This document shows, piece after piece, positions 1 to 64,000 of a stretch of DNA of 64,000 nucleotides. The stretch is from Pseudomonadota bacterium. Its GTDB lineage: Bacteria > Desulfobacterota > Desulfobulbia > Desulfobulbales > SURF-16. The position numbers and the translations under genes are program-made. The notes beneath the pieces were generated by a model. The model saw only the letters and a list, made by a program, of their open reading frames with translations, did not search any database and had not been told where the DNA came from. The DNA lies in contig JAHJKA010000051.1 in NCBI GenBank assembly GCA_018822545.1, positions 12,570 to 76,569 on the forward strand. The letters run 5' to 3'. Positions within the stretch are counted from its first letter, which is position 1. Every line of letters starts with the position of its first letter.

Positions 1-1
1 C

Positions 2-37
2 CAGTGCCACGGCATTGCCCATGACTTGAACAAATAG
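2..37 (+). CDS. 3' end of an ORF truncated by the window edge, possibly a c-type cytochrome C-terminus
   Basis: Frame 2 reads QCHGIAHDLNK then TAG at 35-37. A hairpin terminator follows. Too short to assign. Confidence 0.2.
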   Translation, partial: QCHGIAHDLNK

Positions 38-60
38 TATCAGCTGTAAGTGCACCAACC

Positions 61-98
61 AAAAAGGGCTCAGATCCATGTGGATCCGAGCCCTTTTT
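61..98 (+). terminator. Rho-independent terminator hairpin, A-tract/T-tract flanked and possibly bidirectional
   Basis: GGGCTCAGATCC (66-77), loop ATGT, GGATCCGAGCCC (82-93), one mismatch. AAAAA precedes it and TTTTT follows. Confidence 0.7.
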
Positions 99-162
99 GG
101 TTTTTTGGTCCTTGGCAAAATATCAAGCAACCCAGCCAATTTGTTCATGGTACACTGACACC

Positions 163-1350
163 ATGATCCTGTATGCCCTTGCCATCCTGACTCTCCTTGT
201 GCTTCTCGCCATTAGTGTTGAAATGGCCGTGGGGAGTTTTAAATTAAAAAACCTGGGCTCCATAGCGCCTGAGGTCCAGCCGCCAGCGCCTTACGTCTCT
301 ATTATCGTCCCAGCCTTAAATGAAGAAACATCCATAGTCGAGGCGATGGAATCATTGATTACTCTTGACTATGAACATTTTGAAATTATTGCTATTAACG
401 ATCGTTCCACAGATCAGACAGGACCACTGCTGGATCAATTTGCCCGACTCCATAGCAAAATACATGTTTTGCATATCTCAGAACTCCCCTCGGACTGGCT
501 GGGAAAACAGCACGCTTTACAGGAAGGAGCGGACAGGGCAAAGGGTGATCTTCTTCTCTTTACCGATGCTGATGTCACATTTGCGCCTTCAACCTTGAAA
601 CGAGCTATCCGGCGTATGCAGGACACTAATCTTGACCACCTCACCCTGCTGTTTGGCGTCGTGCTCTCGGGCAGTTTACTCAACATGGTGGTTATTGAAT
701 TTGGCGTTAACCTGGCTTGCTTCCTGAAGCCCTGGAAGGCATCTGACCCTAAAAGCGTTCACAGTATCGGCATAGGGGCCTTCAACCTGGTGCGTCGGGA
801 GGCCTACGAAAAGATTGGAGGCCATAGGGAAATCGCCATGTCCCCCATCGACGATGTGCTGCTGGGTGTCCTTCTCAAAACCGAGGGCTTCAGGCAGGAG
901 TGTCTCCGTGGCTCGCAATTTGTCACGGTACCCTGGTACCATTCCCTTCAGGAAATGATTCAAGGGTTGGAGAAAAACAGCTTTGCCGCTTTAGACTACA
1001 GCATGGCTAAGGTTGCTGCGGCCAGCATCTTCATAATTATTGTCGGGATTTGGCCGTACTGGGCTGTCGCTCTCACCAGTGGACCAACCAGGGTCATCAA
1101 TGCCTGCATCATCGGCTGTTCCATCCTTCTTTTCGGCAGCGCTGCCCATGTTGCCGACATACCAAAAAGACACCTGCTCTGGCTCCCTGTTTCTCCCTAC
1201 ATCAGACTCTACACATTATGGCGAGCCGTGGGTATCACCCTTCATCAGGGCGGCATAACCTGGCGCGGTACTTTTTACCCCTTGCCGAAATTGAAAGCTC
1301 GGCACATCCCCATACACGGAGGTCATCATGGCAAAAGGAGTGTCAAATAA
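163..1350 (+). CDS. Membrane-bound family-2 glycosyltransferase
   Basis: N-terminal TM helix, then VSIIVPALNEE...INDRSTDQT...LLFTDADV (GT-A fold, DxD-type motifs), with C-terminal TM helices. The ORF track opens at 97. The first ATG, directly before the TM helix, is at 163. Confidence 0.85.
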   Translation: MILYALAILTLLVLLAISVEMAVGSFKLKNLGSIAPEVQPPAPYVSIIVPALNEETSIVEAMESLITLDYEHFEIIAINDRSTDQTGPLLDQFARLHSKIHVLHISELPSDWLGKQHALQEGADRAKGDLLLFTDADVTFAPSTLKRAIRRMQDTNLDHLTLLFGVVLSGSLLNMVVIEFGVNLACFLKPWKASDPKSVHSIGIGAFNLVRREAYEKIGGHREIAMSPIDDVLLGVLLKTEGFRQECLRGSQFVTVPWYHSLQEMIQGLEKNSFAALDYSMAKVAAASIFIIIVGIWPYWAVALTSGPTRVINACIIGCSILLFGSAAHVADIPKRHLLWLPVSPYIRLYTLWRAVGITLHQGGITWRGTFYPLPKLKARHIPIHGGHHGKRSVK

Positions 1351-1723
1351 AAAAGCTCGCATCGATGCCCTGGCACACCTTGGTAAGGATTTGACAAGAA
1401 GATGCCGGGCCCACTGCGAGCTCTGTGGCCATGGCAACAGAGGCCTTGAAGCTCTAGAGGTTGAGCCACTCCCCGCAGAACCAGACCTTGATCACACCAT
1501 GTTTATCTGTGAACAATGCCGGCAGGCAATGAGGCCTAAAGAGCTCAACCATCAATACTGGCGTTTTTTAGAAACAACTATCTGGAGTGACCTGCCGGCA
1601 GTGCAGGTCACGGCTGTCAGGCTGACGCGCCGACTGAGCGTGCAGGGTGAAGAATGGGCCACCTCTCTTCTAGAAGGGCTCTACCTTTCACCTGCCATCA
1701 TCGAATGGCTCAACGAACCATAA
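1328..1723 (+). CDS. PhnA-like zinc-ribbon protein (function unknown)
   Basis: CELCGH...FICEQC cysteine pairs followed by WRFLETTIWSDLPAVQVTAVRL, a pattern I recognise from PhnA-domain proteins. GGAGG lies 5 nt upstream of the ATG. Overlaps the GT2 gene end. Confidence 0.65.
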   Translation: MAKGVSNKKARIDALAHLGKDLTRRCRAHCELCGHGNRGLEALEVEPLPAEPDLDHTMFICEQCRQAMRPKELNHQYWRFLETTIWSDLPAVQVTAVRLTRRLSVQGEEWATSLLEGLYLSPAIIEWLNEP

Positions 1724-1726
1724 AGA

Positions 1727-2047
1727 TCAGGGGGTATTTGATTTACGACGGATAACTGTCTTATTGTTTTGACAGTCCCCCTTCTTGCCATCCCGGCCCA
1801 GAGAGAAATCCTGCTCCCCCTCAGACACATCGTCCACCTGATGGCTGTCCAGATTGGCCATACGGATGGCCAATCTCCGGCGATGGGTCGGCATTTCCTT
1901 GAAGGTGAACTCTTTCTGGCCATCATGGTGCTGAAATCGCTGCCATTGGGCCTTCCAGTTATCACGATACCACAGGGAGTGATAGGTTCCCTCGTGCCGC
2001 TGTTGGGTATACTTGCGTTTGGCACTCTCAAGACATATTTTTTTCAT
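1727..2047 (-). CDS. Hypothetical basic, hydrophilic protein
   Basis: 106-aa ORF starting MKKI, convergent with the PhnA-like gene. No recognisable motif and no clear SD. Confidence 0.35.
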   Translation of the reverse strand: MKKICLESAKRKYTQQRHEGTYHSLWYRDNWKAQWQRFQHHDGQKEFTFKEMPTHRRRLAIRMANLDSHQVDDVSEGEQDFSLGRDGKKGDCQNNKTVIRRKSNTP

Positions 2048-2380
2048 AATCCATAAAACTTATGGTCATACTTGTGCGAAAAGCCTGACCAACTCATAAC
2101 TTAAACTTTAATTAAGCCTGATTCCCTGACAACTAAATCGCGTTATGGATAAGTTGAGAACCCGGCTCAGCCCCTAACATACTGACACACCAATGCGTAT
2201 GGTAAATCCATGAATCTCCTTGCAAAAGACGTAGTGAAGACTACTCTTAAATAGGAAGAATTACCAGCAAAAAATGCATTCAGAAACAATATCAAGCGGT
2301 TATAGAGAAAATAATCCAGCTTTGAGAGATGGTAAAAACAGAATCAAAGGAATTGTTAGCAGCCGTACCTGTGCTGGACA

Positions 2381-2423
2381 AAAAAAAACGGCGCAATCCA
2401 AAGAGATGGATTGCGCCGTTTTG
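2381..2423 (-). terminator. Rho-independent terminator of the NifU-like/GGGtGRT operon
   Basis: Perfect 11-bp stem CGGCGCAATCC (2389-2399) / GGATTGCGCCG (2408-2418). A T9 run follows on the minus strand and TTTT on the plus strand. Confidence 0.85.
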
Positions 2424-2450
2424 CTCAGCTGAAATGCTGCGGGACAAAAA

Positions 2451-3446
2451 TCAGGAGGCTTGCTCCAGGGCAACGCTTACGGCCACGGTGGCTCCCACCA
2501 TGGGGTTGTTGCCCATACCGATCAGGCCCATCATCTCGACATGGGCTGGCACCGAGGAAGAACCGGCAAACTGGGCATCAGAATGCATGCGTCCCATGGT
2601 ATCGGTCATGCCATACGACGCCGGGCCAGCCCCCATATTATCGGGATGCAGGGTGCGACCGGTGCCGCCGCCTGAAGCCACCGAAAAATACTTCTTGCCC
2701 TGCTGAATGCATTCCTTCTTGTAGGTGCCGGCCACCGGATGCTGGAAACGGGTGGGATTGGTGGAGTTACCGGTGATGGAGACATCCACACCCTCCAGAT
2801 GGTTGATGGCCACGCCCTCGCGGACATCGTCGGCGCCATAGCAACGCACCTTGCCTCGATCACCCTCTGAGTACACCGTTTCTTCAACGATGCTCACCAC
2901 ACCCTTGCTATAATCAAAGGCGGTTTTCACATGGGTGAAGCCGTTTATGCGGGCGATGATATGGGCGGCATCCTTGCCCAGACCATTCAAGATGACCTTA
3001 AGCGGCGACTTGCGGACCCGATTGGCAGATTTGGCGATACCAATGGCACCTTCGGCGGCGGCAAAGGATTCGTGGCCGGCCAGAAAGGCAAAGCATTTGG
3101 TCTCGTCGCGCAGCAGCATGGCGCCCAGATTGCCGTGGCCAAGGCCCACTTTCCGATCTTCAGCAACAGAGCCTGGGATGCAGAAGCTCTGCAACCCTTC
3201 GCCAAGGGCAGCGGCTATATCTGAGGCCACGGTGAGGTTTTTCTTGATGGCAATGGCTGCCCCGACAATATAGGCCCAGCAGGCGTTCTCAAAACAGATG
3301 GGTTGAATGCCCTTTACAAGCTTATAAACATCAACACCATAGTCTTCACAGATCTGCCGGGCCTCTTCCAATGAGGAGATGCCATACTGCGCAAGCACAG
3401 GGGTAATCTGGCCGATTCTTCTCTCATATCCTTCAAACAATGCCAT
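2451..3446 (-). CDS. GGGtGRT family protein
   Basis: Contains the literal family motif ...SVASGGGTGRTLHPDN... 331 aa. Sits directly downstream of a NifU-like gene, which is the usual pairing. Confidence 0.85.
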   Translation of the reverse strand: MALFEGYERRIGQITPVLAQYGISSLEEARQICEDYGVDVYKLVKGIQPICFENACWAYIVGAAIAIKKNLTVASDIAAALGEGLQSFCIPGSVAEDRKVGLGHGNLGAMLLRDETKCFAFLAGHESFAAAEGAIGIAKSANRVRKSPLKVILNGLGKDAAHIIARINGFTHVKTAFDYSKGVVSIVEETVYSEGDRGKVRCYGADDVREGVAINHLEGVDVSITGNSTNPTRFQHPVAGTYKKECIQQGKKYFSVASGGGTGRTLHPDNMGAGPASYGMTDTMGRMHSDAQFAGSSSVPAHVEMMGLIGMGNNPMVGATVAVSVALEQAS

Positions 3447-3463
3447 GTCTTTCTCCTTTGAGC

Positions 3464-4156
3464 CTATTCCTTCCGCGGATCAATTATTTTGACGGCCTCG
3501 CTGAAACGACCGTAGGTGCCGGTGGCGTCTGCCAGGGCCTTATTGGCATCAACCCCTTTCTTGATGGCATCCATCATCAGCCCGAGGTGGACAAATTTAT
3601 AGCCGATGATCTCGTCATTAGTATCCAGGCCGTTCGCAAGGACATAGCCTTCAGCCATCTCCAGATAACGGGGCCCTTTAAGCGCTGTGCCATACATGGA
3701 ACCGGTTACAGAGCGCAGCCCTTTGCCGAGATCCTCAAGGCCAGCGCCAATGGGCAGGCCACCTTCGGAAAAGGCAGACTGACTGCGGCCATAAACGATC
3801 TGCTGGAAGAGCTCGCGCATGGCAACATTGATGGCATCACAGACCAGGTCGGTATTCAGTGCCTCTAAAATAGTCTTGCCCGGCAGAATTTCAGCGGCCA
3901 TGGCAGCCGAGTGAGTCATGCCCGTGCAGCCCACCGTCTCAATCAGGGCCTCTTCGACAATGCCCTTCTTGATATTAAGGGTGAGTTTACAGGCACCCTG
4001 GTGGGGGGCGCACCAGCCGATACCATGGGTCAGACCGCTGACATCACCGATCTGCTTGACCTGCGTCCAGCCACCCTCCTGGGGGATGGGGGCAGGGCCG
4101 TTTTTAGGGCCCTTGGCCACACAGCACATTTCTTCAACTTCCGGGGAATAAATCAT
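3464..4156 (-). CDS. NifU/IscU-like N-terminal-domain iron-sulfur scaffold-like protein
   Basis: GWCAPHQGACKLTLNI..., ETVGCTGMTHSAAMAAE and LVCDAINVAM resemble the IscU-type three-Cys scaffold pattern. 17-nt gap to the GGGtGRT gene. Confidence 0.7.
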   Translation of the reverse strand: MIYSPEVEEMCCVAKGPKNGPAPIPQEGGWTQVKQIGDVSGLTHGIGWCAPHQGACKLTLNIKKGIVEEALIETVGCTGMTHSAAMAAEILPGKTILEALNTDLVCDAINVAMRELFQQIVYGRSQSAFSEGGLPIGAGLEDLGKGLRSVTGSMYGTALKGPRYLEMAEGYVLANGLDTNDEIIGYKFVHLGLMMDAIKKGVDANKALADATGTYGRFSEAVKIIDPRKE

Positions 4157-4471
4157 GGTTTTACTCCATAATGGGTTTTACCTGGGAATAACACCCCTGG
4201 CGATTCCGTTATTTTTAGTTTCTCGACAGCAGTCATGGCACACACCAAACATCATCTTGGATCCATATCAATCAATGAGCTACCATGAGTACACCATCCA
4301 TATAACCGATCTACAAAAAAAATCCAGCGCTGCTATCATCTCCTCTATTCTCAAAACCACCCGCCTGTTGCATAACTGCCAACAACATTGAGTCAAGAAT
4401 GCCGTCATGCGCACGGCCGGACTGCTCACCCTGCTTTTCTCCACCCTTTCTCTAGCCCCGCTCCTGGCTGA

Positions 4472-4914
4472 TCACCATACAGGAACCAAAAAAAAGATCC
4501 CAAACTGGAATATCTCAGCCCACAGGTCATTGAATTTTACGTCAAGATTTCCTCCTGGGAGCAGGAGGTGGTGAAAGAATCAGGCCTTAGCCCGACCCAG
4601 ATGCACGCCATTGAGATTATCGGCCATGCAGGAGAATTGCGGATGAAGGAACTGGCCGCACAGATGAGGCCGCCACCGGCACCATTACCGGAATGGTGGA
4701 TGGCCTGGAAAAGCAGGACGCTGTTAAGCGCAAAAGGCACGAAGTAGACCGACGCTCTGTGCTGGTAGTCTTTATAACCCCAAGAGGTCAAAAGCTTTTT
4801 GCCGAACACCATCAGTTACACATGAAGCGCACCCATGATCTGAGTTTCAGCCTGCCAACACAGGAGTCAGGCTACCTCTCCGTCATCCTCACCAAAATGA
4901 ACCTGCAGATCTAA
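4472..4914 (+). pseudogene. MarR-family transcriptional regulator interrupted by a frameshift (or a sequencing error)
   Basis: Frame 2 reads ...SGLSPTQMHAIEIIGHAGELRMKELAAQM... and frame 1 continues ...TGTITGMVDGLEKQDAVKRKRHEVDRRSVLVVFITPRGQKLF... (winged-helix wing). The two frames overlap around 4615-4700. There is no ATG at the head of frame 2 after the stop at 4469. Confidence 0.5.
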
Positions 4915-4938
4915 GGCATCATCTTGGCCCCGGAGTTG

Positions 4939-5457
4939 TCAGACCTTGAACTTGGCCAGCTGCTGACAGGCATACTGCTGAGTATCAGAAAGGGCGCCCT
5001 GCTCTACATCTTTGAGTCCGAGCTGGACCTCTGCCACTCGGCCCTGCAACTCAGCAATACTCGAATTTACCACAGCCGCAAAATCCTGCAGGGGGTCCCC
5101 CTCCCGCAAGACGATTTTGACGGTGAGATCACCTTCACCCACCCGCCGAAAATCCTCTTCCACATGATAGAGAGGCCCTGCTATCTTCTGGGGCAGGAAA
5201 AGTGCAATCAGGAGGCCACTGATCAAACTGACGGCCGACCCAGCAAGGATGACCGGCAACAGGAGATCACTGACCCGGCGCACGGTAATGTGGGCTGTAT
5301 AAAAAGAATCCCCCAGTTCTTTGCGTGAATAAAAATAAAGGACAAGGGCAGCCACCAGGGCACTGAAAACAACAGCCCCCAAAATACGAAGCAACAGCCA
5401 CCGTTGAAACTCTCTTTTAACACCAATATTTAATTTCTTTCTCTTGTAGTTTTCCAT
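4939..5457 (-). CDS. Small membrane protein with a HAMP domain
   Basis: Two TM helices followed by PQKIAGPLYHVEEDFRRVGEGDLTVKI...DPLQDFAAVVNSSIAELQ (HAMP pattern). Last gene of the cytochrome train. Confidence 0.75.
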   Translation of the reverse strand: MENYKRKKLNIGVKREFQRWLLLRILGAVVFSALVAALVLYFYSRKELGDSFYTAHITVRRVSDLLLPVILAGSAVSLISGLLIALFLPQKIAGPLYHVEEDFRRVGEGDLTVKIVLREGDPLQDFAAVVNSSIAELQGRVAEVQLGLKDVEQGALSDTQQYACQQLAKFKV

Positions 5458-5478
5458 GACAACCTTCCTTGATCGGCT

Positions 5479-6666
5479 TTAGCCGAAGTTACGATGACAG
5501 CCGAGACAGAGATCCTTACGCTTTGCCCGAGTTAAACGATACTCATTGTCCGAGGCGTGGGCCTGGTGACAAGACATACAACTTAAACGGCCATCAGCCA
5601 TGGTGCGATACTCTGGAGGGATATGCATCCCGGCCTTGGGACGGATATCCACAGGATGTGAATGTTCGCCCTTGGACTGAGGATGGCAACCGACACAGAC
5701 AGTTATCGTCAGCGAGTAGGGATCGGTCAACTCAAGATGCTCTTGTGGCCGATTGGTTCCTACCCCATTCGCCTCTACTCTTAAGGTCTGCTCGCCAGTC
5801 CGGCCAAGGCGCACAGCCACCGGATGGCTGGTTGCAAAACGGGCAAAAAACCTTCCCTGCTCCTGATAAAAATGTGCCTTCATCGCAATCTGACCAGGCT
5901 GCCCCTTGGGCTTGAGCACAGGCTCGCTATAAAAATCACGGGTAGAGAGAATCATTTCTTGGGACATGGCCTTATTGCCATAGATATCGTGGGACACAAC
6001 GACAAACCTGTAGCGGCTCCCCGCATCAAGCCCGGCAACCAAAATCTCATGTTCGGTTGCCCACCTGTTGTCAAGTGCGGTGCTTGAGCCTAAATCCCCT
6101 TCACCATAGAATACCTGGGCATCGGTAATACGATCCGTCTTCCAGGCAATAATGGCAGAGAGAAAAACTCCTTTTTTCACCTCAACAACGCGGAGATCTG
6201 AAATCGTAATCTCTCCCTGTTGCAGGGAAAAGCGTTCTGCGTGATCAAGGGTCGGCAAGTTTATCTCTTGGTTTAGCACCTTGTTCTCACCCGCATTGGC
6301 CATGAGAGTAATCTTGGTACCCGCATAATGCGACGGCAGTTCAAACCAGTGCTCGTTATGCTCCTGACTATCCCGGACAAACCATTCAATTTCCTCATTG
6401 GCCTCTTCCTGGACAGCCCCAAGGCCAACAGACGGCATCCCTCCCTTGACATGACATACAGCACAATGATTTTCAAGAATAGGAGCATGGACATAGCGCT
6501 TAGAGGCACGCTCCTCGCAGACTTGAAAATGACAGCGACAGCACTCTTCCGGCGCAACAGTCCCACTTGCATCACCCTGCGCGGCAGCAATAATACAGGT
6601 TAGCCCGAACAAACCGGCTAGCCCCAAAAGAAATATTTTAAATCTTTTAAAACAAGGCATCTTCAT
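5479..6666 (-). CDS. Pentaheme c-type cytochrome with a central FN3-like beta-sandwich domain
   Basis: Signal peptide. Heme motifs CCRCH, CAVCH, CVGCH, CMSCH, CLGCH. The central segment AIIAWKTDRITDAQVFYGEGD...HEILVAGLDAGSRYRFVVVSHDIYGN follows an FN3/PAP-N-like pattern. Confidence 0.9.
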   Translation of the reverse strand: MKMPCFKRFKIFLLGLAGLFGLTCIIAAAQGDASGTVAPEECCRCHFQVCEERASKRYVHAPILENHCAVCHVKGGMPSVGLGAVQEEANEEIEWFVRDSQEHNEHWFELPSHYAGTKITLMANAGENKVLNQEINLPTLDHAERFSLQQGEITISDLRVVEVKKGVFLSAIIAWKTDRITDAQVFYGEGDLGSSTALDNRWATEHEILVAGLDAGSRYRFVVVSHDIYGNKAMSQEMILSTRDFYSEPVLKPKGQPGQIAMKAHFYQEQGRFFARFATSHPVAVRLGRTGEQTLRVEANGVGTNRPQEHLELTDPYSLTITVCVGCHPQSKGEHSHPVDIRPKAGMHIPPEYRTMADGRLSCMSCHQAHASDNEYRLTRAKRKDLCLGCHRNFG

Positions 6667-6687
6667 TTCAAAACTCTATCACATTCT

Positions 6688-8172
6688 TTAATCAACGACC
6701 ACGACATCGGCAGGCCGAGAACCAAGTTCAATGGTAGTCGCCACCTTGTTTGAAGTCTGATCAATAACCGAAATCACACCACCATCCTGGGCCGCCACAT
6801 AGAGCCACTTGCTTCGGTCAGCTGCGGCCATTTCAAGGGGCGTACTGCCCACAGCTATGGACCGAACCACCCGCTGTTGCCGAACAAGGACAAGGGACAC
6901 CGAGTTGCTCCGGGAATTACTGACATACAGGGTATTATCTTTTTTCAGGAGACGGCGCGGCGTAAAACCAACAGCCAGTCTTTTGACAACCTGACGGCTG
7001 TCGAGATCAAATATCCCGATATTATTGGCGCCCTGCTCTGCCACATAGAGGTAGTCACCATCCACCAACAGGCCGTCGGGGCTACTTCCTGCCGGGACGA
7101 TGTCTCGGGTTTCCAGGGTTTCAGGGTCAACAAAATAGATCTTTTGATCAAGAGCGGAGGACAGAATAAGCTGCTGGCTGGCTTCATACCAGACAAGGTG
7201 GCGGGGCTGGTAACCAAGACGTACCTTTTTATCCATGGAGCCCCGCACAAGGTCCATACGGATAAGATAATTCCCGCCCTCATCAAGGATATAGCCCCAG
7301 TTGCCTTGAGGGCTCATGAAATAGGAGGGCGATACTATCATGGGTATCTTAAATTGGTCGACAATGCGGTTGGTGGCAGTTTCTACCACGGTGATCGTTG
7401 ACTGCTTTTCCGAAAGAACATAGAGCCTCTTTCTCGCCGCCGAATAGACCATATGGGAAGGCCGACCTTTAATGGCAAGGGAGCCAGAGACCCGATTGCG
7501 ATCGGTACTGAGCAGGTAGAGGGTATCAATGTCCGGGCAGCTCACATAGGCAAGATCAGCAAGCAGGGGCTGGTGGGGACTTAACACCGCCATCTTGGCC
7601 GTAAAATGGGAGGCCTGGCCAACAGAGGCCTTATCATCCCAGGAGATGATGAGCACCCGACTCTCTCCTGCCTGTAGTTGAAAATTGCCGGGCAAGGGGA
7701 GATCGACAACCGGCTTGTCCAGGGCAAGCAAGAATTTTTCGCCGCCCCTTAGCAGAGCGGCGTTCTCCAGACTCAGGCGCAGGAAACGGTAGTCAGCGGC
7801 CAAGACCGAACCACGGGCCAAAAAACGCTGACCGCCGCCGATATCCGCGGCCGCCAGCTCTCTGTTGCCGCCGACAAGGGGGACGATAGAGGTCTCGCCA
7901 ACCAGTTCCACAGCAGAGATCTTCAGCCAGGCCTCGCCGCCATTATCCTGGGCCAGTTGGACAAAAACCGTGACCAGGGCCTCCTGGGGCGACATCTTTT
8001 GGCCAGGGACGAGAGGAGAAGAGCTGACGCCCGCCCCCTTCACACAACCATTTAAGCCAAAAAAAATTCCAAATAGAATTAAAGACAATAGTATAACTTG
8101 CCTCCATTCCCTACCGGAGCCCCTAGTAAAAACCTTGATTTCCATTTTCGAGTGCTTCCCCCAGCGTATCAT
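6688..8172 (-). CDS. YVTN-type beta-propeller repeat protein, probable lipoprotein
   Basis: Lipobox-like FFGLNGC. C-terminal repeats of the type LYVSNSRSNSVSLV..., WLYVAAQDGGVISVIDQTSNKV. The start is ambiguous (8172 or 8145). Confidence 0.85.
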   Translation of the reverse strand: MIRWGKHSKMEIKVFTRGSGREWRQVILLSLILFGIFFGLNGCVKGAGVSSSPLVPGQKMSPQEALVTVFVQLAQDNGGEAWLKISAVELVGETSIVPLVGGNRELAAADIGGGQRFLARGSVLAADYRFLRLSLENAALLRGGEKFLLALDKPVVDLPLPGNFQLQAGESRVLIISWDDKASVGQASHFTAKMAVLSPHQPLLADLAYVSCPDIDTLYLLSTDRNRVSGSLAIKGRPSHMVYSAARKRLYVLSEKQSTITVVETATNRIVDQFKIPMIVSPSYFMSPQGNWGYILDEGGNYLIRMDLVRGSMDKKVRLGYQPRHLVWYEASQQLILSSALDQKIYFVDPETLETRDIVPAGSSPDGLLVDGDYLYVAEQGANNIGIFDLDSRQVVKRLAVGFTPRRLLKKDNTLYVSNSRSNSVSLVLVRQQRVVRSIAVGSTPLEMAAADRSKWLYVAAQDGGVISVIDQTSNKVATTIELGSRPADVVVVD

Positions 8173-8180
8173 TACTCATA

Positions 8181-9470
8181 TTAAAAAGTCTTGCGATTGG
8201 TCTGCCTGGCTCCCGCCCAACTATCATCACTTCCGTGAAAATGGCAATTGCCACAGGGAATTGGTGGAGGATTTGAACCACCACTACCGTGACAAAGGGC
8301 ACACTGAGTCGGCGAATAAGGCCGATCAGAAGAATAGTGATGGATGTATTGCCATTTGCCGACGGTATTCGTACCGGCACTGGCGGCGGCATCATCCTTG
8401 TGGCATTGGCGACACAGGGCTCCCATGACATTGGTTGTGGTGATGGTGGCACTCAGATCGCCACCATTGACTCGTTTGCGCAGCAGCATGATATTTGAGG
8501 AACCATGGGGCTCATGGCAGTCCAGGCAAGAGAGGAGAAAATTGCTCTTGGTGGCAGCGGCTGCGGTATAAGGATTCAGGGAATCAAGGAGTCCTTCCCG
8601 CACCAAGCCACCATGTTTGTCACCACTGCTCGACCAGTCTATGCTGCGCAAATTTCTGGCCAGGGTTGTGCTGTAGATGGTGTTGCTCGTATTATGGCAA
8701 TTGGTACAGAAACCGACATAATCAGCAGTTTTCGAGCCATCCGCCGTGGTGGATCCATCCGGCTCCCTGGCAGTACTGGTGGCATTGGCATAGGGCGCCT
8801 CGTAACTGCTGTAGGACGACATCAACTCCGTCTGGCCCCAGAGGTTGAAATGGTCGGTGGGTTTGGAGATGGCGCTGGAAAGAGGGGCGCTGAAATCCTG
8901 ATAATTCCGCTTGGCAAGATGGGGGTTATGGCAAGCGTTACAAGGGTTGGAATACTCGCTGTACCAGGGGAACAGGATGCTCTCACCATCAACAAAATTA
9001 TGAATGTCACCCAGGTTATGGTAGGAGCGCTGGTTAAAGGCTTCCATAATATACTGGGGCAGGGTACCCGAGGCGTCACCGCCGAAGGTGGTGGCGTAAT
9101 CACCATTGACCACCACCTGCGCCGTGGCAGAGGCACTATGGCAGTAAAAGCAGACATTATCAGCCACCAGATAGGAGCCAGGCACGGCGCTCGTATTGAA
9201 ATTGGTGGCGAACAGGGTGTAGGCGCTTGGCGTGCCAGCCGTAGGCGCTGGCTCAGAGCCGGCCACGCTGGCATGCGTTTCATGACAATGGAGGCAATTG
9301 CCGGTGGCAAAGCTGGTGGTTGCCGAGCGCTCCACCCCAGCGCTGCTTGAACCGTGGGCCGAATCAAGATAGCCCCCTGCCCACAACGCCTCTGGCAGCA
9401 GGAGGAGCCCCGCCAGGGTCACCGACAGTGGCAACATATTTAATCTTTGGCAGTATGACATATGGCGCAT
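8181..9470 (-). CDS. Octaheme c-type cytochrome
   Basis: CLHCH, CFYCH, CNACH, CTNCH, CLDCH, CRQCH, CALCH, CGNCH. Signal peptide. The 5' end overlaps the stop of the upstream OmcS-like gene. Confidence 0.9.
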   Translation of the reverse strand: MRHMSYCQRLNMLPLSVTLAGLLLLPEALWAGGYLDSAHGSSSAGVERSATTSFATGNCLHCHETHASVAGSEPAPTAGTPSAYTLFATNFNTSAVPGSYLVADNVCFYCHSASATAQVVVNGDYATTFGGDASGTLPQYIMEAFNQRSYHNLGDIHNFVDGESILFPWYSEYSNPCNACHNPHLAKRNYQDFSAPLSSAISKPTDHFNLWGQTELMSSYSSYEAPYANATSTAREPDGSTTADGSKTADYVGFCTNCHNTSNTIYSTTLARNLRSIDWSSSGDKHGGLVREGLLDSLNPYTAAAATKSNFLLSCLDCHEPHGSSNIMLLRKRVNGGDLSATITTTNVMGALCRQCHKDDAAASAGTNTVGKWQYIHHYSSDRPYSPTQCALCHGSGGSNPPPIPCGNCHFHGSDDSWAGARQTNRKTF

Positions 9471-10528
9471 CCGTTAAAGCCGGTTCCCGGCCAGTTCTTA
9501 TAATCCCACCGCAAACTGCCGTCAAACTGGCTGCCGTGGGCCCGATGACAAGAAAGACACATGACAATGGCATCATTGGCCTGACCATAGACCACGCTGT
9601 TGAGGGTGGTCGAGGTATCGGCGGTAGCCACCGGCGAAATTACGCTGTAGGGATTCCCCGCCCCCTGATAATCATTGTAATAATAATATTCCGAGGTGCT
9701 GAAGGTGGGGCCCTGCGAGCGGGCATTACTCATATCGTAATCGGTGGGATGGCGGATCCAGACATTATTGGTGAAGATGCCGGCGGAAATTTCACCAGTG
9801 CCATTATGGAAGTCATTATGGCAACGACCACAATGACTGCTGATGGTGCCAGCGCTGTCTGACTCTCCGGTGCGGTCGATACTATAATACTTGTTATGGG
9901 CCGCACTGGTGGGTTGAAACTCATAATCGCCATCTTCCAGACCCTTGACACCTTCGATGAAACGATAACTCTTAGCCACACTACTGCCGTCGTTCCAGGC
10001 CGACATATCATTTTTATGATGGCTGCCCAGCACGGACAGGGTTGGATCGACCTGGCCCTGGGAACCATGACAGCCATAGGTGCCGGCACAGGTAAGCTGA
10101 CTGAGCAATAATGCCCCCCCTGGAGGCTTATTGCCGTGTTCCAGGTCCTGACCTGCAAGATCCACAACGTTATGGCCGGCCCGATTATTGCCCGTGCTGA
10201 CCCAGTAGAAATTACCGCCGGCCAGGGTGTTGCCCTCGGTGCCGGTGGCCCCATAGGTGGGGCCGGCGGCATCAAAGACGTAGGGCACAGAACCGCTGCT
10301 GTTGCCCCCCTGGTGGCAGCCCACACAATCGGTGGTGAGCAGTCCCTTGTTGGCCACCGAGGTGTATGTCTTTACACCGCTGGCCATGGTAAAAGCCATA
10401 GGGCTACCGGCCTGACTGTTGTGCATGGTGTGGCAATTGACACAGGACCCGGAGACCTTGGCCCGGGCAGCCCAGGGCAACACGAGCAGGACGGCTAAGC
10501 ATATCCATATATATTTCTTAGAGTCCAT
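9440..10528 (-). CDS. OmcS-family hexaheme c-type cytochrome (paralogue 1)
   Basis: Blocks match my recollection of Geobacter OmcS: CVNCHTMHNS, AGGNFYWV, AGHNVV, CGRCHNDFHN...WIRHP, MCLSCHRAHGSQFD, C-terminal CAICHTAKD. Five CxxCH plus CAGTYGCH. Confidence 0.85.
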   Translation of the reverse strand: MDSKKYIWICLAVLLVLPWAARAKVSGSCVNCHTMHNSQAGSPMAFTMASGVKTYTSVANKGLLTTDCVGCHQGGNSSGSVPYVFDAAGPTYGATGTEGNTLAGGNFYWVSTGNNRAGHNVVDLAGQDLEHGNKPPGGALLLSQLTCAGTYGCHGSQGQVDPTLSVLGSHHKNDMSAWNDGSSVAKSYRFIEGVKGLEDGDYEFQPTSAAHNKYYSIDRTGESDSAGTISSHCGRCHNDFHNGTGEISAGIFTNNVWIRHPTDYDMSNARSQGPTFSTSEYYYYNDYQGAGNPYSVISPVATADTSTTLNSVVYGQANDAIVMCLSCHRAHGSQFDGSLRWDYKNWPGTGFNGCAICHTAKD

Positions 10529-10537
10529 ACTCCTCCT

Positions 10538-11443
10538 TTACCGCCCAAACACCTGAACCCGATTATTACCCTCATCGACAATGCACAGACGGCCCCAGGG
10601 ATCAAAAAGAATCTCCATGGGATAATAAAGGCTCTGCGGGCCATGGCCCTTATCAAGAAATCTGTATTTGAGCTTGGCCTTGCGATCCAGAACAATCACC
10701 TCGCCCTGATGCCGGTCGAGAATATAGACAAGACCACCGTTATCCAAGGCAAGGGCAACTGGAAACTTCACCAAGTCCGAGATATCTATCCGTTTCGTGA
10801 TTAAACCGTTGTCGCTATAGACATATAGGGTTTTTTCCTGTTGCCCCAAGGCCCATATCTGTTTGTCGACAATCTTGAAATCAACAATACCACCGCTGTT
10901 TTCCGGCAGAGGGAAGCGCTGCTCAATCTTAAAAGAATCCGACAGACGATATATCTGCCCGGTGGCCCTATCCAGAACATAGAGACTGCCCGCCGAGCTT
11001 TCAAGACGGTCGACCATGACTTGCCGCCCCTGATCCTGGACCACCACCCTCGTTGTTTCTTTGCTGGCAAAATCGATTTTGGTCAGGGAGTTTTTGCCCT
11101 TTTCAACAACAACCAGAACCGATTCATCCAGGCGAACCATGTCAAAAGGCTTAAGCAGGCCGCCCTCAGGGCTGAATGTTTTCTGGAAGGCGCCCTGGTC
11201 ATCAAAAGAGGCAAGCCGACCGCCGGCACTGTCCACCATATAATAGCGTTTCTTGTCACCATCCACATAGAGCGCTGTCGGCAAGGCGTCATGGAGGCTC
11301 TTGTCACTCAAAGTGAAGGCTAATTTCCAGGGGCTTGGAGCGTCCGTCGCCCGAACGTGACCGGGGATGGCCAGACAGAAAAGGAGAGCCACAACCCCGG
11401 CCACTGGCAGGGAACATCTTTTTACAATCCAGATGGTATCCAT
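10538..11443 (-). CDS. NHL-repeat beta-propeller protein
   Basis: Repeats ending ...PMEILFDPWGRLCIVDEGNNRVQVFGR. Signal peptide. ATG at 11443 with AGAGGA upstream (the ORF track's GTG is at 11458). Confidence 0.85.
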   Translation of the reverse strand: MDTIWIVKRCSLPVAGVVALLFCLAIPGHVRATDAPSPWKLAFTLSDKSLHDALPTALYVDGDKKRYYMVDSAGGRLASFDDQGAFQKTFSPEGGLLKPFDMVRLDESVLVVVEKGKNSLTKIDFASKETTRVVVQDQGRQVMVDRLESSAGSLYVLDRATGQIYRLSDSFKIEQRFPLPENSGGIVDFKIVDKQIWALGQQEKTLYVYSDNGLITKRIDISDLVKFPVALALDNGGLVYILDRHQGEVIVLDRKAKLKYRFLDKGHGPQSLYYPMEILFDPWGRLCIVDEGNNRVQVFGR

Positions 11444-11667
11444 TTTTTCCTCTAACACCTTTGACGGTAATATTTTTTAAGACCGGCACTCATTTCAGTA
11501 CCACCTCGGAGTCTAGCGCTTACCTGAGGGGTATAAGTGACTCGAAGGTCTCGCTTGCTCGCTATCTGGAGCTAACCAAAAGTAAGTAGTTCCCACAATG
11601 ATTCTCCAGTCTCTCGGAGTCTCGTCCCTCGCTTACCTTTTTTTCGCAAAGGTTAACGATTAAGTCA

Positions 11668-12831
11668 CTAATAGCTTCGGTGACATTGTACACACAGGGC
11701 CTTTTTACCGCTGAGCTTCAGATTATAGCGATACTCAGTGCCCATGGGATCATGACAGGAAAGGCAGGTCATGCCCTGGCCAGTGCGGTGATCAACGATG
11801 TCACTGCCCACCGGATGACTGAACTCACCTTGAGTCTTGTGGCAGCGTGAACAAACAGCATTGCCATCGGCATTGAGCATCACCAGCCTATCTGAGCCAT
11901 GGGCATCATGGCAGTCCGTACATTTCTCGGTCTTCGGATGGGGATGGAGGCTGCGTCGGTTCCGGTCAAAGGTGTCGGTATGGCACGACCGGCAGAGCTG
12001 CTCATAGGGGGCCTTGAGAAGACCCGCTATGTCAGAGGCATGGGGGCTATGACACTCCACGCAGGTGCCATCCCCGGCAAACATATGGGTATGGGGAGCC
12101 AGCATCTGCTCTCTGACCCCGGCATGACAGCTCAGACATAACTCGCTGCCCTTGGCCTCTTTGCCATGACACGAGGTACAACCCTTTTTAAAGGGGGCAT
12201 GACTATTTGCCCGGATCAGGCCCTTGCCTTTGCCGCCATGGGGATTATGGCAGGAGAGACATTTGCCCGCCTTGCCAGGGAAACCCTTATGACCGGCCAA
12301 GGCATCCGGCTGGCTATGACACCCCAGACACAGCTTGTCGCTATCCTCCTTAAGGAGCTGGTAGTTGTCAGCGTTATGGGGCTGGTGACAGGCCACACAG
12401 TTCCCCTCGGCAAAGGGCTTATGTTTCCGCGCAAACTCATTTTTAGCAAGGGACTCATGGCAACTAAAACAGCTGTCGGCAATTGGCCTGCTCAACAAAC
12501 CCTTCTGGGCTGAGGCATGGGGGCTATGACACGCCAGACACTTCCCCTCGCGAACCGGCAGGTGCTGCACCCCTTGACCAAAGGCCTTTTTAGCCTCCCC
12601 ATGACAAGAATAGCAGAGATCGCCACCCTGCTTCTGGAGCAAACCCTTGAATTTGGCGACATGGGGATTATGGCACTGGGTGCATTTACCCTGGGCCACA
12701 GGCTCATGAACAATCTTGCCGCTGAATTCCTTTTTGGGATGACAGCTGATGCATCCCTGCGCAGCCAAGGCAGAATTACAAAATAAGACCAGGACGCCTG
12801 CTGCAAGCAGTATCGCAAAACGAATCTTCAT
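11668..12831 (-). CDS. 16-heme c-type cytochrome (c7/c3-type tandem modules)
   Basis: 16 CxxCH motifs in 387 aa with a regular ...H.PV..G.C..CH.PH... periodicity. Signal peptide ending ALAAQG. The start overlaps the upstream stop (ATGA). Confidence 0.92.
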   Translation of the reverse strand: MKIRFAILLAAGVLVLFCNSALAAQGCISCHPKKEFSGKIVHEPVAQGKCTQCHNPHVAKFKGLLQKQGGDLCYSCHGEAKKAFGQGVQHLPVREGKCLACHSPHASAQKGLLSRPIADSCFSCHESLAKNEFARKHKPFAEGNCVACHQPHNADNYQLLKEDSDKLCLGCHSQPDALAGHKGFPGKAGKCLSCHNPHGGKGKGLIRANSHAPFKKGCTSCHGKEAKGSELCLSCHAGVREQMLAPHTHMFAGDGTCVECHSPHASDIAGLLKAPYEQLCRSCHTDTFDRNRRSLHPHPKTEKCTDCHDAHGSDRLVMLNADGNAVCSRCHKTQGEFSHPVGSDIVDHRTGQGMTCLSCHDPMGTEYRYNLKLSGKKALCVQCHRSY

Positions 12832-14780
12832 CAGTTTCCCTCCCCATGACAGGCCTTGCAGCCCCCCTTCTTAAACGGGGTATGGTGCACCGGATAGAGC
12901 AATCCCTTCTCAGGAGAGCCATGGGGATCATGGCAACTCAAACAGGATGTGCCTTTGGGTTCCATGCCTTGATGAACATTCCGAAAACGAGCGGCCTTGT
13001 TATCATGGCAGGAAAAGCAGAGCTTCGCAGCATCCATCTTCAGAAGGGCCTGAGAAGCCCCACCATGGGGGGCATGGCAAAGCCCACAATCCTGAAGGGC
13101 CGGGGCATGGGCCACCCCATCCTGCCAGTATTGCTGGATATCCTGATGGCAGGTCAGACAGAGTTCAGGTTTCTTTTTCATCAACAGTTTCGCTTCCCCG
13201 GAACCATGGGCGACATGACAAACACCGCAGTTCATGGCAGCCACCGGCGAGTGCACAAATGTACCCGCCTTAACCAGTTTGGCGACATTCTGATGACAGG
13301 AGAGGCAAATCTCCCCTTCAGGCTGGCGCAGAACAAAAGAATTATCGCTGGCATGGGGAACATGACAGGTCTGGCACTTACCCTCCACAAAGGGCGAGTG
13401 CCCATGCTCCTTTTTCTGCTCCGTGGCAGAATTTTTGTGACAGCTCAAACAGAGTTCACCGTTGTCAGTGGATGCTGTTAAGCGATTCTTCAAGGTACCC
13501 TGATGGGGGCTGTGGCACCGACTGCATTCACCGGCAGCAAAGGGCATATGCAGACTAAACTTACCAAGCTCTTCGCCCACCCCCTTATGACATTTGATGC
13601 ACACATCGCCGTCCCGTTTGACGAGAAGGCTTTTTTCCTGGGAGGTATGAGGCAGATGGCAGGTCAGGCACTCTCCTTTGGCGGCCGGAGCATGGCCAAA
13701 GGCGCCCTGGCCATATTTGCCCGGCTCATGGCATTTCCCGCAGAGCGCGACAGGTTCCGCAATGAGTCCCTTATTGGTTGTCTTACCGTGTCCGGCATGG
13801 CAATCAAGACAGGTTCCTTTTTTATAGGGTTCATGACGGCTGCGCATTTTTGCTCCATGCTCATCCGTATGGCACTCTAAACAGAGTCGGTCTGGACTGG
13901 TAACCAGGAGATATGTATCCTCACTGGCATGGGCATCATGACACTTGCTGCAATTGCCCTCCATCACCGGCTTATGAACACCAGCAGCCTTATCATAGAC
14001 GGGCTGATGGCAGGAGACACAAAGGGCATCTGGTTTGGCGGGCGGCAGCAAGGCTCCGCCCTCACCGGCAGCATGGCAGGAGGTACATTTACCACTTGCC
14101 ATGGGTCCATGAACATCGGCCTTCAACAACCCAGGCCCGTCAGAACTATGGGGATTATGGCAACTGACACAGGTGCTGCCGACAACATGACCAAAATGGG
14201 CCTTATTTAAGGCTTCAGCCTTTGCGTCATGACAACTGAGACAAAGGGCATCGGCCTCCTGAACCAGCAGCTTCGGTTGCCCGGCGCTATGGGGATTATG
14301 ACAGAAGGTACAGCCATCTTGCAGAGGAGGATGGACGTTTTTCCGCTCGAAATTTTGTCTGGCGTGGCACTCATAGCACGATTCATTCACTGTTTTTTGC
14401 AACAAATGCTCCTGGGGCGCATTATGGCTGGCGTGACATTTCCCGCACTGGCCCTTCTGCACGGGCTGATGAACAGAGACATCACCCACCGCAGATGCCA
14501 ATTGCTGGTGGCAGCGGAAGCAAAGGCCGGGAGATTCCTGACGCAGAAAAATACCACCTATAATTCCATGGGGGAGATGGCAAGCACTGCAGGCATTATC
14601 AGCCACAGGCTTGTGAACATTCCCTTGCTTAAAAGCAGCTGCCATATCGGCATGGCAATCCTGACATCCCTTGCGCGCAGCCTGCCGGGGGTGCTCCTTA
14701 ACACAGGCACCCAGACCACAGATCAGGACAAACAGGACAATAAACTTACTTGTTTTCCTTAGATTCATTTTGTTGCTCAA
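12831..14780 (-). CDS. 26-heme c-type cytochrome, probable lipoprotein
   Basis: 26 CxxCH motifs in 649 aa. N-terminus FVLICGLGAC is lipobox-like. Same modular repeat as the following 16-heme gene. Confidence 0.92.
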   Translation of the reverse strand: MSNKMNLRKTSKFIVLFVLICGLGACVKEHPRQAARKGCQDCHADMAAAFKQGNVHKPVADNACSACHLPHGIIGGIFLRQESPGLCFRCHQQLASAVGDVSVHQPVQKGQCGKCHASHNAPQEHLLQKTVNESCYECHARQNFERKNVHPPLQDGCTFCHNPHSAGQPKLLVQEADALCLSCHDAKAEALNKAHFGHVVGSTCVSCHNPHSSDGPGLLKADVHGPMASGKCTSCHAAGEGGALLPPAKPDALCVSCHQPVYDKAAGVHKPVMEGNCSKCHDAHASEDTYLLVTSPDRLCLECHTDEHGAKMRSRHEPYKKGTCLDCHAGHGKTTNKGLIAEPVALCGKCHEPGKYGQGAFGHAPAAKGECLTCHLPHTSQEKSLLVKRDGDVCIKCHKGVGEELGKFSLHMPFAAGECSRCHSPHQGTLKNRLTASTDNGELCLSCHKNSATEQKKEHGHSPFVEGKCQTCHVPHASDNSFVLRQPEGEICLSCHQNVAKLVKAGTFVHSPVAAMNCGVCHVAHGSGEAKLLMKKKPELCLTCHQDIQQYWQDGVAHAPALQDCGLCHAPHGGASQALLKMDAAKLCFSCHDNKAARFRNVHQGMEPKGTSCLSCHDPHGSPEKGLLYPVHHTPFKKGGCKACHGEGN

Positions 14781-16380
14781 GCTCCTTGCGTAGCTTACTC
14801 CAGGTCTTGTTGTTTACTTTTATGGCGGATTTCTTCTTAAGCTGATCAAGAAATTCCTTGCGGCTTGCTGCAAACTTTTCATCACTGAGTTTCTTGTCGA
14901 TCTCTTCTTTTACCTGCAAAAACGGCACAGGCATAGCAGGTCTCCGATTGACGACCTTGGCCATGGCAAAATTATGATCCATGGCAAACGGCATACTCAC
15001 CTCGCCCTTATTAAGGGCAAGCAAAGGCCCTTTCAGAGCGGCATCAAGATGACTGACAGGCACCTGTATGACAGGCAGACCGCCAGGAAAATGCTTGGCG
15101 GCAACCTCTAAGAAATCTTCGCCCTGGGTAACGTCCTGGCGCATCCGGTTAATCAATTCTTCTTCCCCTTCGGCAAGAACGTAACTTATCATTTCAGGAT
15201 GGGAGAACTTCTCTTGATTCTCTTCATAATAGGCCTTGGCCTCTGCCTCGTCCAGCTTTGCTTTGGGTTGAATAAAACGTTTCTCAATTTCCTTGGTGAG
15301 CCGATGCTTGCGGTAAAACTGATACACCGCCGCAAAGGGCTCCTTTTCTTCATAATGCCTGTTGATGGCATCCCAGGAAATCAGTGTCTGGGCCAACATA
15401 CTTCCCACCACCCTTTCTTTCAGGCTTTGCGTGTCTTCGGGACTGAAATTATACTGTTTCCTGAACTGACGCTCTTTTGCCATCATGGCCTGCAAAGCGC
15501 CAGCGCTAATATCCCCCTGAGTCGTTGTGACCACAGGCTTCTCCGAGCTTTCAAGATCAAGGGAAGTCTCGCCAATGGTGGCCAAAAATTCTTCATCAAC
15601 GTTGACCTTATATTTTTTCTTCAAATCCTGAACAAGCTTAAAAGTAAGGTCAGCACTGAGCTGGTCCCTGACCTTTGACTGGATGGTTGCCATAACATGA
15701 GCAAAATCTTCTTCTTCCGGGCCTTTTTCATCCACTAAATAAAGGATCATGAAATGCTTGCCCATGGCCTGCGGGGCTGTAACATACCCAGGTTTCTGGC
15801 CATTTAATGATGCAAGCCACTCTTCTTTAATCTGTGGCACGCGCAGCCATTTCGCTTCAGAAAAGAGGGGACCACCATCCGTGACCGTTAATGCCCTCAG
15901 GTCATCCCCGGAGATTGTACCAGCCGCAAGCTCCTTGCCCTTTGCAGCAGCCTGCGTTTCAGTTTCAAAGAAAAAAACCTCGATATTCCAACGAGGACAA
16001 TATTCCTTTTCGTAGACGGCCCACATCTCTGCCCTGGTCGGCGTGGCCTTTGCATCCACTTCCTCGTTTTTAAGTATCATCAGAGAGCGAACCTTCAGAA
16101 AGGTATCCACCTTACGCTGATAGTCCGGTTCACTGTCGAGCTGCATGCGGGTGCCCTCCTGGGCCATGAGCTGCCAGTTGATAAACTCATCAGGAGACTC
16201 AGGGAGCGACATATTTTCTTCCTGCCAGTTCCGCCACCAGTCGCGGTAGTCCTGGGCTGAAAATGTCTCGCCACCAATAGTCACCAGCGAGGCATCATCC
16301 CAAAACCAGGCCCGGGCATCATGACTGATCCCGCCAACAAAAAACAGTGTCCAAAGGACCAACCATGTCAGTTTATGCAT
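14746..16380 (-). CDS. SurA/PpiD-like periplasmic chaperone with a parvulin-type PPIase domain
   Basis: Signal or anchor MHKLTWLVLWTLFFVGG. The C-terminal part ...GEDFLEVAAKHF...LNKGEVSMPFAMDHNFAMAKVVNRR follows the parvulin pattern. ATG at 16380 overlaps the upstream stop. Confidence 0.8.
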   Translation of the reverse strand: MHKLTWLVLWTLFFVGGISHDARAWFWDDASLVTIGGETFSAQDYRDWWRNWQEENMSLPESPDEFINWQLMAQEGTRMQLDSEPDYQRKVDTFLKVRSLMILKNEEVDAKATPTRAEMWAVYEKEYCPRWNIEVFFFETETQAAAKGKELAAGTISGDDLRALTVTDGGPLFSEAKWLRVPQIKEEWLASLNGQKPGYVTAPQAMGKHFMILYLVDEKGPEEEDFAHVMATIQSKVRDQLSADLTFKLVQDLKKKYKVNVDEEFLATIGETSLDLESSEKPVVTTTQGDISAGALQAMMAKERQFRKQYNFSPEDTQSLKERVVGSMLAQTLISWDAINRHYEEKEPFAAVYQFYRKHRLTKEIEKRFIQPKAKLDEAEAKAYYEENQEKFSHPEMISYVLAEGEEELINRMRQDVTQGEDFLEVAAKHFPGGLPVIQVPVSHLDAALKGPLLALNKGEVSMPFAMDHNFAMAKVVNRRPAMPVPFLQVKEEIDKKLSDEKFAASRKEFLDQLKKKSAIKVNNKTWSKLRKELEQQNESKENK

Positions 16381-16970
16381 GCCAACAGCTCTTCTTCTTC
16401 CCATAACCCCAGAATTTCCTTCATCATCTTTTTGCCCAGCTCGCTTACCGTATTGCTCAGGCCAAAATGCATTAATTTTCGATAATCCGTACCCTGTTTC
16501 CCGTGATAGGTAGACCACAACAAGGTTCCATCCTTACCATTATAGACCTGGAGCTGGATTTTAAGGCGGGGATTAACTCGATCACCTTCCACCTGCTCCT
16601 CCATCTCCAAAATCTCGCCGCCAACCAGAAGATCAACCCCCAGGCGAGAAGCGATAATCTGCATCTGTTCCGGGTTGGGCTGGATCCAGGGTCTGAGCCG
16701 CAATTCCCGATAAATCCTCCGGATATCACCCTCCAGTGCCAGACGCCAAGGACGCTGAATGACCAGCTCGGCCATAATCACCCTGTACAATATCTTGTCG
16801 CCCTGACTGTATGCACTTCTGTTTATAAGGGGCAAAACCCCGACGCTACAGGCCTGGACAGGATACCTACTTGCAAACTGCTGAAGATGGGGGCGTTTCC
16901 CGGCGCAACCGCTCAGAGTAAAAAGGCAGCTAAGTGCCATGATCGTATAGATCAAAAATCTTCTACCCAT
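16368..16970 (-). CDS. Lipoprotein with an LpoB/FlgO/CsgG-like (TolB-N-like) domain
   Basis: Lipobox LFTLSGC. Motifs VGVLPLINRS... and LGVDLLVGGEI... are shared with the two neighbouring genes. Confidence 0.7.
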   Translation of the reverse strand: MGRRFLIYTIMALSCLFTLSGCAGKRPHLQQFASRYPVQACSVGVLPLINRSAYSQGDKILYRVIMAELVIQRPWRLALEGDIRRIYRELRLRPWIQPNPEQMQIIASRLGVDLLVGGEILEMEEQVEGDRVNPRLKIQLQVYNGKDGTLLWSTYHGKQGTDYRKLMHFGLSNTVSELGKKMMKEILGLWEEEELLACIN

Positions 16971-18469
16971 ATCTCCCTCAACGCCATCTTATTCACCTCT
17001 TTATCAGCAAAAAAATCGGATTCTCCTTCTGTTTTTTTCTCCTCCACAGGAACCAGGGCTGCCACATTGCGGCGCAGCCGGTTGCCCAGCATATCCTGAG
17101 CATAAAGGCGGTAACTCATGTTCTGGCCGGCAACAGCGGCAAGGGGCATCATAAGACTGCCGGTTGACTCGGTTCCACTGCTTTCCGAAATAATATCACC
17201 GTTCTGGTTCTGAATCTCAAGACGCCAATAGGCAAGGGGTATTTCACCATCATATTCCAGGTTCAGGGCCAGGCTGTTTTCCTGCTCTTTCATGGCCACT
17301 ACTATTTTGGGCTCCCGGCGTATCACCCGGATTGCTTCTTCAGCAAAAGCCTTGTTACCTGCCCTGTCCCAGACCGTAAGATTAATGGTATAAAAGCCAT
17401 CCCCCACCAGAGCACCATTTTTTGCTTGCCCCCACCATGAAAACCGATCTGGCAAACTGTCCCAGCCCTCATCATTCATGATTTCGACACCATCTTTATC
17501 GCGTACTGTCATCAACCAACGACTGATGGGTTCTGGATTTTTCATAAGGGGCACAATGGCCACATTTTTCTGGAGCACGACAATGCCATTAAGCTCCTGA
17601 CCTTTGAGCTGCAGAGTCAAGGCCGGTATCTGGTTATCAACAAGATAACTACCAATAAGCACCTCCTGGTTTGCAACACCAGGGCGAGAAATAGCTGCCA
17701 TTACAGGATAGCGCTCATTTTTGAGCGCAGCCGGCCACGATGCCACAAAACTGTTTTCATCTTCGTGATAGCTGGCCTCAATAATACGCTCATCAACATA
17801 CAAAGAGACTGAAGTATAAAAAAGGCTGGCCGGTAAGACTCCCAACTTGATGCGACAAAGAACCATATCACCAGGCTTTAAGATTTCAGGCCCCATTTCA
17901 ACCGACTCAATAGTCTCACGAATATCCAGGGGCCGACCATGTTGGAAATCAGCAGGAATGGTCAACAGCGCCCTGCGCACCACCATTTCCTCCATCTCAT
18001 CCATGTCCTGGGGCTGTGATAACCCCAACAGACCAATTTCATCGGCACCGGACAACTCAGTACTTTGCGCCCAGATTATCTGCGCGTCTCCGGTCCTGAT
18101 TAATTGCAAGGTGAGACCAAGGGCAAAGGGTTTCTTGACCCGCCGTTGATTCACTGAACCAAGAAGAAGATATTCAACACCAAGGTCATCATGAAGACGG
18201 CGGACATATTGACTGCCAAGATATCCAAGCCAGCGTACCCTATTTTTCACCATAAAGGTGATGACCTCATTTTGATCGGCCATGGCAAAACCCTTTGCCG
18301 CCATACCATCACTAAGCCGCTGGGTAATGGCAAGGTTCAAACCATTCCCCCCACGGCTCAAATCCTCCATGGGCATAACGGCAACCTTAACGCCCTGACT
18401 GAACCCGACATGGGGGTGCAGCGTGGTCAGCATCAAAAGCAGCAGTATGAAGGTTTTACGATAACGCAT
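16952..18469 (-). CDS. Secreted protein: N-terminal LpoB/CsgG-like domain plus C-terminal Ig-like (FlgD-Ig-type) domains
   Basis: Signal peptide. VAVMPMEDLS... and LGVEYLLLGSV... at the N-terminus. The C-terminal beta-rich segments GDGFYTINLTVWDRAGNKA and YRLYAQDMLGN are typical of Ig-like sandwich domains. Confidence 0.7.
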   Translation of the reverse strand: MRYRKTFILLLLMLTTLHPHVGFSQGVKVAVMPMEDLSRGGNGLNLAITQRLSDGMAAKGFAMADQNEVITFMVKNRVRWLGYLGSQYVRRLHDDLGVEYLLLGSVNQRRVKKPFALGLTLQLIRTGDAQIIWAQSTELSGADEIGLLGLSQPQDMDEMEEMVVRRALLTIPADFQHGRPLDIRETIESVEMGPEILKPGDMVLCRIKLGVLPASLFYTSVSLYVDERIIEASYHEDENSFVASWPAALKNERYPVMAAISRPGVANQEVLIGSYLVDNQIPALTLQLKGQELNGIVVLQKNVAIVPLMKNPEPISRWLMTVRDKDGVEIMNDEGWDSLPDRFSWWGQAKNGALVGDGFYTINLTVWDRAGNKAFAEEAIRVIRREPKIVVAMKEQENSLALNLEYDGEIPLAYWRLEIQNQNGDIISESSGTESTGSLMMPLAAVAGQNMSYRLYAQDMLGNRLRRNVAALVPVEEKKTEGESDFFADKEVNKMALREIWVEDF

Positions 18470-18485
18470 CGCCCTTATGGCAACC

Positions 18486-19055
18486 TCAATGGGGTATGGT
18501 GCTCAGTATTTTATCAACAAGGGCCAGCGTGAGCTCAAACGGCCCCACCGAGGCCAGGCCAAAGAGCCGGCGCCAGGCTGAATCGCCACTTTCATGACCG
18601 CTGGCCTGCCAGATCACCAGGCCGCTCTCCACCTCCAGCAGACGCATGGTTACTGATAATTCAGGATACACCACCGCCCCTTTCCGACCCTCGTCGGCAA
18701 GATCAATGGTGCCAAGCATGACAGCCTGGATATTAAGGCGCTGGCCTATGCGCCGCAGAGCCTGACGATCCAGGGGTTTGCCGGGATCAATGGCCTCCTC
18801 GTGGAGAAGACTATCCACCACCCCCTTGTCAATCACGTCAAAAAGCCCCCGGCCAAGAACCTGAGTCATGACGAGATTGCGAACCCGTTCCGGGGCATAT
18901 TCATCCTTGCTGTTATTTTCCAAGGGGAGAACAGCTATGCTTCTGACAAAACCAATATCAATATTTTCCCTGCTGAAACTTTCAAGCCCCCCCCTCATCG
19001 CACAACCAGATGCGCTTAAAGAGAGCAGCAGCAAGACTACAAATATTCTTTTCAT
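18486..19055 (-). CDS. Lipoprotein with an LpoB/FlgO/CsgG-like domain
   Basis: MKRIFVVLLLLSLSASGC lipobox, IAVLPLENNS..., LNIQAVMLGTI... The ORF track's upstream extension to 19286 translates a DNA repeat (RKARKPKRKARKPK) and is not credible. Confidence 0.75.
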   Translation of the reverse strand: MKRIFVVLLLLSLSASGCAMRGGLESFSRENIDIGFVRSIAVLPLENNSKDEYAPERVRNLVMTQVLGRGLFDVIDKGVVDSLLHEEAIDPGKPLDRQALRRIGQRLNIQAVMLGTIDLADEGRKGAVVYPELSVTMRLLEVESGLVIWQASGHESGDSAWRRLFGLASVGPFELTLALVDKILSTIPH

Positions 19056-19140
19056 AATTATATATGCCTCATCATTATATAGTACACCCTCATGAAACCG
19101 GAGGAGGGGTAAACTCTGCAGCCCCGTAAACCGATTTTTT

Positions 19141-19230
19141 GCCACGGAATCCACGGAACCCTCTGAAAAAACCTTTTTTGGTTTCCGTGCCTTCCGTTTT
19201 GGTTTCCGTGCCTTCCGTGGATTCCGTGGC
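19141..19230. repeat. Composite palindromic/tandem repeat element (CCGTGG-type)
   Basis: Perfect 18-bp inverted repeat GCCACGGAATCCACGGAA (19141-19158) / TTCCGTGGATTCCGTGGC (19213-19230). It encloses two tandem ~20-21-bp units GGTTTCCGTGCCTTCCGT.. (19180-19200, 19201-19220). Confidence 0.9.
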
Positions 19231-19298
19231 CAAACTGTAAAGGTACAACCTTGCCAACCAGCACACCATAGCCATTTCAGGTCCAAGCCGTTTCGCTG

Positions 19299-21395
19299 CT
19301 ACATAACAGAAAACCTGGCCACCAATTGCGACTGTACCAGCCACTCTTCCTCGCCCTGACTTTCAGAATAACTGCCATTGCCCTGGATGGTAAAATGGGG
19401 CCCCAGGGACCAGCTGCCAAATAGGGAATATTTATCAATGCGATTGATGGCTTTTGCGTAAATATAGTTCATGGAAAACTGGGTGGTATCTGTGGGAGCC
19501 AAAGAGAGCGAAACGCTAGCCCCTTCACTTTGGCTGTCACTGCCGAGCCACTCCTTGTTGCCGGACACATGCATCGACAGCATATCACTTGCCCGCCAGT
19601 TAATACTGAGATCAGCCCCGGTGGTCTCACTGCCGTCATCGCCCAAGGTGTGTTGATAATCCGTGGTCAGATCAGCGGTAACAGAGGGGACAAGACGGGC
19701 TGTCAGGGTAAGAATGGTGTGATAATTTCTGGTGGTTAGATCGGTGTCTTCTTGTTTGATCCAGCCATAGTTAAGATCAACACTGGCATCCAAATCAGGA
19801 TAGAGGGCTGCCGTGGTAAACAAGCCGACGTTATGATTGACCGACTGACGCTCTGAGCCCTCATATTCTTCAGACCTGGTAAGGCCCATATTGACATCAA
19901 CCGTATCCAGCGGGATGGCGTCCATATTCAGGGTATAGGAACGGCTGGAAGATTCGTCGGCATCGCCGTTCTGGGATTTCGACTCATTCACTCCCACCGT
20001 GGTGGTCAAGGCGGCAAGGGTCTGCCATGTGAGGTGCCCAGCCTGGCTGGAGCGGTCATACTCAACCCCAGAGCCATATTCACCGTTCTCAAAAGAGAGG
20101 TTATAGGTCAGGGTCAGAGTATCAGTCAACCGAGCGCCAAGGTTCAGATCGGTGATCATGCTGGACGAGGTGGAGGTGAGCTCTGCCTTATCCACGCCTG
20201 TGACTCGCTGATAGGCCTCAATTTCTGTAAAATCCACCGTGGTCAAGGGACTTGAGGTGATAACCAGTTTCAGCCACAGATTATTCAAGGCCGGAATGGG
20301 GAATTCAAAACGTTTTTCAGCGCTATTATAGCTGAAAGGCAGTGAGTTCGTACTCAGTTGCCAGTTGCTACCATTATCACTGGTATAGAGGGCAAAGGTG
20401 AAACTTGCAGCCACTGCGGCACGATCTACGGCGGTATACAGGTAGATCTCGTCAATGATCTTAAAATCCGTCTTCATGGCGATGCTATGGGGGGAGGGGA
20501 CATCAATGCCGTTGGTGGCCACAGAAGAGGCTGTGGTCAGATCACCATCATGGAGGGCAGCCACCGCGTTGAGCTCTCCAGCCGTAGTTATGGTTAAGGG
20601 GGCAACGTCGAGACCATGGAGAACCTGGGACAGGCTCTGACGAATCAGGGCAGAGCTTGTCGTGCCAAGGGCCGTAGTGGATTTCTCACGATTTTCGGAG
20701 AACTGGTTGGCAAAACCAAAGGTCAGGCGATTTTGCCACAAACTATGATCGGCCTCCAGGCGGGCAAAATTGCTGGTGCTATCGCTTTGCCGGTCAGTGG
20801 CGATGTTGTTATATTTGTTACGGTTGTAGTTAAAATAGGTTTTAAAAAGCTCAAAATCCCAGTCCAGGGCCACACTTTCATTTTTATTTTCACTATCGGT
20901 TAATCTCGGAGAATTATCATCCTCCTGAAAATCTTCACCGTAGGTGGTCCGCAGATTGGGCCAGAAACGCTTTTCCCAGGAACTGGCCCACACTGCCTCC
21001 CAACTTGCCCTCTTCTGATCGGCAGATATGGTATTACGCTGCTGACTGGCAGAGCCAAAAAGCTCAAAAACAAACAGATCGTTGCTAATGCCAAAACGCA
21101 TGCTGGGATCAACACTCTGGGTGTCGTACTCTTCACGCCAGCCCGAGCTGTAACGCATTGATTCCTGCAAAGACATCGCCTCAGTGACCTCCTGTTTCAG
21201 GTCCAGGGTGTAGGTTAAGAAATACTCATCAGTCGCAACCTCATCCTTACCATCACTGTGAGACCAGTTTGCCGTAAGATCCTGCCCACCTCCTGCTACC
21301 TGAGGCATAATGAGCACACAAAAAAGAAATGACAGAAGAACAACGGTGCGAGAATGTATGCCTTGCCTCATCTCCTCGTTATTTCCTTCTGTCAC
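19299..21395 (-). CDS. Large outer-membrane beta-barrel protein with an internal discoidin (F5/8 type C)-like domain
   Basis: Signal peptide. Long runs of alternating hydrophobic/polar residues at both ends. Central ALHDGDLTTASS...IDEIYLYTA...FALYTSDNGSNWQL...WLKLVITS...DFTEIEAYQ follows the discoidin pattern. Confidence 0.7.
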   Translation of the reverse strand: MTEGNNEEMRQGIHSRTVVLLSFLFCVLIMPQVAGGGQDLTANWSHSDGKDEVATDEYFLTYTLDLKQEVTEAMSLQESMRYSSGWREEYDTQSVDPSMRFGISNDLFVFELFGSASQQRNTISADQKRASWEAVWASSWEKRFWPNLRTTYGEDFQEDDNSPRLTDSENKNESVALDWDFELFKTYFNYNRNKYNNIATDRQSDSTSNFARLEADHSLWQNRLTFGFANQFSENREKSTTALGTTSSALIRQSLSQVLHGLDVAPLTITTAGELNAVAALHDGDLTTASSVATNGIDVPSPHSIAMKTDFKIIDEIYLYTAVDRAAVAASFTFALYTSDNGSNWQLSTNSLPFSYNSAEKRFEFPIPALNNLWLKLVITSSPLTTVDFTEIEAYQRVTGVDKAELTSTSSSMITDLNLGARLTDTLTLTYNLSFENGEYGSGVEYDRSSQAGHLTWQTLAALTTTVGVNESKSQNGDADESSSRSYTLNMDAIPLDTVDVNMGLTRSEEYEGSERQSVNHNVGLFTTAALYPDLDASVDLNYGWIKQEDTDLTTRNYHTILTLTARLVPSVTADLTTDYQHTLGDDGSETTGADLSINWRASDMLSMHVSGNKEWLGSDSQSEGASVSLSLAPTDTTQFSMNYIYAKAINRIDKYSLFGSWSLGPHFTIQGNGSYSESQGEEEWLVQSQLVARFSVM

Positions 21396-21449
21396 TTTTT
21401 CACAACGACGACATCCTCGTACCGAAGAAAACCGCCTCCCCTGTCTGGG

Positions 21450-23207
21450 CTATCTGCTCGGTTTAATCTGGGGTTTATTCCGATCATAGGACTTTGGAGC
21501 ATGGCAGCCCACAACGCAGGTGGCGCCATTCTTGTCTTTGGTTATCGAAATCGGATACGACCAGGCACCAAAAGGCACCTCCGTGCGGATATGTTTCGCC
21601 TGGGTACTGACATGGGGATCATGGCAGGCGATACAACTGCGCCCCTTCTTCATGTTAACATGGAAATAATGGAGGTTGTATTCACCGTCCCTGAAATTGG
21701 TAAGGGTCTTGGTGAATTTCTTCTTGGCGATATCCTTATTATGACAGCCGAAACAGAGCTCATAATTCTCCGGCCGATACTCCATGTAGAATTCCTCCGG
21801 GAAATACTTGGAGAGTATCCGGGTGTTATTGGAACCATGAACATCGTGGCAGGCCATACAGTCACCTGTCTGCACAGGGCCATGACGAAACTGGCTACCT
21901 GCGACCTCGTCGGCCAATTCATCATGGCAGGTGAAACAGAGCTCTTCGGTATTCTTCTTCAGCATGGATTTCACATCGGAAGAATGAGCCCGATGGCAAT
22001 CGGTACAACGCCCCTTCTCCACCGGCTCATGCTTGAATTTTGAATTCTTGATGGCATCATAGAGCTTGGGGCTCTTCTTCTCGTGACAGTCGGCACAGAG
22101 CTGCCCCCCCTCCTTGTGGAGTTGGAAGCGGTTGTCCGAGCTGTGGGGATCATGACATTTATTACAATCATCCTGCACCGGGGCATGCACATACTTCATG
22201 GAAAATTCCTGCTGGCGATCCTTATGGCACTGAAAGCAGACCTCGCCCTTTTCCGGTGAGGCGATCAGCAGACTTTTATACTTGCCGGCATGGGGTCTGT
22301 GGCAGGCGATACAGTCACCGGAGCCCACCGGCCCATGACGATGGCTCTTGGTAAAGATCTTGGATTCATGGCAGTTAAAACAGAGGCTGCTGACACTGGC
22401 GCCATTCCCCCGGAGTTGAAAACGCATGGCAGACTCATGGGGGTTATGGCAGGAAATACAACCCTCGGTAACCGGCTTATGGATGACGCTGTCTTTAAAT
22501 TCTTCAATCTTGGCCTGATGGCAGACCACACATAAATCCTGACCGGTACGGGCAATGGCCATGGCATTATAGGAACCGTGTGGGTTATGGCAGGAAATAC
22601 AGACACCGGCCCCCACGGGGCCATGGACATGCGCGCTCTTGCCCATATCGCTATGACAGCCGCCGGTGGTACAGTTGGCCTTGGCCGGGACATTCCGCTT
22701 GAAATTAAATATACCCCGTTTCAGCTTATGGCATTCCTTGCAGTCGAGTTCGGCAGGATTAGCATGGACATAGAAGCGTTTCAGGCCCGAAGGAGCAGCC
22801 TTGCCCTTTCTCAGGGCTTCAGATTCCAGATAATAGACATGAACTGTTTTCTGTTGCTTGCCGTCGGAGAGAACGATTTCATTATTTCCCTTATCAAGGG
22901 TAATCATGACACCAAAGGCCTGGTTTTCGACCTTGATCTTGCTTTTGGGGGCGTTATTTTTAACGCCCTTGATCTCCAGCTGGGTAACGGTGGTTTCACT
23001 GACAATACCCGCTAAAAAAAGCGCCTTTTCCGTGACCCAGACATTATCGGGGGGAGAAACCACGGTAATAACATTAGCCGCCAAGGCATGACCAGCACCG
23101 ACAGAGAGCAACCCACCCATCAGCAATATAACGGTCACAACAACAGACAACATGCCGATCTGTCTTGAACTTTGCTTCACTCCTTTCAACGTCTCTCCTC
23201 CAAACAT
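21450..23207 (-). CDS. Multiheme c-type cytochrome (14 CxxCH + CX4CH + CX3CH) with an N-terminal Ig-like domain
   Basis: 14 canonical motifs plus CTTGGCH and CVVGCH. TM/signal MLSVVVTVILLMGGLL. The start is uncertain: the ORF is open to 23318, and the ATG at 23207 has GGGGGAA upstream. Confidence 0.88.
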   Translation of the reverse strand: MFGGETLKGVKQSSRQIGMLSVVVTVILLMGGLLSVGAGHALAANVITVVSPPDNVWVTEKALFLAGIVSETTVTQLEIKGVKNNAPKSKIKVENQAFGVMITLDKGNNEIVLSDGKQQKTVHVYYLESEALRKGKAAPSGLKRFYVHANPAELDCKECHKLKRGIFNFKRNVPAKANCTTGGCHSDMGKSAHVHGPVGAGVCISCHNPHGSYNAMAIARTGQDLCVVCHQAKIEEFKDSVIHKPVTEGCISCHNPHESAMRFQLRGNGASVSSLCFNCHESKIFTKSHRHGPVGSGDCIACHRPHAGKYKSLLIASPEKGEVCFQCHKDRQQEFSMKYVHAPVQDDCNKCHDPHSSDNRFQLHKEGGQLCADCHEKKSPKLYDAIKNSKFKHEPVEKGRCTDCHRAHSSDVKSMLKKNTEELCFTCHDELADEVAGSQFRHGPVQTGDCMACHDVHGSNNTRILSKYFPEEFYMEYRPENYELCFGCHNKDIAKKKFTKTLTNFRDGEYNLHYFHVNMKKGRSCIACHDPHVSTQAKHIRTEVPFGAWSYPISITKDKNGATCVVGCHAPKSYDRNKPQIKPSR

Positions 23208-23395
23208 GTTTCCCCCATTCATCAAGCCGCCATGATCATGGCAAGCAGCGTGACAACCTCGACGTTCAGCAAGGGCACGAAGATTTAAAGCATTCGTGAT
23301 CTTGCTGAATCCCGACATGTAAAAAAAGCTGCAGGAGCACTAAGCGCAGACTCCGACTTCGCTCCCACAGCTTATACTAACCAGCATACACGAAA

Positions 23396-23436
23396 ACACC
23401 GCATCGGCCCATAAACTCTGAGCCGTTGCGGTGTTC
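23396..23436 (-). terminator. Candidate (leaky) intrinsic terminator after OmcS-like paralogue 2
   Basis: On the minus strand, AACACCGCAACGGC / GCCGATGCGGTGTT form a 14-bp stem with one mismatch, followed by TTTTCG. It lies in the 146-nt gap between 23465 and 23318. Confidence 0.5.
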
Positions 23437-23464
23437 ATTACCAAGACGTTACCCTGTCTTGCTG

Positions 23465-24631
23465 TTATACATCATCCTTCGTGGTATGACATGCAAAGCA
23501 GCCACTGGTATTTGAGCCGGCATGGGCATCCATCCCAGAGTAATCCCAGCGCAGCAAGTCAGCGTTTGGTGAGCCATGGGCCCGATGGCAGGAGATACAG
23601 GTCACAACCGCATTTCCGTTAGCAGATCCGGCACCACCGATGTAGTCGATGGCTGTCACGATGGTTGCGCCACTCAAGGTGACCGAAGCAACCGGAGCCT
23701 CAAGATTGTAGGCGGTATAACCGGCATACTCCGAGGTTGTGGCCAAAGCACTCATGTCAAAATCCGTAGGGTGCCGTACCCATGGAGAACCAAAGGTGCT
23801 GCTGCTGATATTGCCTGCACCGTTATGGAACGCACCGTGACATTGCGCACAGAGTGAGCTGATTGTCGACGTGGTGTTCGTTGCCTCATCAGAACGGGCA
23901 ACCCCGGAGTAGAGGTTATGATCAGCAGTTGCTTTTGTGGCATCAGCTGTATACTCCCAGTCAGCATCCTCGATGCCGGTAATACCAGACAGCATACGGA
24001 AGGCATCGGACATATCAGTGGTGGAGCCGGCAACATAGCCGTTGGTGGCAGCATTGCCTGGGCCATGATGACCGCCGGCGATGGCGCCGAACTCATCCGT
24101 CGAAGTCGCTGCCCTGTCACCATGACAACCGGTGACACCGGCGCAGGTCAGAGCGGAAGGAAGAGGAACATTAGCGGCACCACCATTGCCAGGTGCAGAC
24201 GTAAGGGTGCTTTCAAGATTTGCAGAAGGAAGGCCAATTACATTATGCCCTGATGCATCGTTACCAGCATTGACCCAATAGAAGTTACCACCAGCCAAGG
24301 TATTCACACCAGCAGCACCGGCCACACCATAGGTGGGCGCAGCAGTACCCAATACAAAAGGCACCGTGCCACCAGCATTATCACCGGTATGACAACCCAC
24401 ACAACCATAACGAAGCAGCGCACCATTTGGCGTATTATCGGCAACAATTGCCGCACCAAAGGCGCCAGTGCTGGCCATAGCCGTACCATCCTGGCTATTA
24501 TGCATGGTATGACAGTTACCACACGGGCCGCTGACCTTGGCTGCTGCCAGTGACGGCAGGGCGAAGGCTGCACTGATGGCAATGACCGCTATCAGCTTGT
24601 TTTTGTCCACATATCTCTTCATCGTTTTCAT
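23465..24631 (-). CDS. OmcS-family hexaheme c-type cytochrome (paralogue 2), first gene of the train
   Basis: CGNCHTMHNS, AGGNFYWV, SGHNVIG, CAQCHGAFHN...WVRHPTD, TCISCHRAHGSPNAD, CFACHTTKD. Five CxxCH plus CAGVTGCH. Signal peptide ending SLAAA. Confidence 0.88.
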   Translation of the reverse strand: MKTMKRYVDKNKLIAVIAISAAFALPSLAAAKVSGPCGNCHTMHNSQDGTAMASTGAFGAAIVADNTPNGALLRYGCVGCHTGDNAGGTVPFVLGTAAPTYGVAGAAGVNTLAGGNFYWVNAGNDASGHNVIGLPSANLESTLTSAPGNGGAANVPLPSALTCAGVTGCHGDRAATSTDEFGAIAGGHHGPGNAATNGYVAGSTTDMSDAFRMLSGITGIEDADWEYTADATKATADHNLYSGVARSDEATNTTSTISSLCAQCHGAFHNGAGNISSSTFGSPWVRHPTDFDMSALATTSEYAGYTAYNLEAPVASVTLSGATIVTAIDYIGGAGSANGNAVVTCISCHRAHGSPNADLLRWDYSGMDAHAGSNTSGCFACHTTKDDV

Positions 24632-24880
24632 CCTCCCTAATTCGGTTTTCCTTACACTTTGGGGGAACCCTCTCCTCTCTCAAAAGAAGGTCTCTCGCCT
24701 CTAAATAGCAGCCGATTTCAGCGTGGCGGCTTCGACTGCCCATGCTCTGTCTCCGTTTTTTTCAGCCCCGGAAACAGCACCCTCATCTATTATGATATAA
24801 CACTCACCAGCAGAGGGCAACCCTCACACCTTCTTCTTCACTCCATAAATCCACAAAGAAGGCCGTATGTATTTTAAACA

Positions 24881-24895
24881 GCAAGGGCCATGCCA
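24881..24895 (-). promoter_or_regulatory. sigma54 (-24/-12) promoter
   Basis: The minus strand reads TGGCATGGCCCTTGC(TG). GG and GC are at consensus spacing against TGGCAC-N5-TTGCW. About 250 nt upstream of the ATG at 24631. Confidence 0.75.
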
Positions 24896-25088
24896 AAACA
24901 AGATTCCAAAAAAGAAAGTGAAACTAAACCCGCCAACCCAGACCGTTAGGGCTCTTCTCTCTCCCCAATGCCCGCACTCGAAAAACTCTGCGGCCATTCG
25001 CCTCACCAGAAACTGACCACCAGGGTGATCAACTCCGGCGCACACCCGTCTGCCGAGGACAAGAAAAGCCAAAAAAAAGAGCCCCATC

Positions 25089-25132
25089 GTCGAAAAATGG
25101 CGAGAAATGCACACTTTTCACCATTTTTCGAC
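25089..25132. promoter_or_regulatory. Perfect 12-bp inverted repeat, candidate activator site or terminator stem
   Basis: GTCGAAAAATGG (25089-25100), N20, CCATTTTTCGAC (25121-25132). About 200 bp upstream of the sigma54 promoter and about 100 bp downstream of the activator gene stop. Confidence 0.3.
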
Positions 25133-25236
25133 CCCCGACAGGACGTGGCACCAAAATTAGACGCGAGAAAACCTACACCACCCTCCGCCGCCAGCTTCTG
25201 ATTTCTATCCACCAGAAACTGGTCAAAAACCAAGGC

Positions 25237-26583
25237 TTATTGGCAGCGGTTGACAATATTATAGTCAGAAATTTTCTTGCGCAGGGTGGTGGGGGAAATC
25301 TCCAGCTGTTTAGCGGTCTGGGTGATATTCCAGCGCTGCTGATTCAAGACCATTTCCACGTGGCGTTTTTCCGCCTCAGCCAGGGTAACTGGCGCCACCT
25401 GCACTGGACCTTCATGATCGCGGTGGGATTGCTCAAGACATACCTCGGCAGCGGTGAGTACGCTGTCGGTGGCCAGGGCCACCGATCGCGTCAGAACATT
25501 TTCCAGCTCACGAACGTTCCCGGGCCAAGTGTGACTGATCAGTTTCTGCATGGCCTCATCATTAATCATCGGCCGGGAACATTGGAGCTGGCGGGCAATT
25601 TTTTTCAACAGTGAATCAACAAGTTGGGGAATATCACCCGGCCTGTCGCGCAACGGCGGCAGGTAGAGAGTGGAAACGGCAATACGATAAAAAAGATCTT
25701 TTCTGAACTTGCCTTCCTTGACCAGCTTTTCAAGATCCCAATGGGTGGCTGAGACAAAACGGGCCCGGAAAGGAATGGTCTCAAGGCCGCCCACCCGGAC
25801 AAACTCTCCCTCCTGGAGAACGCGCAGGAGCTTCCCTTGCAACCCTAAAGGCATGTCGCCGATCTCGTCAAAAAAAACCGTGCCATCCGCGGCATACTCT
25901 AATTTGCCTATTTTCAGGCGATCAGCCCCGGTAAACGCCCCTTTTTCATGGCCAAAGAACTCTGACTCAAGCAGGGTGGAAACCACGGCCGAGCAGTTGA
26001 TGTCAACAAAGGGCTTATCCGGGTCACGGGCATCATGAAGAATCCGGGCCGCAAGCTCCTTACCTGTGCCGCTTTCCCCCTGGATAAGGACAGTTACCCG
26101 GCTGCGTGAAAGCAGGCCTATTTTCTTATGGAGATCAATAATGTCGGGATGGGTACCTATCATGTTGGGGTAATGATCATCCACAACCAAGGACCCTATC
26201 TGGTCAGGCAAATTTACCTCGTGGCCGCGATGCACTTCCACCCGGGACAACATGGTATAGATGTCATCAAGCTCCAAAGGCTTGCGAAGATAATCAAAGG
26301 CGCCACTGCGCATGGCCTGCACAGCAATAAAATTGTCTGATTCACCCGTCATGATGACCACGGTGGGGTCGCAGGGCAACTCGACAATACTGGGCAAGGC
26401 CTCCAACCCGCTCTGGCCAGGAAGATTAATGTCGAGAAACACCACATCCGGCCGGAATTCTGCAGCCTCGCCAATGCCATTCTCAGCAGAACTTGCCAGA
26501 TGCACCTCATGGCCCTTCAGACCGAGGGGAACCTGGAGGGAGCGGCAAAGCGCCTGATCATCATCAACAATGAGAATTTTCAT
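25237..26583 (-). CDS. NtrC-family sigma54-dependent response regulator (REC-AAA+-Fis HTH)
   Basis: MKILIVDDD...VFLDINLPG (REC), GESGTGKE (Walker A), GAFTGA, C-terminal ITQTAKQLEISPTTLRKKI. Confidence 0.93.
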   Translation of the reverse strand: MKILIVDDDQALCRSLQVPLGLKGHEVHLASSAENGIGEAAEFRPDVVFLDINLPGQSGLEALPSIVELPCDPTVVIMTGESDNFIAVQAMRSGAFDYLRKPLELDDIYTMLSRVEVHRGHEVNLPDQIGSLVVDDHYPNMIGTHPDIIDLHKKIGLLSRSRVTVLIQGESGTGKELAARILHDARDPDKPFVDINCSAVVSTLLESEFFGHEKGAFTGADRLKIGKLEYAADGTVFFDEIGDMPLGLQGKLLRVLQEGEFVRVGGLETIPFRARFVSATHWDLEKLVKEGKFRKDLFYRIAVSTLYLPPLRDRPGDIPQLVDSLLKKIARQLQCSRPMINDEAMQKLISHTWPGNVRELENVLTRSVALATDSVLTAAEVCLEQSHRDHEGPVQVAPVTLAEAEKRHVEMVLNQQRWNITQTAKQLEISPTTLRKKISDYNIVNRCQ

Positions 26584-26924
26584 TGGGGGTCACCCGTAAT
26601 AAGTAGTAACAATATCTCTCTCTCCAACACCCGGAACACAGGATGTCCTAAAATTGCATTGAGGTTCAACATGCTTGAAACTGTACAGAAACTTGTTGAC
26701 TTGGTCAATGTTTGACGATTTTCTCAACTTACGCTACACATCTGTTGCGTGAAAAAACTTCATTTCAAGCACTTACCCGCCACTTTCCATTTGACAGCAG
26801 GGAATGCTATCAGGTAAGAGGGTAAGCAATGGAAAACCTCTCTCAACCATGATTTGCTTTGCAAGTTATGTTCCATTATGCCCACCCCTCCCACCTCTCC
26901 TCACATGCTCACCGTAGCAGAATT

Positions 26925-26945
26925 GCCGCCAATTTCAGTGGCGGC
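26925..26945. promoter_or_regulatory. 7-bp dyad, candidate upstream activator site
   Basis: GCCGCCA, N7, TGGCGGC. About 110 bp upstream of the 27054 sigma54 promoter. Confidence 0.25.
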
Positions 26946-27053
26946 CGGCCCCCTACAGCTTTGATCCTTTCGGAATTTGTTCTGGGGCGCTGTGGTACGG
27001 TAGTCATCTGTTTCAAATGCTCCTTTTAGGGTTTTTTATTCCGCCATTCAGCC

Positions 27054-27068
27054 TGGCCCAAAATTTGC
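27054..27068 (+). promoter_or_regulatory. sigma54 (-24/-12) promoter
   Basis: TGGCCCAAAATTTGC(TT), with GG and GC at consensus spacing. About 210 nt upstream of the ATG at 27279. Confidence 0.6.
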
Positions 27069-27278
27069 TTTTTTTAATGTAATTTTATACTCTTAAGAAC
27101 AAGGATCTTAATCTCGACAGCATCAGGAAGATCCAGAAATCTTTATGAAAAGGGCAAGATTGCAGCAAAGAATTGTTAACCGGCATGGTCCTACCATCAG
27201 TTTGCCAAAGAAATAACAGCGACTGTCAAAGACACGCCAGCCTCAAGATTGACCGGTACTCAACGAAGGGATGATTCT

Positions 27279-28316
27279 ATGAATGTTCGCATCTTCTGTA
27301 AAATACTGTCACTGACTATTCTTCTTTCTCTCTACACCTTTCTTTCCTCAGGCGTAGCCGAGTCTTTTCCTTTTCGGACGCTTTCCGTGGGTGAGCCAAT
27401 CCCCGATGTCACCCTTGTCAAGGCCGCTGACAATAGTAAATTGTCCCTGCATGAACTCAAGGGGGCACCGGCAGTTCTTGTCTTTTGGGGGGGCGATCTG
27501 GCCGCCAAGAAAAAAAGATCCATCACCGCCCTCGCCGAATTGCAGGCCCTCCTGCCCTTTTTTACTGAAAAAAATGTCGCCCTCAAAGCAATCAACGCCC
27601 AGGGTGACACAGACGCCACCATTGCTGAAATTGTCCAGGCCTCGGGCTTTACCGCCCCGATTTATCTGGATTCGGCCCAACAGGCCTACGGCGCCTTAGG
27701 AATTTTTATCATGCCATCCGTCCTGATTCTTGACAAAAACGGCATTACCGTGGCCGGCATGGGCTACAGCAAGGACATGACAGCCACCCTCAAAGGTGAA
27801 ATTGAGATTCTCCTGGGCGAGAAATCCCGCGCCCAGGTGGAAGCTGAACTGAGTCCGGTGATGGTGGATAAATCCCCTGAAGAAAAAGAAGGTAACCGCC
27901 GCCTGGGCATGGGTCATGCTATGGCCCTCAAAGGGCAGCTTGAGGCGGCTGAACGCGAATACCAGGCCGCCCTGGCAAGCAACCCTCAACTGGCCGAGGC
28001 CCATGTGGAACTCGGCTGCCTCTATTACCAACTTGGCAAAATTGCCGAGGCCCAGAAAAGTCTTGATACCGGTCTCGGCATTGATTCCAGCTCCCTGCGC
28101 GGTGAAATTTGCGCTGCCCAGGTTACTGCGGCCCAAGGTGATGTCGACACCGCCCTTGACGACCTGAAGGCCATGCTTTTTCGCAACGGCCGTAATGCAG
28201 AACTCCATTATGTGCTGGGCACCTTGTATGAAAAAAAGGAAAATCACAGCTTGGCAGCCAAGGAGTTTCGCAAATCCTATGAACTCCTGAGCCGAAGCGC
28301 CAATTTCGAAGAGTAA
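27279..28316 (+). CDS. Periplasmic thioredoxin-fold (TlpA/redoxin-like, no CxxC) plus TPR-repeat protein
   Basis: Signal peptide. LKGAPAVLVFWGGDLAAKKKRS sits where redoxins carry WCxxC. The C-terminal half has TPR-like repeats (AEAHVELGCLYYQLGKIAEAQKSL...). ATG at 27279 has AAGGGA upstream. Confidence 0.75.
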   Translation: MNVRIFCKILSLTILLSLYTFLSSGVAESFPFRTLSVGEPIPDVTLVKAADNSKLSLHELKGAPAVLVFWGGDLAAKKKRSITALAELQALLPFFTEKNVALKAINAQGDTDATIAEIVQASGFTAPIYLDSAQQAYGALGIFIMPSVLILDKNGITVAGMGYSKDMTATLKGEIEILLGEKSRAQVEAELSPVMVDKSPEEKEGNRRLGMGHAMALKGQLEAAEREYQAALASNPQLAEAHVELGCLYYQLGKIAEAQKSLDTGLGIDSSSLRGEICAAQVTAAQGDVDTALDDLKAMLFRNGRNAELHYVLGTLYEKKENHSLAAKEFRKSYELLSRSANFEE

Positions 28317-28407
28317 CGCTATCAAAGAAATCCTCTGGCGGAACGGTAAAACATGCCTCTCTCTCCCCACAACCGCCCCACGCACACCCCATGACCAAGG
28401 TTCGCTT

Positions 28408-29586
28408 ATGAAAAGTTTGACAAACATTTCCCCTCGAGGATGCCTGTCGTTGGTCGGCAGACAAAGTACCATCTTTGCCTGCTGGCTCATCATTGGCCTC
28501 AGTCTCCAGTTTCCCCAGGGAAATGCCTGGGCGGCACCGGAAATCCTGGTGCCGCCTGCAGCAGCAACCATCTATGCCCGTCAGCCCACGACCCACCTGG
28601 TCGTCCGGCAGCAGCAAAACGACAGCATAAGCCGGACACGGGTGCGCAAGGACGATTTGCTCTTCTCGCCCCAGGGTATCTGGCAAGCAAAAAATGGTGA
28701 GTATTACCTCCACTTTCGCCTGCCCCTGATTCCGGGCAAAAACTCCTTTGAGCTCATCCCCTCAGGCAAAAATGTCGTGATCAAGTACCGACCTTTACGC
28801 TCCCTGCTCAACGTCAATTTTAACGAAAAAGGGGTCTCTCTCTTCCACCGCAACGAGCTGCTGCCCGCCTCCTGCAAGGAGTGCCACCACGCAAAACCGG
28901 CCCAGCCAACCAGACCCATTGACGAGCAGGCCCAGCCTCTCTGTTTTGAATGCCATAAAAACATCGTTGAGAATAACTGGAAACACAGCCCAGCCGCCAC
29001 CCTGCAATGCCGAGCCTGTCATCAGGAGACCACTGACCCCAACAAAATCACCATCCCGGTGGGCAAGGTGGAAACCAGCTGTTTCCAGTGCCATGTCAGC
29101 AAAAAAGCTTGGCTGAAGATGGAACATATCCACGGCCCGGTGGGTACCGGCGACTGCACGGTCTGCCACAACCCCCACGCCGACCAGAATCGTGCCCAGC
29201 TCTGGGCAGCTGGCAAGGATGTAATCTGCGTGGCCTGCCATACGGACAAAAAAGACCTGCTTGCTGAAGACAGCTCCACCTATTACATCCACGGCATCAT
29301 CAAGGGCGGCGGCTGCATTGCCTGTCACAGTCCCCATGCCACCGATCACCGTTTTCAGCTTTATAAACCAATTAATGATCTGTGCGTGGGTTGTCACACC
29401 GCCTTTAAAGATGTGGTCAAGGGCCACCCGGTTGGTGGTCACCCAGTACAAGGGGTCAAAGATCCACGCCGACCGGAAAGGACCTTTTCCTGTACCAGTT
29501 GCCACAACCCCCATGGCTCAGATTATAAGTTCCTGCTCATCGGCGATATTCTCGGCGGTCAGGTATGCAGTCAATGCCACTATTAA
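28408..29586 (+). CDS. Decaheme c-type cytochrome with an N-terminal beta-rich domain
   Basis: CKECH, CFECH, CRACH, CFQCH, CTVCH, CVACH, CIACH, CVGCH, CTSCH, CSQCH. Signal peptide. Architecture resembles the 21450 gene. Confidence 0.9.
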   Translation: MKSLTNISPRGCLSLVGRQSTIFACWLIIGLSLQFPQGNAWAAPEILVPPAAATIYARQPTTHLVVRQQQNDSISRTRVRKDDLLFSPQGIWQAKNGEYYLHFRLPLIPGKNSFELIPSGKNVVIKYRPLRSLLNVNFNEKGVSLFHRNELLPASCKECHHAKPAQPTRPIDEQAQPLCFECHKNIVENNWKHSPAATLQCRACHQETTDPNKITIPVGKVETSCFQCHVSKKAWLKMEHIHGPVGTGDCTVCHNPHADQNRAQLWAAGKDVICVACHTDKKDLLAEDSSTYYIHGIIKGGGCIACHSPHATDHRFQLYKPINDLCVGCHTAFKDVVKGHPVGGHPVQGVKDPRRPERTFSCTSCHNPHGSDYKFLLIGDILGGQVCSQCHY

Positions 29587-29598
29587 TCAACAGGCGCG

Positions 29599-30873
29599 AT
29601 GATGGCTTTTAACAAAAAACACAATACGGCCTGGAAACTTGCAGCTTTCTGGCTCCTCTTTGTGGTGCTGGCCTGGCACCTTGGTTCTCCATTGGCCCAA
29701 GAAAAACCAGCTCCTGTGGAAGAGCAGAAACCTGCTACGCCCCGTGAGGTCATGCGCCTGGTCACCATTCTCAACCAGGATGATCGAGGCAAACCCCTGC
29801 GTTTCCCCATCAACATCTCGGCAGAGAATGACCAGGAAGAAATCTACGTTATTAACGGCGGCCAGGGCAACATCCTCATCTACGGCCGGGATTTTTTCCC
29901 CCATCTTGTCCTGGGGGCCGGTCGGGGAATTGACAGCCCGCAATGCATCTTCTTTGACATGGAGCATGGCAAGGTCTTCATCGGCCAGAATCACACGGCC
30001 CAGAACCCCAGCAGGCTGACCATCTTAAATGCCGCCTTCCTGCCGGAAAAAGAAGTGACGTTCACAGCCATGCCCGATGGGGAGAAATTTTCCATCACCA
30101 ACGGCATGGTGGGTAAAAACGGCAAGCTTTACCTGATTGGCAACCAGAGCCGTGGTGCCCTGGTTCTTGATGCCGAGGGCAAGTTCTCCCACTGGCTCAA
30201 ACCCATGGATAAGATTTTCCTGGACGCGCCGGTGAAAACCTCAGACAGCACCGAGGAGAGACTGGAGTATCTTGCCGAGCTCCAAAAAAATACCGCTGCC
30301 CCCCCAGAGGAAGTCTCGGCCGTGCCAGAAGGATTACCCGCTGAACTGCTGCCAAAATCACGGGGCACCATCCCCACAGATAAGGAAAAGGGCAAAGATC
30401 TTCAGCCCGTCCTCCTCCATGACATTGCCATTGACAGTGACGGCCGCATCTTTCTGCTCAGCGAAGAGACCAGCAAAGTTTATGTCTATGGTCCCGGGGA
30501 AAACTTCCTCTTTTCCTTTGGCCAGAAGGGTGGCTCATCGGGCAAGATGAGCCGCCCCAGAGGACTTTGTCTCGATGAGAAGAAAAAATGCATCTACATC
30601 GTTGACTACATGCGGCACACCATCTTGACCTTTGACATGGCTGGGCGCTTCATTTTTGAGTTCGGGGGTAGGGGCACAGGAGCGCTGTGGTTCAACTTCC
30701 CCACGGCTATTGATGTCGATCGTCAAGGGCGGCTGCTTATTGCCGATCTTTTTAATAACCGGGTGCAAATCCTGGAGAGCGATTTTACCATCAGTTATCC
30801 GGTGTTCGGTAACACCAAGGGTCTGCCGCCTAAACAGAAAGACACCAGCAGAGATGAACCCGCGCAGCCCTAA
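29599..30873 (+). CDS. NHL-repeat beta-propeller protein
   Basis: ...RPRGLCLDEKKKCIYIVDYMRHTILTFD..., FPTAIDVDRQGRLLIADLFNNRVQILE. Signal peptide. Confidence 0.85.
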   Translation: MMAFNKKHNTAWKLAAFWLLFVVLAWHLGSPLAQEKPAPVEEQKPATPREVMRLVTILNQDDRGKPLRFPINISAENDQEEIYVINGGQGNILIYGRDFFPHLVLGAGRGIDSPQCIFFDMEHGKVFIGQNHTAQNPSRLTILNAAFLPEKEVTFTAMPDGEKFSITNGMVGKNGKLYLIGNQSRGALVLDAEGKFSHWLKPMDKIFLDAPVKTSDSTEERLEYLAELQKNTAAPPEEVSAVPEGLPAELLPKSRGTIPTDKEKGKDLQPVLLHDIAIDSDGRIFLLSEETSKVYVYGPGENFLFSFGQKGGSSGKMSRPRGLCLDEKKKCIYIVDYMRHTILTFDMAGRFIFEFGGRGTGALWFNFPTAIDVDRQGRLLIADLFNNRVQILESDFTISYPVFGNTKGLPPKQKDTSRDEPAQP

Positions 30874-30905
30874 AGAAAAAATGCGAGACCTTTTACTCTA
30901 TTAGT

Positions 30906-31364
30906 TTGGCAAGGAAAACGACTTTGAATCCTTTTAGAATCACATACATACTCTCAGCAGCCCTGGCGGCTCTCCTTCTTTTGGGGAACCCGGTATGGGC
31001 TGAGACAGAGTTTATTATTGTGGTTCACAAGGATAACCCCATCCGGCGGCTGCCGGCGGCCAAGATCAAAAGTATCTTTCTCGGCAAGGAACGCTCCTGG
31101 CCCGACGGCTCGCCCATCCTGCTGATCATGAATAAAAATGATGATATCCATGAATCCTTTACCCGAATCATGCTCCAGAAATCACCTGCACAGCTCTCCG
31201 TGTACTGGAAAAAAATCCTTTATAGCGGGGCCAGCATGCTTCCCCTTGCAGTTAAGGACGATGAAGCTGTAAAATCATATATGAGCCTGCATAAAAACAC
31301 GATCAGCTATATAGATGCCGACTCCCTAGATAAACAGGTCCGCCAATTGGAGGTTATACCCTGA
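30906..31364 (+). CDS. Short periplasmic PstS/PBP-like domain protein
   Basis: FIIVVHKDNPIRRLPAAKIKSIFLGKERSWPDGSPI...ISYIDADSLD resembles a single lobe of phosphate-type binding proteins. TTG start. Signal peptide. Confidence 0.6.
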   Translation: MARKTTLNPFRITYILSAALAALLLLGNPVWAETEFIIVVHKDNPIRRLPAAKIKSIFLGKERSWPDGSPILLIMNKNDDIHESFTRIMLQKSPAQLSVYWKKILYSGASMLPLAVKDDEAVKSYMSLHKNTISYIDADSLDKQVRQLEVIP

Positions 31365-31405
31365 CAAGAAACTGGGGAAGTATCCGAACAAAAATCTGGC
31401 TCTGT

Positions 31406-33043
31406 GTGCTTGTCTCGCTGGCCGGTTATTTTATTGCAACCATCGCCAGTTTCTACTCGAATATGGGGCAGTACGACCGCCTCTCCCATCTGGAAGAAAC
31501 ATGGTATCCCATGGCCACTCTGGGCTCCGACATGCTCCACAGCTTCAAGGCCCAAATCGACAAGCATGAGGATGCCTTTCTCACCGGCGAAGAAGAGCTT
31601 TCCGATGAGATCAATGCCCTCAATTTTATTCTGCTCGACAAGTTTGCTAAAATTGAAGAAATTTTGCGCAGCAAGCCCCGGATTCCGGTGAAAATTGCTG
31701 ACATCGAAAAGCTCAAACAGGATTATATCGCCCATCTCAAACTGGCCAAAGACATTGAAACATGGGCCGACGATGCCATTGAACTGACGCCGAAACTGCA
31801 AAAGGAGATCCAGCAGCATGGTCGCCAGCAACGCGATCTGCTTGAACGCTTCACCAGCCTCGACAAAAATTTCTCCAGCTGCTTTATCCAGGAGATTCAG
31901 CGCAACAAGGTCAAAACGCTGCACACCACCTTCTTCCTCGGCTTTCTCTTCCTCCTTGTTCTGCTTTTTGCCACCGCAATCATTGATAAAGTTGCTGACC
32001 GCCTGCTCATCAAACCTCTGGCTACCATCAAGGATAATGTCCGGCGCTTTGCGGTTTCCCAGGATATTATCGAACCCCAAGGGACAAGCGACACAGACGA
32101 GGTAGGGCTTCTGGCCTCGGCCTTCTGGGAAATGACCAAGGACCTCAAGGCCACCACCGTATCGAAAAAATATGTGGACAATATTATCCGCAATATGTCC
32201 GGCGCCCTGGTGGTGCTCAACCCTGAAGGAATTATCCAAAAAATAAACCAGCAAGCAACAGCCCTTTTTGATTATGAGGAAAAGGACCTGCTGGGTCAGC
32301 CGGCAACCCTTCTTTTTGTCGAGGCCAAGGAAAACCCCATCAAGAACCTGAGCCGCCTGGGCAACTGGCCTTTCAAAAATCTTGAGGTGAACTGCCGCAC
32401 CAAGGATGGCCGCATTTTCCCCGCCCATTTTTCTGGATCAGTCATGGATAACGAGGCCGGCAATGTGGTTGGTCTGGTCTGCGTTTTAAACGACATAACC
32501 GAGTTAAAAAATTCCGAGTTGAAACTTAAACAAATGGCGCTTCATGACCCACTCACGGGGCTTGCCAACCGCCATCTCTTTTTTGATCGCCTCGACCTTG
32601 CCACCCACGAGGCAGAACGCAGCGGCGGCAAGTTTGCCTTGCTCTTTCTTGACCTTGATAAATTTAAACCGGTTAATGACACCCTGGGCCACGATATCGG
32701 TGATCTTGTTCTCAAAAATGTCGCCACCAGGTTGCAGAATCTGGTCCGGGCCGGTGATACCGTGGCCCGTATGGGCGGTGACGAGTTCACCATTATTTTA
32801 AATGGCCTCCATTCCGACGAGGATGCTGAAAAGATTGCCGATAAAATCATTCAACGTATTGCTATTCCCTTTACCTTCGGCAATATTTCATGCAGCCTTG
32901 GCGTCAGTATCGGCATCACCCTTTTCCCGGACCACGGCACCCTTGCCGAACAGCTGATTAACAGGGCGGACCAATCCATGTATCTTGCCAAGGCCCAGGG
33001 GAGAAACACCTACTGTGTCTATCAAAATCAAGACCCGAGTTAA
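31406..33043 (+). CDS. Membrane sensor diguanylate cyclase (TM-periplasmic helical domain-TM-HAMP-PAS-GGDEF)
   Basis: RMGGDEFTIIL with an RAGD I-site 5 residues upstream, and HDPLTGLANR. By homology to the next gene the N-terminus probably extends upstream: CTG at 31361 with GGAGG 8 nt before it, otherwise GTG at 31406. Confidence 0.88.
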   Translation: MLVSLAGYFIATIASFYSNMGQYDRLSHLEETWYPMATLGSDMLHSFKAQIDKHEDAFLTGEEELSDEINALNFILLDKFAKIEEILRSKPRIPVKIADIEKLKQDYIAHLKLAKDIETWADDAIELTPKLQKEIQQHGRQQRDLLERFTSLDKNFSSCFIQEIQRNKVKTLHTTFFLGFLFLLVLLFATAIIDKVADRLLIKPLATIKDNVRRFAVSQDIIEPQGTSDTDEVGLLASAFWEMTKDLKATTVSKKYVDNIIRNMSGALVVLNPEGIIQKINQQATALFDYEEKDLLGQPATLLFVEAKENPIKNLSRLGNWPFKNLEVNCRTKDGRIFPAHFSGSVMDNEAGNVVGLVCVLNDITELKNSELKLKQMALHDPLTGLANRHLFFDRLDLATHEAERSGGKFALLFLDLDKFKPVNDTLGHDIGDLVLKNVATRLQNLVRAGDTVARMGGDEFTIILNGLHSDEDAEKIADKIIQRIAIPFTFGNISCSLGVSIGITLFPDHGTLAEQLINRADQSMYLAKAQGRNTYCVYQNQDPS

Positions 33044-33057
33044 ACGAAATTACCACC

Positions 33058-34998
33058 ATGCCCTGTGACAATTTAAAATCTAAAATAGCCAATATCCTCA
33101 GCCGCAGTGGCAGCATTCGCAGCAAGGTGTGGACCTGCGTGCTTATAGCCCTCGTCGGTTACTTTATTGCAACCTTGTCGAGCTTCTACTCCAACAGCCG
33201 TCATGCCACCCGTCTTACGCATTTGCAGAAAATAGAAATGCCTCTGGCCCTGCTCAGCGACCAGAGCCTGCAGGCCTATAAAGACCAGATAGAAAAATAT
33301 GAGAACGCCTTCCTCACCGGCGAGGCTGAACAGGCCATCCAGGGCAATCGTCTCAGCGGCCACATTGTCGAGTATTTTGAAAAAATGCAGGAAATGGCAA
33401 CCAACGACCAGGTCTTTGACCAGGAAAAATATGCCATCGCCAAACTACTGGACAACTATAATGAATTTTCCGACCTGGCCTCGGAAGTATACCTAAGCAC
33501 CCAGGCCATTGAAACATCCATTGATCTGCAGAAAAAAATCCAGGTCCTGGGGAGCATGCAGACTGACATCCTCAACGATCTTCGCCACCTAGCACAACAT
33601 TTCACCAAAAAAGTTGAGGATGAACTCCAAGAACAGCGGCGAAGCGCCCAGATCAACACCCTCTTTCTCGGCGTCCTCTTCGTGGTGGTGCTGGTCACTG
33701 CCATTTTAATCAGCCATTGTTTTGCCAGCCAGCAGCTCATCGAACCTCTGGCCAAGATCCAGACCATGGTCAAGCTCTTTGCCAAAGGCGAGGAGATTTA
33801 CCGCCCCCAACTGGGCAGCGACAAGGATGAGATCAGCAACCTGGCCTTCTCTTTCTGGGAGATGACCCAAGACCTCAAAGACTCCATGGTCTCCCGTGAT
33901 TATGTCGACAGTATTATCAAAAATATGTCCGGCTGCCTCATGGTCCTTACCCCTGGTCTGCAACTCTCGAAGATCAACACCAAGACCTCGTTTCTTCTCG
34001 ACCGCAGTGAAGACCAGCTCCTCGGCCTCAAGGTCACCGAACTCGTCTGTGATGACATGCTGTCGCTCTTTCAAGACAAGGCCATCAAACTCCTGCACAG
34101 GGGAGAGGATGTCACCAACCTGGAAATATGCCTGACAAAAAGAGATGGTAGCAAGATTCCCGTGCTCTTTTCCGGATCGGTGATGCGCAACTCCGACAAT
34201 GTCATTATCGCCCTGATCTGCGTGACCAATGATATTACCGAGCGTAAAAAAACAGAACAGGTTCTGCGCAAAAATGAAATCGAACGGGCCCTGGCCCAAA
34301 GCGCTTCCTTGGCACGGATCGGTGAATTGACCTCGAGCATTGCCCACGAGATGCGCAATCCGCTCTCCTCCATCAAAATGACCATTAAAACCATCGCCCA
34401 GGAACTTGGCACTACGAACCCCACCTTCCATGAACTGGCTACCATTGCCCAGGATCAGTCAAAACGCTTAGAAACCATGCTCAACGATCTGCTGAGCTAC
34501 GGCAAACCCCTCACCCCCAAAGTGGAACGCACCACCTTCCACGAGCTCCTTACCGAGACATTTATTGCCGTGGCCCCAGAGAAAGAGGACAAAAGCGTTA
34601 GCGTGGAGATTACCGACAATCTCAAGGAGATACCCCTTAAGGTGGACAAGGAACTCATGATCCGTGCCCTGTCCAACCTGGCCTTAAACGCTATTCAATG
34701 GTCACCGGCGCGCAGCACCATCTATATAGCAAGCCGTCTCATTTCCATTGTGGGCTCACCCGACCAGGCCATCATCGAGGTGCGCGACAGCGGCCCGGGC
34801 TTAGACAGCAAGAAGAGCCACCGCCTCTTTCAGCCTTTCATGACCACCAGACCTGGCGGTACCGGTCTCGGCCTTGCCAATGTCCGCAAGATTGTCGAAT
34901 ATCACGGCGGCACCGTAAGCGGTTGCAACTATGGCAGCGGCGGCGCCCTGTTTACCATCACCATCCCCATTGTTTCCCCCCATCTCTCCCTTTCCTGA
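33058..34998 (+). CDS. Membrane sensor histidine kinase (TM-periplasmic helical domain-TM-HAMP-PAS-HisKA-HATPase)
   Basis: SIAHEMRNPLSSI (H-box), NLALNAIQW (N-box), DSGPGL, GTGLGLA. The N-terminal ~380 aa are paralogous to the preceding cyclase. Confidence 0.9.
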   Translation: MPCDNLKSKIANILSRSGSIRSKVWTCVLIALVGYFIATLSSFYSNSRHATRLTHLQKIEMPLALLSDQSLQAYKDQIEKYENAFLTGEAEQAIQGNRLSGHIVEYFEKMQEMATNDQVFDQEKYAIAKLLDNYNEFSDLASEVYLSTQAIETSIDLQKKIQVLGSMQTDILNDLRHLAQHFTKKVEDELQEQRRSAQINTLFLGVLFVVVLVTAILISHCFASQQLIEPLAKIQTMVKLFAKGEEIYRPQLGSDKDEISNLAFSFWEMTQDLKDSMVSRDYVDSIIKNMSGCLMVLTPGLQLSKINTKTSFLLDRSEDQLLGLKVTELVCDDMLSLFQDKAIKLLHRGEDVTNLEICLTKRDGSKIPVLFSGSVMRNSDNVIIALICVTNDITERKKTEQVLRKNEIERALAQSASLARIGELTSSIAHEMRNPLSSIKMTIKTIAQELGTTNPTFHELATIAQDQSKRLETMLNDLLSYGKPLTPKVERTTFHELLTETFIAVAPEKEDKSVSVEITDNLKEIPLKVDKELMIRALSNLALNAIQWSPARSTIYIASRLISIVGSPDQAIIEVRDSGPGLDSKKSHRLFQPFMTTRPGGTGLGLANVRKIVEYHGGTVSGCNYGSGGALFTITIPIVSPHLSLS

Positions 34999-35498
34999 CA
35001 TTCCGCCCAAAATATTTGCCTGGCGCACCCGATACCATGCTGATTTCCATCTTGAGCCAATCGGTGCCCCATAGCACCTGGTTGCGCACAGCCTTACAGC
35101 GTGACTTAATCACACAAGGCGTGCGTCCTTTCCCCCCGGACAAGACACTAGGGCAAAATGCCGCATAACCAACTGTTGGCCCCTCCCCCCCTCAGAAAAT
35201 GAGCAGCCGTCTTCTAAAAAAACAGGCGAATCCCTCTCCCAAAATTCTTCAATATACATATAATGCATTATTTCTCATTGAAAACACGTCATTATTATTG
35301 GGAGCAACCTAAGTCCTCAATATGCGGTACAGCTTTTGCTATTTCCAAATCATAAAGAGAATATGCATCGATAGGCGCAAAAAACGTACTACGTCTTATC
35401 CGCCCCAGACATGGCCACACAACGACGATCATCTGCAAGACTTTAAGGATGAAGGCTGCCGCTACCCCACGCCATACTGCGAAAAAGAGAGGCAAACG

Positions 35499-35852
35499 AT
35501 GATGGATAACACATGTTCCAATGGGAAGGCAGGGACTGGGGAGCAACAACTCTCGCCCGCCATCAGGTTGAAAAATCTGCGTGATAAAGAATGGTCCATA
35601 GGAAGCGGTCAATGCCCGCACTGCCGAGGTGTAAATGAGGCCTGGCACGGCCACCCTCTCTATACAGACCCCGGCAAGATAGGTCACAGCACCTGGTGCC
35701 AGCTTGCGGCGACCATAAAGGAGTTAGGCGAAACACCTCTCTATGTAGGGACCTACCGATCAGAAAGAAAATTTGAGACCTACTGGAAGACATTTATTGA
35801 TTTGCAAGGCTTTGAACACCGACTTTTAGGAAGTAGACGACTTAACAGTTAA
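35499..35852 (+). CDS. Hypothetical Cys/His-containing protein
   Basis: ORF with GAGAGG upstream of ATGATG. Contains CPHC...H...C. No recognisable family. An opposite-strand ORF overlaps it, so coding status is uncertain. Confidence 0.35.
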   Translation: MMDNTCSNGKAGTGEQQLSPAIRLKNLRDKEWSIGSGQCPHCRGVNEAWHGHPLYTDPGKIGHSTWCQLAATIKELGETPLYVGTYRSERKFETYWKTFIDLQGFEHRLLGSRRLNS

Positions 35853-35917
35853 CGCGGTGGAAAAACCTCCACCCCTGACTTTTTTGCATTTCCATCCTGT
35901 TTGCCCTTCTCTCCCCC

Positions 35918-38068
35918 ATGAGTGAGCACACAGGGTGGAAATGCTCCTTTCACTGCACAAAAAATGCTGTGTTAGCAAACCTAAAGAGAAGGAGAACCGC
36001 TCTGAAGAATCTAGCCGAACGCCGCAATCAGTCAAGGATGCCCCTGAGCCTCAAATTTCGCCTGCGCGAGAGTTCCCAAAACCTCTCCTACGCTGCAGAA
36101 AGCTGCGACATACACGCCCACGGCATTTCAGTCTTAACCGATGCCCCTTTGCAGCCGAATATGCAGGTTGAACTTTGGCCTGAAGATGAGATGGGGATGC
36201 ACATCAAGGATTATGCCGAAGGGACCCATTATGTGCATGGTGATGTGTGCTGGGCCAAAAACGGCCGGTGTGACAACAAAACAACCTACGGCATCTCCTT
36301 CAAACGCAAGATTGACTGGCCGGTGCCCATGCAGGCCTTAACCCAGAAACTGGCATTTCCACTTTCCCAAAACGACACCCCCTCGCAATTTGTCCTGGAC
36401 GCCATGGTGGACGGCGTTTTCAGTGTTGATGCCGATTGGCGGATAACTACCTTCAATAAAGCTGCCGAAGAATTGACAGGGTGGAAAAAAGAAGACGCTA
36501 TTGGACTGCATTGCCACGAGGTCTTTAAGTCCAACACCTGTGGTGATGGCTGCGTGTTGGCGGAAAGCATGAGAAATTTGGTGCCTGTGGAAAATCGCTC
36601 CGTGTTCATTACCCATGCCAAGGGCAATCGAATCGGCGCCACCATCAGCGCCACCCCAATCATCAATAAAGAAAATGAAATCATCGGCGGTGTCCAGGTC
36701 TTCCGGGAGGCCAAATCCCTCTTGGGCCGCGCCGTAATTCTTGATAATGTCGCCGACGGCATCTTCACCGTAGACACCCAGTGGCGCATCACCTCCTTCA
36801 ACAAAGCGGCTGAAAAAATCACCGGCGTATCCCAACAAAAAGCCATCGGCAGTTACTGCAGCGATATCTTCCACAGCAGCATCTGCGGCAAGTCCTGCGC
36901 CATTGCCGCCAGTATCAGCAGTGGCCAGCCGGACAGCAACCGCTGCATCCAGATTCGTAATGCCGACAATGAGCAGGTGCCCGTGAGCATCTCGGCCGCC
37001 CCCCTCTATGACAACCAGGGCAACCTTATTGGCGGTGTCGAGACCTTCCGTGATCTGCGCCCCAGCAAAACCCAGCAATATGGCTGCTGCAAACAAAAAC
37101 AGATAGGCGATATTATCAGCAACAGCCCGGCCATGAGCCGCATCTTTGATATCCTGCCCCGCATCGCCCAAAGCGACAGCAATGTCCTTATCCTTGGCGA
37201 ATCAGGAACGGGCAAGGAGGTGCTGGCCAAGACCCTGCACAAGTTAAGTGATCGCAGTGACGGGCCCTTGATCACCGTCAACTGCGCCGCCTTGCCCGAC
37301 ACCCTGCTGGAATCCGAGCTGTTCGGCTGCAAGGCCGGGGCCTATACCGATGCCAAATCAGACCGGCTGGGCCGTATCGCCGCTGCCGAGGGTGGCACCC
37401 TCTTTCTCGATGAAATCGGTGAGATATCACTGGCCATGCAGGTCAAACTCCTCCGGGTTTTAGAGACCAAACTTTATGAACCCCTGGGCTCAAATACTTC
37501 CATCCCGGCCAACATCCGTATTCTGGCTGCCACCAATGGCAATCTTGAAGAGCTGATGCATAAAGGCCTGTTCAGGGAGGATCTCTTTTACCGCCTCAAC
37601 GTAGTTAAAATAGAAATTCCCACCCTGCGGGATCGCATCCATGATATCCCCTTGCTCCTTGAGCATTTCATTGAAAAATTCAACGCCGAGAAAAACATGG
37701 ATATCGGCGGCCTGACCGACGAGACCCTGCGCATTCTTATGCAGTATGATTTCCCAGGCAACATCCGTGAACTCCAGAACATTCTCGAATATGCCTACAT
37801 TCTCTGCAAAGGCGGCCTGATCTATCCGGAACATCTCCCTGCCACGATGAAGCCCAGCACGCCAACAGCTTCAGCACACAACCTGCCCTGCACCGAACCG
37901 AGATGTCTGGAAGAAATAGAAAAACACGCAATTTTCGACGCCCTGAAGCGTAACAAATGGAAACGGATGAGAACCTGCCGGGAGCTTGGCATTTCCAAGG
38001 ATACCCTGCGCCGGAAAATCTCGCGCTACGAATTAGACGACAAGTTACAGGAAGAGAAGGTGGCTTAA
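35918..38068 (+). CDS. sigma54-dependent activator with N-terminal PilZ-like domain and two Cys-rich PAS domains (PilZ-PAS-PAS-AAA+-HTH)
   Basis: ERRNQSR...DIHAHGISV (PilZ-like RxxxR / DxSxxG with S->H), two PAS domains, GESGTGKE, GAYTDA (variant of GAFTGA), C-terminal CRELGISKDTLRRKI. Confidence 0.88.
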   Translation: MSEHTGWKCSFHCTKNAVLANLKRRRTALKNLAERRNQSRMPLSLKFRLRESSQNLSYAAESCDIHAHGISVLTDAPLQPNMQVELWPEDEMGMHIKDYAEGTHYVHGDVCWAKNGRCDNKTTYGISFKRKIDWPVPMQALTQKLAFPLSQNDTPSQFVLDAMVDGVFSVDADWRITTFNKAAEELTGWKKEDAIGLHCHEVFKSNTCGDGCVLAESMRNLVPVENRSVFITHAKGNRIGATISATPIINKENEIIGGVQVFREAKSLLGRAVILDNVADGIFTVDTQWRITSFNKAAEKITGVSQQKAIGSYCSDIFHSSICGKSCAIAASISSGQPDSNRCIQIRNADNEQVPVSISAAPLYDNQGNLIGGVETFRDLRPSKTQQYGCCKQKQIGDIISNSPAMSRIFDILPRIAQSDSNVLILGESGTGKEVLAKTLHKLSDRSDGPLITVNCAALPDTLLESELFGCKAGAYTDAKSDRLGRIAAAEGGTLFLDEIGEISLAMQVKLLRVLETKLYEPLGSNTSIPANIRILAATNGNLEELMHKGLFREDLFYRLNVVKIEIPTLRDRIHDIPLLLEHFIEKFNAEKNMDIGGLTDETLRILMQYDFPGNIRELQNILEYAYILCKGGLIYPEHLPATMKPSTPTASAHNLPCTEPRCLEEIEKHAIFDALKRNKWKRMRTCRELGISKDTLRRKISRYELDDKLQEEKVA

Positions 38069-38080
38069 AGAAGAATTTGT

Positions 38081-38175
38081 GAAGTTGAGCAATAAGAAGC
38101 TACGCAGGAAGAATGGTTCCGAGTTAAGAAAAAGCACCTCCTTCTCACATTCTCGCCTTCTTATTGCTCAACTTC
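38081..38175. repeat. Perfect 19-bp inverted repeat with a 57-nt spacer
   Basis: GAAGTTGAGCAATAAGAAG (38081-38099) / CTTCTTATTGCTCAACTTC (38157-38175). It lies between the activator stop (38068) and the PilZ gene SD (38181). Confidence 0.9.
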
Positions 38176-38198
38176 TTAACAAGAGGAACAACAAGATC

Positions 38199-38564
38199 AT
38201 GGTTGTAGGTATGAATGAACGTCGGAACACCCAGCGAATCAAGGCCCAGGAGGATATTTTTGTCCAGGTTAATGACTGTCTGTGCAAGGTTCACGATATC
38301 AGTCTCGACGGTATCGCCTTTGACTACCAGGTCAAACCCGACACCCATATCAACGGCACTGCCACCCTGGAAATCTTCTTTATGTCCGGCCCTATCCTCT
38401 ACATTGAAAATATTCCCTATACCATTGTCGCCGACATTCCCCTTTTAGAAAAAAATGGTCGATCAGCTGTGATGCATCGCCGGGCCTGCACCCGTTTTGA
38501 CGATCTTAACTTCCGCCAGATTGTCAGCTTCAACCATCTCATGGCTGACCATCTCCTCGGCTAA
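38199..38564 (+). CDS. Stand-alone PilZ-domain c-di-GMP receptor
   Basis: Canonical ERRNTQRIK ... VHDISLDGIAF (RxxxR and DxSxxG). ATG at 38199 with AAGAGGA upstream. The GTG-initiated extension to 38079 runs through the inverted repeat and is not credible. Confidence 0.8.
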   Translation: MVVGMNERRNTQRIKAQEDIFVQVNDCLCKVHDISLDGIAFDYQVKPDTHINGTATLEIFFMSGPILYIENIPYTIVADIPLLEKNGRSAVMHRRACTRFDDLNFRQIVSFNHLMADHLLG

Positions 38565-38828
38565 CCCCCCTTCCTCCTAACATACCGGCCTTCTTCCGTC
38601 AGTCCAACCCCTCATCATTTTATCCCTGCCTGCTTTCCGTAACACCTCAATTTTCTTGACCTAAAGCCCTTAAAATAGCTACCATTCGGATGTATTTGCT
38701 GTTTTTTGTCGCATTGGTCATGACCTGCGCCCACTGTTCTCCCTCCTTCAGGAATTTGCCTCGTGTCGCCGCCTGCGGTCAACAGAGACCCCACGGTGAT
38801 AACCTCGGCCAGCCAACTTATGTGAACT

Positions 38829-39581
38829 ATGCGCTTTTCTCTCTTGCTGTTGCTCTTTTTTTCACTGCTGTTTTGCCTGCCTGGCTGCGGCGACAATCCC
38901 GATCATAAAATAACGGTTCTTGCCGGTCGGGGCCTGAGAAAACCAATGGAGGAGGTGCGCACCGCCTTTATTGCAAAATATGGCATTCAGACCCATATCG
39001 TCTATGGCGGTTCCGGCACCCTGCTTGCCACCATGCAAAGCTCAAACCAAGGCGATGTCTTTGTGCCCGGCTCCCTCTATACCCTGGAAAAGGCCGGTGA
39101 CATGATCATCCGCCATGTGCCGGTGGCCCTCCACACCCCGGTGATCGCAGTGGCCGTGACCCATCCACCATTAATACAATCCTTCGCTGACCTAGCCAAA
39201 CCAGGCGTCAAGCTGGGCATTGCCCACAAAGAAATGGCGGCCCTTGGGCGCAGCAGTGAAGAAATCTTTACGGCATCTGGCCAGTACCAAGAAATCATGG
39301 CCAATGTCATCATCAAGACCCAAAACGTCACGGTGCTCCTTGATCATCTGGCGCACAAGGAATTAGACGCTGCTCTGCTCTGGTCCGACATGCTGCTCTG
39401 GCCCGAGGCCCAAGGTCTTGCTGCCATTACCATCCCTCCGGAATTTAATAAAATTAAAGAGATCCATGCCGGCCTGCTGCGCCAGAGTACCATGCCAAAG
39501 GAAGCAGGGCTCTTTGTTGACTTCATGGCCCAGGAAGGCGCTGTTATTTTCCACAACCACGGCTTTGAGGCTATTCCATGA
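38829..39581 (+). CDS. ModA/SBP_bac_11-like periplasmic solute-binding lipoprotein
   Basis: Lipobox [23 protein letters not shown]...[26 protein letters not shown] follows the molybdate/tungstate-type SBP pattern. The stop overlaps the next start (ATGA). Confidence 0.7.
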
Positions 39582-42307
39582 AAATCCGCCATAAAATATT
39601 CGGCGGTTTCCTGCTCATCTCCTTTTTTATTGTGGTCATCGCGTTCAGCAGCCTCATTATCCAAAACAGACTCACCTCGCACATTGAGAAAATAGGCGGT
39701 CATCAACTGCCCGGCACCGTGGTGATGACCAAGCTCTATGCCAGTCTTTTCGAAATCAGAACCTTGCTGTCGCGCTACGCCGCTTTTCATGATCCCCACG
39801 TCAAGGAGAGATTGGAAGACGCCCTTATTGAACTGGCCCAGATTCGCACTGTCCATCTCATTCTCCACGGCTATCACCAAGACCATCTTGCCGAGACAGA
39901 AAACATTCTGGATCATTTCACCAGTGAAATCAGCAAATTCATCCTCCTTACAGAAAAAGGGGCCGCCCAAGCCGAACTCTCAAGGGTGGGGGCAAAGATT
40001 GACCGTCTGGCCGATGCCTATGCTGAATTTGCAGCGCCAATCATCCAGGATATGATGACGGACTCCCGCACAGACCTGGTCCAGACAGTGATAAAGGCCC
40101 GAACATCAAGCGAACTTCTCCTGGGCTTGAGCATTCTCCTTATTGTCCTGGCTGTCACCTTTTCCCTCATGCTGGCCAGGCGTATTGCCGACCCGGTTTT
40201 AAAGCTGAAAGAGGCCGTTCTCAAAATTGCCCAGGGTGATTTGAATGTGCGGGTTTTGCCTGGCACTTCCCGTGATGAAATTGACGAACTGGGTTCTGCC
40301 ATCAACAAGATGAGCAATGATCTCCAAGAGATGACCGCCTCCCGCGATGCCTTTGCCGAGGAAGCCATGGGTAAAGCGCGCCAGGCCGAGGCTGCCAACA
40401 TTGCCAAGAGTGAATTTCTGGCCAGCATGAGCCATGAAATCAGGACCCCCATGAACGCCATTCTCGGCATGGCCGATCTCCTCTGGGACTCCCCCCTGGA
40501 GCCCCAGCAACGCCGCTATGTTGAGCTTTTCCGCTCCGCCGGGGTGAATCTCTTGAACCTCTTAAACGACATCCTTGACCTCTCCAAGGTAGAGGCAGGC
40601 AAGCTGGAAATCGAAGAGGCCGGCTTTGATCTCTGCCACGAGGTGGGCAAGATCTGCGAAGTCATGGCCCTGCGCGCCCACGAAAAAGGTCTGGAACTCA
40701 TCAGCTACGTCAGAAGCGATGTGCCGGCCTGGGTGGTGGGTGATGCCAATAGGCTCAAACAGATACTGGCCAATCTCATCGGCAACGCCATCAAATTCAC
40801 CAGTCACGGCGAGGTGGTGGTCAACGTCAGCAAGGGTGACATCCGCACACAAGGCGATAAAGAGATCGCCACCATCCTGTTCAGCGTCACCGACACCGGC
40901 ATCGGTGTGCCCGCAGAAAAACAAAAGATTATCTTTGATGATTTTACCCAGGCCGATGCCTCCACCACCCGCGAGTATGGCGGCACCGGTCTCGGCCTTG
41001 CCATTTGCCAAAAACTCATTGCCAAGATGGGCGGCACCATCAGCTTAACCAGCACTGAGGGGCAAGGCAGCACCTTCCACTTCATGTTACCCTTCCAGTA
41101 TCTCCCGGCAATTGAAGGTGAACATCAAGGGGCCATGCCTGTTGTTGATCTGAGCGGCATGAAAGTGCTGATCATTGATGACAATAACACCAACCGTCTT
41201 ATTCTTCGCCATATCCTCCAGGAAGAAGGGGCTGAGACCCATGACGCTGCCAGCGGCCGGGAAGGGCTTGCATTGATCAAACAGAGCCGTGCACGTCAGC
41301 AGCCCTTTGATCTCCTTCTCTTGGATGGACGGATGCCAGGCATGGACGGCTTTGCGGTGGCCGAATACCTCAGCCGCCACCCTGACCGTGAAAATCTGAC
41401 CATCATGATGCTCTCCTCCGACAACCAGGCGGGCGATATAAAACGCTGCAAGGCCTTAGGGGTTGCCGAATATCTTGTCAAACCGGTGCAAAGACCGGCC
41501 CTGCTGGAGGCCATTGCCCTGGCCTTATGGGATAAAGGTGACGCTGACACCATGCAAAGCCCACCAAGCCCCCAGAAGCACCCAGCCGGTTCTTTCCGCA
41601 TCCTCCTGGCCGAGGATTCACAGGAGAATCAATTTCTGGTCCAGGCCTTTTTGGAGGGCAGCCCTTATCAGCTTGATTTTGCTGAAAACGGCGTGCTGGC
41701 TGTGGAGAAATTTATTGCCAATCGCTACGATCTGGTCCTCATGGACATCCAGATGCCCCGCAAAGACGGCTACAGCGCCAGCCGTGAAATCCGCGCCTTT
41801 GAGCAAAAAACCAAACAGCCTGCCACGCCGATCATTGCCCTCACCGCCCATGCCCTCGTGGAGCATAAACAAAAGAGTCTGGAGGCCGGCTGCAACGAAC
41901 ATCTTGCCAAGCCGATCAGCAAAGATCTCCTCCTTGCCACCTTGGCCAAATACTGCACAGCGCCCCTGAACATACCGCTCTCGAACCCACCGGTCACGCC
42001 CCCAGACAAAGACCCCGAAACGGTGATGATCGACGAGTCCCTCCGTCCCCTGATCCCCAGATACCTTTCCCACGTCCGCCACGACTTAGAGCAACTCAGG
42101 GCAGCAGTGGCAAGCCTGGATTTTGACACGGCCCGCATGATCAGCCACAAACTCAAAGGTTCCGGCGGCGGCTACGGTTTTGACTTGATCACCACGGTGG
42201 GCAGAGAAATGGAAGAGGGTGCCAACCAAGAAAACCCGCAAACAATCGAGAATGGCCTTGCAAAAATCCGCACCTACCTGGACACTATCCATATTGAGTA
42301 CCAATAA
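39578..42307 (+). CDS. Hybrid sensor histidine kinase (TM-helical sensor-TM-HAMP-HisKA-HATPase-REC-REC-Hpt)
   Basis: [13 protein letters not shown] (H-box), [21 protein letters not shown], two REC domains ([24 protein letters not shown]), Hpt [13 protein letters not shown]. Confidence 0.92.
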
Positions 42308-42334
42308 TTTGCTTTCGTATTACAATTGCAGCCT

Positions 42335-43330
42335 ATGAACTTCACTCATAAAAAAATACTCATCATCGATGACTCCGCTGACAGCAGAACCTTGACAGGT
42401 CATATCCTGCGCCAGGAAGGGTATTGCAATATCCTCGAGGCAGATTCGGCCCAGGAGGCCTTTGATATCATAGGCCTAGACAAATCATTTGACGAAGCTG
42501 ATCTCGCTCCGTTTCTTGACCTTATCCTTTTGGACATTGTCATGCCGGAGATGGACGGTATCGAAACCTGCATCAAACTCAAAGCATCACCCCAAACAGC
42601 CGACGTCCCCATCATCATGGTCACGGCCGACACCCAGGATGCCAGCCTGCAGCGCGCCTTTGACCGAGGTGCCGTTGACTATGTCACCAAACCCATTAAC
42701 CGGGTGGAACTCTGTGCCCGGGTCAAATCAGCCCTGCTCTTAAAAGAGGAGATGGATCGCCGCATGGAGCTTGCTAAGGACCTGGCTAAGGCAAACAAAA
42801 TCCTGCAACGCACCGCCCTTACCGATGGCCTCACCGGCATTGCCAACCGCCGTTATTTTGACGAATTTCTCGACAATGAATGGCGCCGATGCCGCCGCGA
42901 GCAACTGCCCGTTACCCTCTGCCTGATGGACATTGATTTTTTTAAAGCCTATAACGACGCCTATGGCCATCTTAAAGGCGATGAATGCCTCAAGAAGGTG
43001 GCCGCCATCCTGGCGGCCAGTGTCAAACGACCCGGCGATCTGGTGGCCCGCTACGGCGGCGAGGAGTTTGCCATCGTCCTTTCCGAGACCCCGGAGGCCG
43101 GCGGCTGTGCCGTGGCCAAAAGAGTGATGAAGGAGGTGGCAGCCCGTAATATCATCCATGAACAGTCAACAATCAGCGACCGAATCACCTTGAGCTTCGG
43201 GGTGGCCATGCTCACTCCCAAAGCGGCGACGCCGGTCAATGATCTCATCGCCCAGGCCGACCGGGCCTTGTACGAAGCCAAGAAAATGGGCCGCAACCGA
43301 ATCAGCTGCCCCGGCCTGAAAAAAATCTGA
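42335..43330 (+). CDS. PleD-like response regulator diguanylate cyclase (REC-GGDEF)
   Basis: KILIIDD...LLDIVMPEMDG (REC), TDGLTGIANRR, RYGGEEFAIVL with an RPGD I-site. Confidence 0.92.
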   Translation: MNFTHKKILIIDDSADSRTLTGHILRQEGYCNILEADSAQEAFDIIGLDKSFDEADLAPFLDLILLDIVMPEMDGIETCIKLKASPQTADVPIIMVTADTQDASLQRAFDRGAVDYVTKPINRVELCARVKSALLLKEEMDRRMELAKDLAKANKILQRTALTDGLTGIANRRYFDEFLDNEWRRCRREQLPVTLCLMDIDFFKAYNDAYGHLKGDECLKKVAAILAASVKRPGDLVARYGGEEFAIVLSETPEAGGCAVAKRVMKEVAARNIIHEQSTISDRITLSFGVAMLTPKAATPVNDLIAQADRALYEAKKMGRNRISCPGLKKI

Positions 43331-43550
43331 TTTGCCAGACACTGCTCCTTGCATTTCAAAATTTACGGCACAACACCGAGGAGCGCGCCCCTGCGACCAA
43401 GCCACCCGTCAACACTAACGGCAATCCATGACCGCCATCTGGAAAATAGATTAAATTTCTCTTTTATCTCCAATACGTTTTTCCCTATAGTGGTAGAAGG
43501 TCTTCAAACACATCGACATCTCTCAGTTGGGCAGATTCCCCTGGAGCATT

Positions 43551-46500
43551 ATGCACGACAGGCAACTACAACCTGACACCACCAAGGTCTTCCTAACCTT
43601 TGCGCTCCTCTTTCTACCCTTTATTGTTGTTCTGGTTGTTATCCTGGCTACCTTTACCAACCAGTCGATCACCAAAGACATGGCCGCCCTGCAAATCAGC
43701 AACTTCTCTCATCTGGAGTCCGGCGCCAATTCCATCCAGCACGACATCGCCATGGCGATTAGCGACATCAGCTACCTGCAGAATGATGCAGACCTGCACG
43801 AGTACGTCCTCAGCAAGGATAAAAAACACCTGAGCCGAGCCGCTGCTAGCATCCAACGCTTTTCTCAGACCAGAAAAATCTACGACCAGATCCGTTTTAT
43901 CAACAAAAAGGGCAAAGAGGAGATACGGGTCAGCTTCGATCAGGGCCTTCACCGCCTGGTTGCACCGGAACATCTCCAGGACAAGTCACAGCGCTATTAT
44001 TTCACCGACACCTTCCGTCTCCAAGCTGACGAAATCTATATCTCACCCCTGGATCTTAATATCGATCACGGCAAGATTGAGGAGCCCCATAAACCCATGC
44101 TCCGTTTTGGCATGGTCATTGTCGACAAGCAGGGCCAGAAGCAAGGTGTTATCATCATCAACTATCTGGCCCGCCTCCTGCTCAACCACTACAAGGAGGC
44201 CGTCCACGCCAGCAGTCTCAGCGGTAAACACAGCCATTTTCCAGGCAATGCCATGCTCGTAAATCAAGACGGTTACTGGCTGCTGAGCCCTGACAAGGCC
44301 GACGAGTGGGGCTTCATGCTGGGTAGACAGACCACCATGGCCCAAAAATTTCCTGAGGCCTGGCAGCAGATCCAGGCAGAAAACAGCGGCAGCATTATTA
44401 CACCGGCTGGCTGTTTCTTCTTCACCACAGTCTACCCTCTGGGCGAGCACCATCTCTCCAGCACCGGGGCCATGCCCCCCCCCGGCTTGAGCCGCAAAGA
44501 ACTGACTGCCACCGATTATAAATGGAAACTTATAAGCCATGTCCCGGCCCGTGAGCTCCGGGCTGTTAATTCCTACAGCCACCGTTTTCCATGGCTGCTC
44601 TTTACTGCCATGATCATCCTTGCTGCGCCGCTGCTCTGGGTTATGGCATGGTCCCGAAACCACCACCATCTGACCACACTGAACCTGCGCCACCGCGAGG
44701 AACAGTACCGGCTCCTCTACCATCTCGCCCCCATGCCTTACCAATCCTTAGATGAGAAAGGTCATCTCCTTGATATCAACCAAGCATGGCTGCACACCTT
44801 GGGGTATGAAGAAGACGAGGTCGTGGGTCGGCCCTTTGCCGATTTTATCATCCAAGAACAAAAGGCTGAATTCCCCCTCCATTTCTCTAAGCTCACGGAA
44901 ATCGGCCAAACGCACAATTTCCTTCTCACCCTCCTTCATAAGAATGGAACCAGCATCCTCACCTCCTTAAACGGCCAAGTTATCCGTGATAATGAGGGCA
45001 ACGTCCTGCAGACCCAATGTGTCTTCCAAGATGTCACCAGCCAGCATAAGGCCATGAGCGAATTGACCAGCAATCTGGCCCTGCTTGAAACCATTATCAA
45101 CACCATCCCTTCCATCATCTGCCTCAAGGACGACAAGGGCCGCTGGCTCCTGGCCAACCACCTCTATCTTGATATCTGCGGCCTGCAGGGCGTCAATTAC
45201 CAGGGCAAAACCGACAGCGAGCTGGCCTGGCACAGCACCCGCCTCAAAGACGAGCTGCTTTCCTCTAAAAAAGAGGATGCCAAGGTCTGGGAGGAAGGCA
45301 AGACCATGCGCAGCGAAAAGGCCATTACCCTGCCGGACAACCAGGACGAGGCCTTTTTTGATATTGTCAGACAACCAAACTACCGGGATGGCAAGCCAGA
45401 CAACCTGCTCATGGTGGGCTTTGACATCACTGCTCGTAAGAAAAACGAGAACTCCAGCCGCATAAACCAGATGCGTTTCCAGGCCCTTTGCCAGCTACAT
45501 CGCATGGCGGACCAGGACGTAAACGCCCTGCACGCCTTTGCCCTTGAGGCCGCAGGCACATTGTCCGCAAGCAAGATCGGCTATCTCCACTGCTTTGCAG
45601 GGAAAAACAGACCGCCCTCGTTTATCACCTGGTCCTTGGCTGGGCCGATACCCTGCCAGACTCCTGAAAACGCACCCCATAATCCAGAAGGCATGGGCCT
45701 CTGGCAGGAATGCCTTACCAGCCGCACAGCTGTTGTTCACAACAATTACCAGACCCTGGCCTCGCACCATGGTCTGCCCTTAGGGCATGTGCCCATCATC
45801 CACCACATGAACGTTCCTCTTCTTGACGGCGACACCGTCATCGGCGTGCTGGGGGTTGCCAACAAGGAAAGGCCCTACAGTGCTGATGATGCCGAACAAC
45901 TCATGCTCTTTGCCGCAAATATCATGGTGATTTTCAACCAGCGTCAGTTTTCCATGGCCCTGGAGCAAAGCCAGGAGGAATGGCTGCGCACCTTTGATGC
46001 CATCAGCGACGTGGTCACCATCCAGGATAAAGGCATGAACATCATCAAGGTCAACAAGGCCGGCGCCCTTATCCTTGGTATGCCCGGTGAGGAGATTATC
46101 GGCAAAAAATGCTATGAGATATTCCATGGCGCCGACATACCCTGCCCTGGCTGCCCCATTCAGGACGCACTTCACCCCTTCACCCCCTACCTGAAAGAAA
46201 TTTACCACGAGAAACTGGCCAAAACCTTTCTGGTCAATGCCTCTCCCATCGTGGATGACCAGGGCAACGCCACCAGTGTTGCCCATTTTGCCAAGGATAT
46301 TACCGCCACCAAGCACCTTGAAATGCAGCTGCGCCAATCCCAGAAAATGGAGGCGGTGGGCACCCTGGCCGGTGGCATGGCCCATGACTTTAACAATATC
46401 CTGACCGCCGTTTCCGGCTACGTGCAATTGGCCATGATGAAGATACCAGCCGCCGCCCCTGCTTTCTCTGATCTGGAAGAGGTTAAAAAAGCCGCTGATC

Positions 46501-47477
46501 GAGCTACTGAACTGGTGCGCCAGCTCATGCTTTTTGCCCGTAAAAAACAGCTGCGGCTGGTTGCTGTCGACATGAACGCAACCATACAGGGTATCCTCAA
46601 GATGCTCCAACGCCTCATTGGTGAAGACATCACCATTATCACCGATCTGAGCCAAGACCTCTGGACGGTCATGGGAGATGTGGGCAATATAGAGCAGGTG
46701 CTGATGAACCTGGCACTCAATGCCCGGGATGCCATGACCGACGGTGGCAAGCTCACTCTCCGCACCAAGAACATGGAAGTGCTCCCGCAGGACATCCCCG
46801 CAGAAAGCCCGATTCTACCGGGCAAATATGTCATGATCGGCGTTGAGGATACCGGCACGGGCATGGACCCTGTGACCTGCGACCATGTCTTTGAACCCTT
46901 CTTTACCACCAAGGAACCTGGCAAGGGCACCGGCCTGGGCCTTGCCGTGGCGTACAGCATTATTGAGGAGCATAAGGGCTGGTTTGAGGTGGAAAGCTCC
47001 CCGAACCAGGGCTCTCTCTTCAGATTCTGTCTGCCTGCAATTTCAGCTGCTGCCGCACCCAGTGCTTTACTGCACAACAGCATTAACCCCGCTCAGCTTA
47101 AAGGTCATGGCGAACGCATCCTGCTGGTGGAGGATGAAGTCATACTCAACGAATTCGCCTTCAAGGCCTTAACTCGATATGGCTATCAGGTACGCTCCAC
47201 CTATAACGCCGAAGAGGCTCTTACCATCTGGAAAAAAGAACAAGGCAATTTCGACCTGCTGTTTAGCGATGTGGTGCTGCCCGGCAAGAATGGCCTTCAG
47301 CTTGCCGAGGAACTCCGCAGTCGTAACCCCCTACTAAAAATACTTTTGACCAGCGGCTATACCGAACAAAAATCCCAAGCCCCTCTTATTAAAGAAAAAA
47401 AAATCCCCTTTCTGGAAAAACCCTATGATACTGTTAGACTGTTACAGAAAATCAAAGCCATTTTGCTCTCCTTATGA
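43551..47477 (+). CDS. Large hybrid sensor kinase (TM-Cache-like periplasmic domain-TM-PAS-PAS-GAF-PAS-HisKA-HATPase-REC)
   Basis: GGMAHDFNNILTAV (H-box), NLALNARDAM, DTGTGMD, GTGLGLAV, C-terminal REC LLFSDVVLPGKNG. ATG at 43551. Confidence 0.9.
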   Translation: MHDRQLQPDTTKVFLTFALLFLPFIVVLVVILATFTNQSITKDMAALQISNFSHLESGANSIQHDIAMAISDISYLQNDADLHEYVLSKDKKHLSRAAASIQRFSQTRKIYDQIRFINKKGKEEIRVSFDQGLHRLVAPEHLQDKSQRYYFTDTFRLQADEIYISPLDLNIDHGKIEEPHKPMLRFGMVIVDKQGQKQGVIIINYLARLLLNHYKEAVHASSLSGKHSHFPGNAMLVNQDGYWLLSPDKADEWGFMLGRQTTMAQKFPEAWQQIQAENSGSIITPAGCFFFTTVYPLGEHHLSSTGAMPPPGLSRKELTATDYKWKLISHVPARELRAVNSYSHRFPWLLFTAMIILAAPLLWVMAWSRNHHHLTTLNLRHREEQYRLLYHLAPMPYQSLDEKGHLLDINQAWLHTLGYEEDEVVGRPFADFIIQEQKAEFPLHFSKLTEIGQTHNFLLTLLHKNGTSILTSLNGQVIRDNEGNVLQTQCVFQDVTSQHKAMSELTSNLALLETIINTIPSIICLKDDKGRWLLANHLYLDICGLQGVNYQGKTDSELAWHSTRLKDELLSSKKEDAKVWEEGKTMRSEKAITLPDNQDEAFFDIVRQPNYRDGKPDNLLMVGFDITARKKNENSSRINQMRFQALCQLHRMADQDVNALHAFALEAAGTLSASKIGYLHCFAGKNRPPSFITWSLAGPIPCQTPENAPHNPEGMGLWQECLTSRTAVVHNNYQTLASHHGLPLGHVPIIHHMNVPLLDGDTVIGVLGVANKERPYSADDAEQLMLFAANIMVIFNQRQFSMALEQSQEEWLRTFDAISDVVTIQDKGMNIIKVNKAGALILGMPGEEIIGKKCYEIFHGADIPCPGCPIQDALHPFTPYLKEIYHEKLAKTFLVNASPIVDDQGNATSVAHFAKDITATKHLEMQLRQSQKMEAVGTLAGGMAHDFNNILTAVSGYVQLAMMKIPAAAPAFSDLEEVKKAADRATELVRQLMLFARKKQLRLVAVDMNATIQGILKMLQRLIGEDITIITDLSQDLWTVMGDVGNIEQVLMNLALNARDAMTDGGKLTLRTKNMEVLPQDIPAESPILPGKYVMIGVEDTGTGMDPVTCDHVFEPFFTTKEPGKGTGLGLAVAYSIIEEHKGWFEVESSPNQGSLFRFCLPAISAAAAPSALLHNSINPAQLKGHGERILLVEDEVILNEFAFKALTRYGYQVRSTYNAEEALTIWKKEQGNFDLLFSDVVLPGKNGLQLAEELRSRNPLLKILLTSGYTEQKSQAPLIKEKKIPFLEKPYDTVRLLQKIKAILLSL

Positions 47478-49648
47478 AAAATGAGCATGCCATGACCACT
47501 CGTTCGCTGCAAAAAATCAGCAAACCCAGACATTTGCTACTCCTGGCATTCATCTTGTGGAGTGCCGCCGTGGGGGGGATCTGGATGATAATCGCCATGG
47601 CCTCCCACCATACCTATGTTAAAAATATTGCTCTCCGTGAGGCCAGAACCTATATCAGTCGTACCCTCGGCATTCGGAGCTGGGTTGCCAGTCATGGTGG
47701 CGTCTATGTCCCGGCCAGCACCAAGACCCCACCTAACCCCTATCTTACCCACCTAGCTGATCGCGACATTGAGCTCCCAAATGGCAAGACCCTCACCTTG
47801 CTGAATCCGGCCTATATGCTCCGCAATCTCCAAGAGTCCTTTGCCGCCAATTTTCACATCCAGAGTCACATCACCAGCCTCAACCCTCTCCGCCCTGAAA
47901 ATGCGGCCAATGACTGGGAACGCCGGGCTCTAGAGTCCTTTACCACTGGCGCCCAGGAATTCAGCGAATTCACCAAGGACAACGATAAAGATATCCTCCA
48001 CCTCATGCAACCCCTGTTTACCCAAAAAAGCTGCCTCAAATGCCATGGGCAGCAGAGCTACCAGGAGGGGGATATCCGAGGCGGCATCAGTGTCACCATC
48101 CCCCTGGCCGAGATGATGGCCGATGCCCACGAGTACAAAATACACTTGGCCCTGTCCCTTGTCGGGCTCTGGCTCCTTGGCCTTTTCGGCATCTGGTTCT
48201 TCGGGCGCTGGATCGTTGCTGCGCTTGAGTCTCAGGATGAGGCAAACAGAAACCTTAAAATCCATCAGCTCAAACTTGAAGAGACGATCCAAAACCGCAC
48301 CAAATCATTGCGGGAAACACAAAGGCAGCTTGAAGAAGAGGCTCAAGAACGGCTCAAGATGCAGCACGCCGTGGAAAAATCCCACGGTGAGCTCCAGCAG
48401 ATCTTCGACTCTGCCGCCGACGGCATACGCGTTGTTGACTGGGACTATAATATGGTGATGTTTAACGACACCTTTGCCAGGATGGCGGGTGGCAGTCGCC
48501 AGGTACTTACCGGCCGCAAATGCTTTGAGGTCTTTCCCGGCACGTCCTGCCATACCCCTGACTGCCCACTGACCATGGCCAAAAATGGTCATGAAAAAAG
48601 CATTCACGAAGCCACTAAAACGGCGCTTACCGGCAACACCATGCGCTGCCTCACGGAAGCCTCTATTTTTCACGATACAGACGGCAAGGCCATGGGAATT
48701 CTCGAAAATTATCGTGATATTTCCAAAATAAAAGAACTGGAAGAAAATCTTTGCGAAGAGGCAGCCCGCAATGCTCGGCAGGCGGTAGATTTACAACAGA
48801 AAAATACCGATATCATCAGCCAGAATATCGCCCTGGAGCAGGCCTTAAGTGAGCTCAAGGCCACCCAGTCCCAGATGTTGCAGAATGAAAAAATGGCCAC
48901 GGTGGGCCAGCTCGCCGCCGGTGTGGCCCATGAGATCAACAATCCCACCGGCTTTGTCAGCTCAAACCTCTCAAGCCTTGAAAAATATATCCTGCGCATT
49001 ACCGATTTTCTGGCCCAGCTGCAAAAGGTGATACCACCGGAAAACCAAGAGGAAATCGCCACGCTGCGCAAAAAGATGAAAATCGATCATATCAGCGACG
49101 ACATCCACGATCTCATCCGTGAAAGTCTTGACGGTACCGAGCGCATCAAAAAAATCGTCATGTCGCTGAAGAACTTCTCGCGCACCGACCAGGAGGAGTA
49201 TGGCGCCGCCAATATCAACGACTGCCTTGATTCCACCCTGAACGTGGTCTGGAACGAGCTGAAATACAAGGCCACGGTGACCAAAGAATATGGCGAGCTG
49301 CCCCTAACAAAATGCTACGCCCAGCAACTCAATCAGGTCTTTATGAACCTGCTGGTCAACGGCGCCCAAGCCATCGCAGAGCAGGGCGTGATTACCATCA
49401 AGACCTGGTGCGATAGCGATAATATCTTCATCTCCATTAGCGATACCGGTTCCGGTATGGATGAAGAGACCATGGCCCATATCTTTGAGCCCTTCTATAC
49501 CACCAAGAAAAAAGATAAGGGCACCGGCCTGGGCTTGAGCATCGCCCACGACATCATCACCAAGAAGCACCAGGGCCGCCTCTGTGTGGAAAGCCACAAG
49601 GGCCAGGGTACCACCTTTATTATTGAAATCCCCATTGTCAGCGCCTGA
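47474..49648 (+). CDS. Sensor histidine kinase with a periplasmic DUF3365-type c-heme domain, PAS and kinase core
   Basis: RSWVASHGGVYVP...NPAYMLRN...RPENAANDWERRALESF...KSCLKCHG...IRGGISVTIP (DUF3365 pattern with a single CxxCH). AAGVAHEINNP H-box, GTGLGLSIA. Confidence 0.85.
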   Translation: MKNEHAMTTRSLQKISKPRHLLLLAFILWSAAVGGIWMIIAMASHHTYVKNIALREARTYISRTLGIRSWVASHGGVYVPASTKTPPNPYLTHLADRDIELPNGKTLTLLNPAYMLRNLQESFAANFHIQSHITSLNPLRPENAANDWERRALESFTTGAQEFSEFTKDNDKDILHLMQPLFTQKSCLKCHGQQSYQEGDIRGGISVTIPLAEMMADAHEYKIHLALSLVGLWLLGLFGIWFFGRWIVAALESQDEANRNLKIHQLKLEETIQNRTKSLRETQRQLEEEAQERLKMQHAVEKSHGELQQIFDSAADGIRVVDWDYNMVMFNDTFARMAGGSRQVLTGRKCFEVFPGTSCHTPDCPLTMAKNGHEKSIHEATKTALTGNTMRCLTEASIFHDTDGKAMGILENYRDISKIKELEENLCEEAARNARQAVDLQQKNTDIISQNIALEQALSELKATQSQMLQNEKMATVGQLAAGVAHEINNPTGFVSSNLSSLEKYILRITDFLAQLQKVIPPENQEEIATLRKKMKIDHISDDIHDLIRESLDGTERIKKIVMSLKNFSRTDQEEYGAANINDCLDSTLNVVWNELKYKATVTKEYGELPLTKCYAQQLNQVFMNLLVNGAQAIAEQGVITIKTWCDSDNIFISISDTGSGMDEETMAHIFEPFYTTKKKDKGTGLGLSIAHDIITKKHQGRLCVESHKGQGTTFIIEIPIVSA

Positions 49649-49650
49649 TT

Positions 49651-50673
49651 ATGACTGAAGAATTCCTTCATACACCGCAAGGGCGTAAGTTTCGTTTGAA
49701 CAGACAAGCTGATCAACTCAGCTATACCCTGCTCATTGTTGATGACGAACCGCAGATCATCTCAGCAGTGCGCCGCCTGCTTCTTGATGAACATATCACT
49801 ATTGCCTCCGCCACCAGCGCCGGTGAAGCCCTGGACTTTTTGGCACATCATGAGGTGGCTGTTCTTCTTACCGATAACTGCATGCCGGAGATGAGCGGCC
49901 TTGAGCTGTTAAATGCTGCCAAGAAAACCTCACCAGACACCGTGCGCCTGATGATGACCGGCAATGCTGATTTGCAGGTGGCGCTTTCAGCCATCAATGA
50001 GGGCGAGGTTTATAAATTTATCGTCAAGCCCTGGCACAACCAGGAACTGATTGCCATGATCATGGCGGCCGTCAACCGCTTTCAACTCATGCGGGCCCTG
50101 CAAAGCACTGACGAGCTTACCCTGCGCTCACTCGGCCAGACCATCGAACTCAAAGACGTCTATACCCGGGGCCATTGCGATAGGGTGGCCCATTTCGCCT
50201 TGCTGCTTGCTGACGCCCTGGGCTTCTCTGAAAAACGCAAAAAACATATCCGCCACGGCTGCTGGCTCCATGACTGCGGCAAGATCGGCATCCCCGGCGC
50301 TATCCTTAACAAGGAGGGCAAGCTCACGGCGGATGAATTTGAGCTCATTAAAAAACATCCCCTCTGGGGCTTGAAGGTGGCTGAGGAAGCCGGACTTGAT
50401 CAGGCGGTGCTCGATATTATCGTCGGCCACCATGAACGTTTTGACGGCAAGGGCTATCCCCACGGCCTTGTCGGCGAGGCCATTCCGCTTGAGGCCAGGA
50501 TTGCCGCCATTGCCGACGTCTACGACGCCCTGACCACGGACCGCGCCTACCGCACCAAGTTCAGCCACACCAAGGCTGTGAAAATTATGACCTCCGAAAG
50601 AGGCAAGGCCTTTGAAACAGCATTGCTCGATCTTTTTTGGACAAAACTTGCCGAGGAGGAAGGGGCCGTCTGA
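49651..50673 (+). CDS. Response regulator with an HD-GYP domain (RpfG-type c-di-GMP phosphodiesterase)
   Basis: REC LLTDNCMPEMSG. HDCGKIGIP ... HHERFDGKGYPHGL. Confidence 0.9.
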   Translation: MTEEFLHTPQGRKFRLNRQADQLSYTLLIVDDEPQIISAVRRLLLDEHITIASATSAGEALDFLAHHEVAVLLTDNCMPEMSGLELLNAAKKTSPDTVRLMMTGNADLQVALSAINEGEVYKFIVKPWHNQELIAMIMAAVNRFQLMRALQSTDELTLRSLGQTIELKDVYTRGHCDRVAHFALLLADALGFSEKRKKHIRHGCWLHDCGKIGIPGAILNKEGKLTADEFELIKKHPLWGLKVAEEAGLDQAVLDIIVGHHERFDGKGYPHGLVGEAIPLEARIAAIADVYDALTTDRAYRTKFSHTKAVKIMTSERGKAFETALLDLFWTKLAEEEGAV

Positions 50674-50698
50674 AAAATGGCTGCCTGAATTTACACCG

Positions 50699-50762
50699 GT
50701 AGGAGCTCGCCCCTGCGAGCGATACGAAGCACAAACTATCGCTCGCAGGGGCAAGCTCCTAC
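50699..50762. repeat. REP-like GC-rich palindrome (copy 1)
   Basis: GTAGGAGCTCGCCCCTGCGAGCGATA (50699-50724) / TATCGCTCGCAGGGGCAAGCTCCTAC (50737-50762), one mismatch. Related to the element at 62630. Confidence 0.85.
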
Positions 50763-50806
50763 AACAAACATTTCACCCCGTATGGACCTTTACTTTACGA
50801 GAAATA

Positions 50807-52438
50807 ATGGCAACAGCAGACTCCAACATCGACCACGATCAGCCGGCCGCCTATTACCACGCCATTATTAATGCCGTTCGTGATCCGCTTTTGATCATCA
50901 CCCCTGAGATGCGCTGCGTGTTCATCAACCAGGCGGCCCGTGATATTTTGCAGGTGGCTGACAACAGCTACCAAAACGCACCCTGCTTTCAACTCGTGCG
51001 CGGCTTTGACTCATCCTGCCATGAGCAGGGCGAGGAATGCCCGGTACGCGAAGCCCTGGCCAATGGCAAGACTGTCCGCATCGTCAAAGAAATGGCAATC
51101 TGCTCCTCCTTGGTGCGCACCTATGAAATCAGTGCTGTGCCCCTGAAAAATACGGCTGGGGTCATTACCCATGTGGTGGAGGTGTTACGCGACGTCACGG
51201 CCAGCCGGGACCATATGGAGCTCAAAGAGATTAGTGCCAAGATCGAGCAGGCCAAAAAGGAGTGGGAATCCACCATGGACTGTGTCCAGGATTTCGTTAT
51301 CCTCCTTGACGACCAAGGCTGTATCAAACGCCTCAACCGTCCCCTTGTCGACTTCAGTGGCCAGCCCTTTGCCAAAATCCTGGGCCAGGATTTCACGTCT
51401 TTTTTGGCCGCGCAAAATTTTGACACTACCGTGAACCCTGATGACCCGAAGAATCAAAACGAATACCTCCATGCACCCTCCGGCCGTACTTTTGTCATGC
51501 GCACCTATCCCCTGGTCACCACCCATGGCGAAATGAAGGTTGTCACCCTGAATGACATTACCCAGCGCAAATTTGCGGCCAGGCAGCTTGCTGAAAAAAA
51601 TAAAGAAATTGAAAATGCCTTCAAGGAGTTGAAGATTACTCAGTCCCACCTCCTCCAGCAGGAAAAAATGGCTTCGGTGGGCCAGCTTGCCGCAGGCGTC
51701 GCCCATGAGATTAACAACCCGGTGGGTTTTGTGACCAGCAACATCAACACCATGGGCAAATATCTGCAGAAGATCGGCGATTTTATGGAGTTACAAAACA
51801 AATTCGTCAGCAAATACTGCCCGGACGAGGACAAGGTCAAGACTCTCAAAGAGTATGCTAGTAAGATGAAGATTGATTTTATTATTGACGACACCAAGGA
51901 CCTGATCAACGAATCACTGGACGGGGTGGAGCGGGTTAAAAAAATCGTCATGAATCTGAAAAACTTTTCCCGGGTGGATCAGGCCGAACGCGCCCTGACC
52001 AATATCAACACCTGCCTGGATGACACCATCAATATCGCCTGGAACGAGCTGAAATATAAGTGTACTTTACATAAAGAGTACGGCGAACTGCCTCTGACCA
52101 AATGCTATCCCCAGCAGCTCAACCAGGTGTTTATGAACATCCTGGTCAACGCCGCCCAGGCCATAGCCAAAGAGGGCGTCATCACCCTAAAAACCTGGCT
52201 TGAAGATAACACTATTTTTATCAGCATAACCGATACCGGCAGCGGCATCAGCGCCGATAAGATCTCCCACATTTTTGAGCCTTTTTTCACCACCAAGGAT
52301 GTCGGCCAGGGCACTGGCTTGGGACTTAGTATCTCCTATGATATCATCGTCAACAAGCACGGCGGTGCTATCAACGTTACCAGCGAGGAAGGTAAAGGAA
52401 CCACCTTTACCATTACCTTGCCTGTGCTAGAAGAGTAA
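50807..52438 (+). CDS. Cytoplasmic PAS-PAS sensor histidine kinase
   Basis: ATG at 50807, since the ORF track extension translates the REP element. AAGVAHEINNPVGFV H-box, DTGSGI, GTGLGLSIS. Confidence 0.88.
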   Translation: MATADSNIDHDQPAAYYHAIINAVRDPLLIITPEMRCVFINQAARDILQVADNSYQNAPCFQLVRGFDSSCHEQGEECPVREALANGKTVRIVKEMAICSSLVRTYEISAVPLKNTAGVITHVVEVLRDVTASRDHMELKEISAKIEQAKKEWESTMDCVQDFVILLDDQGCIKRLNRPLVDFSGQPFAKILGQDFTSFLAAQNFDTTVNPDDPKNQNEYLHAPSGRTFVMRTYPLVTTHGEMKVVTLNDITQRKFAARQLAEKNKEIENAFKELKITQSHLLQQEKMASVGQLAAGVAHEINNPVGFVTSNINTMGKYLQKIGDFMELQNKFVSKYCPDEDKVKTLKEYASKMKIDFIIDDTKDLINESLDGVERVKKIVMNLKNFSRVDQAERALTNINTCLDDTINIAWNELKYKCTLHKEYGELPLTKCYPQQLNQVFMNILVNAAQAIAKEGVITLKTWLEDNTIFISITDTGSGISADKISHIFEPFFTTKDVGQGTGLGLSISYDIIVNKHGGAINVTSEEGKGTTFTITLPVLEE

Positions 52439-52448
52439 GGAGGCCCCC

Positions 52449-53663
52449 ATGACCCAAGCCAAAACCCGAATCCTCCTGATTGAAGATGATGATTTGCTCG
52501 CCCATTTCGTGGTCAATCTTCTTGAGGAGTATGCCGACGATTTTCAGATAGCCCATGCCGCCGACCTGGCTGACGGCATGGCCAAGCTCTCTGAATTGCA
52601 GCCTGAGGTTCTGCTACTTGACCTCAATCTGCCAGATTCTTCCGGGCTTGATACCCTGAAAACCGTTGTTGCTTCCGGTGCAAATACCGCGATCATCATC
52701 ATGACCGGCACCAACGATGAAGCAATAGCAACCTCAGCCCTCCAGCACGGCGCCCAGGATTATCTGATTAAAGGCCAGGGCAGCAATCTCCTCATCATCA
52801 AATCGATCCGCTACGCCCTGGAACGCAAACAGTTCCACGACCAGCTGCAGCTCAGCCAGAGCAAGATGCTGCAGAGTGAAAAAATGGCATCCATCGGCCA
52901 GCTGGCTGCCGGTGTTGCCCATGAGATCAACAACCCCATGGGTTTTATCACCAGCAATCTTAACTCCCTGGCCAAATACCTGGCACGTCTCCTTGAATTT
53001 CTGCAACTCCAGCACACGGCCCTGGCCAGCCATCCCGACCAAACCCTGCTTGCCGATCTCGCCGATCAGCGCCGAAAACTGAAAATTGATCTCATTAGTG
53101 CGGATATCAAAGAGCTCATCGCCGAATCCCTGATCGGTAGCGAGAAGGTTCAGGAGATTGTCCAGGGGCTCCGAAGTTTTTCACGCACGGACCAATCTCG
53201 CCATGAGCAGGCCAATATCAACGATATTATTGAGGACACCCTCAAGGTTGTCTGGAATGAACTTAAATATAAGACCACCATCACCAAAGATATGGGGCCG
53301 CTCCCCCTGGTTCATTGTTTTCCTCATCAACTTGGTCAGGTATTCATGAACCTGCTGGTCAACGCCGCCCAGGCCATCGACCAGCAGGGGAAGATCACCA
53401 TCCAAACTAAAGGTACGGCGGGTCAGGTTGTGATCAAAATCAGCGATACCGGCTGCGGCATTGCCCCAAGCAAAATCAAGCAGATATTCGACCCTTTTTT
53501 CACCACCAAACCAGTGGGGGAAGGAACCGGCCTGGGCTTGAGTATTGTTTATGATATAATCACCCATAAGCATGGTGGCCACATTGAGGTTACAAGCACC
53601 GTGGGTAAAGGCACCACCTTTACCATTACCTTACCTGTAGAGCAGGGGGACAACCGTGACTAA
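52449..53663 (+). CDS. REC-histidine kinase fusion
   Basis: RILLIEDD...LLLDLNLPDSSG (REC). AAGVAHEINNPMGFI H-box, DTGCGI, GTGLGLSIV. Confidence 0.9.
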   Translation: MTQAKTRILLIEDDDLLAHFVVNLLEEYADDFQIAHAADLADGMAKLSELQPEVLLLDLNLPDSSGLDTLKTVVASGANTAIIIMTGTNDEAIATSALQHGAQDYLIKGQGSNLLIIKSIRYALERKQFHDQLQLSQSKMLQSEKMASIGQLAAGVAHEINNPMGFITSNLNSLAKYLARLLEFLQLQHTALASHPDQTLLADLADQRRKLKIDLISADIKELIAESLIGSEKVQEIVQGLRSFSRTDQSRHEQANINDIIEDTLKVVWNELKYKTTITKDMGPLPLVHCFPHQLGQVFMNLLVNAAQAIDQQGKITIQTKGTAGQVVIKISDTGCGIAPSKIKQIFDPFFTTKPVGEGTGLGLSIVYDIITHKHGGHIEVTSTVGKGTTFTITLPVEQGDNRD

Positions 53664-54483
53664 TGAAAACGTGCAGATTCTCTGCGTTGATGATGAAGAA
53701 AATGTCCTCAAGGCCCTGCGTCGTCTGTTCATGGATGACGAGTATGACATCATCACCGTTACCTCCGGGGAGGAAGGCCTTGAGGCGCTCAACACTAATC
53801 CTGACGTCCAGCTGGTGATCTCCGACTACCGGATGCCGGGCATGAACGGCGTTGATTTTCTCAAAGAGGTCTGTGTGCGCCGGCCTGACACTGTCCGCCT
53901 CGTCCTTTCCGGCTACGCCGATACGGCTGCCATCGTTGCAGCCATCAACGAAGGCCAGATCTACAAATTCATTGCCAAACCCTGGAACGATGACGATCTC
54001 CGGGTCACCATTGCCAAGGCCCTGGAACTCTATTTTCTTCAGAAAGAAAATTCCTCCCTCACCATGGAGCTTCAAGACTCCAACGAGGAATTACGGCTGA
54101 TGAATGAAAATTTGGAAAAGATCGTAAAGGAACGCACTCAGGAAGTTATTTTCCAAAATAAAGCCCTGGCCACCGGCCATTTCATGCTCGACTCCCTACC
54201 GGTGGGCGTTATTGGCGTTGACCTCAACGATCTTGTTGTAAAATTCAACAAAAGCGCCGCCGAGATTCTCGCTGAACATGGTGCCATCCATGTAGGTATG
54301 GAGGCAGGGGACGTCCTACCCGCGGCCCTACAGCAGATGCTTGCCAGCCTGCAAAAAAACAGCCCCATTTTGCAAGAAAATATTGAACTTGGCAGCCATA
54401 GGGTACGCCTTACCGGCTCCTATATGAAAAGTCACGAGGGTCAGGTGGGTAAAATTCTCGTGTTGACTGCCGACCTTTCCTAA
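53656..54483 (+). CDS. Response regulator (RpfG-type REC) with a C-terminal PAS-like domain and no recognisable output
   Basis: ILCVDDEENVLKALRRLF...VISDYRMPGMNG...KPW, a coiled-coil linker, then a ~100-aa C-terminal domain. GTG start overlapping the upstream gene. Confidence 0.8.
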   Translation: MTNENVQILCVDDEENVLKALRRLFMDDEYDIITVTSGEEGLEALNTNPDVQLVISDYRMPGMNGVDFLKEVCVRRPDTVRLVLSGYADTAAIVAAINEGQIYKFIAKPWNDDDLRVTIAKALELYFLQKENSSLTMELQDSNEELRLMNENLEKIVKERTQEVIFQNKALATGHFMLDSLPVGVIGVDLNDLVVKFNKSAAEILAEHGAIHVGMEAGDVLPAALQQMLASLQKNSPILQENIELGSHRVRLTGSYMKSHEGQVGKILVLTADLS

Positions 54484-54591
54484 ATAGGACACTGTGTAAT
54501 TTACTTATCGTTACGTTTATGCAATCCATTGAACACGCACAAGGTTTGATATGTAAACCTGATTACCACTATCTTTCAGCCATGGTTTACG

Positions 54592-54623
54592 AGTCATTCC
54601 CACGCAGGCGGGAATGACTTTTG
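54592..54623 (+). terminator. Intrinsic terminator-like hairpin (GGGAATGAC-type REP motif)
   Basis: AGTCATTCCC (54592-54601) / GGGAATGACT (54610-54619) followed by TTTTG. About 110 nt after the stop at 54483. Confidence 0.55.
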
Positions 54624-54741
54624 CAGAGAGAGACCAGTTCGCTTTCAGCAAGTTCGACAGGAGTCTGTGGATGAGGCTGGAACCCCGCGGCAATCTGGTA
54701 TTTAAAAAAAATATTTTAACCTGCGCGAACATAGGGAAAAG

Positions 54742-62729: not shown

Positions 62730-64000
62730 TCACCCGCCATCGGCTAACCGAGCCGGATCAAGCAGCGCTTCGAGCTCAGCCTGTGACAAATCCGTCTCCT
62801 CCAGAGCCACCTCCAGAATAGATCGATCCTCGGCCATGGCCTTTTTAGCAATCTCCGCAGCAGCCAGATAACCGATCTTGGCGTTTAAGGCCGTCACCAG
62901 GATAGGGTTGCGGCTGACGAATCGGCCACACATTTCCTCATTGACGGTGAAGCCAGCCACTGCCTTATCTGCCAAATCCCGAGCACTGCCACTGAGCAGA
63001 TCAATAGCCTGGAGGATATTATGGGCCGCCACCGGCAGCATGGTATTGAGCTGAAAACTGCCGCCCTGACCCGCCAGAGAAACAACGTGATCGTTGCCCA
63101 TAATCTGGGCACAGGCCATGAGCACTGCCTCTGGAATCACCGGATTAACCTTGGCCGGCATGATACTTGATCCCGGCTGCAGAGCGGGCAGGGCAATCTC
63201 GGCAAGACCTGCCCCCGGGCCAGAATTCATCCAGCGCAGATCGTTACAGATCTTTATCAACACCACGGCCGCTGTCCGCAGCTGGCCGGACGTCTCCACC
63301 ACCGTGTCAAGGCTGCTCAAGCCCTTATAAAAATTGGAGGCGACGGTGCACTCCAGGGCGGTCATGCCATTAATGCGTTTTATGGCCCGGGCCGAAAAAT
63401 CAGGATGGCAATTAACGCCACTGCCCACGGCCGTACCGCCTAAGGGTAAACGCTGGAGACGAGGCATCACCGAACTGAAACGTTCCAGGCACTCATCAAG
63501 GGCAGCGGCCCACGCCTCAAGCTCTGCTCCCAAACGAATGGGCAGGGCATCCATCAGATGCGTGCGACCAGTCTTAATTACATGACCATACTCCAAAGCT
63601 CTCCGGCGAATGGTCTTGGCCAGATGACTCAAGGCAGGAATGACCAGCCCTTTTACTCCCATGGCAACAGCAAGATGGAGAGCCGTAGGAATGACATCGT
63701 TGCTGCTCTGCCCCAGATTAACATGATCGTTGGCAGACAACACCACGCCCTGGCGGGTAGCCAGACCGACAATGACCTCGTTGATATTCATGTTGGAGCT
63801 TGTGCCGGAGCCGGTCTGAAAAACCGAAACAGGAAAAGACTCAGCATGGTTGCCATCAATGATTTCCTGGGCAGCTGCAGCAATGGCCTCACCTTGAACA
63901 CTGTTCAGCAGACCGAGATCCATATTAGTCTCGGCCGCTGCCTTCTTGATTATCGCTAAGGCCTTTATCAAGGCAGCAGGCATAACAACATTACCAATGG
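62730..64000 (-). CDS. aspA: Aspartate ammonia-lyase / class II fumarase superfamily enzyme (AspA-type signature), 5' end beyond the window
   Basis: GSSIMPAKVNPVIPEAV (AspA-like, versus GKVNPTQ in FumC). The reading frame stays open to the window edge (..IGNVVMPAAL..). Confidence 0.75.
   Translation of the reverse strand, partial: IGNVVMPAALIKALAIIKKAAAETNMDLGLLNSVQGEAIAAAAQEIIDGNHAESFPVSVFQTGSGTSSNMNINEVIVGLATRQGVVLSANDHVNLGQSSNDVIPTALHLAVAMGVKGLVIPALSHLAKTIRRRALEYGHVIKTGRTHLMDALPIRLGAELEAWAAALDECLERFSSVMPRLQRLPLGGTAVGSGVNCHPDFSARAIKRINGMTALECTVASNFYKGLSSLDTVVETSGQLRTAAVVLIKICNDLRWMNSGPGAGLAEIALPALQPGSSIMPAKVNPVIPEAVLMACAQIMGNDHVVSLAGQGGSFQLNTMLPVAAHNILQAIDLLSGSARDLADKAVAGFTVNEEMCGRFVSRNPILVTALNAKIGYLAAAEIAKKAMAEDRSILEVALEETDLSQAELEALLDPARLADGG

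Follow-up and report, generated by a model that had tools for sequence, protein, structure and literature searches.

The window analysed here, a 64,000-nucleotide stretch of a Desulfobulbales contig, raises the question of whether a train of cytochrome and envelope genes bracketed by two OmcS-like genes forms a dedicated pathway to export, assemble and charge a cytochrome nanowire, as the original prediction proposed. Our ORF check found 15 co-directional minus-strand ORFs from 24631 to 4939 (A to O, Table 1), exactly where that prediction had placed them, and our heme recount was identical: 79 CXXCH motifs (5 in A, 14 in B, 26 in H, 16 in I, 5 in K, 8 in L and 5 in N) and four non-canonical ones in mature proteins, of which A and K have one CX5CH each (CAGVTGCH and CAGTYGCH, respectively) and B has a CX4CH and a CX3CH. 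One more non-canonical motif, a CX3CH at residue 22 of B, falls in an N-terminal extension unlikely to be translated; the ATG at 23318 abuts a terminator T-run and has no ribosome-binding site, and the true start of B probably falls at 23153–23222.

We conclude that this 20-kb stretch is the Desulfobulbales version of the Geobacter osc (omcS-companion)/oet cluster. That system is already in the literature, with the proposed task of assembling extracellular cytochrome filaments and wiring them electrically. OmcS-family membership, osc orthology, synteny, the barrel model and the regulatory elements together lead to this reading.

Table 1. Coordinates of the genes and sequence elements discussed.
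Feature	Coordinates	Strand	Description	Score
Divergent companion operon	27249..30873	+	Thioredoxin-like (AhpC/TSA/Redoxin) and TPR protein, decaheme cytochrome (B-like), NHL protein (J-like)	
Regulator	25237..26583	-	NtrC-type sigma54-dependent response regulator (bEBP), directly upstream of A; Response_reg, Sigma54_activat, HTH_8	Sigma54_activat E=4e-59
Hairpin 3′ of regulator	25089..25132	-	Terminator-like, U8 run	RNAfold -25.4 kcal/mol, z -3.8
Sigma54 -24/-12 element	24881..24895	-	TGGCATGGCCCTTGC; 264 nt upstream of A ATG	
A	23465..24631	-	OmcS-family hexaheme (5 CXXCH + CX5CH), Sec signal peptide	42% identical to K
Hairpin 1	23394..23436	-	Terminator-like, after A, then UUUUCG	-28.7 kcal/mol, z -5.9
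Hairpin 2	23319..23373	-	Terminator-like, after A, then U7	-25 kcal/mol, z -3.2
B	21450..23318	-	16-heme cytochrome (14 CXXCH + CX4CH + CX3CH), N-terminal beta-sandwich	
C	19299..21395	-	Large outer-membrane beta-barrel, inserted discoidin-like beta-sandwich (~residues 265–400), OscE homologue	
Inverted repeat	19142..19229	-	Perfect, 17–18 bp, C-D spacer, lineage-specific	-42.9 kcal/mol, z -4.1
D	18486..19286	-	LpoB/GNA1162-like lipoprotein, OscF homologue	BLASTP to OscF E=2e-21
E	16952..18469	-	Secreted; N-terminal domain like first LpoB-like domain of OscG, ~350-aa Ig-like extension	
F	16368..16970	-	Lipoprotein (lipobox LSGC), matches second OscG domain	OscG residues 220–368, E=9e-10
G	14746..16380	-	Periplasmic parvulin-type PPIase, OscH homologue	Rotamase_2 E=1.6e-17
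H	12831..14780	-	26-heme lipoprotein cytochrome, lipobox LGAC, OscI homologue	
I	11668..12831	-	16-heme periplasmic cytochrome (16 CXXCH), OscJ homologue	
J	10538..11458	-	NHL-repeat beta-propeller	Pfam NHL E=1e-8
K	9440..10528	-	Second OmcS-family hexaheme (5 CXXCH + CX5CH), in-operon, without terminator	
L	8181..9470	-	Octaheme cytochrome (8 CXXCH), N-terminus resembles OmcS-like family (CLHCHETH)	
M	6688..8172	-	YVTN/YncE-type beta-propeller, OscD homologue	TIGR02276 E=1.5e-24, YNCE
N	5479..6666	-	Pentaheme cytochrome (5 CXXCH), central beta-rich region	
O	4939..5457	-	Small protein, two transmembrane segments, HAMP-like segment	

OmcS-family cytochromes

Judged from their sequences, A and K are genuine OmcS-family members, as had been predicted for the two bracketing cytochromes. 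A clade-only profile searched against the PDB gave OmcS 6EF8 as its sole significant match (E=1.3e-19); K matched 6EF8 over residues 28–342 (phmmer, E=6e-11) and OmcS by BLASTP (E=2e-20), and A matched OmcT, OscC and OmcS (BLASTP, E=5e-13 to 1e-10). All six heme sites are collinear with those of OmcS, and both the CHTMH histidine (the equivalent of OmcS His16) and the heme-5 CxxCH-RAH are invariant in 58 sequences; in A the motif is conserved as CHTMHNS. Shine–Dalgarno spacing favours the second ATG of A (24622) as its start. K follows J in 42 related loci. The octaheme L is more distant, matching the K-type profile over 95 columns (hhalign probability 83%, E=9e-6) and OmcS by BLASTP (E=5.5e-6).

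Both A and K fall in the clade published as the “sister clade of OmcS”, with CX5CH at heme site 3 and the CHTMH histidine kept. Compared with OmcS, they are 25–27% identical, about 70 residues shorter, without the OmcS C-terminal insertion and with CX5CH instead of CXXCH at site 3, and their polymerisation geometry could therefore differ. Since the AlphaFold model of K is too poor to use (pLDDT 43), its OmcS fold is predicted from sequence only. A filament has been observed for no member of the clade and predicted only for D. alkaliphilus DA_402 (PMC12545173); we infer filament formation for the clade, with A as a candidate major subunit. The Desulfurivibrionaceae members DA_402, DA_756 and DA_765 are extracellular hexahemes whose CX2-5CH motifs align to the six OmcS sites, and when D. 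alkaliphilus respires iron oxide, its OmcS-like genes of this clade rise more than 100-fold in expression (PMC12545173). By description they are, like A and K, OmcS-like hexahemes of Desulfobulbales, and the nine gene numbers from DA_756 to DA_765 would fit the A-K spacing expected in the A-C-D-E-F-G-H-I-J-K layout seen in loci L054–L059. That account covers cytochromes and leaves their companion machinery undescribed.

Envelope machinery and its relatives

The osc cluster of Geobacter sulfurreducens comprises GSU2504–GSU2493, with proposed roles in folding for OscH, secretion for OscE/F/G and morphology for OscD (Shen et al. 2025, Cell Chem Biol 32:239, to the extent that it is cited in PMC13194489). 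The original prediction had mentioned a Geobacter neighbourhood of this kind, correctly, as the gene sets are homologous and largely collinear; its remark that the functions of the parts were not established is outdated by those proposals. The window encodes homologues of OmcS/OmcT/OscC, OscD, OscE, OscF, OscG, OscH, OscI, OscJ and the NHL protein, its C-to-I block is collinear with OscE-to-OscJ, and in both clusters the first OmcS-family gene is preceded by the gene of a sigma54-type response regulator. They differ in that OscG is split in the window into E, with its Ig-like extension, and F; the OscD-like propeller M lies downstream of the barrel and not upstream; B, L, N and O are extra conserved genes; a GSU2502-like 1017-aa protein is absent; and an OmcS-like gene stands on either side of the machinery block.

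The AlphaFold2 model of C (pLDDT 81) has about 28–30 strands plus an 8-strand insert, and OscE (BLASTP E=3e-14) is likewise a barrel of about 700 aa with the same inserted beta-sandwich. The family of C counts 1059 representatives at E<=1e-3, and searches assigned C to no Pfam or NCBIfam family. Several domain labels of the prediction were sub-threshold and yet find other backing: the discoidin insert (F5_F8_type_C E=8e-4) is consistent with the 8-strand sandwich of the model, and the Pfam LpoB matches of D and F (with GNA1162-like for D) are backed by homology to OscF and OscG. The gene caller makes D a protein of 189 aa; its true start is probably the ATG at 19055 (MKRIF..., lipobox SASGC). 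Residues 23–150 of E match OscG 37–164 (E=3e-15), its FlgD_ig-like match being weak, and the E+F pair occurs in most loci of the clade, whereas Geobacterales have one single OscG. The parvulin call for G reached the family threshold, and G aligns with Geotalea OscH at 22% over 486 aa (BLASTP E=5e-8); identities are low for both G-OscH and C-OscE (22–26%). In the C-D spacer, stems of at least 10 bp recur in only 2 of 62 related spacers.

Among the multihemes, H aligns with Geotalea OscI over its full length (34% identity, E=5e-117), with 26 CXXCH in both; together with its canonical lipobox, this bears out the predicted 26-heme lipoprotein. B is 32% identical to the same OscI over 480 aa, and I is 41% identical to the available 103 aa of OscJ (E=2e-23). 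Both propellers were correctly called, at family thresholds: J matches NHL proteins upstream of omcS in Geobacter (E=2e-8) and Geotalea (E=2e-6), and M, probably a lipoprotein (LNGC), matches OscD (BLASTP E=4e-15). The match behind the FN3 domain proposed for N is not significant (fn3 E=0.13). For the HAMP label of O, a Pfam search gave no match, with weak matches to HAMP-containing regions of CtpM/WalK (E=1e-4) in its favour; the N-O pair is kept in 12–15 related loci.

In ANME-partner sulfate reducers, the oet cassette consists of the porin OetI, the periplasmic cytochrome OetA and the lipoprotein cytochrome OetB (Murali et al. 2023, PMC10553843), accompanied by OmcS-like and OmcX extracellular cytochromes at positions analogous to Geobacter omcS/omcT. 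From this description, C, H and I would equate to OetI, OetB and OetA; the account leaves PPIase, LpoB-like proteins and propellers undiscussed. Its reported distribution (Desulfuromonadales, Geobacterales, Desulfobulbia and Thermodesulfobacteria) agrees with our locus survey, where the order C-D-E-(F)-G-H-I is kept at 45 of 80 related loci spread over Desulfobulbia, Thermodesulfobacteria, Desulfuromonadales and Nitrospirota. All 15 genes occur in order in the isolate Hydrosulfovibrio ferrireducens.

Promoter element, terminator-like hairpins and extent of the unit

The sigma54 motif by itself is not significant in the window (12 matches with at most one mismatch against 7.4 expected); it gains significance because its position is conserved: of 7 related loci in which the regulator is followed by A, 6 have it 239–268 nt before the A-type gene (background 0.016 per 450 nt). 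The AAA+/HTH part of the regulator is 41% identical to that of the sigma54 regulator that precedes omcS in Geobacter, and 20 of the 80 related loci have a regulator homologue adjoining their A-type gene. Terminator-like sites occur at 3/7 regulator-to-A junctions in related loci.

Junctions between maximal ORFs are mostly short (A-B 146, B-C 54, C-D 12, D-E 16, E-F -19, F-G -13, G-H -35, H-I -1, I-J 209, J-K 9, K-L -31, L-M 8, M-N 21 and N-O 21 nt). This predicted property survives the gene-caller starts on the identical public contig, even though these widen four gaps (C-D 243, I-J 224, L-M 185 and M-N 75 nt), and a start of B behind the terminator, which would make the A-B gap about 240–310 nt. 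The claim of 15 genes behind one sigma54 promoter stands only in part: the element, its conserved position and the activator gene upstream are there, but a single supraoperon for all 15 genes is doubtful because A is flanked by terminator-like hairpins that are conserved after A-type genes (19/31 junctions; A-to-A 6/12, A-to-B 5/10, A-to-C 8/9) and nearly absent within the C-to-K block (0–1 of 42–63 per junction in related loci). Chaperone-usher pilus operons (fim, pap), where terminator-like structures after the major subunit gene set stoichiometry, offer a functional analogy only, with a folding helper, a barrel platform and major and minor subunits, and usher barrels are among the structural matches of C; subunits and chaperone are unrelated in sequence or fold, and polymerisation proceeds by donor-strand exchange there and by heme–histidine coordination in OmcS.

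The conserved unit exceeds 4939–24895, taking in also the regulator and the divergent operon. Opposite-strand J-like and B-like genes upstream of regulator and A are found in four further loci (L048, L049, L055 and L070).

Readings of the cassette and its role

We consider it fairly probable that the region encodes an outer-membrane-centred osc/oet system through which extracellular OmcS-family cytochromes are exported, anchored and supplied with electrons. The NtrC-type regulator would activate the sigma54 promoter before A, and A would be the major OmcS-like subunit, made in large excess because the two hairpins would stop most transcripts after it; B to O would be expressed at lower levels, through read-through or another promoter. 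Apo-cytochromes would use Sec to pass the inner membrane and would acquire heme in the periplasm, where the thioredoxin-like protein of the divergent operon could contribute to keeping their cysteines in the reduced state. PPIase G would fold and escort OmcS-like subunits, and C with D, E and F would form an outer-membrane channel or platform. H and I would conduct electrons through the periplasm as far as the surface cytochrome, the propellers M and J may modulate assembly, and K would be a minor in-operon subunit in the position of OscC in Geobacter.

It is possible, though less probable, that the cassette is instead a porin-cytochrome conduit (OetABI) modelled on MtrCAB or OmaB-OmbB-OmcB, with C sheathing a multiheme wire, H as outward-facing lipoprotein cytochrome and I as periplasmic partner. 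D, E, F and G would then assemble the conduit and not a filament, and the OmcS-like proteins would be surface electron acceptors or donors with no need to polymerise. The best PDB match of the C model is MtrB of Shewanella MtrCAB (6R2Q_B, E=1.8e-9), which sheathes a conduit and is neither a secretin nor an usher; H, I and B are built of DmsE/MtrA-type and GSU2203-type decaheme modules, H exceeding both curated cut-offs, and H has a canonical lipobox. However, the TM-score to MtrB is only 0.39–0.42, and no MtrB_PioB Pfam signal recurs across the C family. C also has more strands than MtrB and the inserted sandwich, and the heme wires carry 16–26 hemes against 10 in Mtr. We know of no described Mtr or Pcc conduit with PPIase, lipoprotein (three LpoB-like) or propeller (two) partners, and these are strictly co-conserved here. 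Moreover, A with its own promoter and terminator has the arrangement of an excess subunit, which suggests a polymer. The cassette was described as a conduit in ANME-partner sulfate reducers and Geobacter (PMC10553843), and the lack of a known sister-clade filament favours that view, whereas OscE–H were proposed to fold and secrete OmcS nanowires (Shen et al. 2025, as cited in PMC13194489); in the Geobacter field, the physiological need for OmcS filaments is itself disputed (PMC13194489). The two readings are not mutually exclusive. The predicted nanowire pathway is partly supported, by its osc orthology and OmcS family, and tempered by an inferred filament and a rival conduit.

Multiheme wires are reversible in principle, and the direction of electron flow is not set by anything in the window itself. 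The same machinery could run inwards, drawing electrons from a mineral, a cathode or a partner in syntrophy instead of delivering them to Fe(III)/Mn(IV) oxides, which we regard as unlikely. OmcS-like cytochromes and oet were proposed to accept ANME electrons in syntrophic sulfate reducers (PMC10553843), and related outer-membrane cytochromes of D. ferrophilus IS5, which may or may not belong to the same family, are induced when electron donors run short and have been tied to the uptake of electrons (PMC5815863). The nearest studied relatives point outward, however, given the induction of sister-clade OmcS-like genes in D. alkaliphilus during iron-oxide reduction (PMC12545173), and among cultured genomes with this cluster the closest one bears the species name ferrireducens. 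That unrelated cytochrome and envelope genes came together here by chance, as several spacers above 180 nt and the hairpins after A might suggest, is scarcely credible and is contradicted by the synteny survey, in which the order recurs in at least four phylum- or class-level lineages. Terminators are also almost absent at C-to-K junctions, and at least four junctions overlap.

Under the preferred osc/oet reading, and by analogy with Desulfurivibrio, this system probably supports the respiration of Fe(III) oxides or another form of extracellular respiration.

Gene content and likeness to the Geobacter osc cluster

Fifteen consecutive ORFs, labelled A to O, occupy the minus strand of the cluster: OmcS-like hexahemes (A, K), 16-heme cytochromes (B, I), a barrel (C), LpoB-like (lipo)proteins (D, E, F), a PPIase (G), a 26-heme lipoprotein (H), propellers (J, M), an octaheme (L), a pentaheme (N) and a small HAMP-like protein (O). 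The identical gene set is found on the public MAG contig GCA_018814345.1. The original prediction was accurate in what it observed overall, and its heme count is exact: the genes carry 79 CXXCH motifs (A 5, B 14, H 26, I 16, K 5, L 8, N 5). Four further sites in the mature proteins are non-canonical, one CX5CH each in A and K, and one CX4CH and one CX3CH in B. When ORFs are taken at their maximal length, 12 of the 14 junctions overlap or span at most 54 nt; gene-caller starts give wider gaps at C-D (243 nt), I-J (224 nt), L-M (185 nt) and M-N (75 nt), and A and B are separated by about 240-310 nt. Sec signal peptides are found at the N-termini of the soluble components, and lipoboxes in D, F, H and probably M. 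No gene is called in the roughly 780 nt downstream of O in either public copy of the region, and no convincing terminator was found directly after O. Just beyond, a GGGtGRT-family protein is accompanied by a weak NifU-like protein, and both public contigs carrying the region keep this pair.

Features of the window and Geobacter counterparts of the cluster proteins
Feature	Position (nt)	Strand	Content or counterpart	Match or detail
ORFs A to O	24631 to 4939	-	Fifteen consecutive ORFs
Element before A	24881-24895		-24/-12 element	TGGCATGGCCCTTGC, TGGCAT-N5-TTGC
Rejected element	23241-23255		Between terminators and B	TGTCAC-N5-TTGC
Repeat in C-D spacer	19142-19229		Inverted repeat	CCACGGAATCCACGGAA and its complement
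E, F	16368-18469		OscG domains as separate genes
L	8181-9470	-	Octaheme
Interval downstream of O	4150-4938		No called gene
GGGtGRT and NifU-like	2451-4156	-	GGGtGRT-family protein, weak NifU-like protein	GGGtGRT: Pfam E=1.5e-192
Regulator	25237-26583	-	Sigma54 regulator upstream of omcS	BLASTP 41% identity
Second sigma54-like element	26861-26875	-		TGGAACATAACTTGC
Divergent operon	27249-30873	+	Thioredoxin-like (AhpC/TSA/Redoxin)/TPR protein, decaheme cytochrome, NHL propeller
Signalling block	31406-56070	+	Dense in signalling genes
PilZ-PAS-sigma54 activator	35918-38068	+	Within signalling block
C			OscE	BLASTP E=3e-14
D			OscF	BLASTP E=2e-21
E residues 23-150			OscG N-terminal domain	BLASTP E=3e-15
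F			OscG C-terminal domain	BLASTP E=9e-10
G			Geotalea OscH, same position	BLASTP 22% over 486 aa, E=5e-8
H			OscI, 26 CXXCH in each	BLASTP 34% over full length, E=5e-117
I			OscJ	BLASTP 41% over 103 aa available, E=2e-23
J			NHL protein upstream of omcS	BLASTP E=2e-8
K			OmcS	BLASTP E=2e-20
M			OscD	BLASTP E=4e-15

Three omcS regions served for comparison with the cluster, from a G. soli/anodireducens-like genome, Geotalea daltonii FRC-32 and Geobacter sp. DSM 9736; complete reference clusters for Geobacterales were reached via the OmcS homologues of the last two, and a genome scan with Geobacter OscE as the sole query gave no match. Osc letters follow the gene numbers in PMC13194489. The protein matches (Table), together with the order C-D-E/F-G-H-I, which is that of OscE-F-G-H-I-J, identify the window cluster as osc-type, and the suspected kinship with the Geobacter OmcS-companion (osc) neighbourhood is therefore borne out by both BLASTP and gene order. 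An OscE-type barrel gene is followed by OscF/OscG-like genes, an OscH-like gene lies next to the lipoprotein genes, and OscI/OscJ-like genes lie downstream of the PPIase gene. OscH and OscG of Geobacter reportedly bind OmcS (Shen et al. 2025).

The gene complement of the Desulfobulbales cluster is nonetheless specific. The OscD-like propeller M lies downstream of K, whereas in osc it lies upstream of the barrel. A single two-domain OscG (372-392 aa) is present in the Geobacterales clusters of Geotalea daltonii and Geobacter sp. DSM 9736, while clusters of the Desulfobulbales/Thermodesulfobacteria type carry its domains as two genes, E having an additional Ig-like C-terminal region of about 350 residues. 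Compared with osc, B, L, N and O are extras, and OmcS-like genes flank the machinery block on both sides.

According to PMC13194489, which cites Shen et al. 2025, OscH is proposed to act in OmcS folding, OscE/F/G in secretion and OscD in filament morphology; a need for osc in forming extracellular OmcS-type filaments is likewise reported second-hand, for Geobacter only. Independently, work on ANME-partner sulfate reducers described the cassette as a porin-cytochrome conduit, OetABI, accompanied by OmcS-like and OmcX cytochromes, and gave its distribution as Desulfuromonadales, Geobacterales, Desulfobulbia and Thermodesulfobacteria (PMC10553843). The system is already in the literature under these two names, and the OmcS-like clade has also been published.

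OmcS-related cytochromes A, K and L

K matches OmcS (PDB 6EF8) across almost its entire length (E=6e-11), and a profile of K's clade alone, with Geobacter sequences left out, has OmcS as its sole significant PDB match (E=1.3e-19). A is 42% identical to K, and the cluster contains at least one OmcS-family cytochrome gene. In alignments including Geobacter OmcS, OmcT and OscC, the six heme sites are collinear with those of OmcS, five being CXXCH and the third CX5CH (kept as CAGxxGCH across the clade), and the CHTMH and heme-5 CxxCH-RAH motifs are invariant, as are H36 and C324-C327-H328 in 58 sequences. Residue numbers for OmcS equivalents are taken from the PDB alignment. OmcS His16 reportedly ligates heme 5 of the neighbouring subunit (Wang et al. 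2019), the heme-5 motif being CxxCH(332); this inter-subunit ligand is the second His of CHTMH, three residues past the first CXXCH. The A/K clade differs from OmcS in the conserved CX5CH at heme site 3 and in being about 70 residues shorter, without a C-terminal insertion.

This clade is the published "sister clade of OmcS" with CX2-5CH motifs. One member has a TM of 0.56 to OmcS, and in Desulfurivibrio alkaliphilus the induction of such genes exceeds 100-fold when the cells respire iron oxide with sulfide as the driver (PMC12545173). An AlphaFold2 model of K, built from the 58-sequence alignment and containing no heme, reached a pLDDT of 43, and support for the predicted fold is therefore taken from the profile-to-PDB sequence evidence. 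Heme-scaffolded proteins are expected to model poorly without heme.

A and K are candidate subunits as OmcS-type filament-forming cytochromes, and the OmcS-like genes appear to form two orthologous groups, A-type genes adjoining the regulator gene and K-type genes following the propeller gene J inside the operon. The N-terminal ~95 residues of the octaheme L match the OmcS-like clade (hhalign probability 83%, E=9e-6), and L retains a CxxCHxxH motif (CLHCHETH), the pattern that provides the inter-subunit histidine in OmcS. A third and divergent extracellular cytochrome related to OmcS may thus be present in L, which might correspond to "OmcX" in the oet literature.

Predicted promoter, terminator-like hairpins and regulatory surroundings

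A -24/-12 element precedes A, with an activator gene adjacent. It is unremarkable by window statistics alone; an equivalent element is located 239-268 nt upstream of the A-type gene in six of the seven loci with a regulator-then-A layout (background 0.016 per 450 nt), and this positional conservation makes the predicted sigma54 promoter well supported. No such sigma54 motif was found in seven loci in which the regulator is divergent from A. Another candidate sigma54 promoter, before B, was rejected for lacking the GG dinucleotide, which is nearly invariant in sigma54 promoters, and this rejection leaves B to O with no promoter identified. A second sigma54-like element, about 280 nt upstream of the regulator ATG at 26583, hints at autoregulation or at control by another activator.

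Behind the regulator gene lies a hairpin with a U8 run, and behind A lie two strong ones (-28.7 kcal/mol, z -5.9; -25 kcal/mol, then U7); these two were found by reading and folding the A-B spacer, for which a simple terminator scan did not list them. Across related loci, terminator-like sites follow A-type genes at 19 of 31 junctions (A-to-A 6/12, A-to-B 5/10, A-to-C 8/9), and each junction type inside the C-to-K block shows 0-1 such sites among 42-63. Gene A is insulated by predicted terminator-like hairpins on its flanks, and this conserved promoter-terminator insulation of the A-type gene is a further specific feature here. The likeliest arrangement would be in two parts, an abundant sigma54-driven A transcript and a B-to-O unit expressed by read-through or from another promoter. 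Such an arrangement suits a polymer subunit required in large excess over its machinery and contradicts a simple 15-gene supraoperon. The interpretation given in the original prediction is largely right.

The C-D spacer holds a perfect 17-18 bp inverted repeat around a short direct repeat (-42.9 kcal/mol, z -4.1), occurring once within the window. No comparable stem was found in the C-D spacers of related loci, so the hairpin is not assigned to the system; possible identities are an inserted repeat element and a site for RNA processing or stability. On the plus strand, the signalling block encodes a PAS-GGDEF protein, a PAS histidine kinase, a PilZ-PAS-sigma54 activator, a hybrid kinase with HAMP and Hpt, a response-regulator-GGDEF protein and, further on, several more large sensor- or receiver-type proteins as judged by N-terminal sequences. 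The PilZ-bEBP fusion suggests that c-di-GMP feeds into sigma54-dependent transcription beside the cytochrome cluster.

Proposed assembly machine, possible conduit and distribution

G is a parvulin PPIase (Rotamase_2 E=1.6e-17, above the family threshold), J an NHL propeller and M a YVTN/YncE propeller, both above family thresholds. B, H and I are composed of DmsE/MtrA-type and GSU2203-type decaheme modules, H scoring 265 bits against TIGR03508 (cutoff 192) and 330 against NF041028 (cutoff 325). Pfam and NCBIfam gave no family for C, E, F and O; the HAMP assignment of O corresponds to a match that is present but weak, and the FN3 domain claimed for N to one that is not significant. In the AlphaFold2 model of C (pLDDT 81), some 28-30 strands make up a barrel, and a beta-sandwich of 8 strands is inserted near residues 265-400. 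The claim of a discoidin-bearing barrel is upheld for the barrel and is plausible for the discoidin, given a sub-threshold match of the insert to F5/8-type-C (E=8e-4). The barrel family has 1059 representatives (50% identity clustering), nearly all of 680-730 aa. A relationship of C to MtrB_PioB (PF11854) finds no support at the sequence level. The signal does not recur in the family: none of 21 scanned members matched, although one fragment (P0255) has a precomputed hit.

We consider it probable that this is an osc-type system exporting, anchoring and electrically feeding extracellular OmcS-like cytochromes. Homology, synteny, heme content and regulatory elements are direct observations. The roles of the parts are drawn from Geobacter work and from anatomy: A would be the major subunit and the in-operon K a minor one, G would help folding in the periplasm, C with D, E and F would form an outer-membrane platform, B, H and I would be heme wires spanning the periplasm, and M and J would be modulators.

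The main rival, in which the cluster is exclusively a porin-cytochrome conduit, seems rather unlikely to us. In its favour, barrel C is MtrB-like, the best PDB match to its model being MtrB of the Mtr complex (E=1.8e-9, TM only 0.39-0.42), followed by TonB-dependent receptors and pilus ushers; MtrA-like modules are present, and H is a lipoprotein. As in Mtr/Pcc conduits, a lipoprotein cytochrome (H, lipobox LGAC) is accompanied by a periplasmic MtrA/DmsE-type multiheme partner (I, with a Sec signal peptide). However, the PPIase, LpoB-like proteins and propellers are strictly co-conserved, and the transcription layout would give a subunit excess, both of which argue against a conduit alone. The osc system and the conduit may well be parts of one device.

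It is speculative, and we think it improbable, that in this clade the cassette forms a single integrated nanowire socket, in which H would thread the ~28-30-strand barrel C and K, possibly with the OmcS-related L, would be a basal adaptor from which the major subunit A, transcribed separately and limited by terminators, starts to polymerise. If so, export, anchoring and electrical charging would be one structure, subunit stoichiometry would be set by transcription attenuation, and the competing Osc (assembly) and Oet (conduit) models would be unified. Chance juxtaposition of the genes is excluded by synteny. Whether electrons are exported or taken up is not fixed by the sequence.

Scanning GTDB species representatives with an OmcS-family alignment gave at least 566 loci, of which the best 80 are all members of the K/A clade, from Desulfobulbales, Thermodesulfobacteria, Desulfuromonadales, Nitrospirota and Thermosulfidibacter. 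Many are incomplete; C-D-E-(F)-G-H-I is collinear in 45 of these 80, and in 33 loci J and an OmcS-like gene come next in order. The isolate Hydrosulfovibrio ferrireducens CB1MN (Desulfobulbaceae) carries J-like(-), B-like(-), regulator, A, A, B and C to O in order, its proteins being 35-65% identical to those of the window, and the closest match to K among the GTDB representatives listed is 59% identical. The window proteins appear to group with Desulfobulbales (Hydrosulfovibrio, Thiovibrio and Desulfurivibrio relatives). The conserved unit extends beyond the gene train originally delimited, as the regulator and the divergent operon recur with the cluster. In several related loci the decaheme and NHL pair lies on the opposite strand upstream of the regulator, and this recurrence makes the divergent operon probably part of the same system; its thioredoxin could serve in apocytochrome cysteine reduction.

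How cytochrome nanowires exit the cell and connect to the periplasm is debated, and the locus opens no new question in this respect. The full companion set is conserved far beyond Geobacter, in sulfur-cycling Desulfobulbales, organisms now linked to iron-oxide respiration driven by sulfide. With its compact size and a close relative that can be cultured, Hydrosulfovibrio ferrireducens, the cluster offers a testbed for the assembly-machine and conduit models, for which the sigma54 promoter and terminators isolating the A-type gene, the embedded K and the division of OscG into two genes are possible handles.

Follow-up and report, generated by a model that had tools for sequence, protein, structure and literature searches.

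An OmcS-like cytochrome with a clade-wide CX5CH motif at its predicted third haem site

OmcS of Geobacter sulfurreducens (GSU2504; 6EF8, 6NEF) is a hexahaem nanowire cytochrome whose haems are stacked in the order of their motifs and whose 12 axial ligands are all histidines, one of them supplied by the neighbouring subunit (PMC6584659). A "sister clade of OmcS" was recently described with the proteins DA_402, DA_756, and DA_765 of Desulfurivibrio alkaliphilus (Desulfurivibrionaceae), and CX2-5CH motifs were counted there as haem sites and aligned to those of OmcS (Nature 2025; PMC12545173). "OmcS-like" cytochromes were also reported for the oet cluster of syntrophic sulfate reducers (Murali et al., 2023; PMC10553843). 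CX5CH is not discussed as a hallmark of the clade in either study. Within the literature searched, the term "CX2-5CH" occurred only in PMC12545173, and the terms "CX5CH" and "CXXXXXCH" were not found. The published tables conflict with respect to the haem number, as DA_756 and DA_765 are listed as "OmcS-like 5x" in one and with six haems in another.

We analyzed two OmcS-family genes encoded within one 64-kb stretch of DNA, hereafter called the window. The relevant features are the following:

6688..8172, minus strand: YncE/YVTN-type beta-propeller gene, a conserved downstream partner (Pfam, NCBIfam, synteny)
8181..9470, minus strand: octahaem cytochrome gene, downstream partner (eight CXXCH motifs; Pfam; synteny; N-terminal conservation)
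9440..10528, minus strand: gene for the OmcS-like six-haem cytochrome P0001 (paralogue 1, "P1-type" orthologous group), 362 aa (ORF and translation)
10067..10090, minus strand: CX5CH motif CAGTYGCH of P0001, C147-H154, predicted third haem attachment site (conservation in 113 homologues)
10460..10528, minus strand: signal peptide of P0001, residues 1-23, MDSKKYIWICLAVLLVLPWAARA (read by eye from the sequence)
10529..10537, minus strand: 9-nt spacer with the Shine-Dalgarno sequence AGGAGG, from the NHL stop to the P0001 start (sequence)
10538..11458, minus strand: NHL-repeat beta-propeller gene, upstream partner (Pfam NHL, E 1.2e-8)
11668..12831, minus strand: 16-haem cytochrome gene, 387 aa, upstream of the NHL gene (Pfam Paired_CXXCH_1, 8 stretches; synteny)
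23319..23440, minus strand: two terminator-like hairpins with U-runs, between P0002 and the next gene (RNA fold -63.4 kcal/mol, z = -5.5)
23465..24631, minus strand: gene for the OmcS-like six-haem cytochrome P0002 (paralogue 2, "P2-type" group), 388 aa, promoter-proximal (ORF and translation)
24122..24145, minus strand: CX5CH motif CAGVTGCH of P0002, residues 163-170 (motif scan)

Translation of the P0001 reading frame, located where the initial annotation had placed it, yielded a protein of 362 amino acids with five CXXCH motifs and one CAGTYGCH motif, and the CX5CH coordinates given for both paralogues proved to be exact. P0001 and P0002 shared 42% identity in a protein comparison, and the spacers of their haem motifs were 2, 2, 5, 2, 2, and 2 in both cases. 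Judged from its sequence, P0001 would be expected to be cleaved before KVSGSC; a mature start located a few residues ahead of the first cysteine was kept throughout the clade. The assignment of both proteins to the OmcS family was borne out by significant homology to OmcS (6EF8). The designation of P0001 as a second paralogue needs correction, as the source genome contains at least ten genes of this family. Three of the OmcS-family genes are true OmcS-type genes located away from the window on contig C64. The best database match of P0001 showed 79% identity, and the proteins of the closest named isolates 59-61%. P0001 is an ordinary member of the large, already described "OmcS-like" group.

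A phmmer search of P0001 against the PDB returned OmcS 6EF8 as the sole match (E 6.3e-11, residues 28-342), and a profile of the clade matched 6EF8 with an E-value of 3.6e-20. Comparison of this profile with an OmcS-type profile by hhalign gave a probability of 99.9% (E 4e-32, 305 aligned columns), and the identity of P0001 to OmcS of G. sulfurreducens was ~27%. Like OmcS, P0001 has six haem sites in the same order, and the CxxCHTMHNS motif at the start of the mature protein as well as the GHN, PPGG, YRxL, RHP, and C(L/I)SCHRAH blocks are common to both. P0001 is, however, ~45 residues shorter and lacks the N-terminal FH(S/D)GG and the DPH histidine of OmcS; in their place it has H211, H241, and an HH pair that is invariant. 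Whereas haem 3 of OmcS is bound by CSSCHDPH, P0001 has a CX5CH motif at this site within the sequence CAGTYGCHGSQ, and its mature start is KVSGSC rather than that of OmcS proper. In a phylogenetic tree, P0001 was located outside the OmcS-type clade in a clade of 161 sequences, and its C[AGS]GxxGCH motif, HH pair, H211, H241, and RHP block are those of the sister clade.

The initial annotation had equated the CX5CH region with haem 3 of OmcS, given as CSSCH. In our alignments both lie in the same conserved block, CSSCH is the third site of OmcS, and the flanking blocks, PPGG upstream and YRFL downstream, are kept. HMMER and hhalign aligned the third site without gaps and paired H154 with the second histidine of the OmcS CHDPH sequence, whereas MAFFT inserted three residues between the cysteines; the residue-by-residue match of CX5CH to the OmcS haem-3 motif is ambiguous. 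The AF2 model of P0001 was of moderate quality (pLDDT 69.8) and contained a beta-hairpin at CX5CH formed by strands 145-148 and 152-155, with 10-residue pLDDT blocks of ~90. When this model was compared with the PDB by Foldseek, 0 matches were obtained, hence none to 6EF8. The canonical OmcS-type paralogue of the genome, used as positive control, did match 6EF8 (E 5.9e-30, TM 0.78), which argues that the null result reflects a weak or diverged P0001 model and not a failure of the method. The fold of P0001 may have diverged from that of OmcS, or the AF2 model may be poor. For DA_402, a TM-score of 0.56 to OmcS was reported (PMC12545173).

An alignment of 113 homologues showed that C147, G149, G152, C153, H154, and G155 of P0001 are invariant, and conservation of the CX5CH motif is far above chance. 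The motif C[AGS]GxxGCH, i.e., a 5-residue spacer, was present at the third site in 270 of 290 relatives in a single alignment; since these relatives were selected for their similarity to P0001 and for the presence of CxxCHT[MI]HN, this figure of 93% is biased toward the clade. The spacer was 5 in all 120 closest 90%-clusters spanning the site and in more than 90% of the best 150 of 877 50%-representatives. In a tree rooted with OmcS-type sequences, CX5CH was found in 161/161 sequences of the P1-type clade and in 61/62 of the P2-type clade, and the deepest branches of the OmcS-like clade also carried it. Variant spacers of 2, 3, 6, 8, 10, and 12 occurred within the clade, with both cysteines and the position of the histidine unchanged. 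Of the 120 best relatives found for the canonical OmcS-type gene of this genome, 117 had six CXXCH motifs and 112 had CxxCHDPH. The genome contains 46 multihaem ORFs, and all five CX5CH motifs therein fall at the third site of OmcS-like proteins. The conserved spacing was originally taken as evidence for function in two diverged paralogues. It does argue for function, but it is a clade-wide feature and not one of these two proteins. From the alignments and the tree, CX5CH is the normal hallmark of the whole OmcS-like clade, not peculiar to the source genome, and likely represents the ancestral and near-universal state of a clade with thousands of members. Non-canonical haem c sites include CX3CH and CX4CH in cytochromes c3, CX15CH in MccA, and CXXCK in NrfA; to our knowledge, none of the classes described has a spacer of 5.

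All 12 cysteines and 14 histidines were conserved to ≥ 92% (most of them to ≥ 97%) in the P1-type, the P2-type, and the remaining subgroups, which is enough for six bis-His haems, and we infer from the sequences that the CX5CH site is probably occupied by haem. It is quite improbable that the site is haem-free and P0001 a pentahaem protein, with C147 and C153 engaged in a cross-strand disulfide or in the binding of another metal in the predicted hairpin. In the AF2 model, the two cysteines do lie on neighbouring strands of a tight hairpin, but since AF2 models the apo-protein, the hairpin is no evidence for a disulfide. The listing of the D. alkaliphilus counterparts as "5x" in a published table would also fit a haem-free site, as would the facts that no solved structure with a CX5CH haem site was found and that the term is absent from the literature searched. 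Against this stand the 98-100% conservation of the histidine right after the second cysteine, the in-clade relatives with CXXCH, CX3, CX6, CX8, or CX12 at the same spot, and the eight invariant non-motif histidines available for six distal positions. Moreover, as the stacking order in OmcS follows the motif order, the haem chain would be broken midway if the third site were empty (PMC6584659). With haem bound, the motif (consensus C-[A/G/S]-G-x-x-G-C-H-G) would be the clade's ancestral form of the OmcS haem-3 site, in which the first cysteine, the Cys-His pair, and the flanking blocks were kept and the loop between the cysteines was lengthened. AlphaFold predicts a tight beta-hairpin for this loop where a helical turn would be usual, and with haem at all six sites the chain would run without interruption, as it does in OmcS. 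The initial annotation had also raised the possible need for a dedicated lyase, a requirement we regard as very improbable. Precedents exist, as CX15CH of MccA requires CcsA1 and CXXCK of NrfA requires NrfI or NrfEFG. No gene of the CcsA or ResB family was found within the 64-kb window, and the source genome encodes one ResB adjoining one CcsA. Apart from that CcsA, the genome has a single gene of the CcsA family, which is HemX-sized and flanked by sirohaem-synthase-like and hemA-like genes, as judged by eye from the translations; owing to this HemX-like context, it was rejected as a candidate for a dedicated lyase. Five other genomes with the clade contain one ResB apiece, and in three of them, including a 1.7-Mb isolate genome, only CcsA and a second, HemX-sized CcsA-family gene accompany it. 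An extra specialised lyase was detected neither in these three genomes nor in the source genome, which is 85% complete and could therefore be missing a second lyase. This incompleteness speaks for the lyase, as do two extra CcsA/CcmF-family matches in each of the remaining two comparison genomes and a gene for a thioredoxin-fold (AhpC/TSA) and TPR protein at 27249-28316, within the neighbouring divergent module. On the other side, the source genome encodes six CX3CH, three CX4CH, and two CX6CH motifs, which are presumably matured by the same single system. Haem at CX5CH would most likely be attached by the single general System II (ResB and CcsA).

P0001 starts 9 nt downstream of the NHL gene, as had been annotated (NHL stop at 10538, ATG at 10528), and the corresponding gap in orthologous loci is typically ~3-20 nt. 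An NHL homologue is located directly upstream of the P1-type gene in ~50 of 80 loci, and the order 16-haem cytochrome, NHL, P1-type, octahaem cytochrome and/or propeller was likewise found in ~50 of 80; P0001 itself shows this P1-type synteny. The longest frame of the octahaem gene opens at position 9470, 31 nt within the P0001 gene, with further in-frame ATGs at 9461 and 9437. An artefact of the longest ORF was considered and set aside, because the overlapping N-terminus MSY(C/K)Q(R/K)L is conserved in two loci (L002 and L003) of Hydrosulfovibrio ferrireducens, the closest named relative. The annotated overlap of the octahaem start with the 3' end of P0001 is plausible on these grounds but not proven. 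Also found in the cluster were a PPIase domain, a lipoprotein resembling LpoB, and multihaem cytochromes with lengths of 649, 622, and 387 aa, the shortest of which has 16 haems; the 698-aa and 505-aa proteins of the cluster had no Pfam match. Of the 62 sequences in the P2-type tree clade, 18 came from genome loci in which a homologue of the 698-aa protein, of the 622-aa cytochrome, or of both followed the gene.

A different stoichiometry or role of the two paralogues, proposed in the initial annotation, is probable in view of the separate synteny groups, the hairpins behind P0002, and the transcript levels of the apparent counterparts in iron-respiring D. alkaliphilus, for which 34 RPKM (DA_756) and 13,832 RPKM (DA_765) were published, a difference of ~400-fold. 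The hairpins were not listed by a simple consensus terminator scan and were found by direct folding. A dosage difference between P0001 and P0002 is plausible. The P0001 gene would be translationally coupled to its two neighbours, the NHL propeller and octahaem cytochrome genes, in an osc/oet-type cluster for extracellular electron transfer, and its product would probably be made at a far lower level than the promoter-proximal P2-type protein. Because of its operon-internal position, this coupling, and the probable low level, we read P0001 as a minor, machinery-associated cytochrome, i.e., as a unit that relays, forms a base, or nucleates, rather than as the bulk filament subunit. Altogether, P0001 is likely a secreted c-type cytochrome with CX5CH as equivalent of OmcS haem 3, matured by general System II and serving such a minor role. 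P0001 might instead be the bulk filament-forming subunit of a second, separate nanowire, which is possible though unlikely. P0001 shares with the P2-type the complete set of conserved cysteines and histidines, and H36, the histidine of CHTMHNS, is invariant and retained in the alignment to OmcS, where its equivalent is presumably the histidine ligating haem 5 of the neighbouring subunit. The P1-type clade was also the larger one in our sample (161 vs. 62 sequences), but these sizes are biased, as P0001 served as the sampling query. A bulk subunit is at odds with the mid-operon position of P0001 behind two terminator-like hairpins and with the ~400-fold lower transcription of its positional counterpart relative to DA_765, and the tight linkage to NHL, octahaem, and propeller genes (~50/80 loci) suggests a complex. 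A further-reaching variant of the minor-role reading, which we consider rather unlikely, is that the CX5CH hairpin and swapped distal histidines define a structurally distinct OmcS-like class, with the P1-type protein as a low-abundance NHL/octahaem partner that nucleates, anchors, or feeds the P2-type filament. It builds on the absence of the N-terminal FH and of the CHDPH histidine from the clade and on the gain of the invariant HH pair and H211; if true, it would amount to a two-component nanowire system.

Members of the clade abound in sulfur-cycling Desulfobulbales and Thermodesulfobacteria and partners of methane-oxidising archaea, and the haem count of its proteins bears on the prediction of a continuous electron path. 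Counting of CXXCH motifs only under-reports the clade as five-haem proteins, as in one published table for the D. alkaliphilus proteins. A useful annotation rule is that C[AGS]GxxGCH is the clade's normal, predicted third haem site, apparently served by general System II.

With respect to known systems, P0001 represents no new kind of system, and both the clade and the counting of its motifs as CX2-5CH have been published (PMC12545173). The CX5CH site resembles the CX3CH, CX4CH, CX15CH, and CXXCK sites in that spacing or ligand departs from CXXCH while the cysteines and the His or Lys are retained; unlike those of MccA and NrfA, it was not accompanied by a detectable dedicated lyase. The taxonomic range is that of the published OmcS-like clade, comprising Desulfobulbales, Thermodesulfobacteria, and Desulfofervidaceae. 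D. alkaliphilus DA_758, DA_757, DA_756, and DA_755 show the same order and similar sizes, with a 16-haem cytochrome (DA_758, "MtrA-like 16x"), a "hyp" protein at the NHL position, the OmcS-like cytochrome, and the octahaem cytochrome. DA_756 comprises 1077 nt compared to 1089 nt for the P0001 gene; P0001 and P0002 were likened to DA_756 and DA_765 by gene order and gene sizes. As far as the summary of Shen et al. (2025) in PMC13194489 describes it, the osc (omcS-companion) operon of G. sulfurreducens also has an OmcS-family gene at the head of a long operon. Within the scope of that summary, the two clusters appear similar in encoding a PPIase together with lipoproteins, a probable protein of the outer membrane, and very large multihaem cytochromes, and both hold further OmcS-like paralogues, which in Geobacter are the operon-internal OmcT and OscC.

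The two OmcS-like cytochromes of the window, paralogue 1 (P0001) and the promoter-proximal paralogue 2 (P0002), share 42% identity when aligned from end to end, and in both of them the spacers of the six Cys...Cys-His motifs are 2, 2, 5, 2, 2, 2. The coordinates of the two CX5CH sites in the initial annotation were exact.

Genes, motifs and hairpins in the window
9440-10528, minus strand: P0001 ORF, 362 aa
10090-10067, minus strand: CAGTYGCH of P0001 (C147-H154)
23319-23440, minus strand: a pair of strong terminator-like hairpins with a U-run after each (fold z = -5.5)
23465-24631, minus strand: P0002 ORF, 388 aa
24145-24122, minus strand: CAGVTGCH of P0002

As annotated, P0001 starts 9 nt after the NHL propeller gene, which ends at 10538 and is separated from the ATG at 10528 by a spacer with AGGAGG. 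The downstream octahaem gene (eight CXXCH motifs) had been described as overlapping the 3′ end of P0001. Its longest frame starts at 9470, within the P0001 gene, with other ATGs at 9461 and 9437. This overlap is plausible, since the N-terminus encoded there is kept in the nearest relatives (MSYCQRL here, MSYKQKL at two loci of Hydrosulfovibrio ferrireducens, L002 and L003). In more distant orthologues the octahaem gene starts 3-21 nt past the stop codon of the P1-type gene, i.e., the P0001 orthologue; close coupling of the two genes is general.

Pfam and NCBIfam gave only generic multihaem signatures for P0001, and its sole match among all PDB sequences was Geobacter OmcS (6EF8, 6NEF), with an E-value of 6.3e-11 for the single sequence (residues 28-342), 3.6e-20 for a profile of 113 homologues and an identity of ~27% (BLASTP). 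Both proteins open, in their mature form, with CxxCHTMHNS and share the further blocks GHN, PPGG, the third haem site, YRxL, CxxCH...H, RHP, C(L/I)SCHRAH and, at the C-terminus, CxxCH. The alignments confirmed CSSCH, as given in the initial annotation, as the third OmcS motif. Homology of the CX5CH region to OmcS haem 3 was borne out, because the same conserved blocks flank the site in OmcS-type and CX5CH-type proteins and the profiles of the two groups align with 99.9% probability over 305 columns (hhalign). The programs differed on the pairing of single residues: MAFFT placed Cys1 on Cys1 and CH on CH, with three extra residues between the cysteines of CX5CH; HMMER and hhalign preferred a gapless alignment with H154 opposite the second His of OmcS CHDPH. 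Among in-clade relatives the spacer varies (2, 3, 6, 8, 10, 12), yet Cys...Cys-His is constant, which favours a variable-length loop between the two cysteines.

To see how widespread the motif is, we searched with P0001. A word-indexed search yielded 2,231 90%-clusters (E ≤ 1e-3), and all of the best 120 that span the site had a spacer of 5. An exhaustive search of 50%-representatives gave 877 matches; among the 150 top-ranking ones, over 90% carried CX5CH, with the consensus C-[A/G/S]-G-x-x-G-C-H and only rare spacers of 2, 3, 4, 6, 10 and 12. In a MAFFT alignment of 290 sequences (database matches, ORFs of 80 genome loci, ten paralogues of the source genome and an OmcS fragment), CX5CH occupied the third site in 270. 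All these samples were selected for resemblance to the query sequences and for the presence of CxxCHT[MI]HN. A FastTree phylogeny rooted on OmcS-type sequences placed P0001 in a clade of 161 sequences, all with CX5CH, and P0002 in one of 62, of which 61 had it. The deepest branches also carried CX5CH, and variants were scattered in a third, mixed group. A canonical OmcS-type gene of the source genome used as query retrieved 2,896 clusters. Six CXXCH motifs were present in 117 of the 120 best-scoring ones, and CxxCHDPH at haem 3 in 112. The tree and these counts therefore divide the OmcS superfamily, as far as the sampled sequences go, into two large clades, with CX5CH the rule in one and absent from the other. 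The agreement between the diverged paralogues, taken initially as a sign of function, reflects clade ancestry and not a special retention in this operon.

The source genome contains at least 10 OmcS-family genes, including the two in the window.

OmcS-family genes on other contigs
C39 (L087, L088): two tandem heptahaem genes with CX5CH and CX6CH
C9 (L090): one gene with CX5CH
C27 (L089, L091): two genes whose third haem site is CXXCH or CX3CH
C64:38500-45500 (L093): three tandem canonical OmcS-type genes, CxxCHDPHG at haem 3

In OmcS, haem stacking follows the order of the motifs, and the twelve axial ligands are without exception His, one of them supplied by an adjacent subunit (PMC6584659). 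If the third site were empty, the chain would be broken. Each of the 12 Cys and each of the 14 His in P0001 is ≥92% conserved, most ≥97%, across P1-type, P2-type (P0002-like) and remaining subgroups, which leaves, besides six proximal His, eight candidates for six distal positions. Forty-six ORFs of the source genome have at least three CXXCH motifs, with 362 CXXCH in total and 6 CX3CH, 3 CX4CH, 5 CX5CH and 2 CX6CH. Each of the five CX5CH occupies the third site of an OmcS-like protein. Judged from these observations together, haem is very likely attached at CX5CH. Published tables list the OmcS-like proteins of Desulfurivibrio alkaliphilus both as '5x' and as '6' (PMC12545173).

The AlphaFold2 model of P0001 (113-sequence alignment) had a mean pLDDT of 69.8 and a pTM of 0.72. 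Its best part was the motif region (pLDDT ~90), where CX5CH is predicted to form a beta-hairpin of strands 145-148 and 152-155. One of the canonical paralogues on C64 (pLDDT 84.2) was modelled with a helical turn at CNSCH and matched 6EF8 (E 5.9e-30, TM 0.78). Foldseek found no structural match in the PDB for the P0001 model at its pLDDT of 69.8; for the D. alkaliphilus protein DA_402, a TM-score of 0.56 to OmcS was reported (Nature 2025, PMC12545173). In the OmcS-type clade exactly 12 His are invariant or nearly so, among them those of the N-terminal FH and of CHDPH. The CX5CH clade lacks these two and has instead an invariant HH pair (H170, H171), H211 and H241, the non-motif His of P0001 in both alignments being 36, 119, 170, 171, 211, 241, 260 and 331. 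This exchange suggests a rearranged protein interior and the rewiring of two distal haem ligands.

A dedicated lyase, proposed initially for the unusual spacer, found no support. The window contains no cytochrome-maturation genes, and the source genome (3.34 Mb, 94 contigs, 85% complete) has a single ResB, adjoining a single CcsA on contig C21. A further CcsA-family ORF of 269 aa, in the region C26:888-3672 (L094), was rejected as a lyase locus, since its neighbours, identified by eye from translations as sirohaem-synthase-like and hemA-like genes, form a HemX-type arrangement. Five other clade-carrying genomes, including a 1.7-Mb Thermodesulfobacterium isolate and isolate B35 (cluster on a 2.95-Mb contig), each have one ResB. 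In three of them the CcsA family counts just two genes, and by size and score these fit CcsA plus a HemX-like protein. Probably the general System II matures CX5CH as well as the CX3CH, CX4CH and CX6CH sites of the source genome.

On the minus strand, the gene train starts with a sigma54-type response regulator and P0002, followed by a multihaem cytochrome of 622 aa, a 698-aa protein without Pfam match and an LpoB-like lipoprotein. After a 505-aa protein and a protein with a PPIase domain come a multihaem cytochrome of 649 aa, the 16-haem cytochrome of 387 aa, the NHL propeller, P0001 and the octahaem cytochrome, and then a YncE-type propeller and another cytochrome. The 622-aa cytochrome (21450-23318, minus strand) has the non-canonical motifs CTTGGCH (CX4CH) and CVVGCH (CX3CH), and a GGGtGRT-family protein (2451-3446, minus strand; Pfam E 1.5e-192) is encoded at the far end of the train. 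A divergent module (27249-38068, plus strand) encodes an AhpC/TSA-redoxin plus TPR protein of thioredoxin fold, which could reduce apocytochrome thiols, a multihaem cytochrome (decahaem according to the initial annotation) and a 424-aa NHL protein. Behind them lie genes for a PAS-GGDEF protein, a histidine kinase with PAS domain and a sigma54 activator that begins with a PilZ domain. The train resembles clusters called oet (PMC10553843) or osc (PMC13194489). When 80 loci of species-representative genomes were compared, ~50 showed the order 16-haem, NHL, P1-type, octahaem and/or propeller and ~20 the order P2-type, (622-aa cytochrome), 698-aa protein; on several contigs both modules were 12-15 kb apart, as in the window. 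The loci belong to Desulfobulbaceae, Desulfurivibrionaceae, Desulfocapsa, Thermodesulfobacteria, Desulfofervidaceae, Desulfuromonadales and Desulfonauticus. A block of 16-haem, NHL, OmcS-like and propeller genes (47-49% identity) was also present in MAGs labelled Promethearchaeota (L022) and Heimdallarchaeota (L028), whose contigs are probably mis-binned Desulfobacterota and not Asgard archaea.

Earlier publications already describe the clade, how it relates to OmcS, which genes surround it and that it is induced in iron respiration (PMC12545173, PMC10553843), with haem motifs counted as 'CXnCH, n = 2 to 5' and six of the DA_402 motifs aligned to OmcS (PMC12545173). Our literature search found no explicit statement that nearly all members of the clade have CX5CH as their third site, nor any analysis of the absent dedicated lyase; these two points are modest additions. 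The CX5CH feature is real and was correctly observed, and P0001 is an ordinary member of a known clade.

P0001 keeps H36, the counterpart of the inter-subunit haem ligand of OmcS, and might on this ground build a filament of its own, which we consider less likely. In our reading, P0001 is rather an OmcS-like cytochrome of low abundance that is associated with the machinery. The terminator-like hairpins lie directly after P0002 and before the next gene, where a simple consensus scan had missed them. In D. alkaliphilus, the run DA_758 ('MtrA-like 16x'), DA_757 ('hyp'), DA_756 ('OmcS-like') and DA_755 ('MHC 8x') matches that of the window in gene order and size, and a second 'OmcS-like' gene, DA_765, sits 11 kb upstream (PMC12545173). 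During iron respiration DA_765 reached 13,832 RPKM and DA_756 34 RPKM (PMC12545173), which together with the hairpins indirectly supports the original suggestion that the two paralogues differ in stoichiometry.

Follow-up and report, generated by a model that had tools for sequence, protein, structure and literature searches.

The gene system closest to the one analyzed here is the osc cluster of Geobacter sulfurreducens (GSU2501-GSU2493), which has been characterized genetically (Shen et al. 2025, Cell Chem Biol 32:239-254, as summarized in PMC13194489 and bioRxiv 10.1101/2025.11.06.686851). The hexahaem cytochrome GSU2501 is always accompanied by the eight-gene block GSU2500-2493 (bioRxiv 10.1101/2025.11.06.686851); GSU2501, GSU2495, and GSU2494 are named oscC, oscI, and oscJ, respectively (PMC13194489), GSU2497 is annotated as a lipoprotein (PMC3495685), and the sigma-54 regulator GSU2506 adjoins omcS (PMC10599522). 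As cited in PMC13194489, Shen et al. 2025 assigned OscE, OscF, and OscG to secretion and found them to be needed for OmcS at the cell surface; the study is also reported to have assigned folding and periplasmic cytochrome maturation to OscH and an effect on filament morphology to OscD. Whether cells need OmcS filaments for their physiology is itself disputed (PMC11077965).

Individual components of the block also resemble those of the PelC-PelB exporter, the CsgG/LpoB/GNA1162/FlgT-FlgO superfamily, and the MtrAB/Pcc conduits. PelC is reportedly a dodecameric lipoprotein ring that lies below the PelB barrel and funnels cargo to it (Marmont et al. 2017). CsgG forms its own 36-strand pore from nine subunits, and LpoB is an activator of PBP1B.

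In the window (the whole stretch of 64,000 nucleotides that was analyzed), a string of co-directional, tightly packed, and partly overlapping genes, with OmcS-family hexahaem genes on its flanks and a sigma-54 regulator before it, is likely to be the core of an operon of the osc (omcS-companion) type, for the biogenesis of cytochrome nanowires, in a Desulfurivibrionaceae-like bacterium. The published osc machinery of Geobacter has a relative in this block from a sulfur bacterium, and the system has already been described; the earlier note's statement that it knew of no characterized system with such a composition is not supported. The central features are as follows:

19299-21371, minus strand: large outer-membrane beta-barrel, ~690-aa precursor, with a discoidin/galactose-binding-like jelly-roll insert; OscE equivalent (AlphaFold2, Foldseek, Geobacteraceae homology)
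19140-19229, minus strand: predicted RNA stem-loop with an 18-bp perfect stem (free energy -42.5 kcal/mol, z -5.3)
18486-19055, minus strand: PelC/GNA1162/LpoB-like outer-membrane lipoprotein, ~189-190 aa; OscF equivalent (lipobox, Pfam, family profile, Geobacteraceae match)
16952-18469, minus strand: periplasmic protein, 505 aa, corresponding to the first domain of OscG (AlphaFold2, Foldseek, hhalign, Geobacteraceae match)
16368-16970, minus strand: PelC-like outer-membrane lipoprotein, 200 aa, corresponding to the second domain of OscG (lipobox, family profile, Geobacteraceae match)
14746-16380, minus strand: periplasmic SurA/PrsA-like chaperone with parvulin PPIase modules, 544 aa; OscH equivalent (Pfam, profile, Geobacteraceae match)

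The earlier note ascribed one N-terminal domain signature to three consecutive genes, and all the motifs it quoted were found: VGVLPLINRS and LGVDLLVGGEI in the ORF at 16368-16970, VAVMPMEDLS and LGVEYLLLGSV in that at 16952-18469, and IAVLPLENNS and LNIQAVMLGTI in that at 18486-19055 (all on the minus strand). In BLASTP comparisons, the ~190-aa protein matched both the 200-aa protein (E 2e-8) and the 505-aa protein (E 7e-6), and the last two showed no significant similarity to each other alone. With family profiles (hhalign), the ~190-aa family (E-type) matched the 200-aa family (G-type) with an E value of 6.4e-25 and the 505-aa family (F-type) with one of 5.2e-15, and the G-type and F-type families matched each other at 1.1e-13. 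These sequence comparisons put the common domain of the three genes far above chance. The window proteins gave weak Pfam matches to LpoB, GNA1162-like, FlgO, and FlgT_M, consistent with the LpoB/FlgO/CsgG fold that had been suggested for them; the matches are clear across the orthologue family, where 21 of the 23 members hit GNA1162-like and LpoB and 6 hit CsgG. Together with the profile matches, they place the shared domain in the LpoB/GNA1162/CsgG/PelC superfamily. The structures of PelC (9h80_C, 5t11, 5t0z) were matched by the E-type profile (E 2e-8; GNA1162 1.7e-6, LpoB 1e-3) and the G-type profile (E 7.4e-6). This match between the lipoprotein domains and PelC, which forms a ring and works with the PelB export barrel (12 PelC chains in PDB entry 9h80), is possibly new.

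Two of the three proteins carry lipoboxes and one has Ig-like domains, as had been read from the DNA before. The ~190-aa protein (lipobox ...LSASGC; Pfam LpoB E 1e-4, GNA1162-like E 3e-4) finds its best match in the ~195-aa lipoprotein that follows the barrel in Geobacteraceae loci (E 5e-21). The 200-aa protein (lipobox ...FTLSGC) and the N-terminal domain of the 505-aa protein match, respectively, the second (about residues 232-371) and first domains of a two-domain ~380-400-aa protein of the same loci. Lipoboxes are kept in most orthologues, including the Geobacteraceae proteins in the OscF and OscG positions. The 505-aa protein bears an ordinary signal peptide without a lipobox; its N-terminal domain is PelC-like and is followed by three domains of the Ig/FN3 type and by a disordered tail that ends in a conserved W-x-E-D-F motif with invariant W501 and F505; its AlphaFold2 model (pLDDT 77) comprises an N-terminal alpha/beta domain and three beta-sandwich domains, and Foldseek matched it to FN3/Ig tandems.

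The PPIase, which had been described as parvulin-type and as overlapping the stop codon of the 200-aa gene, proved to be both: it contains the Rotamase_2 domain (Pfam, E 1.6e-17), its profile matches PrsA (1.9e-11) and SurA (1.5e-7), and its start at 16380 overlaps that stop by 13 nt. It matches the PPIase of Geobacteraceae osc-type loci over its full length (residues 64-523, E 2e-15). The AlphaFold2 model of the upstream barrel (pLDDT 84) has about 28-30 long strands and a conserved jelly-roll insert at about residues 235-360 (669-aa numbering), and Foldseek matched it to TonB-dependent receptors, MtrB (TMq 0.42), and the PapC usher. The beta-barrel of the earlier note stands; its true start is probably the ATG at 21371 (MRQGIHSRTVVLL...), from which a signal peptide is regained, and the resulting precursor of ~690 aa resembles in length its homologues of 687-689 aa. 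The barrel is homologous to the ~730-aa barrel found downstream of OmcS on Geobacteraceae contigs (E 1e-16), which has OMP_b-brl and weak F5_F8_type_C matches; overall, the barrels of Geobacteraceae are moderately similar to it (E values between 1e-7 and 1e-16), and in some Geobacteraceae loci there is no match at the 1e-3 threshold. The predicted stem-loop lies in the 240-nt spacer between the barrel and lipoprotein genes, has no U-tract, and occurs only there in the window.

The same barrel could be part of a porin-cytochrome conduit, not an exporter, in which it would permanently sheathe a cytochrome, as MtrB does MtrA; the sheathed cytochrome would be the base of an OmcS-family filament or part of the 26- or 16-haem protein (see below), with the ring and the PPIase only helping to assemble a trans-outer-membrane wire. 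MtrB of the Mtr complex (6r2q_B) indeed has the best TM-score among the Foldseek matches listed, one close barrel homologue has a precomputed match to PF11854, the MtrB/PioB porin family, and a predicted barrel of about 28-30 strands would be big enough for a haem protein. MtrAB/Pcc conduits likewise have a large outer-membrane barrel encoded with multihaem cytochromes, and two very large periplasmic/lipoprotein cytochromes are invariant members of the present block. However, the block additionally encodes the putative ring lipoproteins and a PPIase, the barrel has a jelly-roll insert and does not resemble MtrB or Pcc porins at the sequence level in Pfam or NCBIfam, the homology to PelC indicates an export funnel, and Geobacter genetics, as cited, puts OscE/F/G in secretion. 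We therefore regard a conduit as unlikely and prefer the export reading, although the two are compatible: a filament base lodged in its own export pore would satisfy both.

The export reading can be compared with PelC-PelB (PDB 5t0z, 5t10, 5t11, 9h80), where small outer-membrane lipoproteins with the same alpha/beta domain are also encoded next to an outer-membrane barrel. There, the cargo is a polysaccharide, there is one PelC, and PelB is a smaller porin with TPR repeats, whereas here the cargo would be a folded haem protein, the domain occurs in three paralogous forms that have diverged, the barrel comprises about 28-30 strands plus a discoidin-like insert, and pel genes are absent. CsgG, which shares the domain's fold family, also exports a fiber subunit that polymerizes outside the cell; unlike CsgG, the block encodes a separate single-chain barrel, and its lipoproteins are shorter (189-200 aa). 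In contrast to LpoB, there is no PBP1B-activation context.

The remainder of the cluster comprises the following features:

25237-26583, minus strand: sigma-54-dependent response regulator directly upstream of the cluster (Pfam Response_reg, Sigma54_activat [E 3.9e-59], and HTH_8)
24880-24895, minus strand: candidate -24/-12 sigma-54 promoter element, TGGCATGGCCCTTGCT (one mismatch to TGGCAC-N5-TTGCW)
23465-24631, minus strand: OmcS-family hexahaem cytochrome, 388 aa, 5 CXXCH and 1 CX5CH, in the oscC position (profile of the OmcS-family alignment)
21450-23318, minus strand: multihaem cytochrome with 14 CXXCH, atypical motifs, and a non-haem N-terminal domain (Pfam Paired_CXXCH_1, E 1.3e-78)
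12831-14768, minus strand: 26-haem cytochrome with lipobox GLGAC; OscI equivalent (26 CXXCH; Paired_CXXCH_1, E 1e-131)
11668-12831, minus strand: 16-haem cytochrome; OscJ equivalent (16 CXXCH, Pfam; same position in all loci)
10538-11458, minus strand: NHL-repeat beta-propeller protein (Pfam NHL, E 1.2e-8)
9440-10528, minus strand: second OmcS-family hexahaem cytochrome, 362 aa, 5 CXXCH and 1 CX5CH (first sequence of the same OmcS-family alignment)
8181-9470, minus strand: 8-haem cytochrome (haem motifs; kept in related loci)
6688-8172, minus strand: YncE-like beta-propeller lipoprotein with lipobox LNGC; OscD equivalent (Pfam YNCE, E 1.3e-10; Lactonase, E 3.9e-10)
5479-6666, minus strand: further cytochrome with 5 CXXCH, closing the conserved block (motif count, synteny)

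The core of the module delimited in the earlier note (14746-21395) was correct and its extent was too small, since the block also includes the 26-haem, 16-haem, NHL, further OmcS homologue, and YncE-like propeller genes, down to about 5479. Successive coding regions overlap by 19, 13, 23, and 1 nt. The profile of the flanking hexahaem proteins matches OmcS (PDB 6ef8_A) over residues 7-348 with an E value of 2.6e-24, which identifies them by sequence as true OmcS homologues; their invariant CHTMH motif contains His16, which Wang et al. 2019 reportedly identified as the inter-subunit haem ligand of OmcS filaments. The 14-CXXCH cytochrome (576 aa in the NCBI call, with a start at about 23180) is found between the OmcS-like and barrel genes only in Desulfurivibrionaceae-type loci and, by this distribution, is a lineage-specific insertion. 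The 26-haem protein matches the cytochrome that follows the PPIase in Geobacteraceae loci (E 7e-115), and the YncE-like protein matches the ~475-490-aa propeller located there between the OmcS-like and barrel genes (E down to 1e-22). The place of the NHL gene after the 16-haem gene is conserved, and NHL genes lie just upstream of OmcS in several Geobacteraceae loci. The sigma-54 regulator adjoins the cluster in many related loci as well. The element TGGCATGGCCCTTGCT precedes the first OmcS-family gene by about 250 nt, where a promoter would be expected and in the right orientation, but is a candidate only, because such matches across the whole window are not above chance in number.

The comparison with Geobacter relies on metagenomic Geobacteraceae proxies, gene order, and published gene numbers. 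In the proxy contigs, OmcS (54-72% identical to that of G. sulfurreducens) is followed by a YncE propeller, the ~730-aa barrel, the ~195-aa lipoprotein, a lipoprotein of two domains, one matching the N-domain of the 505-aa protein and the other the 200-aa protein, a PPIase (SurA_N and two parvulin domains), and a multihaem cytochrome, which is the published order from oscC to oscI (GSU2501-2495). The osc cluster and the window share an OmcS-family hexahaem cytochrome, a beta-propeller, a large barrel, LpoB/PelC-like lipoproteins with three such domains in total, a SurA-like double-parvulin PPIase, two large multihaem cytochromes, an adjacent sigma-54 regulator, and the core order (barrel, lipoproteins, PPIase, cytochromes), every part being homologous to the Geobacteraceae proxies. 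They differ in that the two-domain OscG corresponds here to two genes, the first of which has gained three Ig-like domains and the W-x-E-D-F tail; the YncE-type propeller, directly before the barrel in Geobacter, is encoded about 11 kb downstream; the barrel is preceded by an inserted cytochrome of 576-622 aa; CX5CH is the motif for the third haem in the OmcS homologues; and the host is a Desulfurivibrionaceae-like MAG, not Geobacter.

The order barrel, lipoprotein, 505-aa protein, lipoprotein, PPIase, 26-haem, 16-haem, NHL, and OmcS-like is kept in 31 of 31 genomic loci from five lineages, each judged as far as its contig reaches (Desulfurivibrionaceae, Hydrosulfovibrio, Thermosulfurimonas, Thermodesulfatator, Desulfuromonas, and Desulfobacterales). 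Co-occurrence with OmcS-family genes, which the earlier note had set as a test, holds in every locus with enough flanking sequence, and the block adjoins true OmcS in about 21 of the 25 Geobacteraceae contigs with enough downstream sequence. That the block has nothing to do with cytochromes and serves the envelope in another way (exporting an exopolysaccharide as Pel does, or regulating peptidoglycan synthesis in the manner of LpoB, and merely located among cytochrome genes) is strongly disfavored and very improbable, since this constant setting amid OmcS-family and multihaem genes in all five lineages, the coding overlap with cytochrome genes, and the lack of pel, glycosyltransferase, or PBP genes in the block weigh against the domain's kinship to PelC (polysaccharide export), LpoB, GNA1162, and CsgG and the weak resemblance of the barrel insert to carbohydrate-binding discoidin or galactose-binding domains.

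The earlier guess, in which LpoB/CsgG-like lipoproteins form an outer-membrane ring or plug that acts with the barrel and a periplasmic PPIase in the export or assembly of OmcS-like cytochromes, gains support from the fold assignment and the OmcS co-occurrence. By extension from Geobacter genetics, the OscH-equivalent PPIase would mature and fold the cytochrome in the periplasm, the barrel and lipoproteins (OscE/F/G) would bring OmcS to the cell surface, and the propeller (OscD) would influence filament morphology. Because the lipoprotein domains are homologous to PelC, we propose that the three paralogues, two of them lipid-anchored and one a soluble protein with an Ig-domain stalk, come together as a ring like that of PelC, which would encircle the opening of the ~28-30-strand barrel on the periplasmic side of the outer membrane; the existence of the ring, its subunit number, and its docking to the barrel are inferred by analogy. 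Such a ring could direct OmcS-family subunits, already folded and loaded with haem, into the barrel, or it could hold the base of the filament in place there. The discoidin-like insert, which probably lies in an extracellular loop, might grip or steer the filament as it emerges. Electrons may reach the filament base from the 26-haem lipoprotein and the 16-haem cytochrome.

Every gene between ~26.6 kb and ~5.5 kb of the window is encoded on the minus strand. Neighboring coding regions in this string overlap by 19, 13, 23, and 1 nt, a pattern typical of a translationally coupled operon. A contig of the MAG GCA_018814345.1 is identical to the window, whose nearest relatives are found in Desulfurivibrionaceae MAGs.

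Genes of the minus-strand string in the window
25237-26583, minus: sigma-54-dependent response regulator
23465-24631, minus: hexaheme cytochrome, 388 aa, OmcS family
21450-23318, minus: multiheme cytochrome, 576-622 aa
19299-21371/21395, minus: ~690-aa protein without a Pfam match (the barrel)
18486-19055, minus: lipoprotein, 189 aa
16952-18469, minus: 505-aa protein
16368-16970, minus: lipoprotein, 200 aa
14746-16380, minus: parvulin-type PPIase, 544 aa
12831-14768, minus: 26-heme cytochrome with a lipobox
11668-12831, minus: 16-heme cytochrome
10538-11458, minus: NHL-repeat propeller
9440-10528, minus: second hexaheme cytochrome, OmcS family
8181-9470, minus: 8-heme cytochrome
6688-8172, minus: YncE-like propeller lipoprotein
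5479-6666, minus: further cytochrome

Lipoboxes are seen in both the 26-heme cytochrome (…ICGLGAC; 12831-14768) and the YncE-like propeller (…GLNGC; 6688-8172), so that several more components of the cluster are probably membrane-anchored lipoproteins. Divergently from the cluster, the plus strand at 27249-30873 encodes an AhpC/TSA-TPR protein, another multiheme cytochrome of 392 aa, and a second protein with NHL repeats, of 424 aa, followed up to ~52 kb by densely packed PAS/GGDEF, histidine kinase, and sigma-54 activator genes; the region from 27249 to ~52 kb resembles an island of regulatory genes for extracellular electron transfer. The sequence TGGCATGGCCCTTGCT at 24880-24895 (minus strand) has a single mismatch to the sigma-54 -24/-12 consensus. 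This candidate element immediately follows the gene for the sigma-54-dependent response regulator and precedes the first OmcS-family gene by ~250 nt; a scan of the whole window for the same motif gave 51 matches versus 46.8 expected, that is, no enrichment. In Geobacter sulfurreducens, GSU2506 is named in an excerpt of PMC10599522 as a sigma-54 regulator adjoining omcS.

This gene string is very probably an osc (omcS-companion) nanowire assembly cluster. The abstract of Shen et al. from 2025 is said to list a "beta-propeller-like OscD," a "channel-like OscEFG," and a "prolyl isomerase-containing chaperone OscH." According to excerpts of PMC13194489, the omcS region of G. sulfurreducens encodes an "osc (omcS companion) operon," in which GSU2501 is oscC (OmcS-like), GSU2495 is oscI, and GSU2494 is oscJ; GSU2497 is annotated as a lipoprotein in an excerpt of PMC3495685.

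With a PPIase-family alignment, a genome scan that covered Desulfuromonas rather than Geobacter found 31 loci; they belong to Desulfurivibrionaceae, Hydrosulfovibrio ferrireducens, Thermosulfurimonas, Thermodesulfatator, several Desulfuromonas/Desulfuromonadaceae, and one Desulfobacterales MAG. Within contig reach, all 31 encode, in this order, the barrel, a lipoprotein, a 505-aa-type protein, a second lipoprotein, the PPIase, the 26-heme and 16-heme cytochromes, the NHL protein, and an OmcS-like cytochrome. When the 505-aa protein, the barrel, and the PPIase served as queries in word-indexed protein searches, all matches were relatives of the Desulfobulbales type, and none was a named protein of Geobacter. 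The link to Geobacter was made through proxies: residues 7-348 of OmcS were rebuilt from the PDB alignment and used to scan metagenome contigs, which yielded 79 loci with OmcS homologs 53-72% identical to the PDB OmcS (54-72% for the proxies used). In about 21 of the ~25 contigs with enough downstream sequence, the OmcS gene(s) are followed by an osc-type gene set. The osc letters in the following list were inferred from gene order and numbering, by counting from oscC (GSU2501) to oscI (GSU2495).

Genes that follow OmcS in the Geobacteraceae contigs, with putative osc letters
YncE-type propeller, 473-499 aa (OscD)
~730-aa barrel with OMP_b-brl and weak F5/8-type-C matches; E 1e-16 to the window barrel, residues 155-574 (OscE)
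~195-aa lipoprotein of the GNA1162/LpoB/CsgG type, matching the 189-aa protein at E 5e-21 (OscF)
Tandem two-domain lipoprotein, 380-425 aa (OscG)
PPIase with SurA_N and two parvulin domains; full-length match (E 2e-15) to residues 64-523 of its window counterpart (OscH)
Multiheme cytochrome; E 7e-115 to its 26-heme window counterpart

For OscD, "473 aligned amino acids" are reported in an excerpt of PMC13194489, implying a length of at least 473 aa, which fits its assignment to the propeller. The letters D to H also agree with the terms attributed above to the abstract of Shen et al. The YncE-like propeller of the window (6688-8172) is homologous to the Geobacteraceae propeller encoded between the OmcS-like gene and the barrel (E values to 1e-22). 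The OscH feature is present in the window PPIase, which matches Rotamase_2 (E 1.6e-17) and PrsA/SurA profiles, and that of OscI/OscJ in the 26-heme and 16-heme proteins encoded after it. In the two-domain lipoprotein of Geobacteraceae, domain 1 matches the N-terminal domain of the 505-aa protein and domain 2 matches the 200-aa lipoprotein. An earlier note on this DNA had read the region as a candidate export or assembly module for OmcS-type cytochromes, which agrees well with an osc cluster; its remark that no characterized system of such a composition was known to it is superseded, since the osc system was characterized in 2025, and the locus is very probably a further osc member with a variant gene architecture.

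The cytochromes at both flanks belong to the same family as OmcS, albeit at a considerable distance. In single-sequence phmmer searches against PDB, the OmcS-like proteins of the window had no significant match (the best, to the OmcZ entry 7lq5, had an E value of 0.016). A profile of 24 hexaheme family members, including both flanking window genes, matched OmcS (6ef8_A, residues 7-348) with an E value of 2.6e-24; OmcS was thus recovered by the family profile only, because the single sequences are too diverged. The window-type OmcS homologs (23465-24631, 9440-10528, and those of the related loci L003-L033) contain five CXXCH motifs and one CX5CH motif (C-A-G-T/V-x-G-C-H), the latter at the position of the third heme site of OmcS. 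This pattern is seen in 32 of 35 window-type homologs, and six CXXCH motifs with no CX5CH in all 46 Geobacteraceae-type homologs; the CX5CH site may need special heme attachment. The inter-subunit heme ligand of OmcS is reportedly His16 in the CHTMH motif, as described by Wang et al. in 2019. This motif is invariant in the window-type homologs, which makes filament formation plausible for them.

The three genes between the barrel and the PPIase code for proteins that share a common domain, as the earlier note had proposed from three pairs of quoted motifs, all of which are present in the respective ORFs. BLASTP aligned the 200-aa and 189-aa proteins with an E value of 2e-8 and the 189-aa and 505-aa proteins with an E value of 7e-6, and found no significant match between the 200-aa and 505-aa proteins; with alignments built from orthologs, hhalign showed all three pairs to be clearly homologous (6.4e-25, 5.2e-15, and 1.1e-13). 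The lipoboxes noticed earlier on the two small proteins recur in most orthologs, including those from Geobacteraceae, and are missing from the 505-aa paralog. In an AlphaFold2 model of the latter (22-sequence alignment, pLDDT 77), an alpha/beta domain (residues ~28-170) is followed by three beta-sandwich domains and a disordered tail. The Ig-like domains suggested in the earlier note are borne out by Foldseek, which matched the model to tandem FN3/Ig structures. These domains dominated the whole-chain search and made it uninformative on the N-terminal domain, which was therefore analyzed by profile searches.

In single-sequence searches, the Pfam matches of the shared domain were marginal (LpoB, GNA1162-like, FlgO, and FlgT_M), with LpoB at threshold for the 189-aa protein only (22.7 versus 22.3). 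Among 23 orthologs of the 189-aa lipoprotein, 21 matched GNA1162-like (best E value, 3.4e-11), 21 matched LpoB (4.9e-9), and 6 matched CsgG (1.2e-8). In profile searches against PDB, PelC ranked first for both lipoprotein families: entry 9h80_C had E values of 2e-8 with the 189-aa family and 7.4e-6 with the 200-aa family. The PelC homologs 5t11, 5t10, and 5t0z were matched at 2.2e-8 to 2.4e-7 by the 189-aa family and at a nonsignificant 0.04 to 0.24 by the 200-aa family; GNA1162 (1.7e-6) and LpoB (1e-3) were matched by the 189-aa family and were absent among the listed matches of the 200-aa family. The likeness to PelC extends from the domain sequence to the lipoprotein signal of the 189-aa and 200-aa proteins. 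PelC is said to be a lipoprotein of the outer membrane whose 12-subunit ring funnels the Pel polysaccharide into the PelB barrel (reportedly from work of Marmont et al. in PNAS in 2017), and the PDB entry 9h80 contains twelve PelC chains. The earlier guess at this fold, and at a ring working with the barrel, thus finds support at the level of homology, through PelC as the best PDB match.

The tail of the 505-aa protein (encoded at 16952-17050; last ~30 residues predicted to be disordered) has W-x-E-D-F as its final residues; W501 and F505, the last residue, do not vary among 22 closer homologs and are conserved to at least 90% in a set of 62 diverse homologs. This end resembles a short motif for docking to the barrel, the ring, the chaperone, or BAM. 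An HMMER search with the 505-aa family gave thousands of matches, among them >100 full-length clusters and also many giant Ig-repeat proteins that matched the Ig part only; in look-ups of 20 representatives, the only named members came from Dissulfurirhabdus and Thermodesulfobacteria.

Several features distinguish the window type from the osc clusters of Geobacteraceae. The latter encode one single-domain and one double-domain lipoprotein, whereas the window type has three genes, so that the total of PelC-like domains is three in both. In the middle (505-aa) protein of the window type, the lipobox is lost, and three Ig-like domains and a conserved tail have been added. The propeller is encoded downstream in the window and before the barrel in Geobacteraceae, and the 576-622-aa cytochrome that precedes the barrel is confined to the Desulfurivibrionaceae type. 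Some Geobacteraceae proteins in the OscG position carry long N-terminal MBG repeats and reach 1002 to ~1580 aa (contigs L054, 15541-18546, and L063, 15782-20533); in the L054 protein, four such repeats (Pfam MBG_3, E 2.5e-99) precede two PelC-like domains. Together with the Ig domains of the 505-aa protein, these repeats make a "stalk" on the OscG subunit a recurrent theme.

The barrel model (pLDDT 84) consists of ~11 long strands, an inserted beta-sandwich domain of ~125 residues, and a further ~17-18 strands. The insert, kept in distant orthologs, is predicted to sit in an extracellular loop because an odd number of strands precedes it. In a Geobacteraceae ortholog, the insert has weak F5/8-type-C and NedA-like galactose-binding matches (E 0.002); the nearest PDB matches of the barrel profile are sialidase/galactose-oxidase jelly-rolls, which are not significant (E 0.11-0.21). 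The deposited gene call in 19299-21395 (669 aa, starting with MPQVAGG) cuts off the signal peptide; a start at the 21371 ATG (MRQGIHSRTVVLLSFLFCVLIMPQVAGG...) gives a barrel of ~690 aa, in line with its 687-689-aa homologs. The spacer that separates the barrel gene from the lipoprotein gene holds, at 19140-19229 (minus strand), a stem-loop with a perfect 18-bp stem (-42.5 kcal/mol, z -5.3); it contains an internal direct repeat, lacks a U-tract, and occurs once in the window. It is not conserved, as the respective spacer in L003, the closest relative, is merely 38 nt, and may be an mRNA processing/stability element or a small inserted repeat.

In the excerpted text of papers citing Shen et al. 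2025 (PMC13194489), the PPIase is assigned to cytochrome folding and maturation, the barrel and lipoproteins to surface localization, and the propeller to filament form. The PelC-like proteins would form a ring, probably hetero-oligomeric, at the periplasmic opening of the very large barrel; ring and barrel would export or anchor the OmcS-family subunits, and the 26-heme lipoprotein and the 16-heme cytochrome would be positioned to charge the filament base. A specific and still tentative version has the three paralogs in one ring (e.g., 4 x 3 = 12), two lipid-anchored and one with a three-Ig stalk and the W-x-E-D-F docking tail; above this ring, the ~28-30-strand barrel would expose a discoidin-like domain on the surface.

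The main rival, a permanent porin-cytochrome conduit, appears improbable and can be reconciled in part with the export model. Foldseek matched the barrel model to TonB-dependent receptors, MtrB (the best TM score, TMq 0.42), and the PapC usher, and one truncated barrel homolog carries a precomputed PF11854 tag; the window barrel itself has no Pfam or NCBIfam match to the MtrB/PioB family, which leaves a likeness at the fold level only. A Pel system was rejected: the block contains no pel genes, and the neighbors encode cytochromes, a PPIase, and propellers, so that the locus is PelC-like in parts only. An LpoB equivalog was rejected on the TIGR02722 scores of 20.6 and 17.5 bits (cutoff, 110.55). 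CsgG, whose own chains (~260-280 aa, bearing transmembrane hairpins) build the transmembrane pore, was rejected, as the window proteins have no CsgG Pfam match and a nonsignificant PDB match (E 3.6) and a separate barrel is encoded.

The finding is real, and the locus is very probably an osc system with a variant gene architecture. Desulfurivibrio belongs to the cable-bacteria order; the Geobacter osc machinery is found here in one of its relatives, as well as in thermophilic Thermodesulfobacteria and in Desulfuromonas; the same core order across these lineages supports the view of an ancient, portable module. The features that stay constant across the variants, namely, three PelC-like domains, a giant barrel with a discoidin-like insert, a double-parvulin chaperone, and two large cytochromes, are probably essential. 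Set beside the osc system as given in papers citing Shen et al. 2025, the most useful and possibly new additions are the apparent relationship to PelC and the rule that three domains are constant, both drawn from sequence comparison. A central open question in the field of extracellular electron transfer is how folded multiheme cytochromes cross the outer membrane and polymerize into micrometer-long nanowires; the PelC homology brings to it a concrete, testable structural hypothesis, in which a ring serves as a funnel on a barrel. If the hetero-oligomeric ring is true, the Pel-type "lipoprotein ring plus barrel" design would have been reused to export or anchor a folded, heme-loaded protein polymer, and this would be an outer-membrane protein secretion route distinct from the numbered secretion systems.

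Follow-up and report, generated by a model that had tools for sequence, protein, structure and literature searches.

What kind of protein does the first gene of a long multihaem cytochrome train encode in this 64-kb stretch of DNA (the window), and what do the hairpins between that gene and the rest of the train do? An earlier note on this DNA had proposed an OmcS-type filament subunit, made in excess over its machinery. The analysis makes it probable that the head gene encodes a Sec-exported six-haem cytochrome, leading an osc/oet-type cluster whose transcription is driven by sigma54 and attenuated by terminators. Both the clade of this protein and the type of cluster have already been described, in papers of 2023-2025. 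The features are collected in Table 1; coordinates of the machinery (10538-21395) are those of the listed ORFs, which overlap where a listed start is probably upstream of the true start.

Table 1. Features of the head gene, its control region and the downstream train, in order of transcription
Feature	Coordinates	Strand	Basis or remark
NtrC-type sigma54-dependent response regulator (receiver, AAA+ sigma54-interaction, Fis HTH), directly upstream of head gene	25237-26583	(-)	Pfam Sigma54_activat 3.9e-59, Response_reg, HTH_8
sigma54 (-24/-12) promoter TGGCATggcccTTGCT	24880-24895	(-)	exact consensus TGGCAT-N5-TTGCT
Long leader (5', about 250 nt) containing conserved blocks; SD GGGAGG (24632-24637) at its end	24623-24879	(-)	alignment of 9 relatives
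Head gene, OmcS-family cytochrome CDS	23465-24622	(-)	385 aa, start ATG 24622
Sec signal peptide MKRYVDKNKLIAVIAISAAFALPSLAAA / KVSG	24539-24622	(-)	read from sequence; cleavage site inferred
CGNCHTMHNS block, haem-1 motif and His44	24494-24523	(-)	aligned to OmcS C9-S18
CAGVTGCH, CX5CH haem-3 motif, sister-clade signature	24122-24145	(-)	best-hit counts
Hairpin H1 (10+7 bp), then UUUU (23390-23393); putative conserved terminator/attenuator	23394-23436	(-)	fold and covariation
Hairpin H2 (23327-23372) with U7 (23320-23326), canonical intrinsic terminator	23320-23372	(-)	fold
Hairpin H3 in leader of next gene, conserved structure, no T-tract	23267-23307	(-)	RNAalifold, 6 relatives
Next gene, 579-aa multihaem cytochrome, 14 CXXCH and 2 CX3-5CH	21450-23189	(-)	probable TTG start behind GGAGGAG
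698-aa OscE/OetI-like protein (BB698)	19299-21395	(-)	tblastn to 718-aa OscE position of Geobacter omcS locus, 4e-14
LpoB-like lipoprotein	18486-19286	(-)	tblastn to OscF position, 4e-14
505-aa protein	16952-18469	(-)	Pfam, synteny
200-aa lipoprotein	16368-16970	(-)	Pfam, synteny
PPIase	14746-16518	(-)	Pfam, synteny
26-haem cytochrome	12831-14780	(-)	Pfam, haem count
16-haem cytochrome	11668-12831	(-)	Pfam, haem count
NHL propeller	10538-11458	(-)	Pfam, synteny
Tail paralogue, 362 aa, 41.7% identical to head protein	9440-10528	(-)	no terminator after; next gene 5 nt on
Distal genes: 8-haem cytochrome, YNCE-type beta-propeller (OscD-like), 5-haem cytochrome, 172-aa protein	4939-9434	(-)	Pfam

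The head gene is present as the ORF that the earlier note had claimed, 388 aa from the first ATG at 24631 (23465-24631, minus strand). Its true start is likely the second ATG, because of the spacing from the Shine-Dalgarno sequence and because one relative (L075) lacks the first ATG in an alignment of the upstream regions of nine relatives. The N-terminal block of the protein reads ...KVSGPCGNCHTMHNS, and A31, V33 and G35 are nearly invariant among 50 homologues. Five CXXCH motifs (CGNCH37, CVGCH77, CAQCH261, CISCH345 and CFACH378) are accompanied by one motif of the form CX5CH, not CXXCH (CAGVTGCH163-170). Codon usage carries no mark of high expression (ENC 53, the sole oddity being a T3/GGT preference), and codon bias was dropped as uninformative about the expression of this gene. 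In public records, proteins of the family go by the names "hypothetical" or "cytochrome c3 family".

The head gene encodes an OmcS-family hexahaem c-type cytochrome. The similarity claimed by the earlier note survives real alignment: BLASTP pairs the head protein with OmcS colinearly over query residues 37-363 (E 3e-10; OmcS reference sequence checked against 6ef8_A), a profile of 50 homologues matches OmcS alone in the PDB (E 3.3e-26), and hhalign against the Geobacter OmcS clade returns 99.84% probability over 304 columns. The profile search was needed because single-sequence phmmer against the PDB missed OmcS at E <= 10, its top match being 7lq5_A (0.016). Pfam and NCBIfam gave generic paired-CXXCH/c7 matches for the head protein and nothing more. 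An initial AF2 run with 50 sequences (pLDDT 58.7) produced no Foldseek match; the model became confident because Geobacter clade sequences were added (147 sequences, haem-free; pLDDT 86.4, pTM 0.85), and 6ef8_A is then its single PDB match in Foldseek (E 1.4e-5, probability 1.00, TM 0.42). By sequence profile and by fold alike, OmcS is the sole PDB relative of the head protein.

Geobacter sulfurreducens OmcS (GSU2504; PDB 6EF8/6NEF) and the head protein, about 27% identical, share six colinear haem sites, and every sequence block claimed for the pair does align: CxxCHTMHNS, GG(N/D)F.WV (GGNFYWV/GGDFGWV), GHN(V/I) (GHNV/GHNIV), CxxCH...RHP (more fully CxxCH..(F/I)HN..RHP), CxSCHRAH (extending to CxSCHRAHxS) and the terminal CxxCHxxKD. 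Ten histidines conserved in the OmcS clade fall on invariant histidines of the head-gene clade, including the pair His16/His44. The haem sites follow the OmcS order, with the variant motif at the haem-3 position: the head clade carries CX5CH (CAG[TV]xGCH) where OmcS carries CSSCH, while the first cysteine and the column of the following histidine, aligned to OmcS His147, are common to both. The CX5CH form is found in 119/120 best hits of the head protein and in 0/120 best hits of Geobacter OmcS. The best explanation is that the head protein belongs to a sister clade of Geobacter OmcS, distributed in Desulfobulbales/Desulfurivibrionaceae and including DA_765, DA_756 and DA_402 of Desulfurivibrio alkaliphilus. 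In the Nature 2025 paper (PMC12545173), these three have five CXXCH motifs, or six if CX2-5CH is counted. The sister clade also differs from OmcS in having no counterpart of His2 and His144, in its own invariant His188, His189, His238 and His269, and in lacking some 45 residues before haem 6, some 15 after GGDFGW and part of the N-terminal arm. In OmcS, the missing segments are part of the subunit interface or close to it.

Upstream, the claim of a promoter-proximal position behind a sigma54 promoter is borne out. The site TGGCATggcccTTGCT is the sole exact match to the sigma54 consensus within the 64-kb window, where one-mismatch matches occur at chance level, and YGGCAYG-N4-TTGCT is kept at the same place in nine relatives. 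Relatives, too, have the gene for an NtrC-type activator ahead of the head gene, as Geobacter has it ahead of omcS; there, omcS likewise comes first in its cluster, behind the sigma54 activator gene. Driven by the adjacent activator, this promoter would start transcription of the cluster.

The train led by the head gene has 16 genes and is homologous to the osc (omcS-companion) / oet cluster of Geobacter. About 25 MAG loci keep the order of its genes, with distal synteny in L023 and L024; relatives have the next gene called at 563-579 aa, with a conserved SD/start block. Judged from gene content, the train is an osc/oet-type OmcS-companion cluster, with a porin-like protein, an LpoB-like lipoprotein, a PPIase, giant multihaem cytochromes and beta-propeller/NHL proteins; the giant cytochromes are best explained as periplasmic, and the PPIase as a chaperone. 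By tblastn, the Geobacter OscD (propeller), OscE (about 700 aa) and OscF (LpoB-like) positions have homologues in the window, OscD being matched by the YNCE-type propeller Prop494 at 2e-8. From their positions, the PPIase PPI590 may correspond to OscH and the 505-aa protein to OscG. Unlike Geobacter osc, the window has no OscB (spermine-synthase-like) gene, and its OmcS-like paralogues stand apart, one at the head of the train and one at its tail, whereas those of Geobacter are adjacent. Geobacter, too, has a canonical terminator ahead of oscB, but it comes after omcS-omcT and not after omcS itself. The Geobacter osc names go back to Shen et al. 2025 by way of the summary in PMC13194489; an oetABI plus OmcS-like/OmcX cassette of syntrophic SRB has been reported in Desulfobulbia (PMC10553843). 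The ORF at 11668-12831 (387 aa), of similar length to the head protein, was ruled out as a paralogue: it is a 16-haem paired-CXXCH cytochrome.

The gap 3' of the head gene is strongly structured (fold z = -5.5, with 0/200 shuffles equally stable). The hairpin proposed there, at 23396-23436 with a 14-bp stem, is real and conserved with covariation, but it spans 23394-23436 and has 17 pairs in two helices. Across eight relatives, pairing holds in 94.8% of the H1 cells, while slid controls reach 54% at most, and three pairs show double changes. The idea that the hairpin is peculiar to the head gene also stands: a hairpin of dG <= -26 kcal/mol with a T-run follows the head gene in 12/12 cases, against 2/14 for the tail paralogue (dG <= -15), and at none of the 12 head loci is the hairpin weaker than -28 kcal/mol. 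Two further elements had been overlooked, namely H2, which with its U7 is the stronger terminator, and H3. Second hairpins with T-runs, analogous to H2, occur in L074 and L075, and RNAalifold on six relatives gives H3 19 pairs, six of them with compensatory double changes. The gap itself, put at 146 nt in the earlier note, is probably about 275 nt, because the next gene most likely starts at TTG 23189. H1 was not found as a dispersed or repeated element; Rfam had no match in the window, nor in 23100-25300 with H3 included; a consensus terminator scanner missed both H1 and H2. No other gap of the train is structured, the large one at 11459-11667 having no significant structure. With a stem-loop and a U-tract after the stop codon, and compensatory change in H1 (8 sequences), H1 and H2 are both predicted intrinsic terminators. 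Since the U-tract of H1 is short and partly paired, three of its four U being drawn into the stem, H1 could be weak or have some other purpose.

Directly 3' of the stop codon, H1 with its short U-tract and then H2 with its U7 would stop most transcripts. A read-through minority would carry the machinery genes, placing the cytochrome message some two orders of magnitude above theirs. Operons are familiar in which the gene for the major subunit comes first and is set off from the rest by a terminator inside the operon or by unequal mRNA stability, as with papA of pap pili. There, as would be the case in the window, a stem-loop behind the structural subunit gene lowers expression of the downstream assembly genes; the proteins and the secretion route are unrelated, and the likeness is functional only.

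The ratio of head to downstream transcripts, proposed earlier as a check, can be read from a relative, D. alkaliphilus. There the genes from DA_765 to DA_755 agree in order, sizes and haem counts with those from the head gene to the 8-haem gene of the window, save for one additional gene in the window, for a 579-aa cytochrome, after the head gene and ahead of the porin-like one. Judging from gene order, sizes and haem counts, DA_765 would correspond by position to the head gene and DA_756 to the tail paralogue. In the RNA-seq data of PMC12545173, DA_765 stands at 13832/1113/4777 RPKM and the distal genes at 41/13/39 (DA_758), 34/13/36 (DA_756) and 36/13/28 (DA_755), all of them induced by ferrihydrite and near 1-7 with nitrate. 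DA_765 is thus at 85-340 times the level of DA_758/756/755. The paper treats DA_765 (gc3) and DA_755-758 (gc2) as separate clusters, and in the passages covered it does not discuss terminators or osc homology. The hairpins would be the cause of this expression step. It is conceivable, but unlikely, that termination is complete and that the downstream cluster is its own transcription unit with an unrecognised promoter, the head gene being a monocistronic neighbour. H2 with U7 is indeed a strong canonical terminator, and a 275-nt gap with the conserved H3 could house a promoter or operator; yet no sigma54 or sigma70 consensus was found in that gap, the order of head gene and cluster is kept over wide divergence, and in D. 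alkaliphilus the distal genes share the induction pattern of the head-gene counterpart at about the 1% level, as read-through predicts. The hairpins might alternatively act mainly as 3' stabilisers after processing, with the head segment outliving the rest by differential mRNA decay, as in the papBA and puf operons. The outer stem of H1 is conserved far beyond what a generic terminator needs, its U-tract is short, and H3 could protect the 5' end of a downstream fragment; but H2 and the hairpins of L007, L011, L013 and L018 have the long U-tracts typical of true intrinsic terminators, and this explanation, too, appears improbable as the main one, although decay and termination are not mutually exclusive.

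Whether the abundant product is a filament subunit is a separate matter. The neighbour-derived ligand of haem 5 in OmcS is reportedly His16, to which His44 of the head protein corresponds. One ligand of this haem in the OmcS filament does come from the neighbouring subunit (Filman 2019). The earlier note was right that both paralogues of the window retain the histidine (CHTMHNS in head and tail), but its use as a major-subunit signature fails: the residue is invariant in 147/147 family sequences of both clades and recurs in OmcT and OscC of Geobacter as well as in the tail paralogue, itself weakly placed, and therefore discriminates nothing and marks no major subunit. By analogy with OmcS, the head protein may nonetheless be extracellular and form a head-to-tail polymer in which His44 ligates haem 5 of its neighbour; on polymerisation we regard the case as evenly poised. 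A possible reading, though one we rather doubt, is that the head protein is an abundant cytochrome of OmcS type that does not polymerise, a monomeric outer-surface or periplasmic carrier that feeds or caps a conduit, its high expression reflecting stoichiometric need and not polymer building. OmcT and OscC possess every motif, the His16 block included, and we know of no report of filaments made by either. OmcS has C-terminal and N-terminal segments that the head clade is without, and the TM score of the head protein to OmcS is just 0.42. In PMC12545173, DA_765 is predicted periplasmic by PSORTb/DeepLocPro (Table S3), whereas the clade is predicted extracellular and an AF2 oligomer of its member DA_402 is reported to polymerise. 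Against a mere carrier stand also the invariance of His44 over 147 sequences and the conserved linkage to homologues of osc genes, which have been proposed to serve OmcS nanowire folding and secretion. It is very unlikely, finally, that the tail paralogue is the actual OmcS equivalent and the head gene a different accessory cytochrome: the tail scores better against Geobacter OmcS (9e-20 versus 3.5e-10 for the head), but the two proteins fall in one CX5CH sister clade, the tail gene is tightly packed among machinery genes with no terminator, and its presumed counterpart DA_756 stands at 34 RPKM against 13832 for DA_765.

What the window displays is the whole unit: activator, sigma54 promoter, leader, head gene, tandem terminators, machinery train and second paralogue. 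Tandem terminators would account, simply and at the level of sequence, for the roughly 100-fold step in expression published for D. alkaliphilus. Speculatively, and with considerable doubt on our part, the CX5CH sister clade might build a structurally distinct haem wire, with other haem-3 ligation and a shortened interface, and a conserved module of three RNA hairpins (H1, a second terminator that varies, and H3 with its covariation) might constitute a regulated attenuator or antiterminator, not a passive terminator, tuning the ratio of subunit to machinery in Desulfobulbales. Filament-forming paralogues cannot be picked out by the His16 equivalent. No molecular basis for long-range extracellular electron transfer is better supported than OmcS-type cytochromes, and the OmcS sister clade in Desulfurivibrionaceae has recently been linked to a metabolism that couples the oxidation of sulfide to the respiration of iron oxide.

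The head gene, an OmcS-like cytochrome gene at the front of a long same-strand train, is followed by a conserved terminator module. The 152 nt 3′ of its stop codon fold with a z-score of −5.5, and 0 of 200 shuffles were as stable. Of the three RNA hairpins downstream of the gene, H1 (10 + 7 pairs, then UUUU) is the one that the earlier note had described, and it is both real and conserved: 94.8% of cells are paired in eight relatives, against at most 54% in slid controls, with double changes at three pairs in the same alignment. H1 as a dispersed repeat was ruled out. It forms a tandem pair with H2, a 46-nt hairpin 20 nt further on that the earlier note missed; with its U7 tract, H2 has the canonical form of an intrinsic terminator. 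Second hairpins analogous to H2 occur in L074 and L075, two loci of relatives, while the more distant relatives L007, L011, L013, and L018 carry canonical but unrelated terminators at this position. In all, 12 of 12 head genes possess, at most 160 nt 3′ of the stop codon, a hairpin of dG ≤ −26 kcal/mol with a T-run, whereas among the 14 tail paralogues just two have a 3′ hairpin that reaches dG −15 kcal/mol. Behind the window's own tail paralogue, folding detected no structure (z = 0.24), and the next gene begins 5 nt later. Geobacter differs in that its canonical terminator lies 3′ of omcT, the hairpin after omcS having no U-tract.

The third hairpin, H3, comprises 19 pairs without a U-tract, exhibits compensatory double changes at 6 pairs among six sequences of relatives, and has no Rfam match. 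It sits in the leader of the second train gene, which encodes a 579-aa cytochrome, within the N-terminal extension of the listed ORF. The upstream ATG of that ORF is probably the wrong start. A conserved GGAGGAG-N5-TTG yields 579 aa that include a normal signal peptide, fits the 563–579 aa of relatives' gene calls, and most likely marks the true start.

Coordinates of features in and around the head-gene train
Feature	Position	Strand	Remark
Head ORF	23465-24631	−	388 aa encoded
Head gene	23465-24622	−	ATG 24622, most likely start; 385 aa
Haem-3 site	24122-24145	−	CX5CH
H1	23394-23436
H2	23327-23372	−	23320-23372 with U7
H3	23267-23307	−	outer helix to ~23258-23315
Second train gene, listed ORF	21450-23318	−	ATG 23318, probably wrong
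Second train gene, start	23189	−	TTG, most likely
Train	24622 down to 4939	−	16 genes
Tail paralogue	9440-10528	−
Genes beyond train	2451-4156	−
Sigma54 promoter	24880-24895	−	TGGCATggcccTTGCT
5′ leader	24623-24879	−	~250 nt
Sigma54-like site	26860-26875	−	one mismatch
Sigma54-like site	27054-27069	+	one mismatch
Divergent gene set	27249-30873	+
Signalling block	31406-56070	+
Second sigma54 activator	35918-38068

The start of the head gene itself is most likely the second ATG, because the first directly abuts the Shine-Dalgarno sequence GGGAGG and L075 lacks the first while keeping the second. The N-terminus reads as a Sec signal peptide ending LAAA|KVSG, followed by five CXXCH motifs and one CX5CH (CGNCH, CVGCH, CAGVTGCH, CAQCH, CISCH, and CFACH). 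Codon use differs from that of the neighbors, with T at third positions at 0.40 versus 0.18–0.35 elsewhere, GGT favored over GGC, and a GC3 of 0.50; as the ENC of 53 is not low, there is no clear evidence of translational selection.

Pfam and NCBIfam return only generic paired-CXXCH/c7 signals for the head protein. After the OmcS reference was checked against PDB 6ef8_A, BLASTP aligned residues 37–363 colinearly with OmcS 9–346 (27% identity, E 3e-10), and all the OmcS sequence blocks named in the earlier note align. A phmmer search of the PDB with the single head sequence did not find OmcS; OmcS is the sole PDB match of a 50-homologue profile (E 3.3e-26), and profile–profile comparison with 34 Geobacter OmcS-clade members gave a probability of 99.84% over 304 columns. 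An AF2 model from a shallow alignment was of no use. With 147 sequences, AF2 yielded a model (pLDDT 86.4, pTM 0.85) whose single Foldseek match in the PDB was 6ef8_A (prob 1.00, TM 0.42). Five CXXCH plus CAG[TV]xGCH recur in 119 of the 120 best database matches of the head protein, and CX5CH in 0 of the 120 best matches of OmcS. This CX5CH is the haem-3 site, here and in homologues: the first Cys is shared with OmcS, the second is moved three residues, and the proximal His aligns with the OmcS His147 column. Ten His columns are conserved across both clades, whereas OmcS His2 and His144 have no counterpart in the head-gene clade, His188, His189, His238, and His269 are invariant in that clade only, and ~45 residues before haem 6 are absent from it. 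The head protein is a member of a clade distinct from, and sister to, OmcS. This clade has been published: the OmcS-like proteins of Desulfurivibrionaceae were placed next to OmcS as its sister group, and an AF2 oligomer of one of them, Desulfurivibrio alkaliphilus DA_402, was reported to be a filament (PMC12545173). The spellings CX5CH and CXXXXXCH were not found in the literature searched, though that study counts CX2-5CH motifs. Some MAG loci (L028, L031, L035, L044, and L045) hold two to four tandem clade paralogues with no adjoining machinery genes, which suggests repeated local family expansion.

The inter-protomer histidine, which the earlier note took for a major-subunit signature, does not discriminate between paralogues. 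The haem-5 ligand from the neighboring OmcS subunit is reportedly His16, as Wang and colleagues are said to have found in 2019. Its equivalent, His44, is invariant (147/147 sequences) and also present in Geobacter OmcT, OscC, and the tail paralogue of the window, and is therefore a family constant rather than a major-subunit marker. In OmcS, 11 of 12 axial His come from the own subunit and one, on haem 5, from the neighbor (Filman et al.). Putative polymerization of the head protein is plausible, the balance being even.

Large gaps occur at only two places in the train: 275 nt separate the head gene from its successor, and 209 nt precede the NHL gene. In order, the train encodes the head protein, the 579-aa cytochrome (14 CXXCH and 2 longer motifs), a 698-aa protein, an LpoB-like lipoprotein, a 505-aa protein, a 200-aa lipoprotein, a PPIase, a 26-haem and a 16-haem cytochrome, an NHL protein, the OmcS-like tail paralogue (41.7% identical to the head protein), an 8-haem cytochrome, a YNCE-type propeller, a 5-haem cytochrome, and a 172-aa protein. 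Beyond the train lie genes for a GGGtGRT-family protein (Pfam 1.5e-192) and a weakly NifU_N-like protein. The train order recurs in ~25 MAG loci of Desulfobulbaceae, Desulfurivibrionaceae, and other Thermodesulfobacteriota. The Geobacter locus, retrieved via the OmcS cluster representative, comprises a sigma54 response regulator, omcS, omcT, a 1017-aa protein, an OmcS-like gene, then a YNCE propeller, a 718-aa protein, and an LpoB-like lipoprotein; the corresponding window proteins match at 4e-14 (698-aa), 4e-14 (LpoB-like), and 2e-8 (propeller). In PMC13194489, which cites Shen et al. 2025, the Geobacter companion genes are called the osc (omcS companion) operon and are proposed to act in folding, secretion, and morphology. 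An oetABI plus OmcS-like cassette, occurring in Desulfobulbia, has also been described (PMC10553843).

Upstream, TGGCATggcccTTGCT is the sole exact −24/−12 (sigma54) match in the 64-kb window, one-mismatch matches occurring at chance level. YGGCAYG-N4-TTGCT is kept in nine relatives, 160–334 nt 5′ of the start, and an NtrC-type activator gene lies immediately upstream. The leader is unusually long, and relatives share several of its sequence blocks, among them GGCAGTCGAAGCCGCC...CGGCTGCC and CCTTCTTTTGAGAGAGGAGAGGG. Two sigma54-like sites flank the activator gene, one 5′ of it and the other 5′ of a divergent set. In that set a TPR-redoxin (AhpC/TSA) gene, which L074 and L075 keep in synteny, is accompanied by genes for a 392-aa multihaem cytochrome and an NHL protein. 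Further on is a dense signalling block with PAS-GGDEF, several PAS histidine kinases, hybrid kinases, a second sigma54 activator, and two response-regulator HD-GYP-type (HD_5) proteins.

Expression data come from D. alkaliphilus, whose DA_765–DA_755 genes are all on the −1 strand. DA_765 (OmcS-like, 5 CXXCH, 906476-907516) is followed by an 8.8-kb stretch with room for six genes, then by DA_758 (16 haems), DA_757 (hypothetical, 321 aa), DA_756 (OmcS-like), and DA_755 (8 haems). Apart from the 579-aa gene, which L011 also lacks, the order, sizes, and haem pattern are those of the window train, and on this basis we infer that the genes correspond.

RPKM of D. alkaliphilus genes in five conditions (PMC12545173 Table S3)
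Gene	FeS+ferrihydrite	sulfide+ferrihydrite	formate+ferrihydrite	nitrate	S0
DA_765	13832	1113	4777	7	272
DA_758	41	13	39	1	2
DA_756	34	13	36	1	2
DA_755	36	13	28	1	2

By these values DA_765 stands 85–340× above the other three, and all four are co-induced, the pattern that leaky termination from one promoter would predict. Conservation, together with this indirect RNA-seq of a relative, supports the proposal that the arrangement over-produces a subunit. The original observation is confirmed and extended. Earlier publications already cover the clade, the companion cluster, and the clade's induction on iron oxide. The present analysis makes two modest additions: the terminator module conserved behind head genes, and hairpin H3 in the leader of the second train gene.
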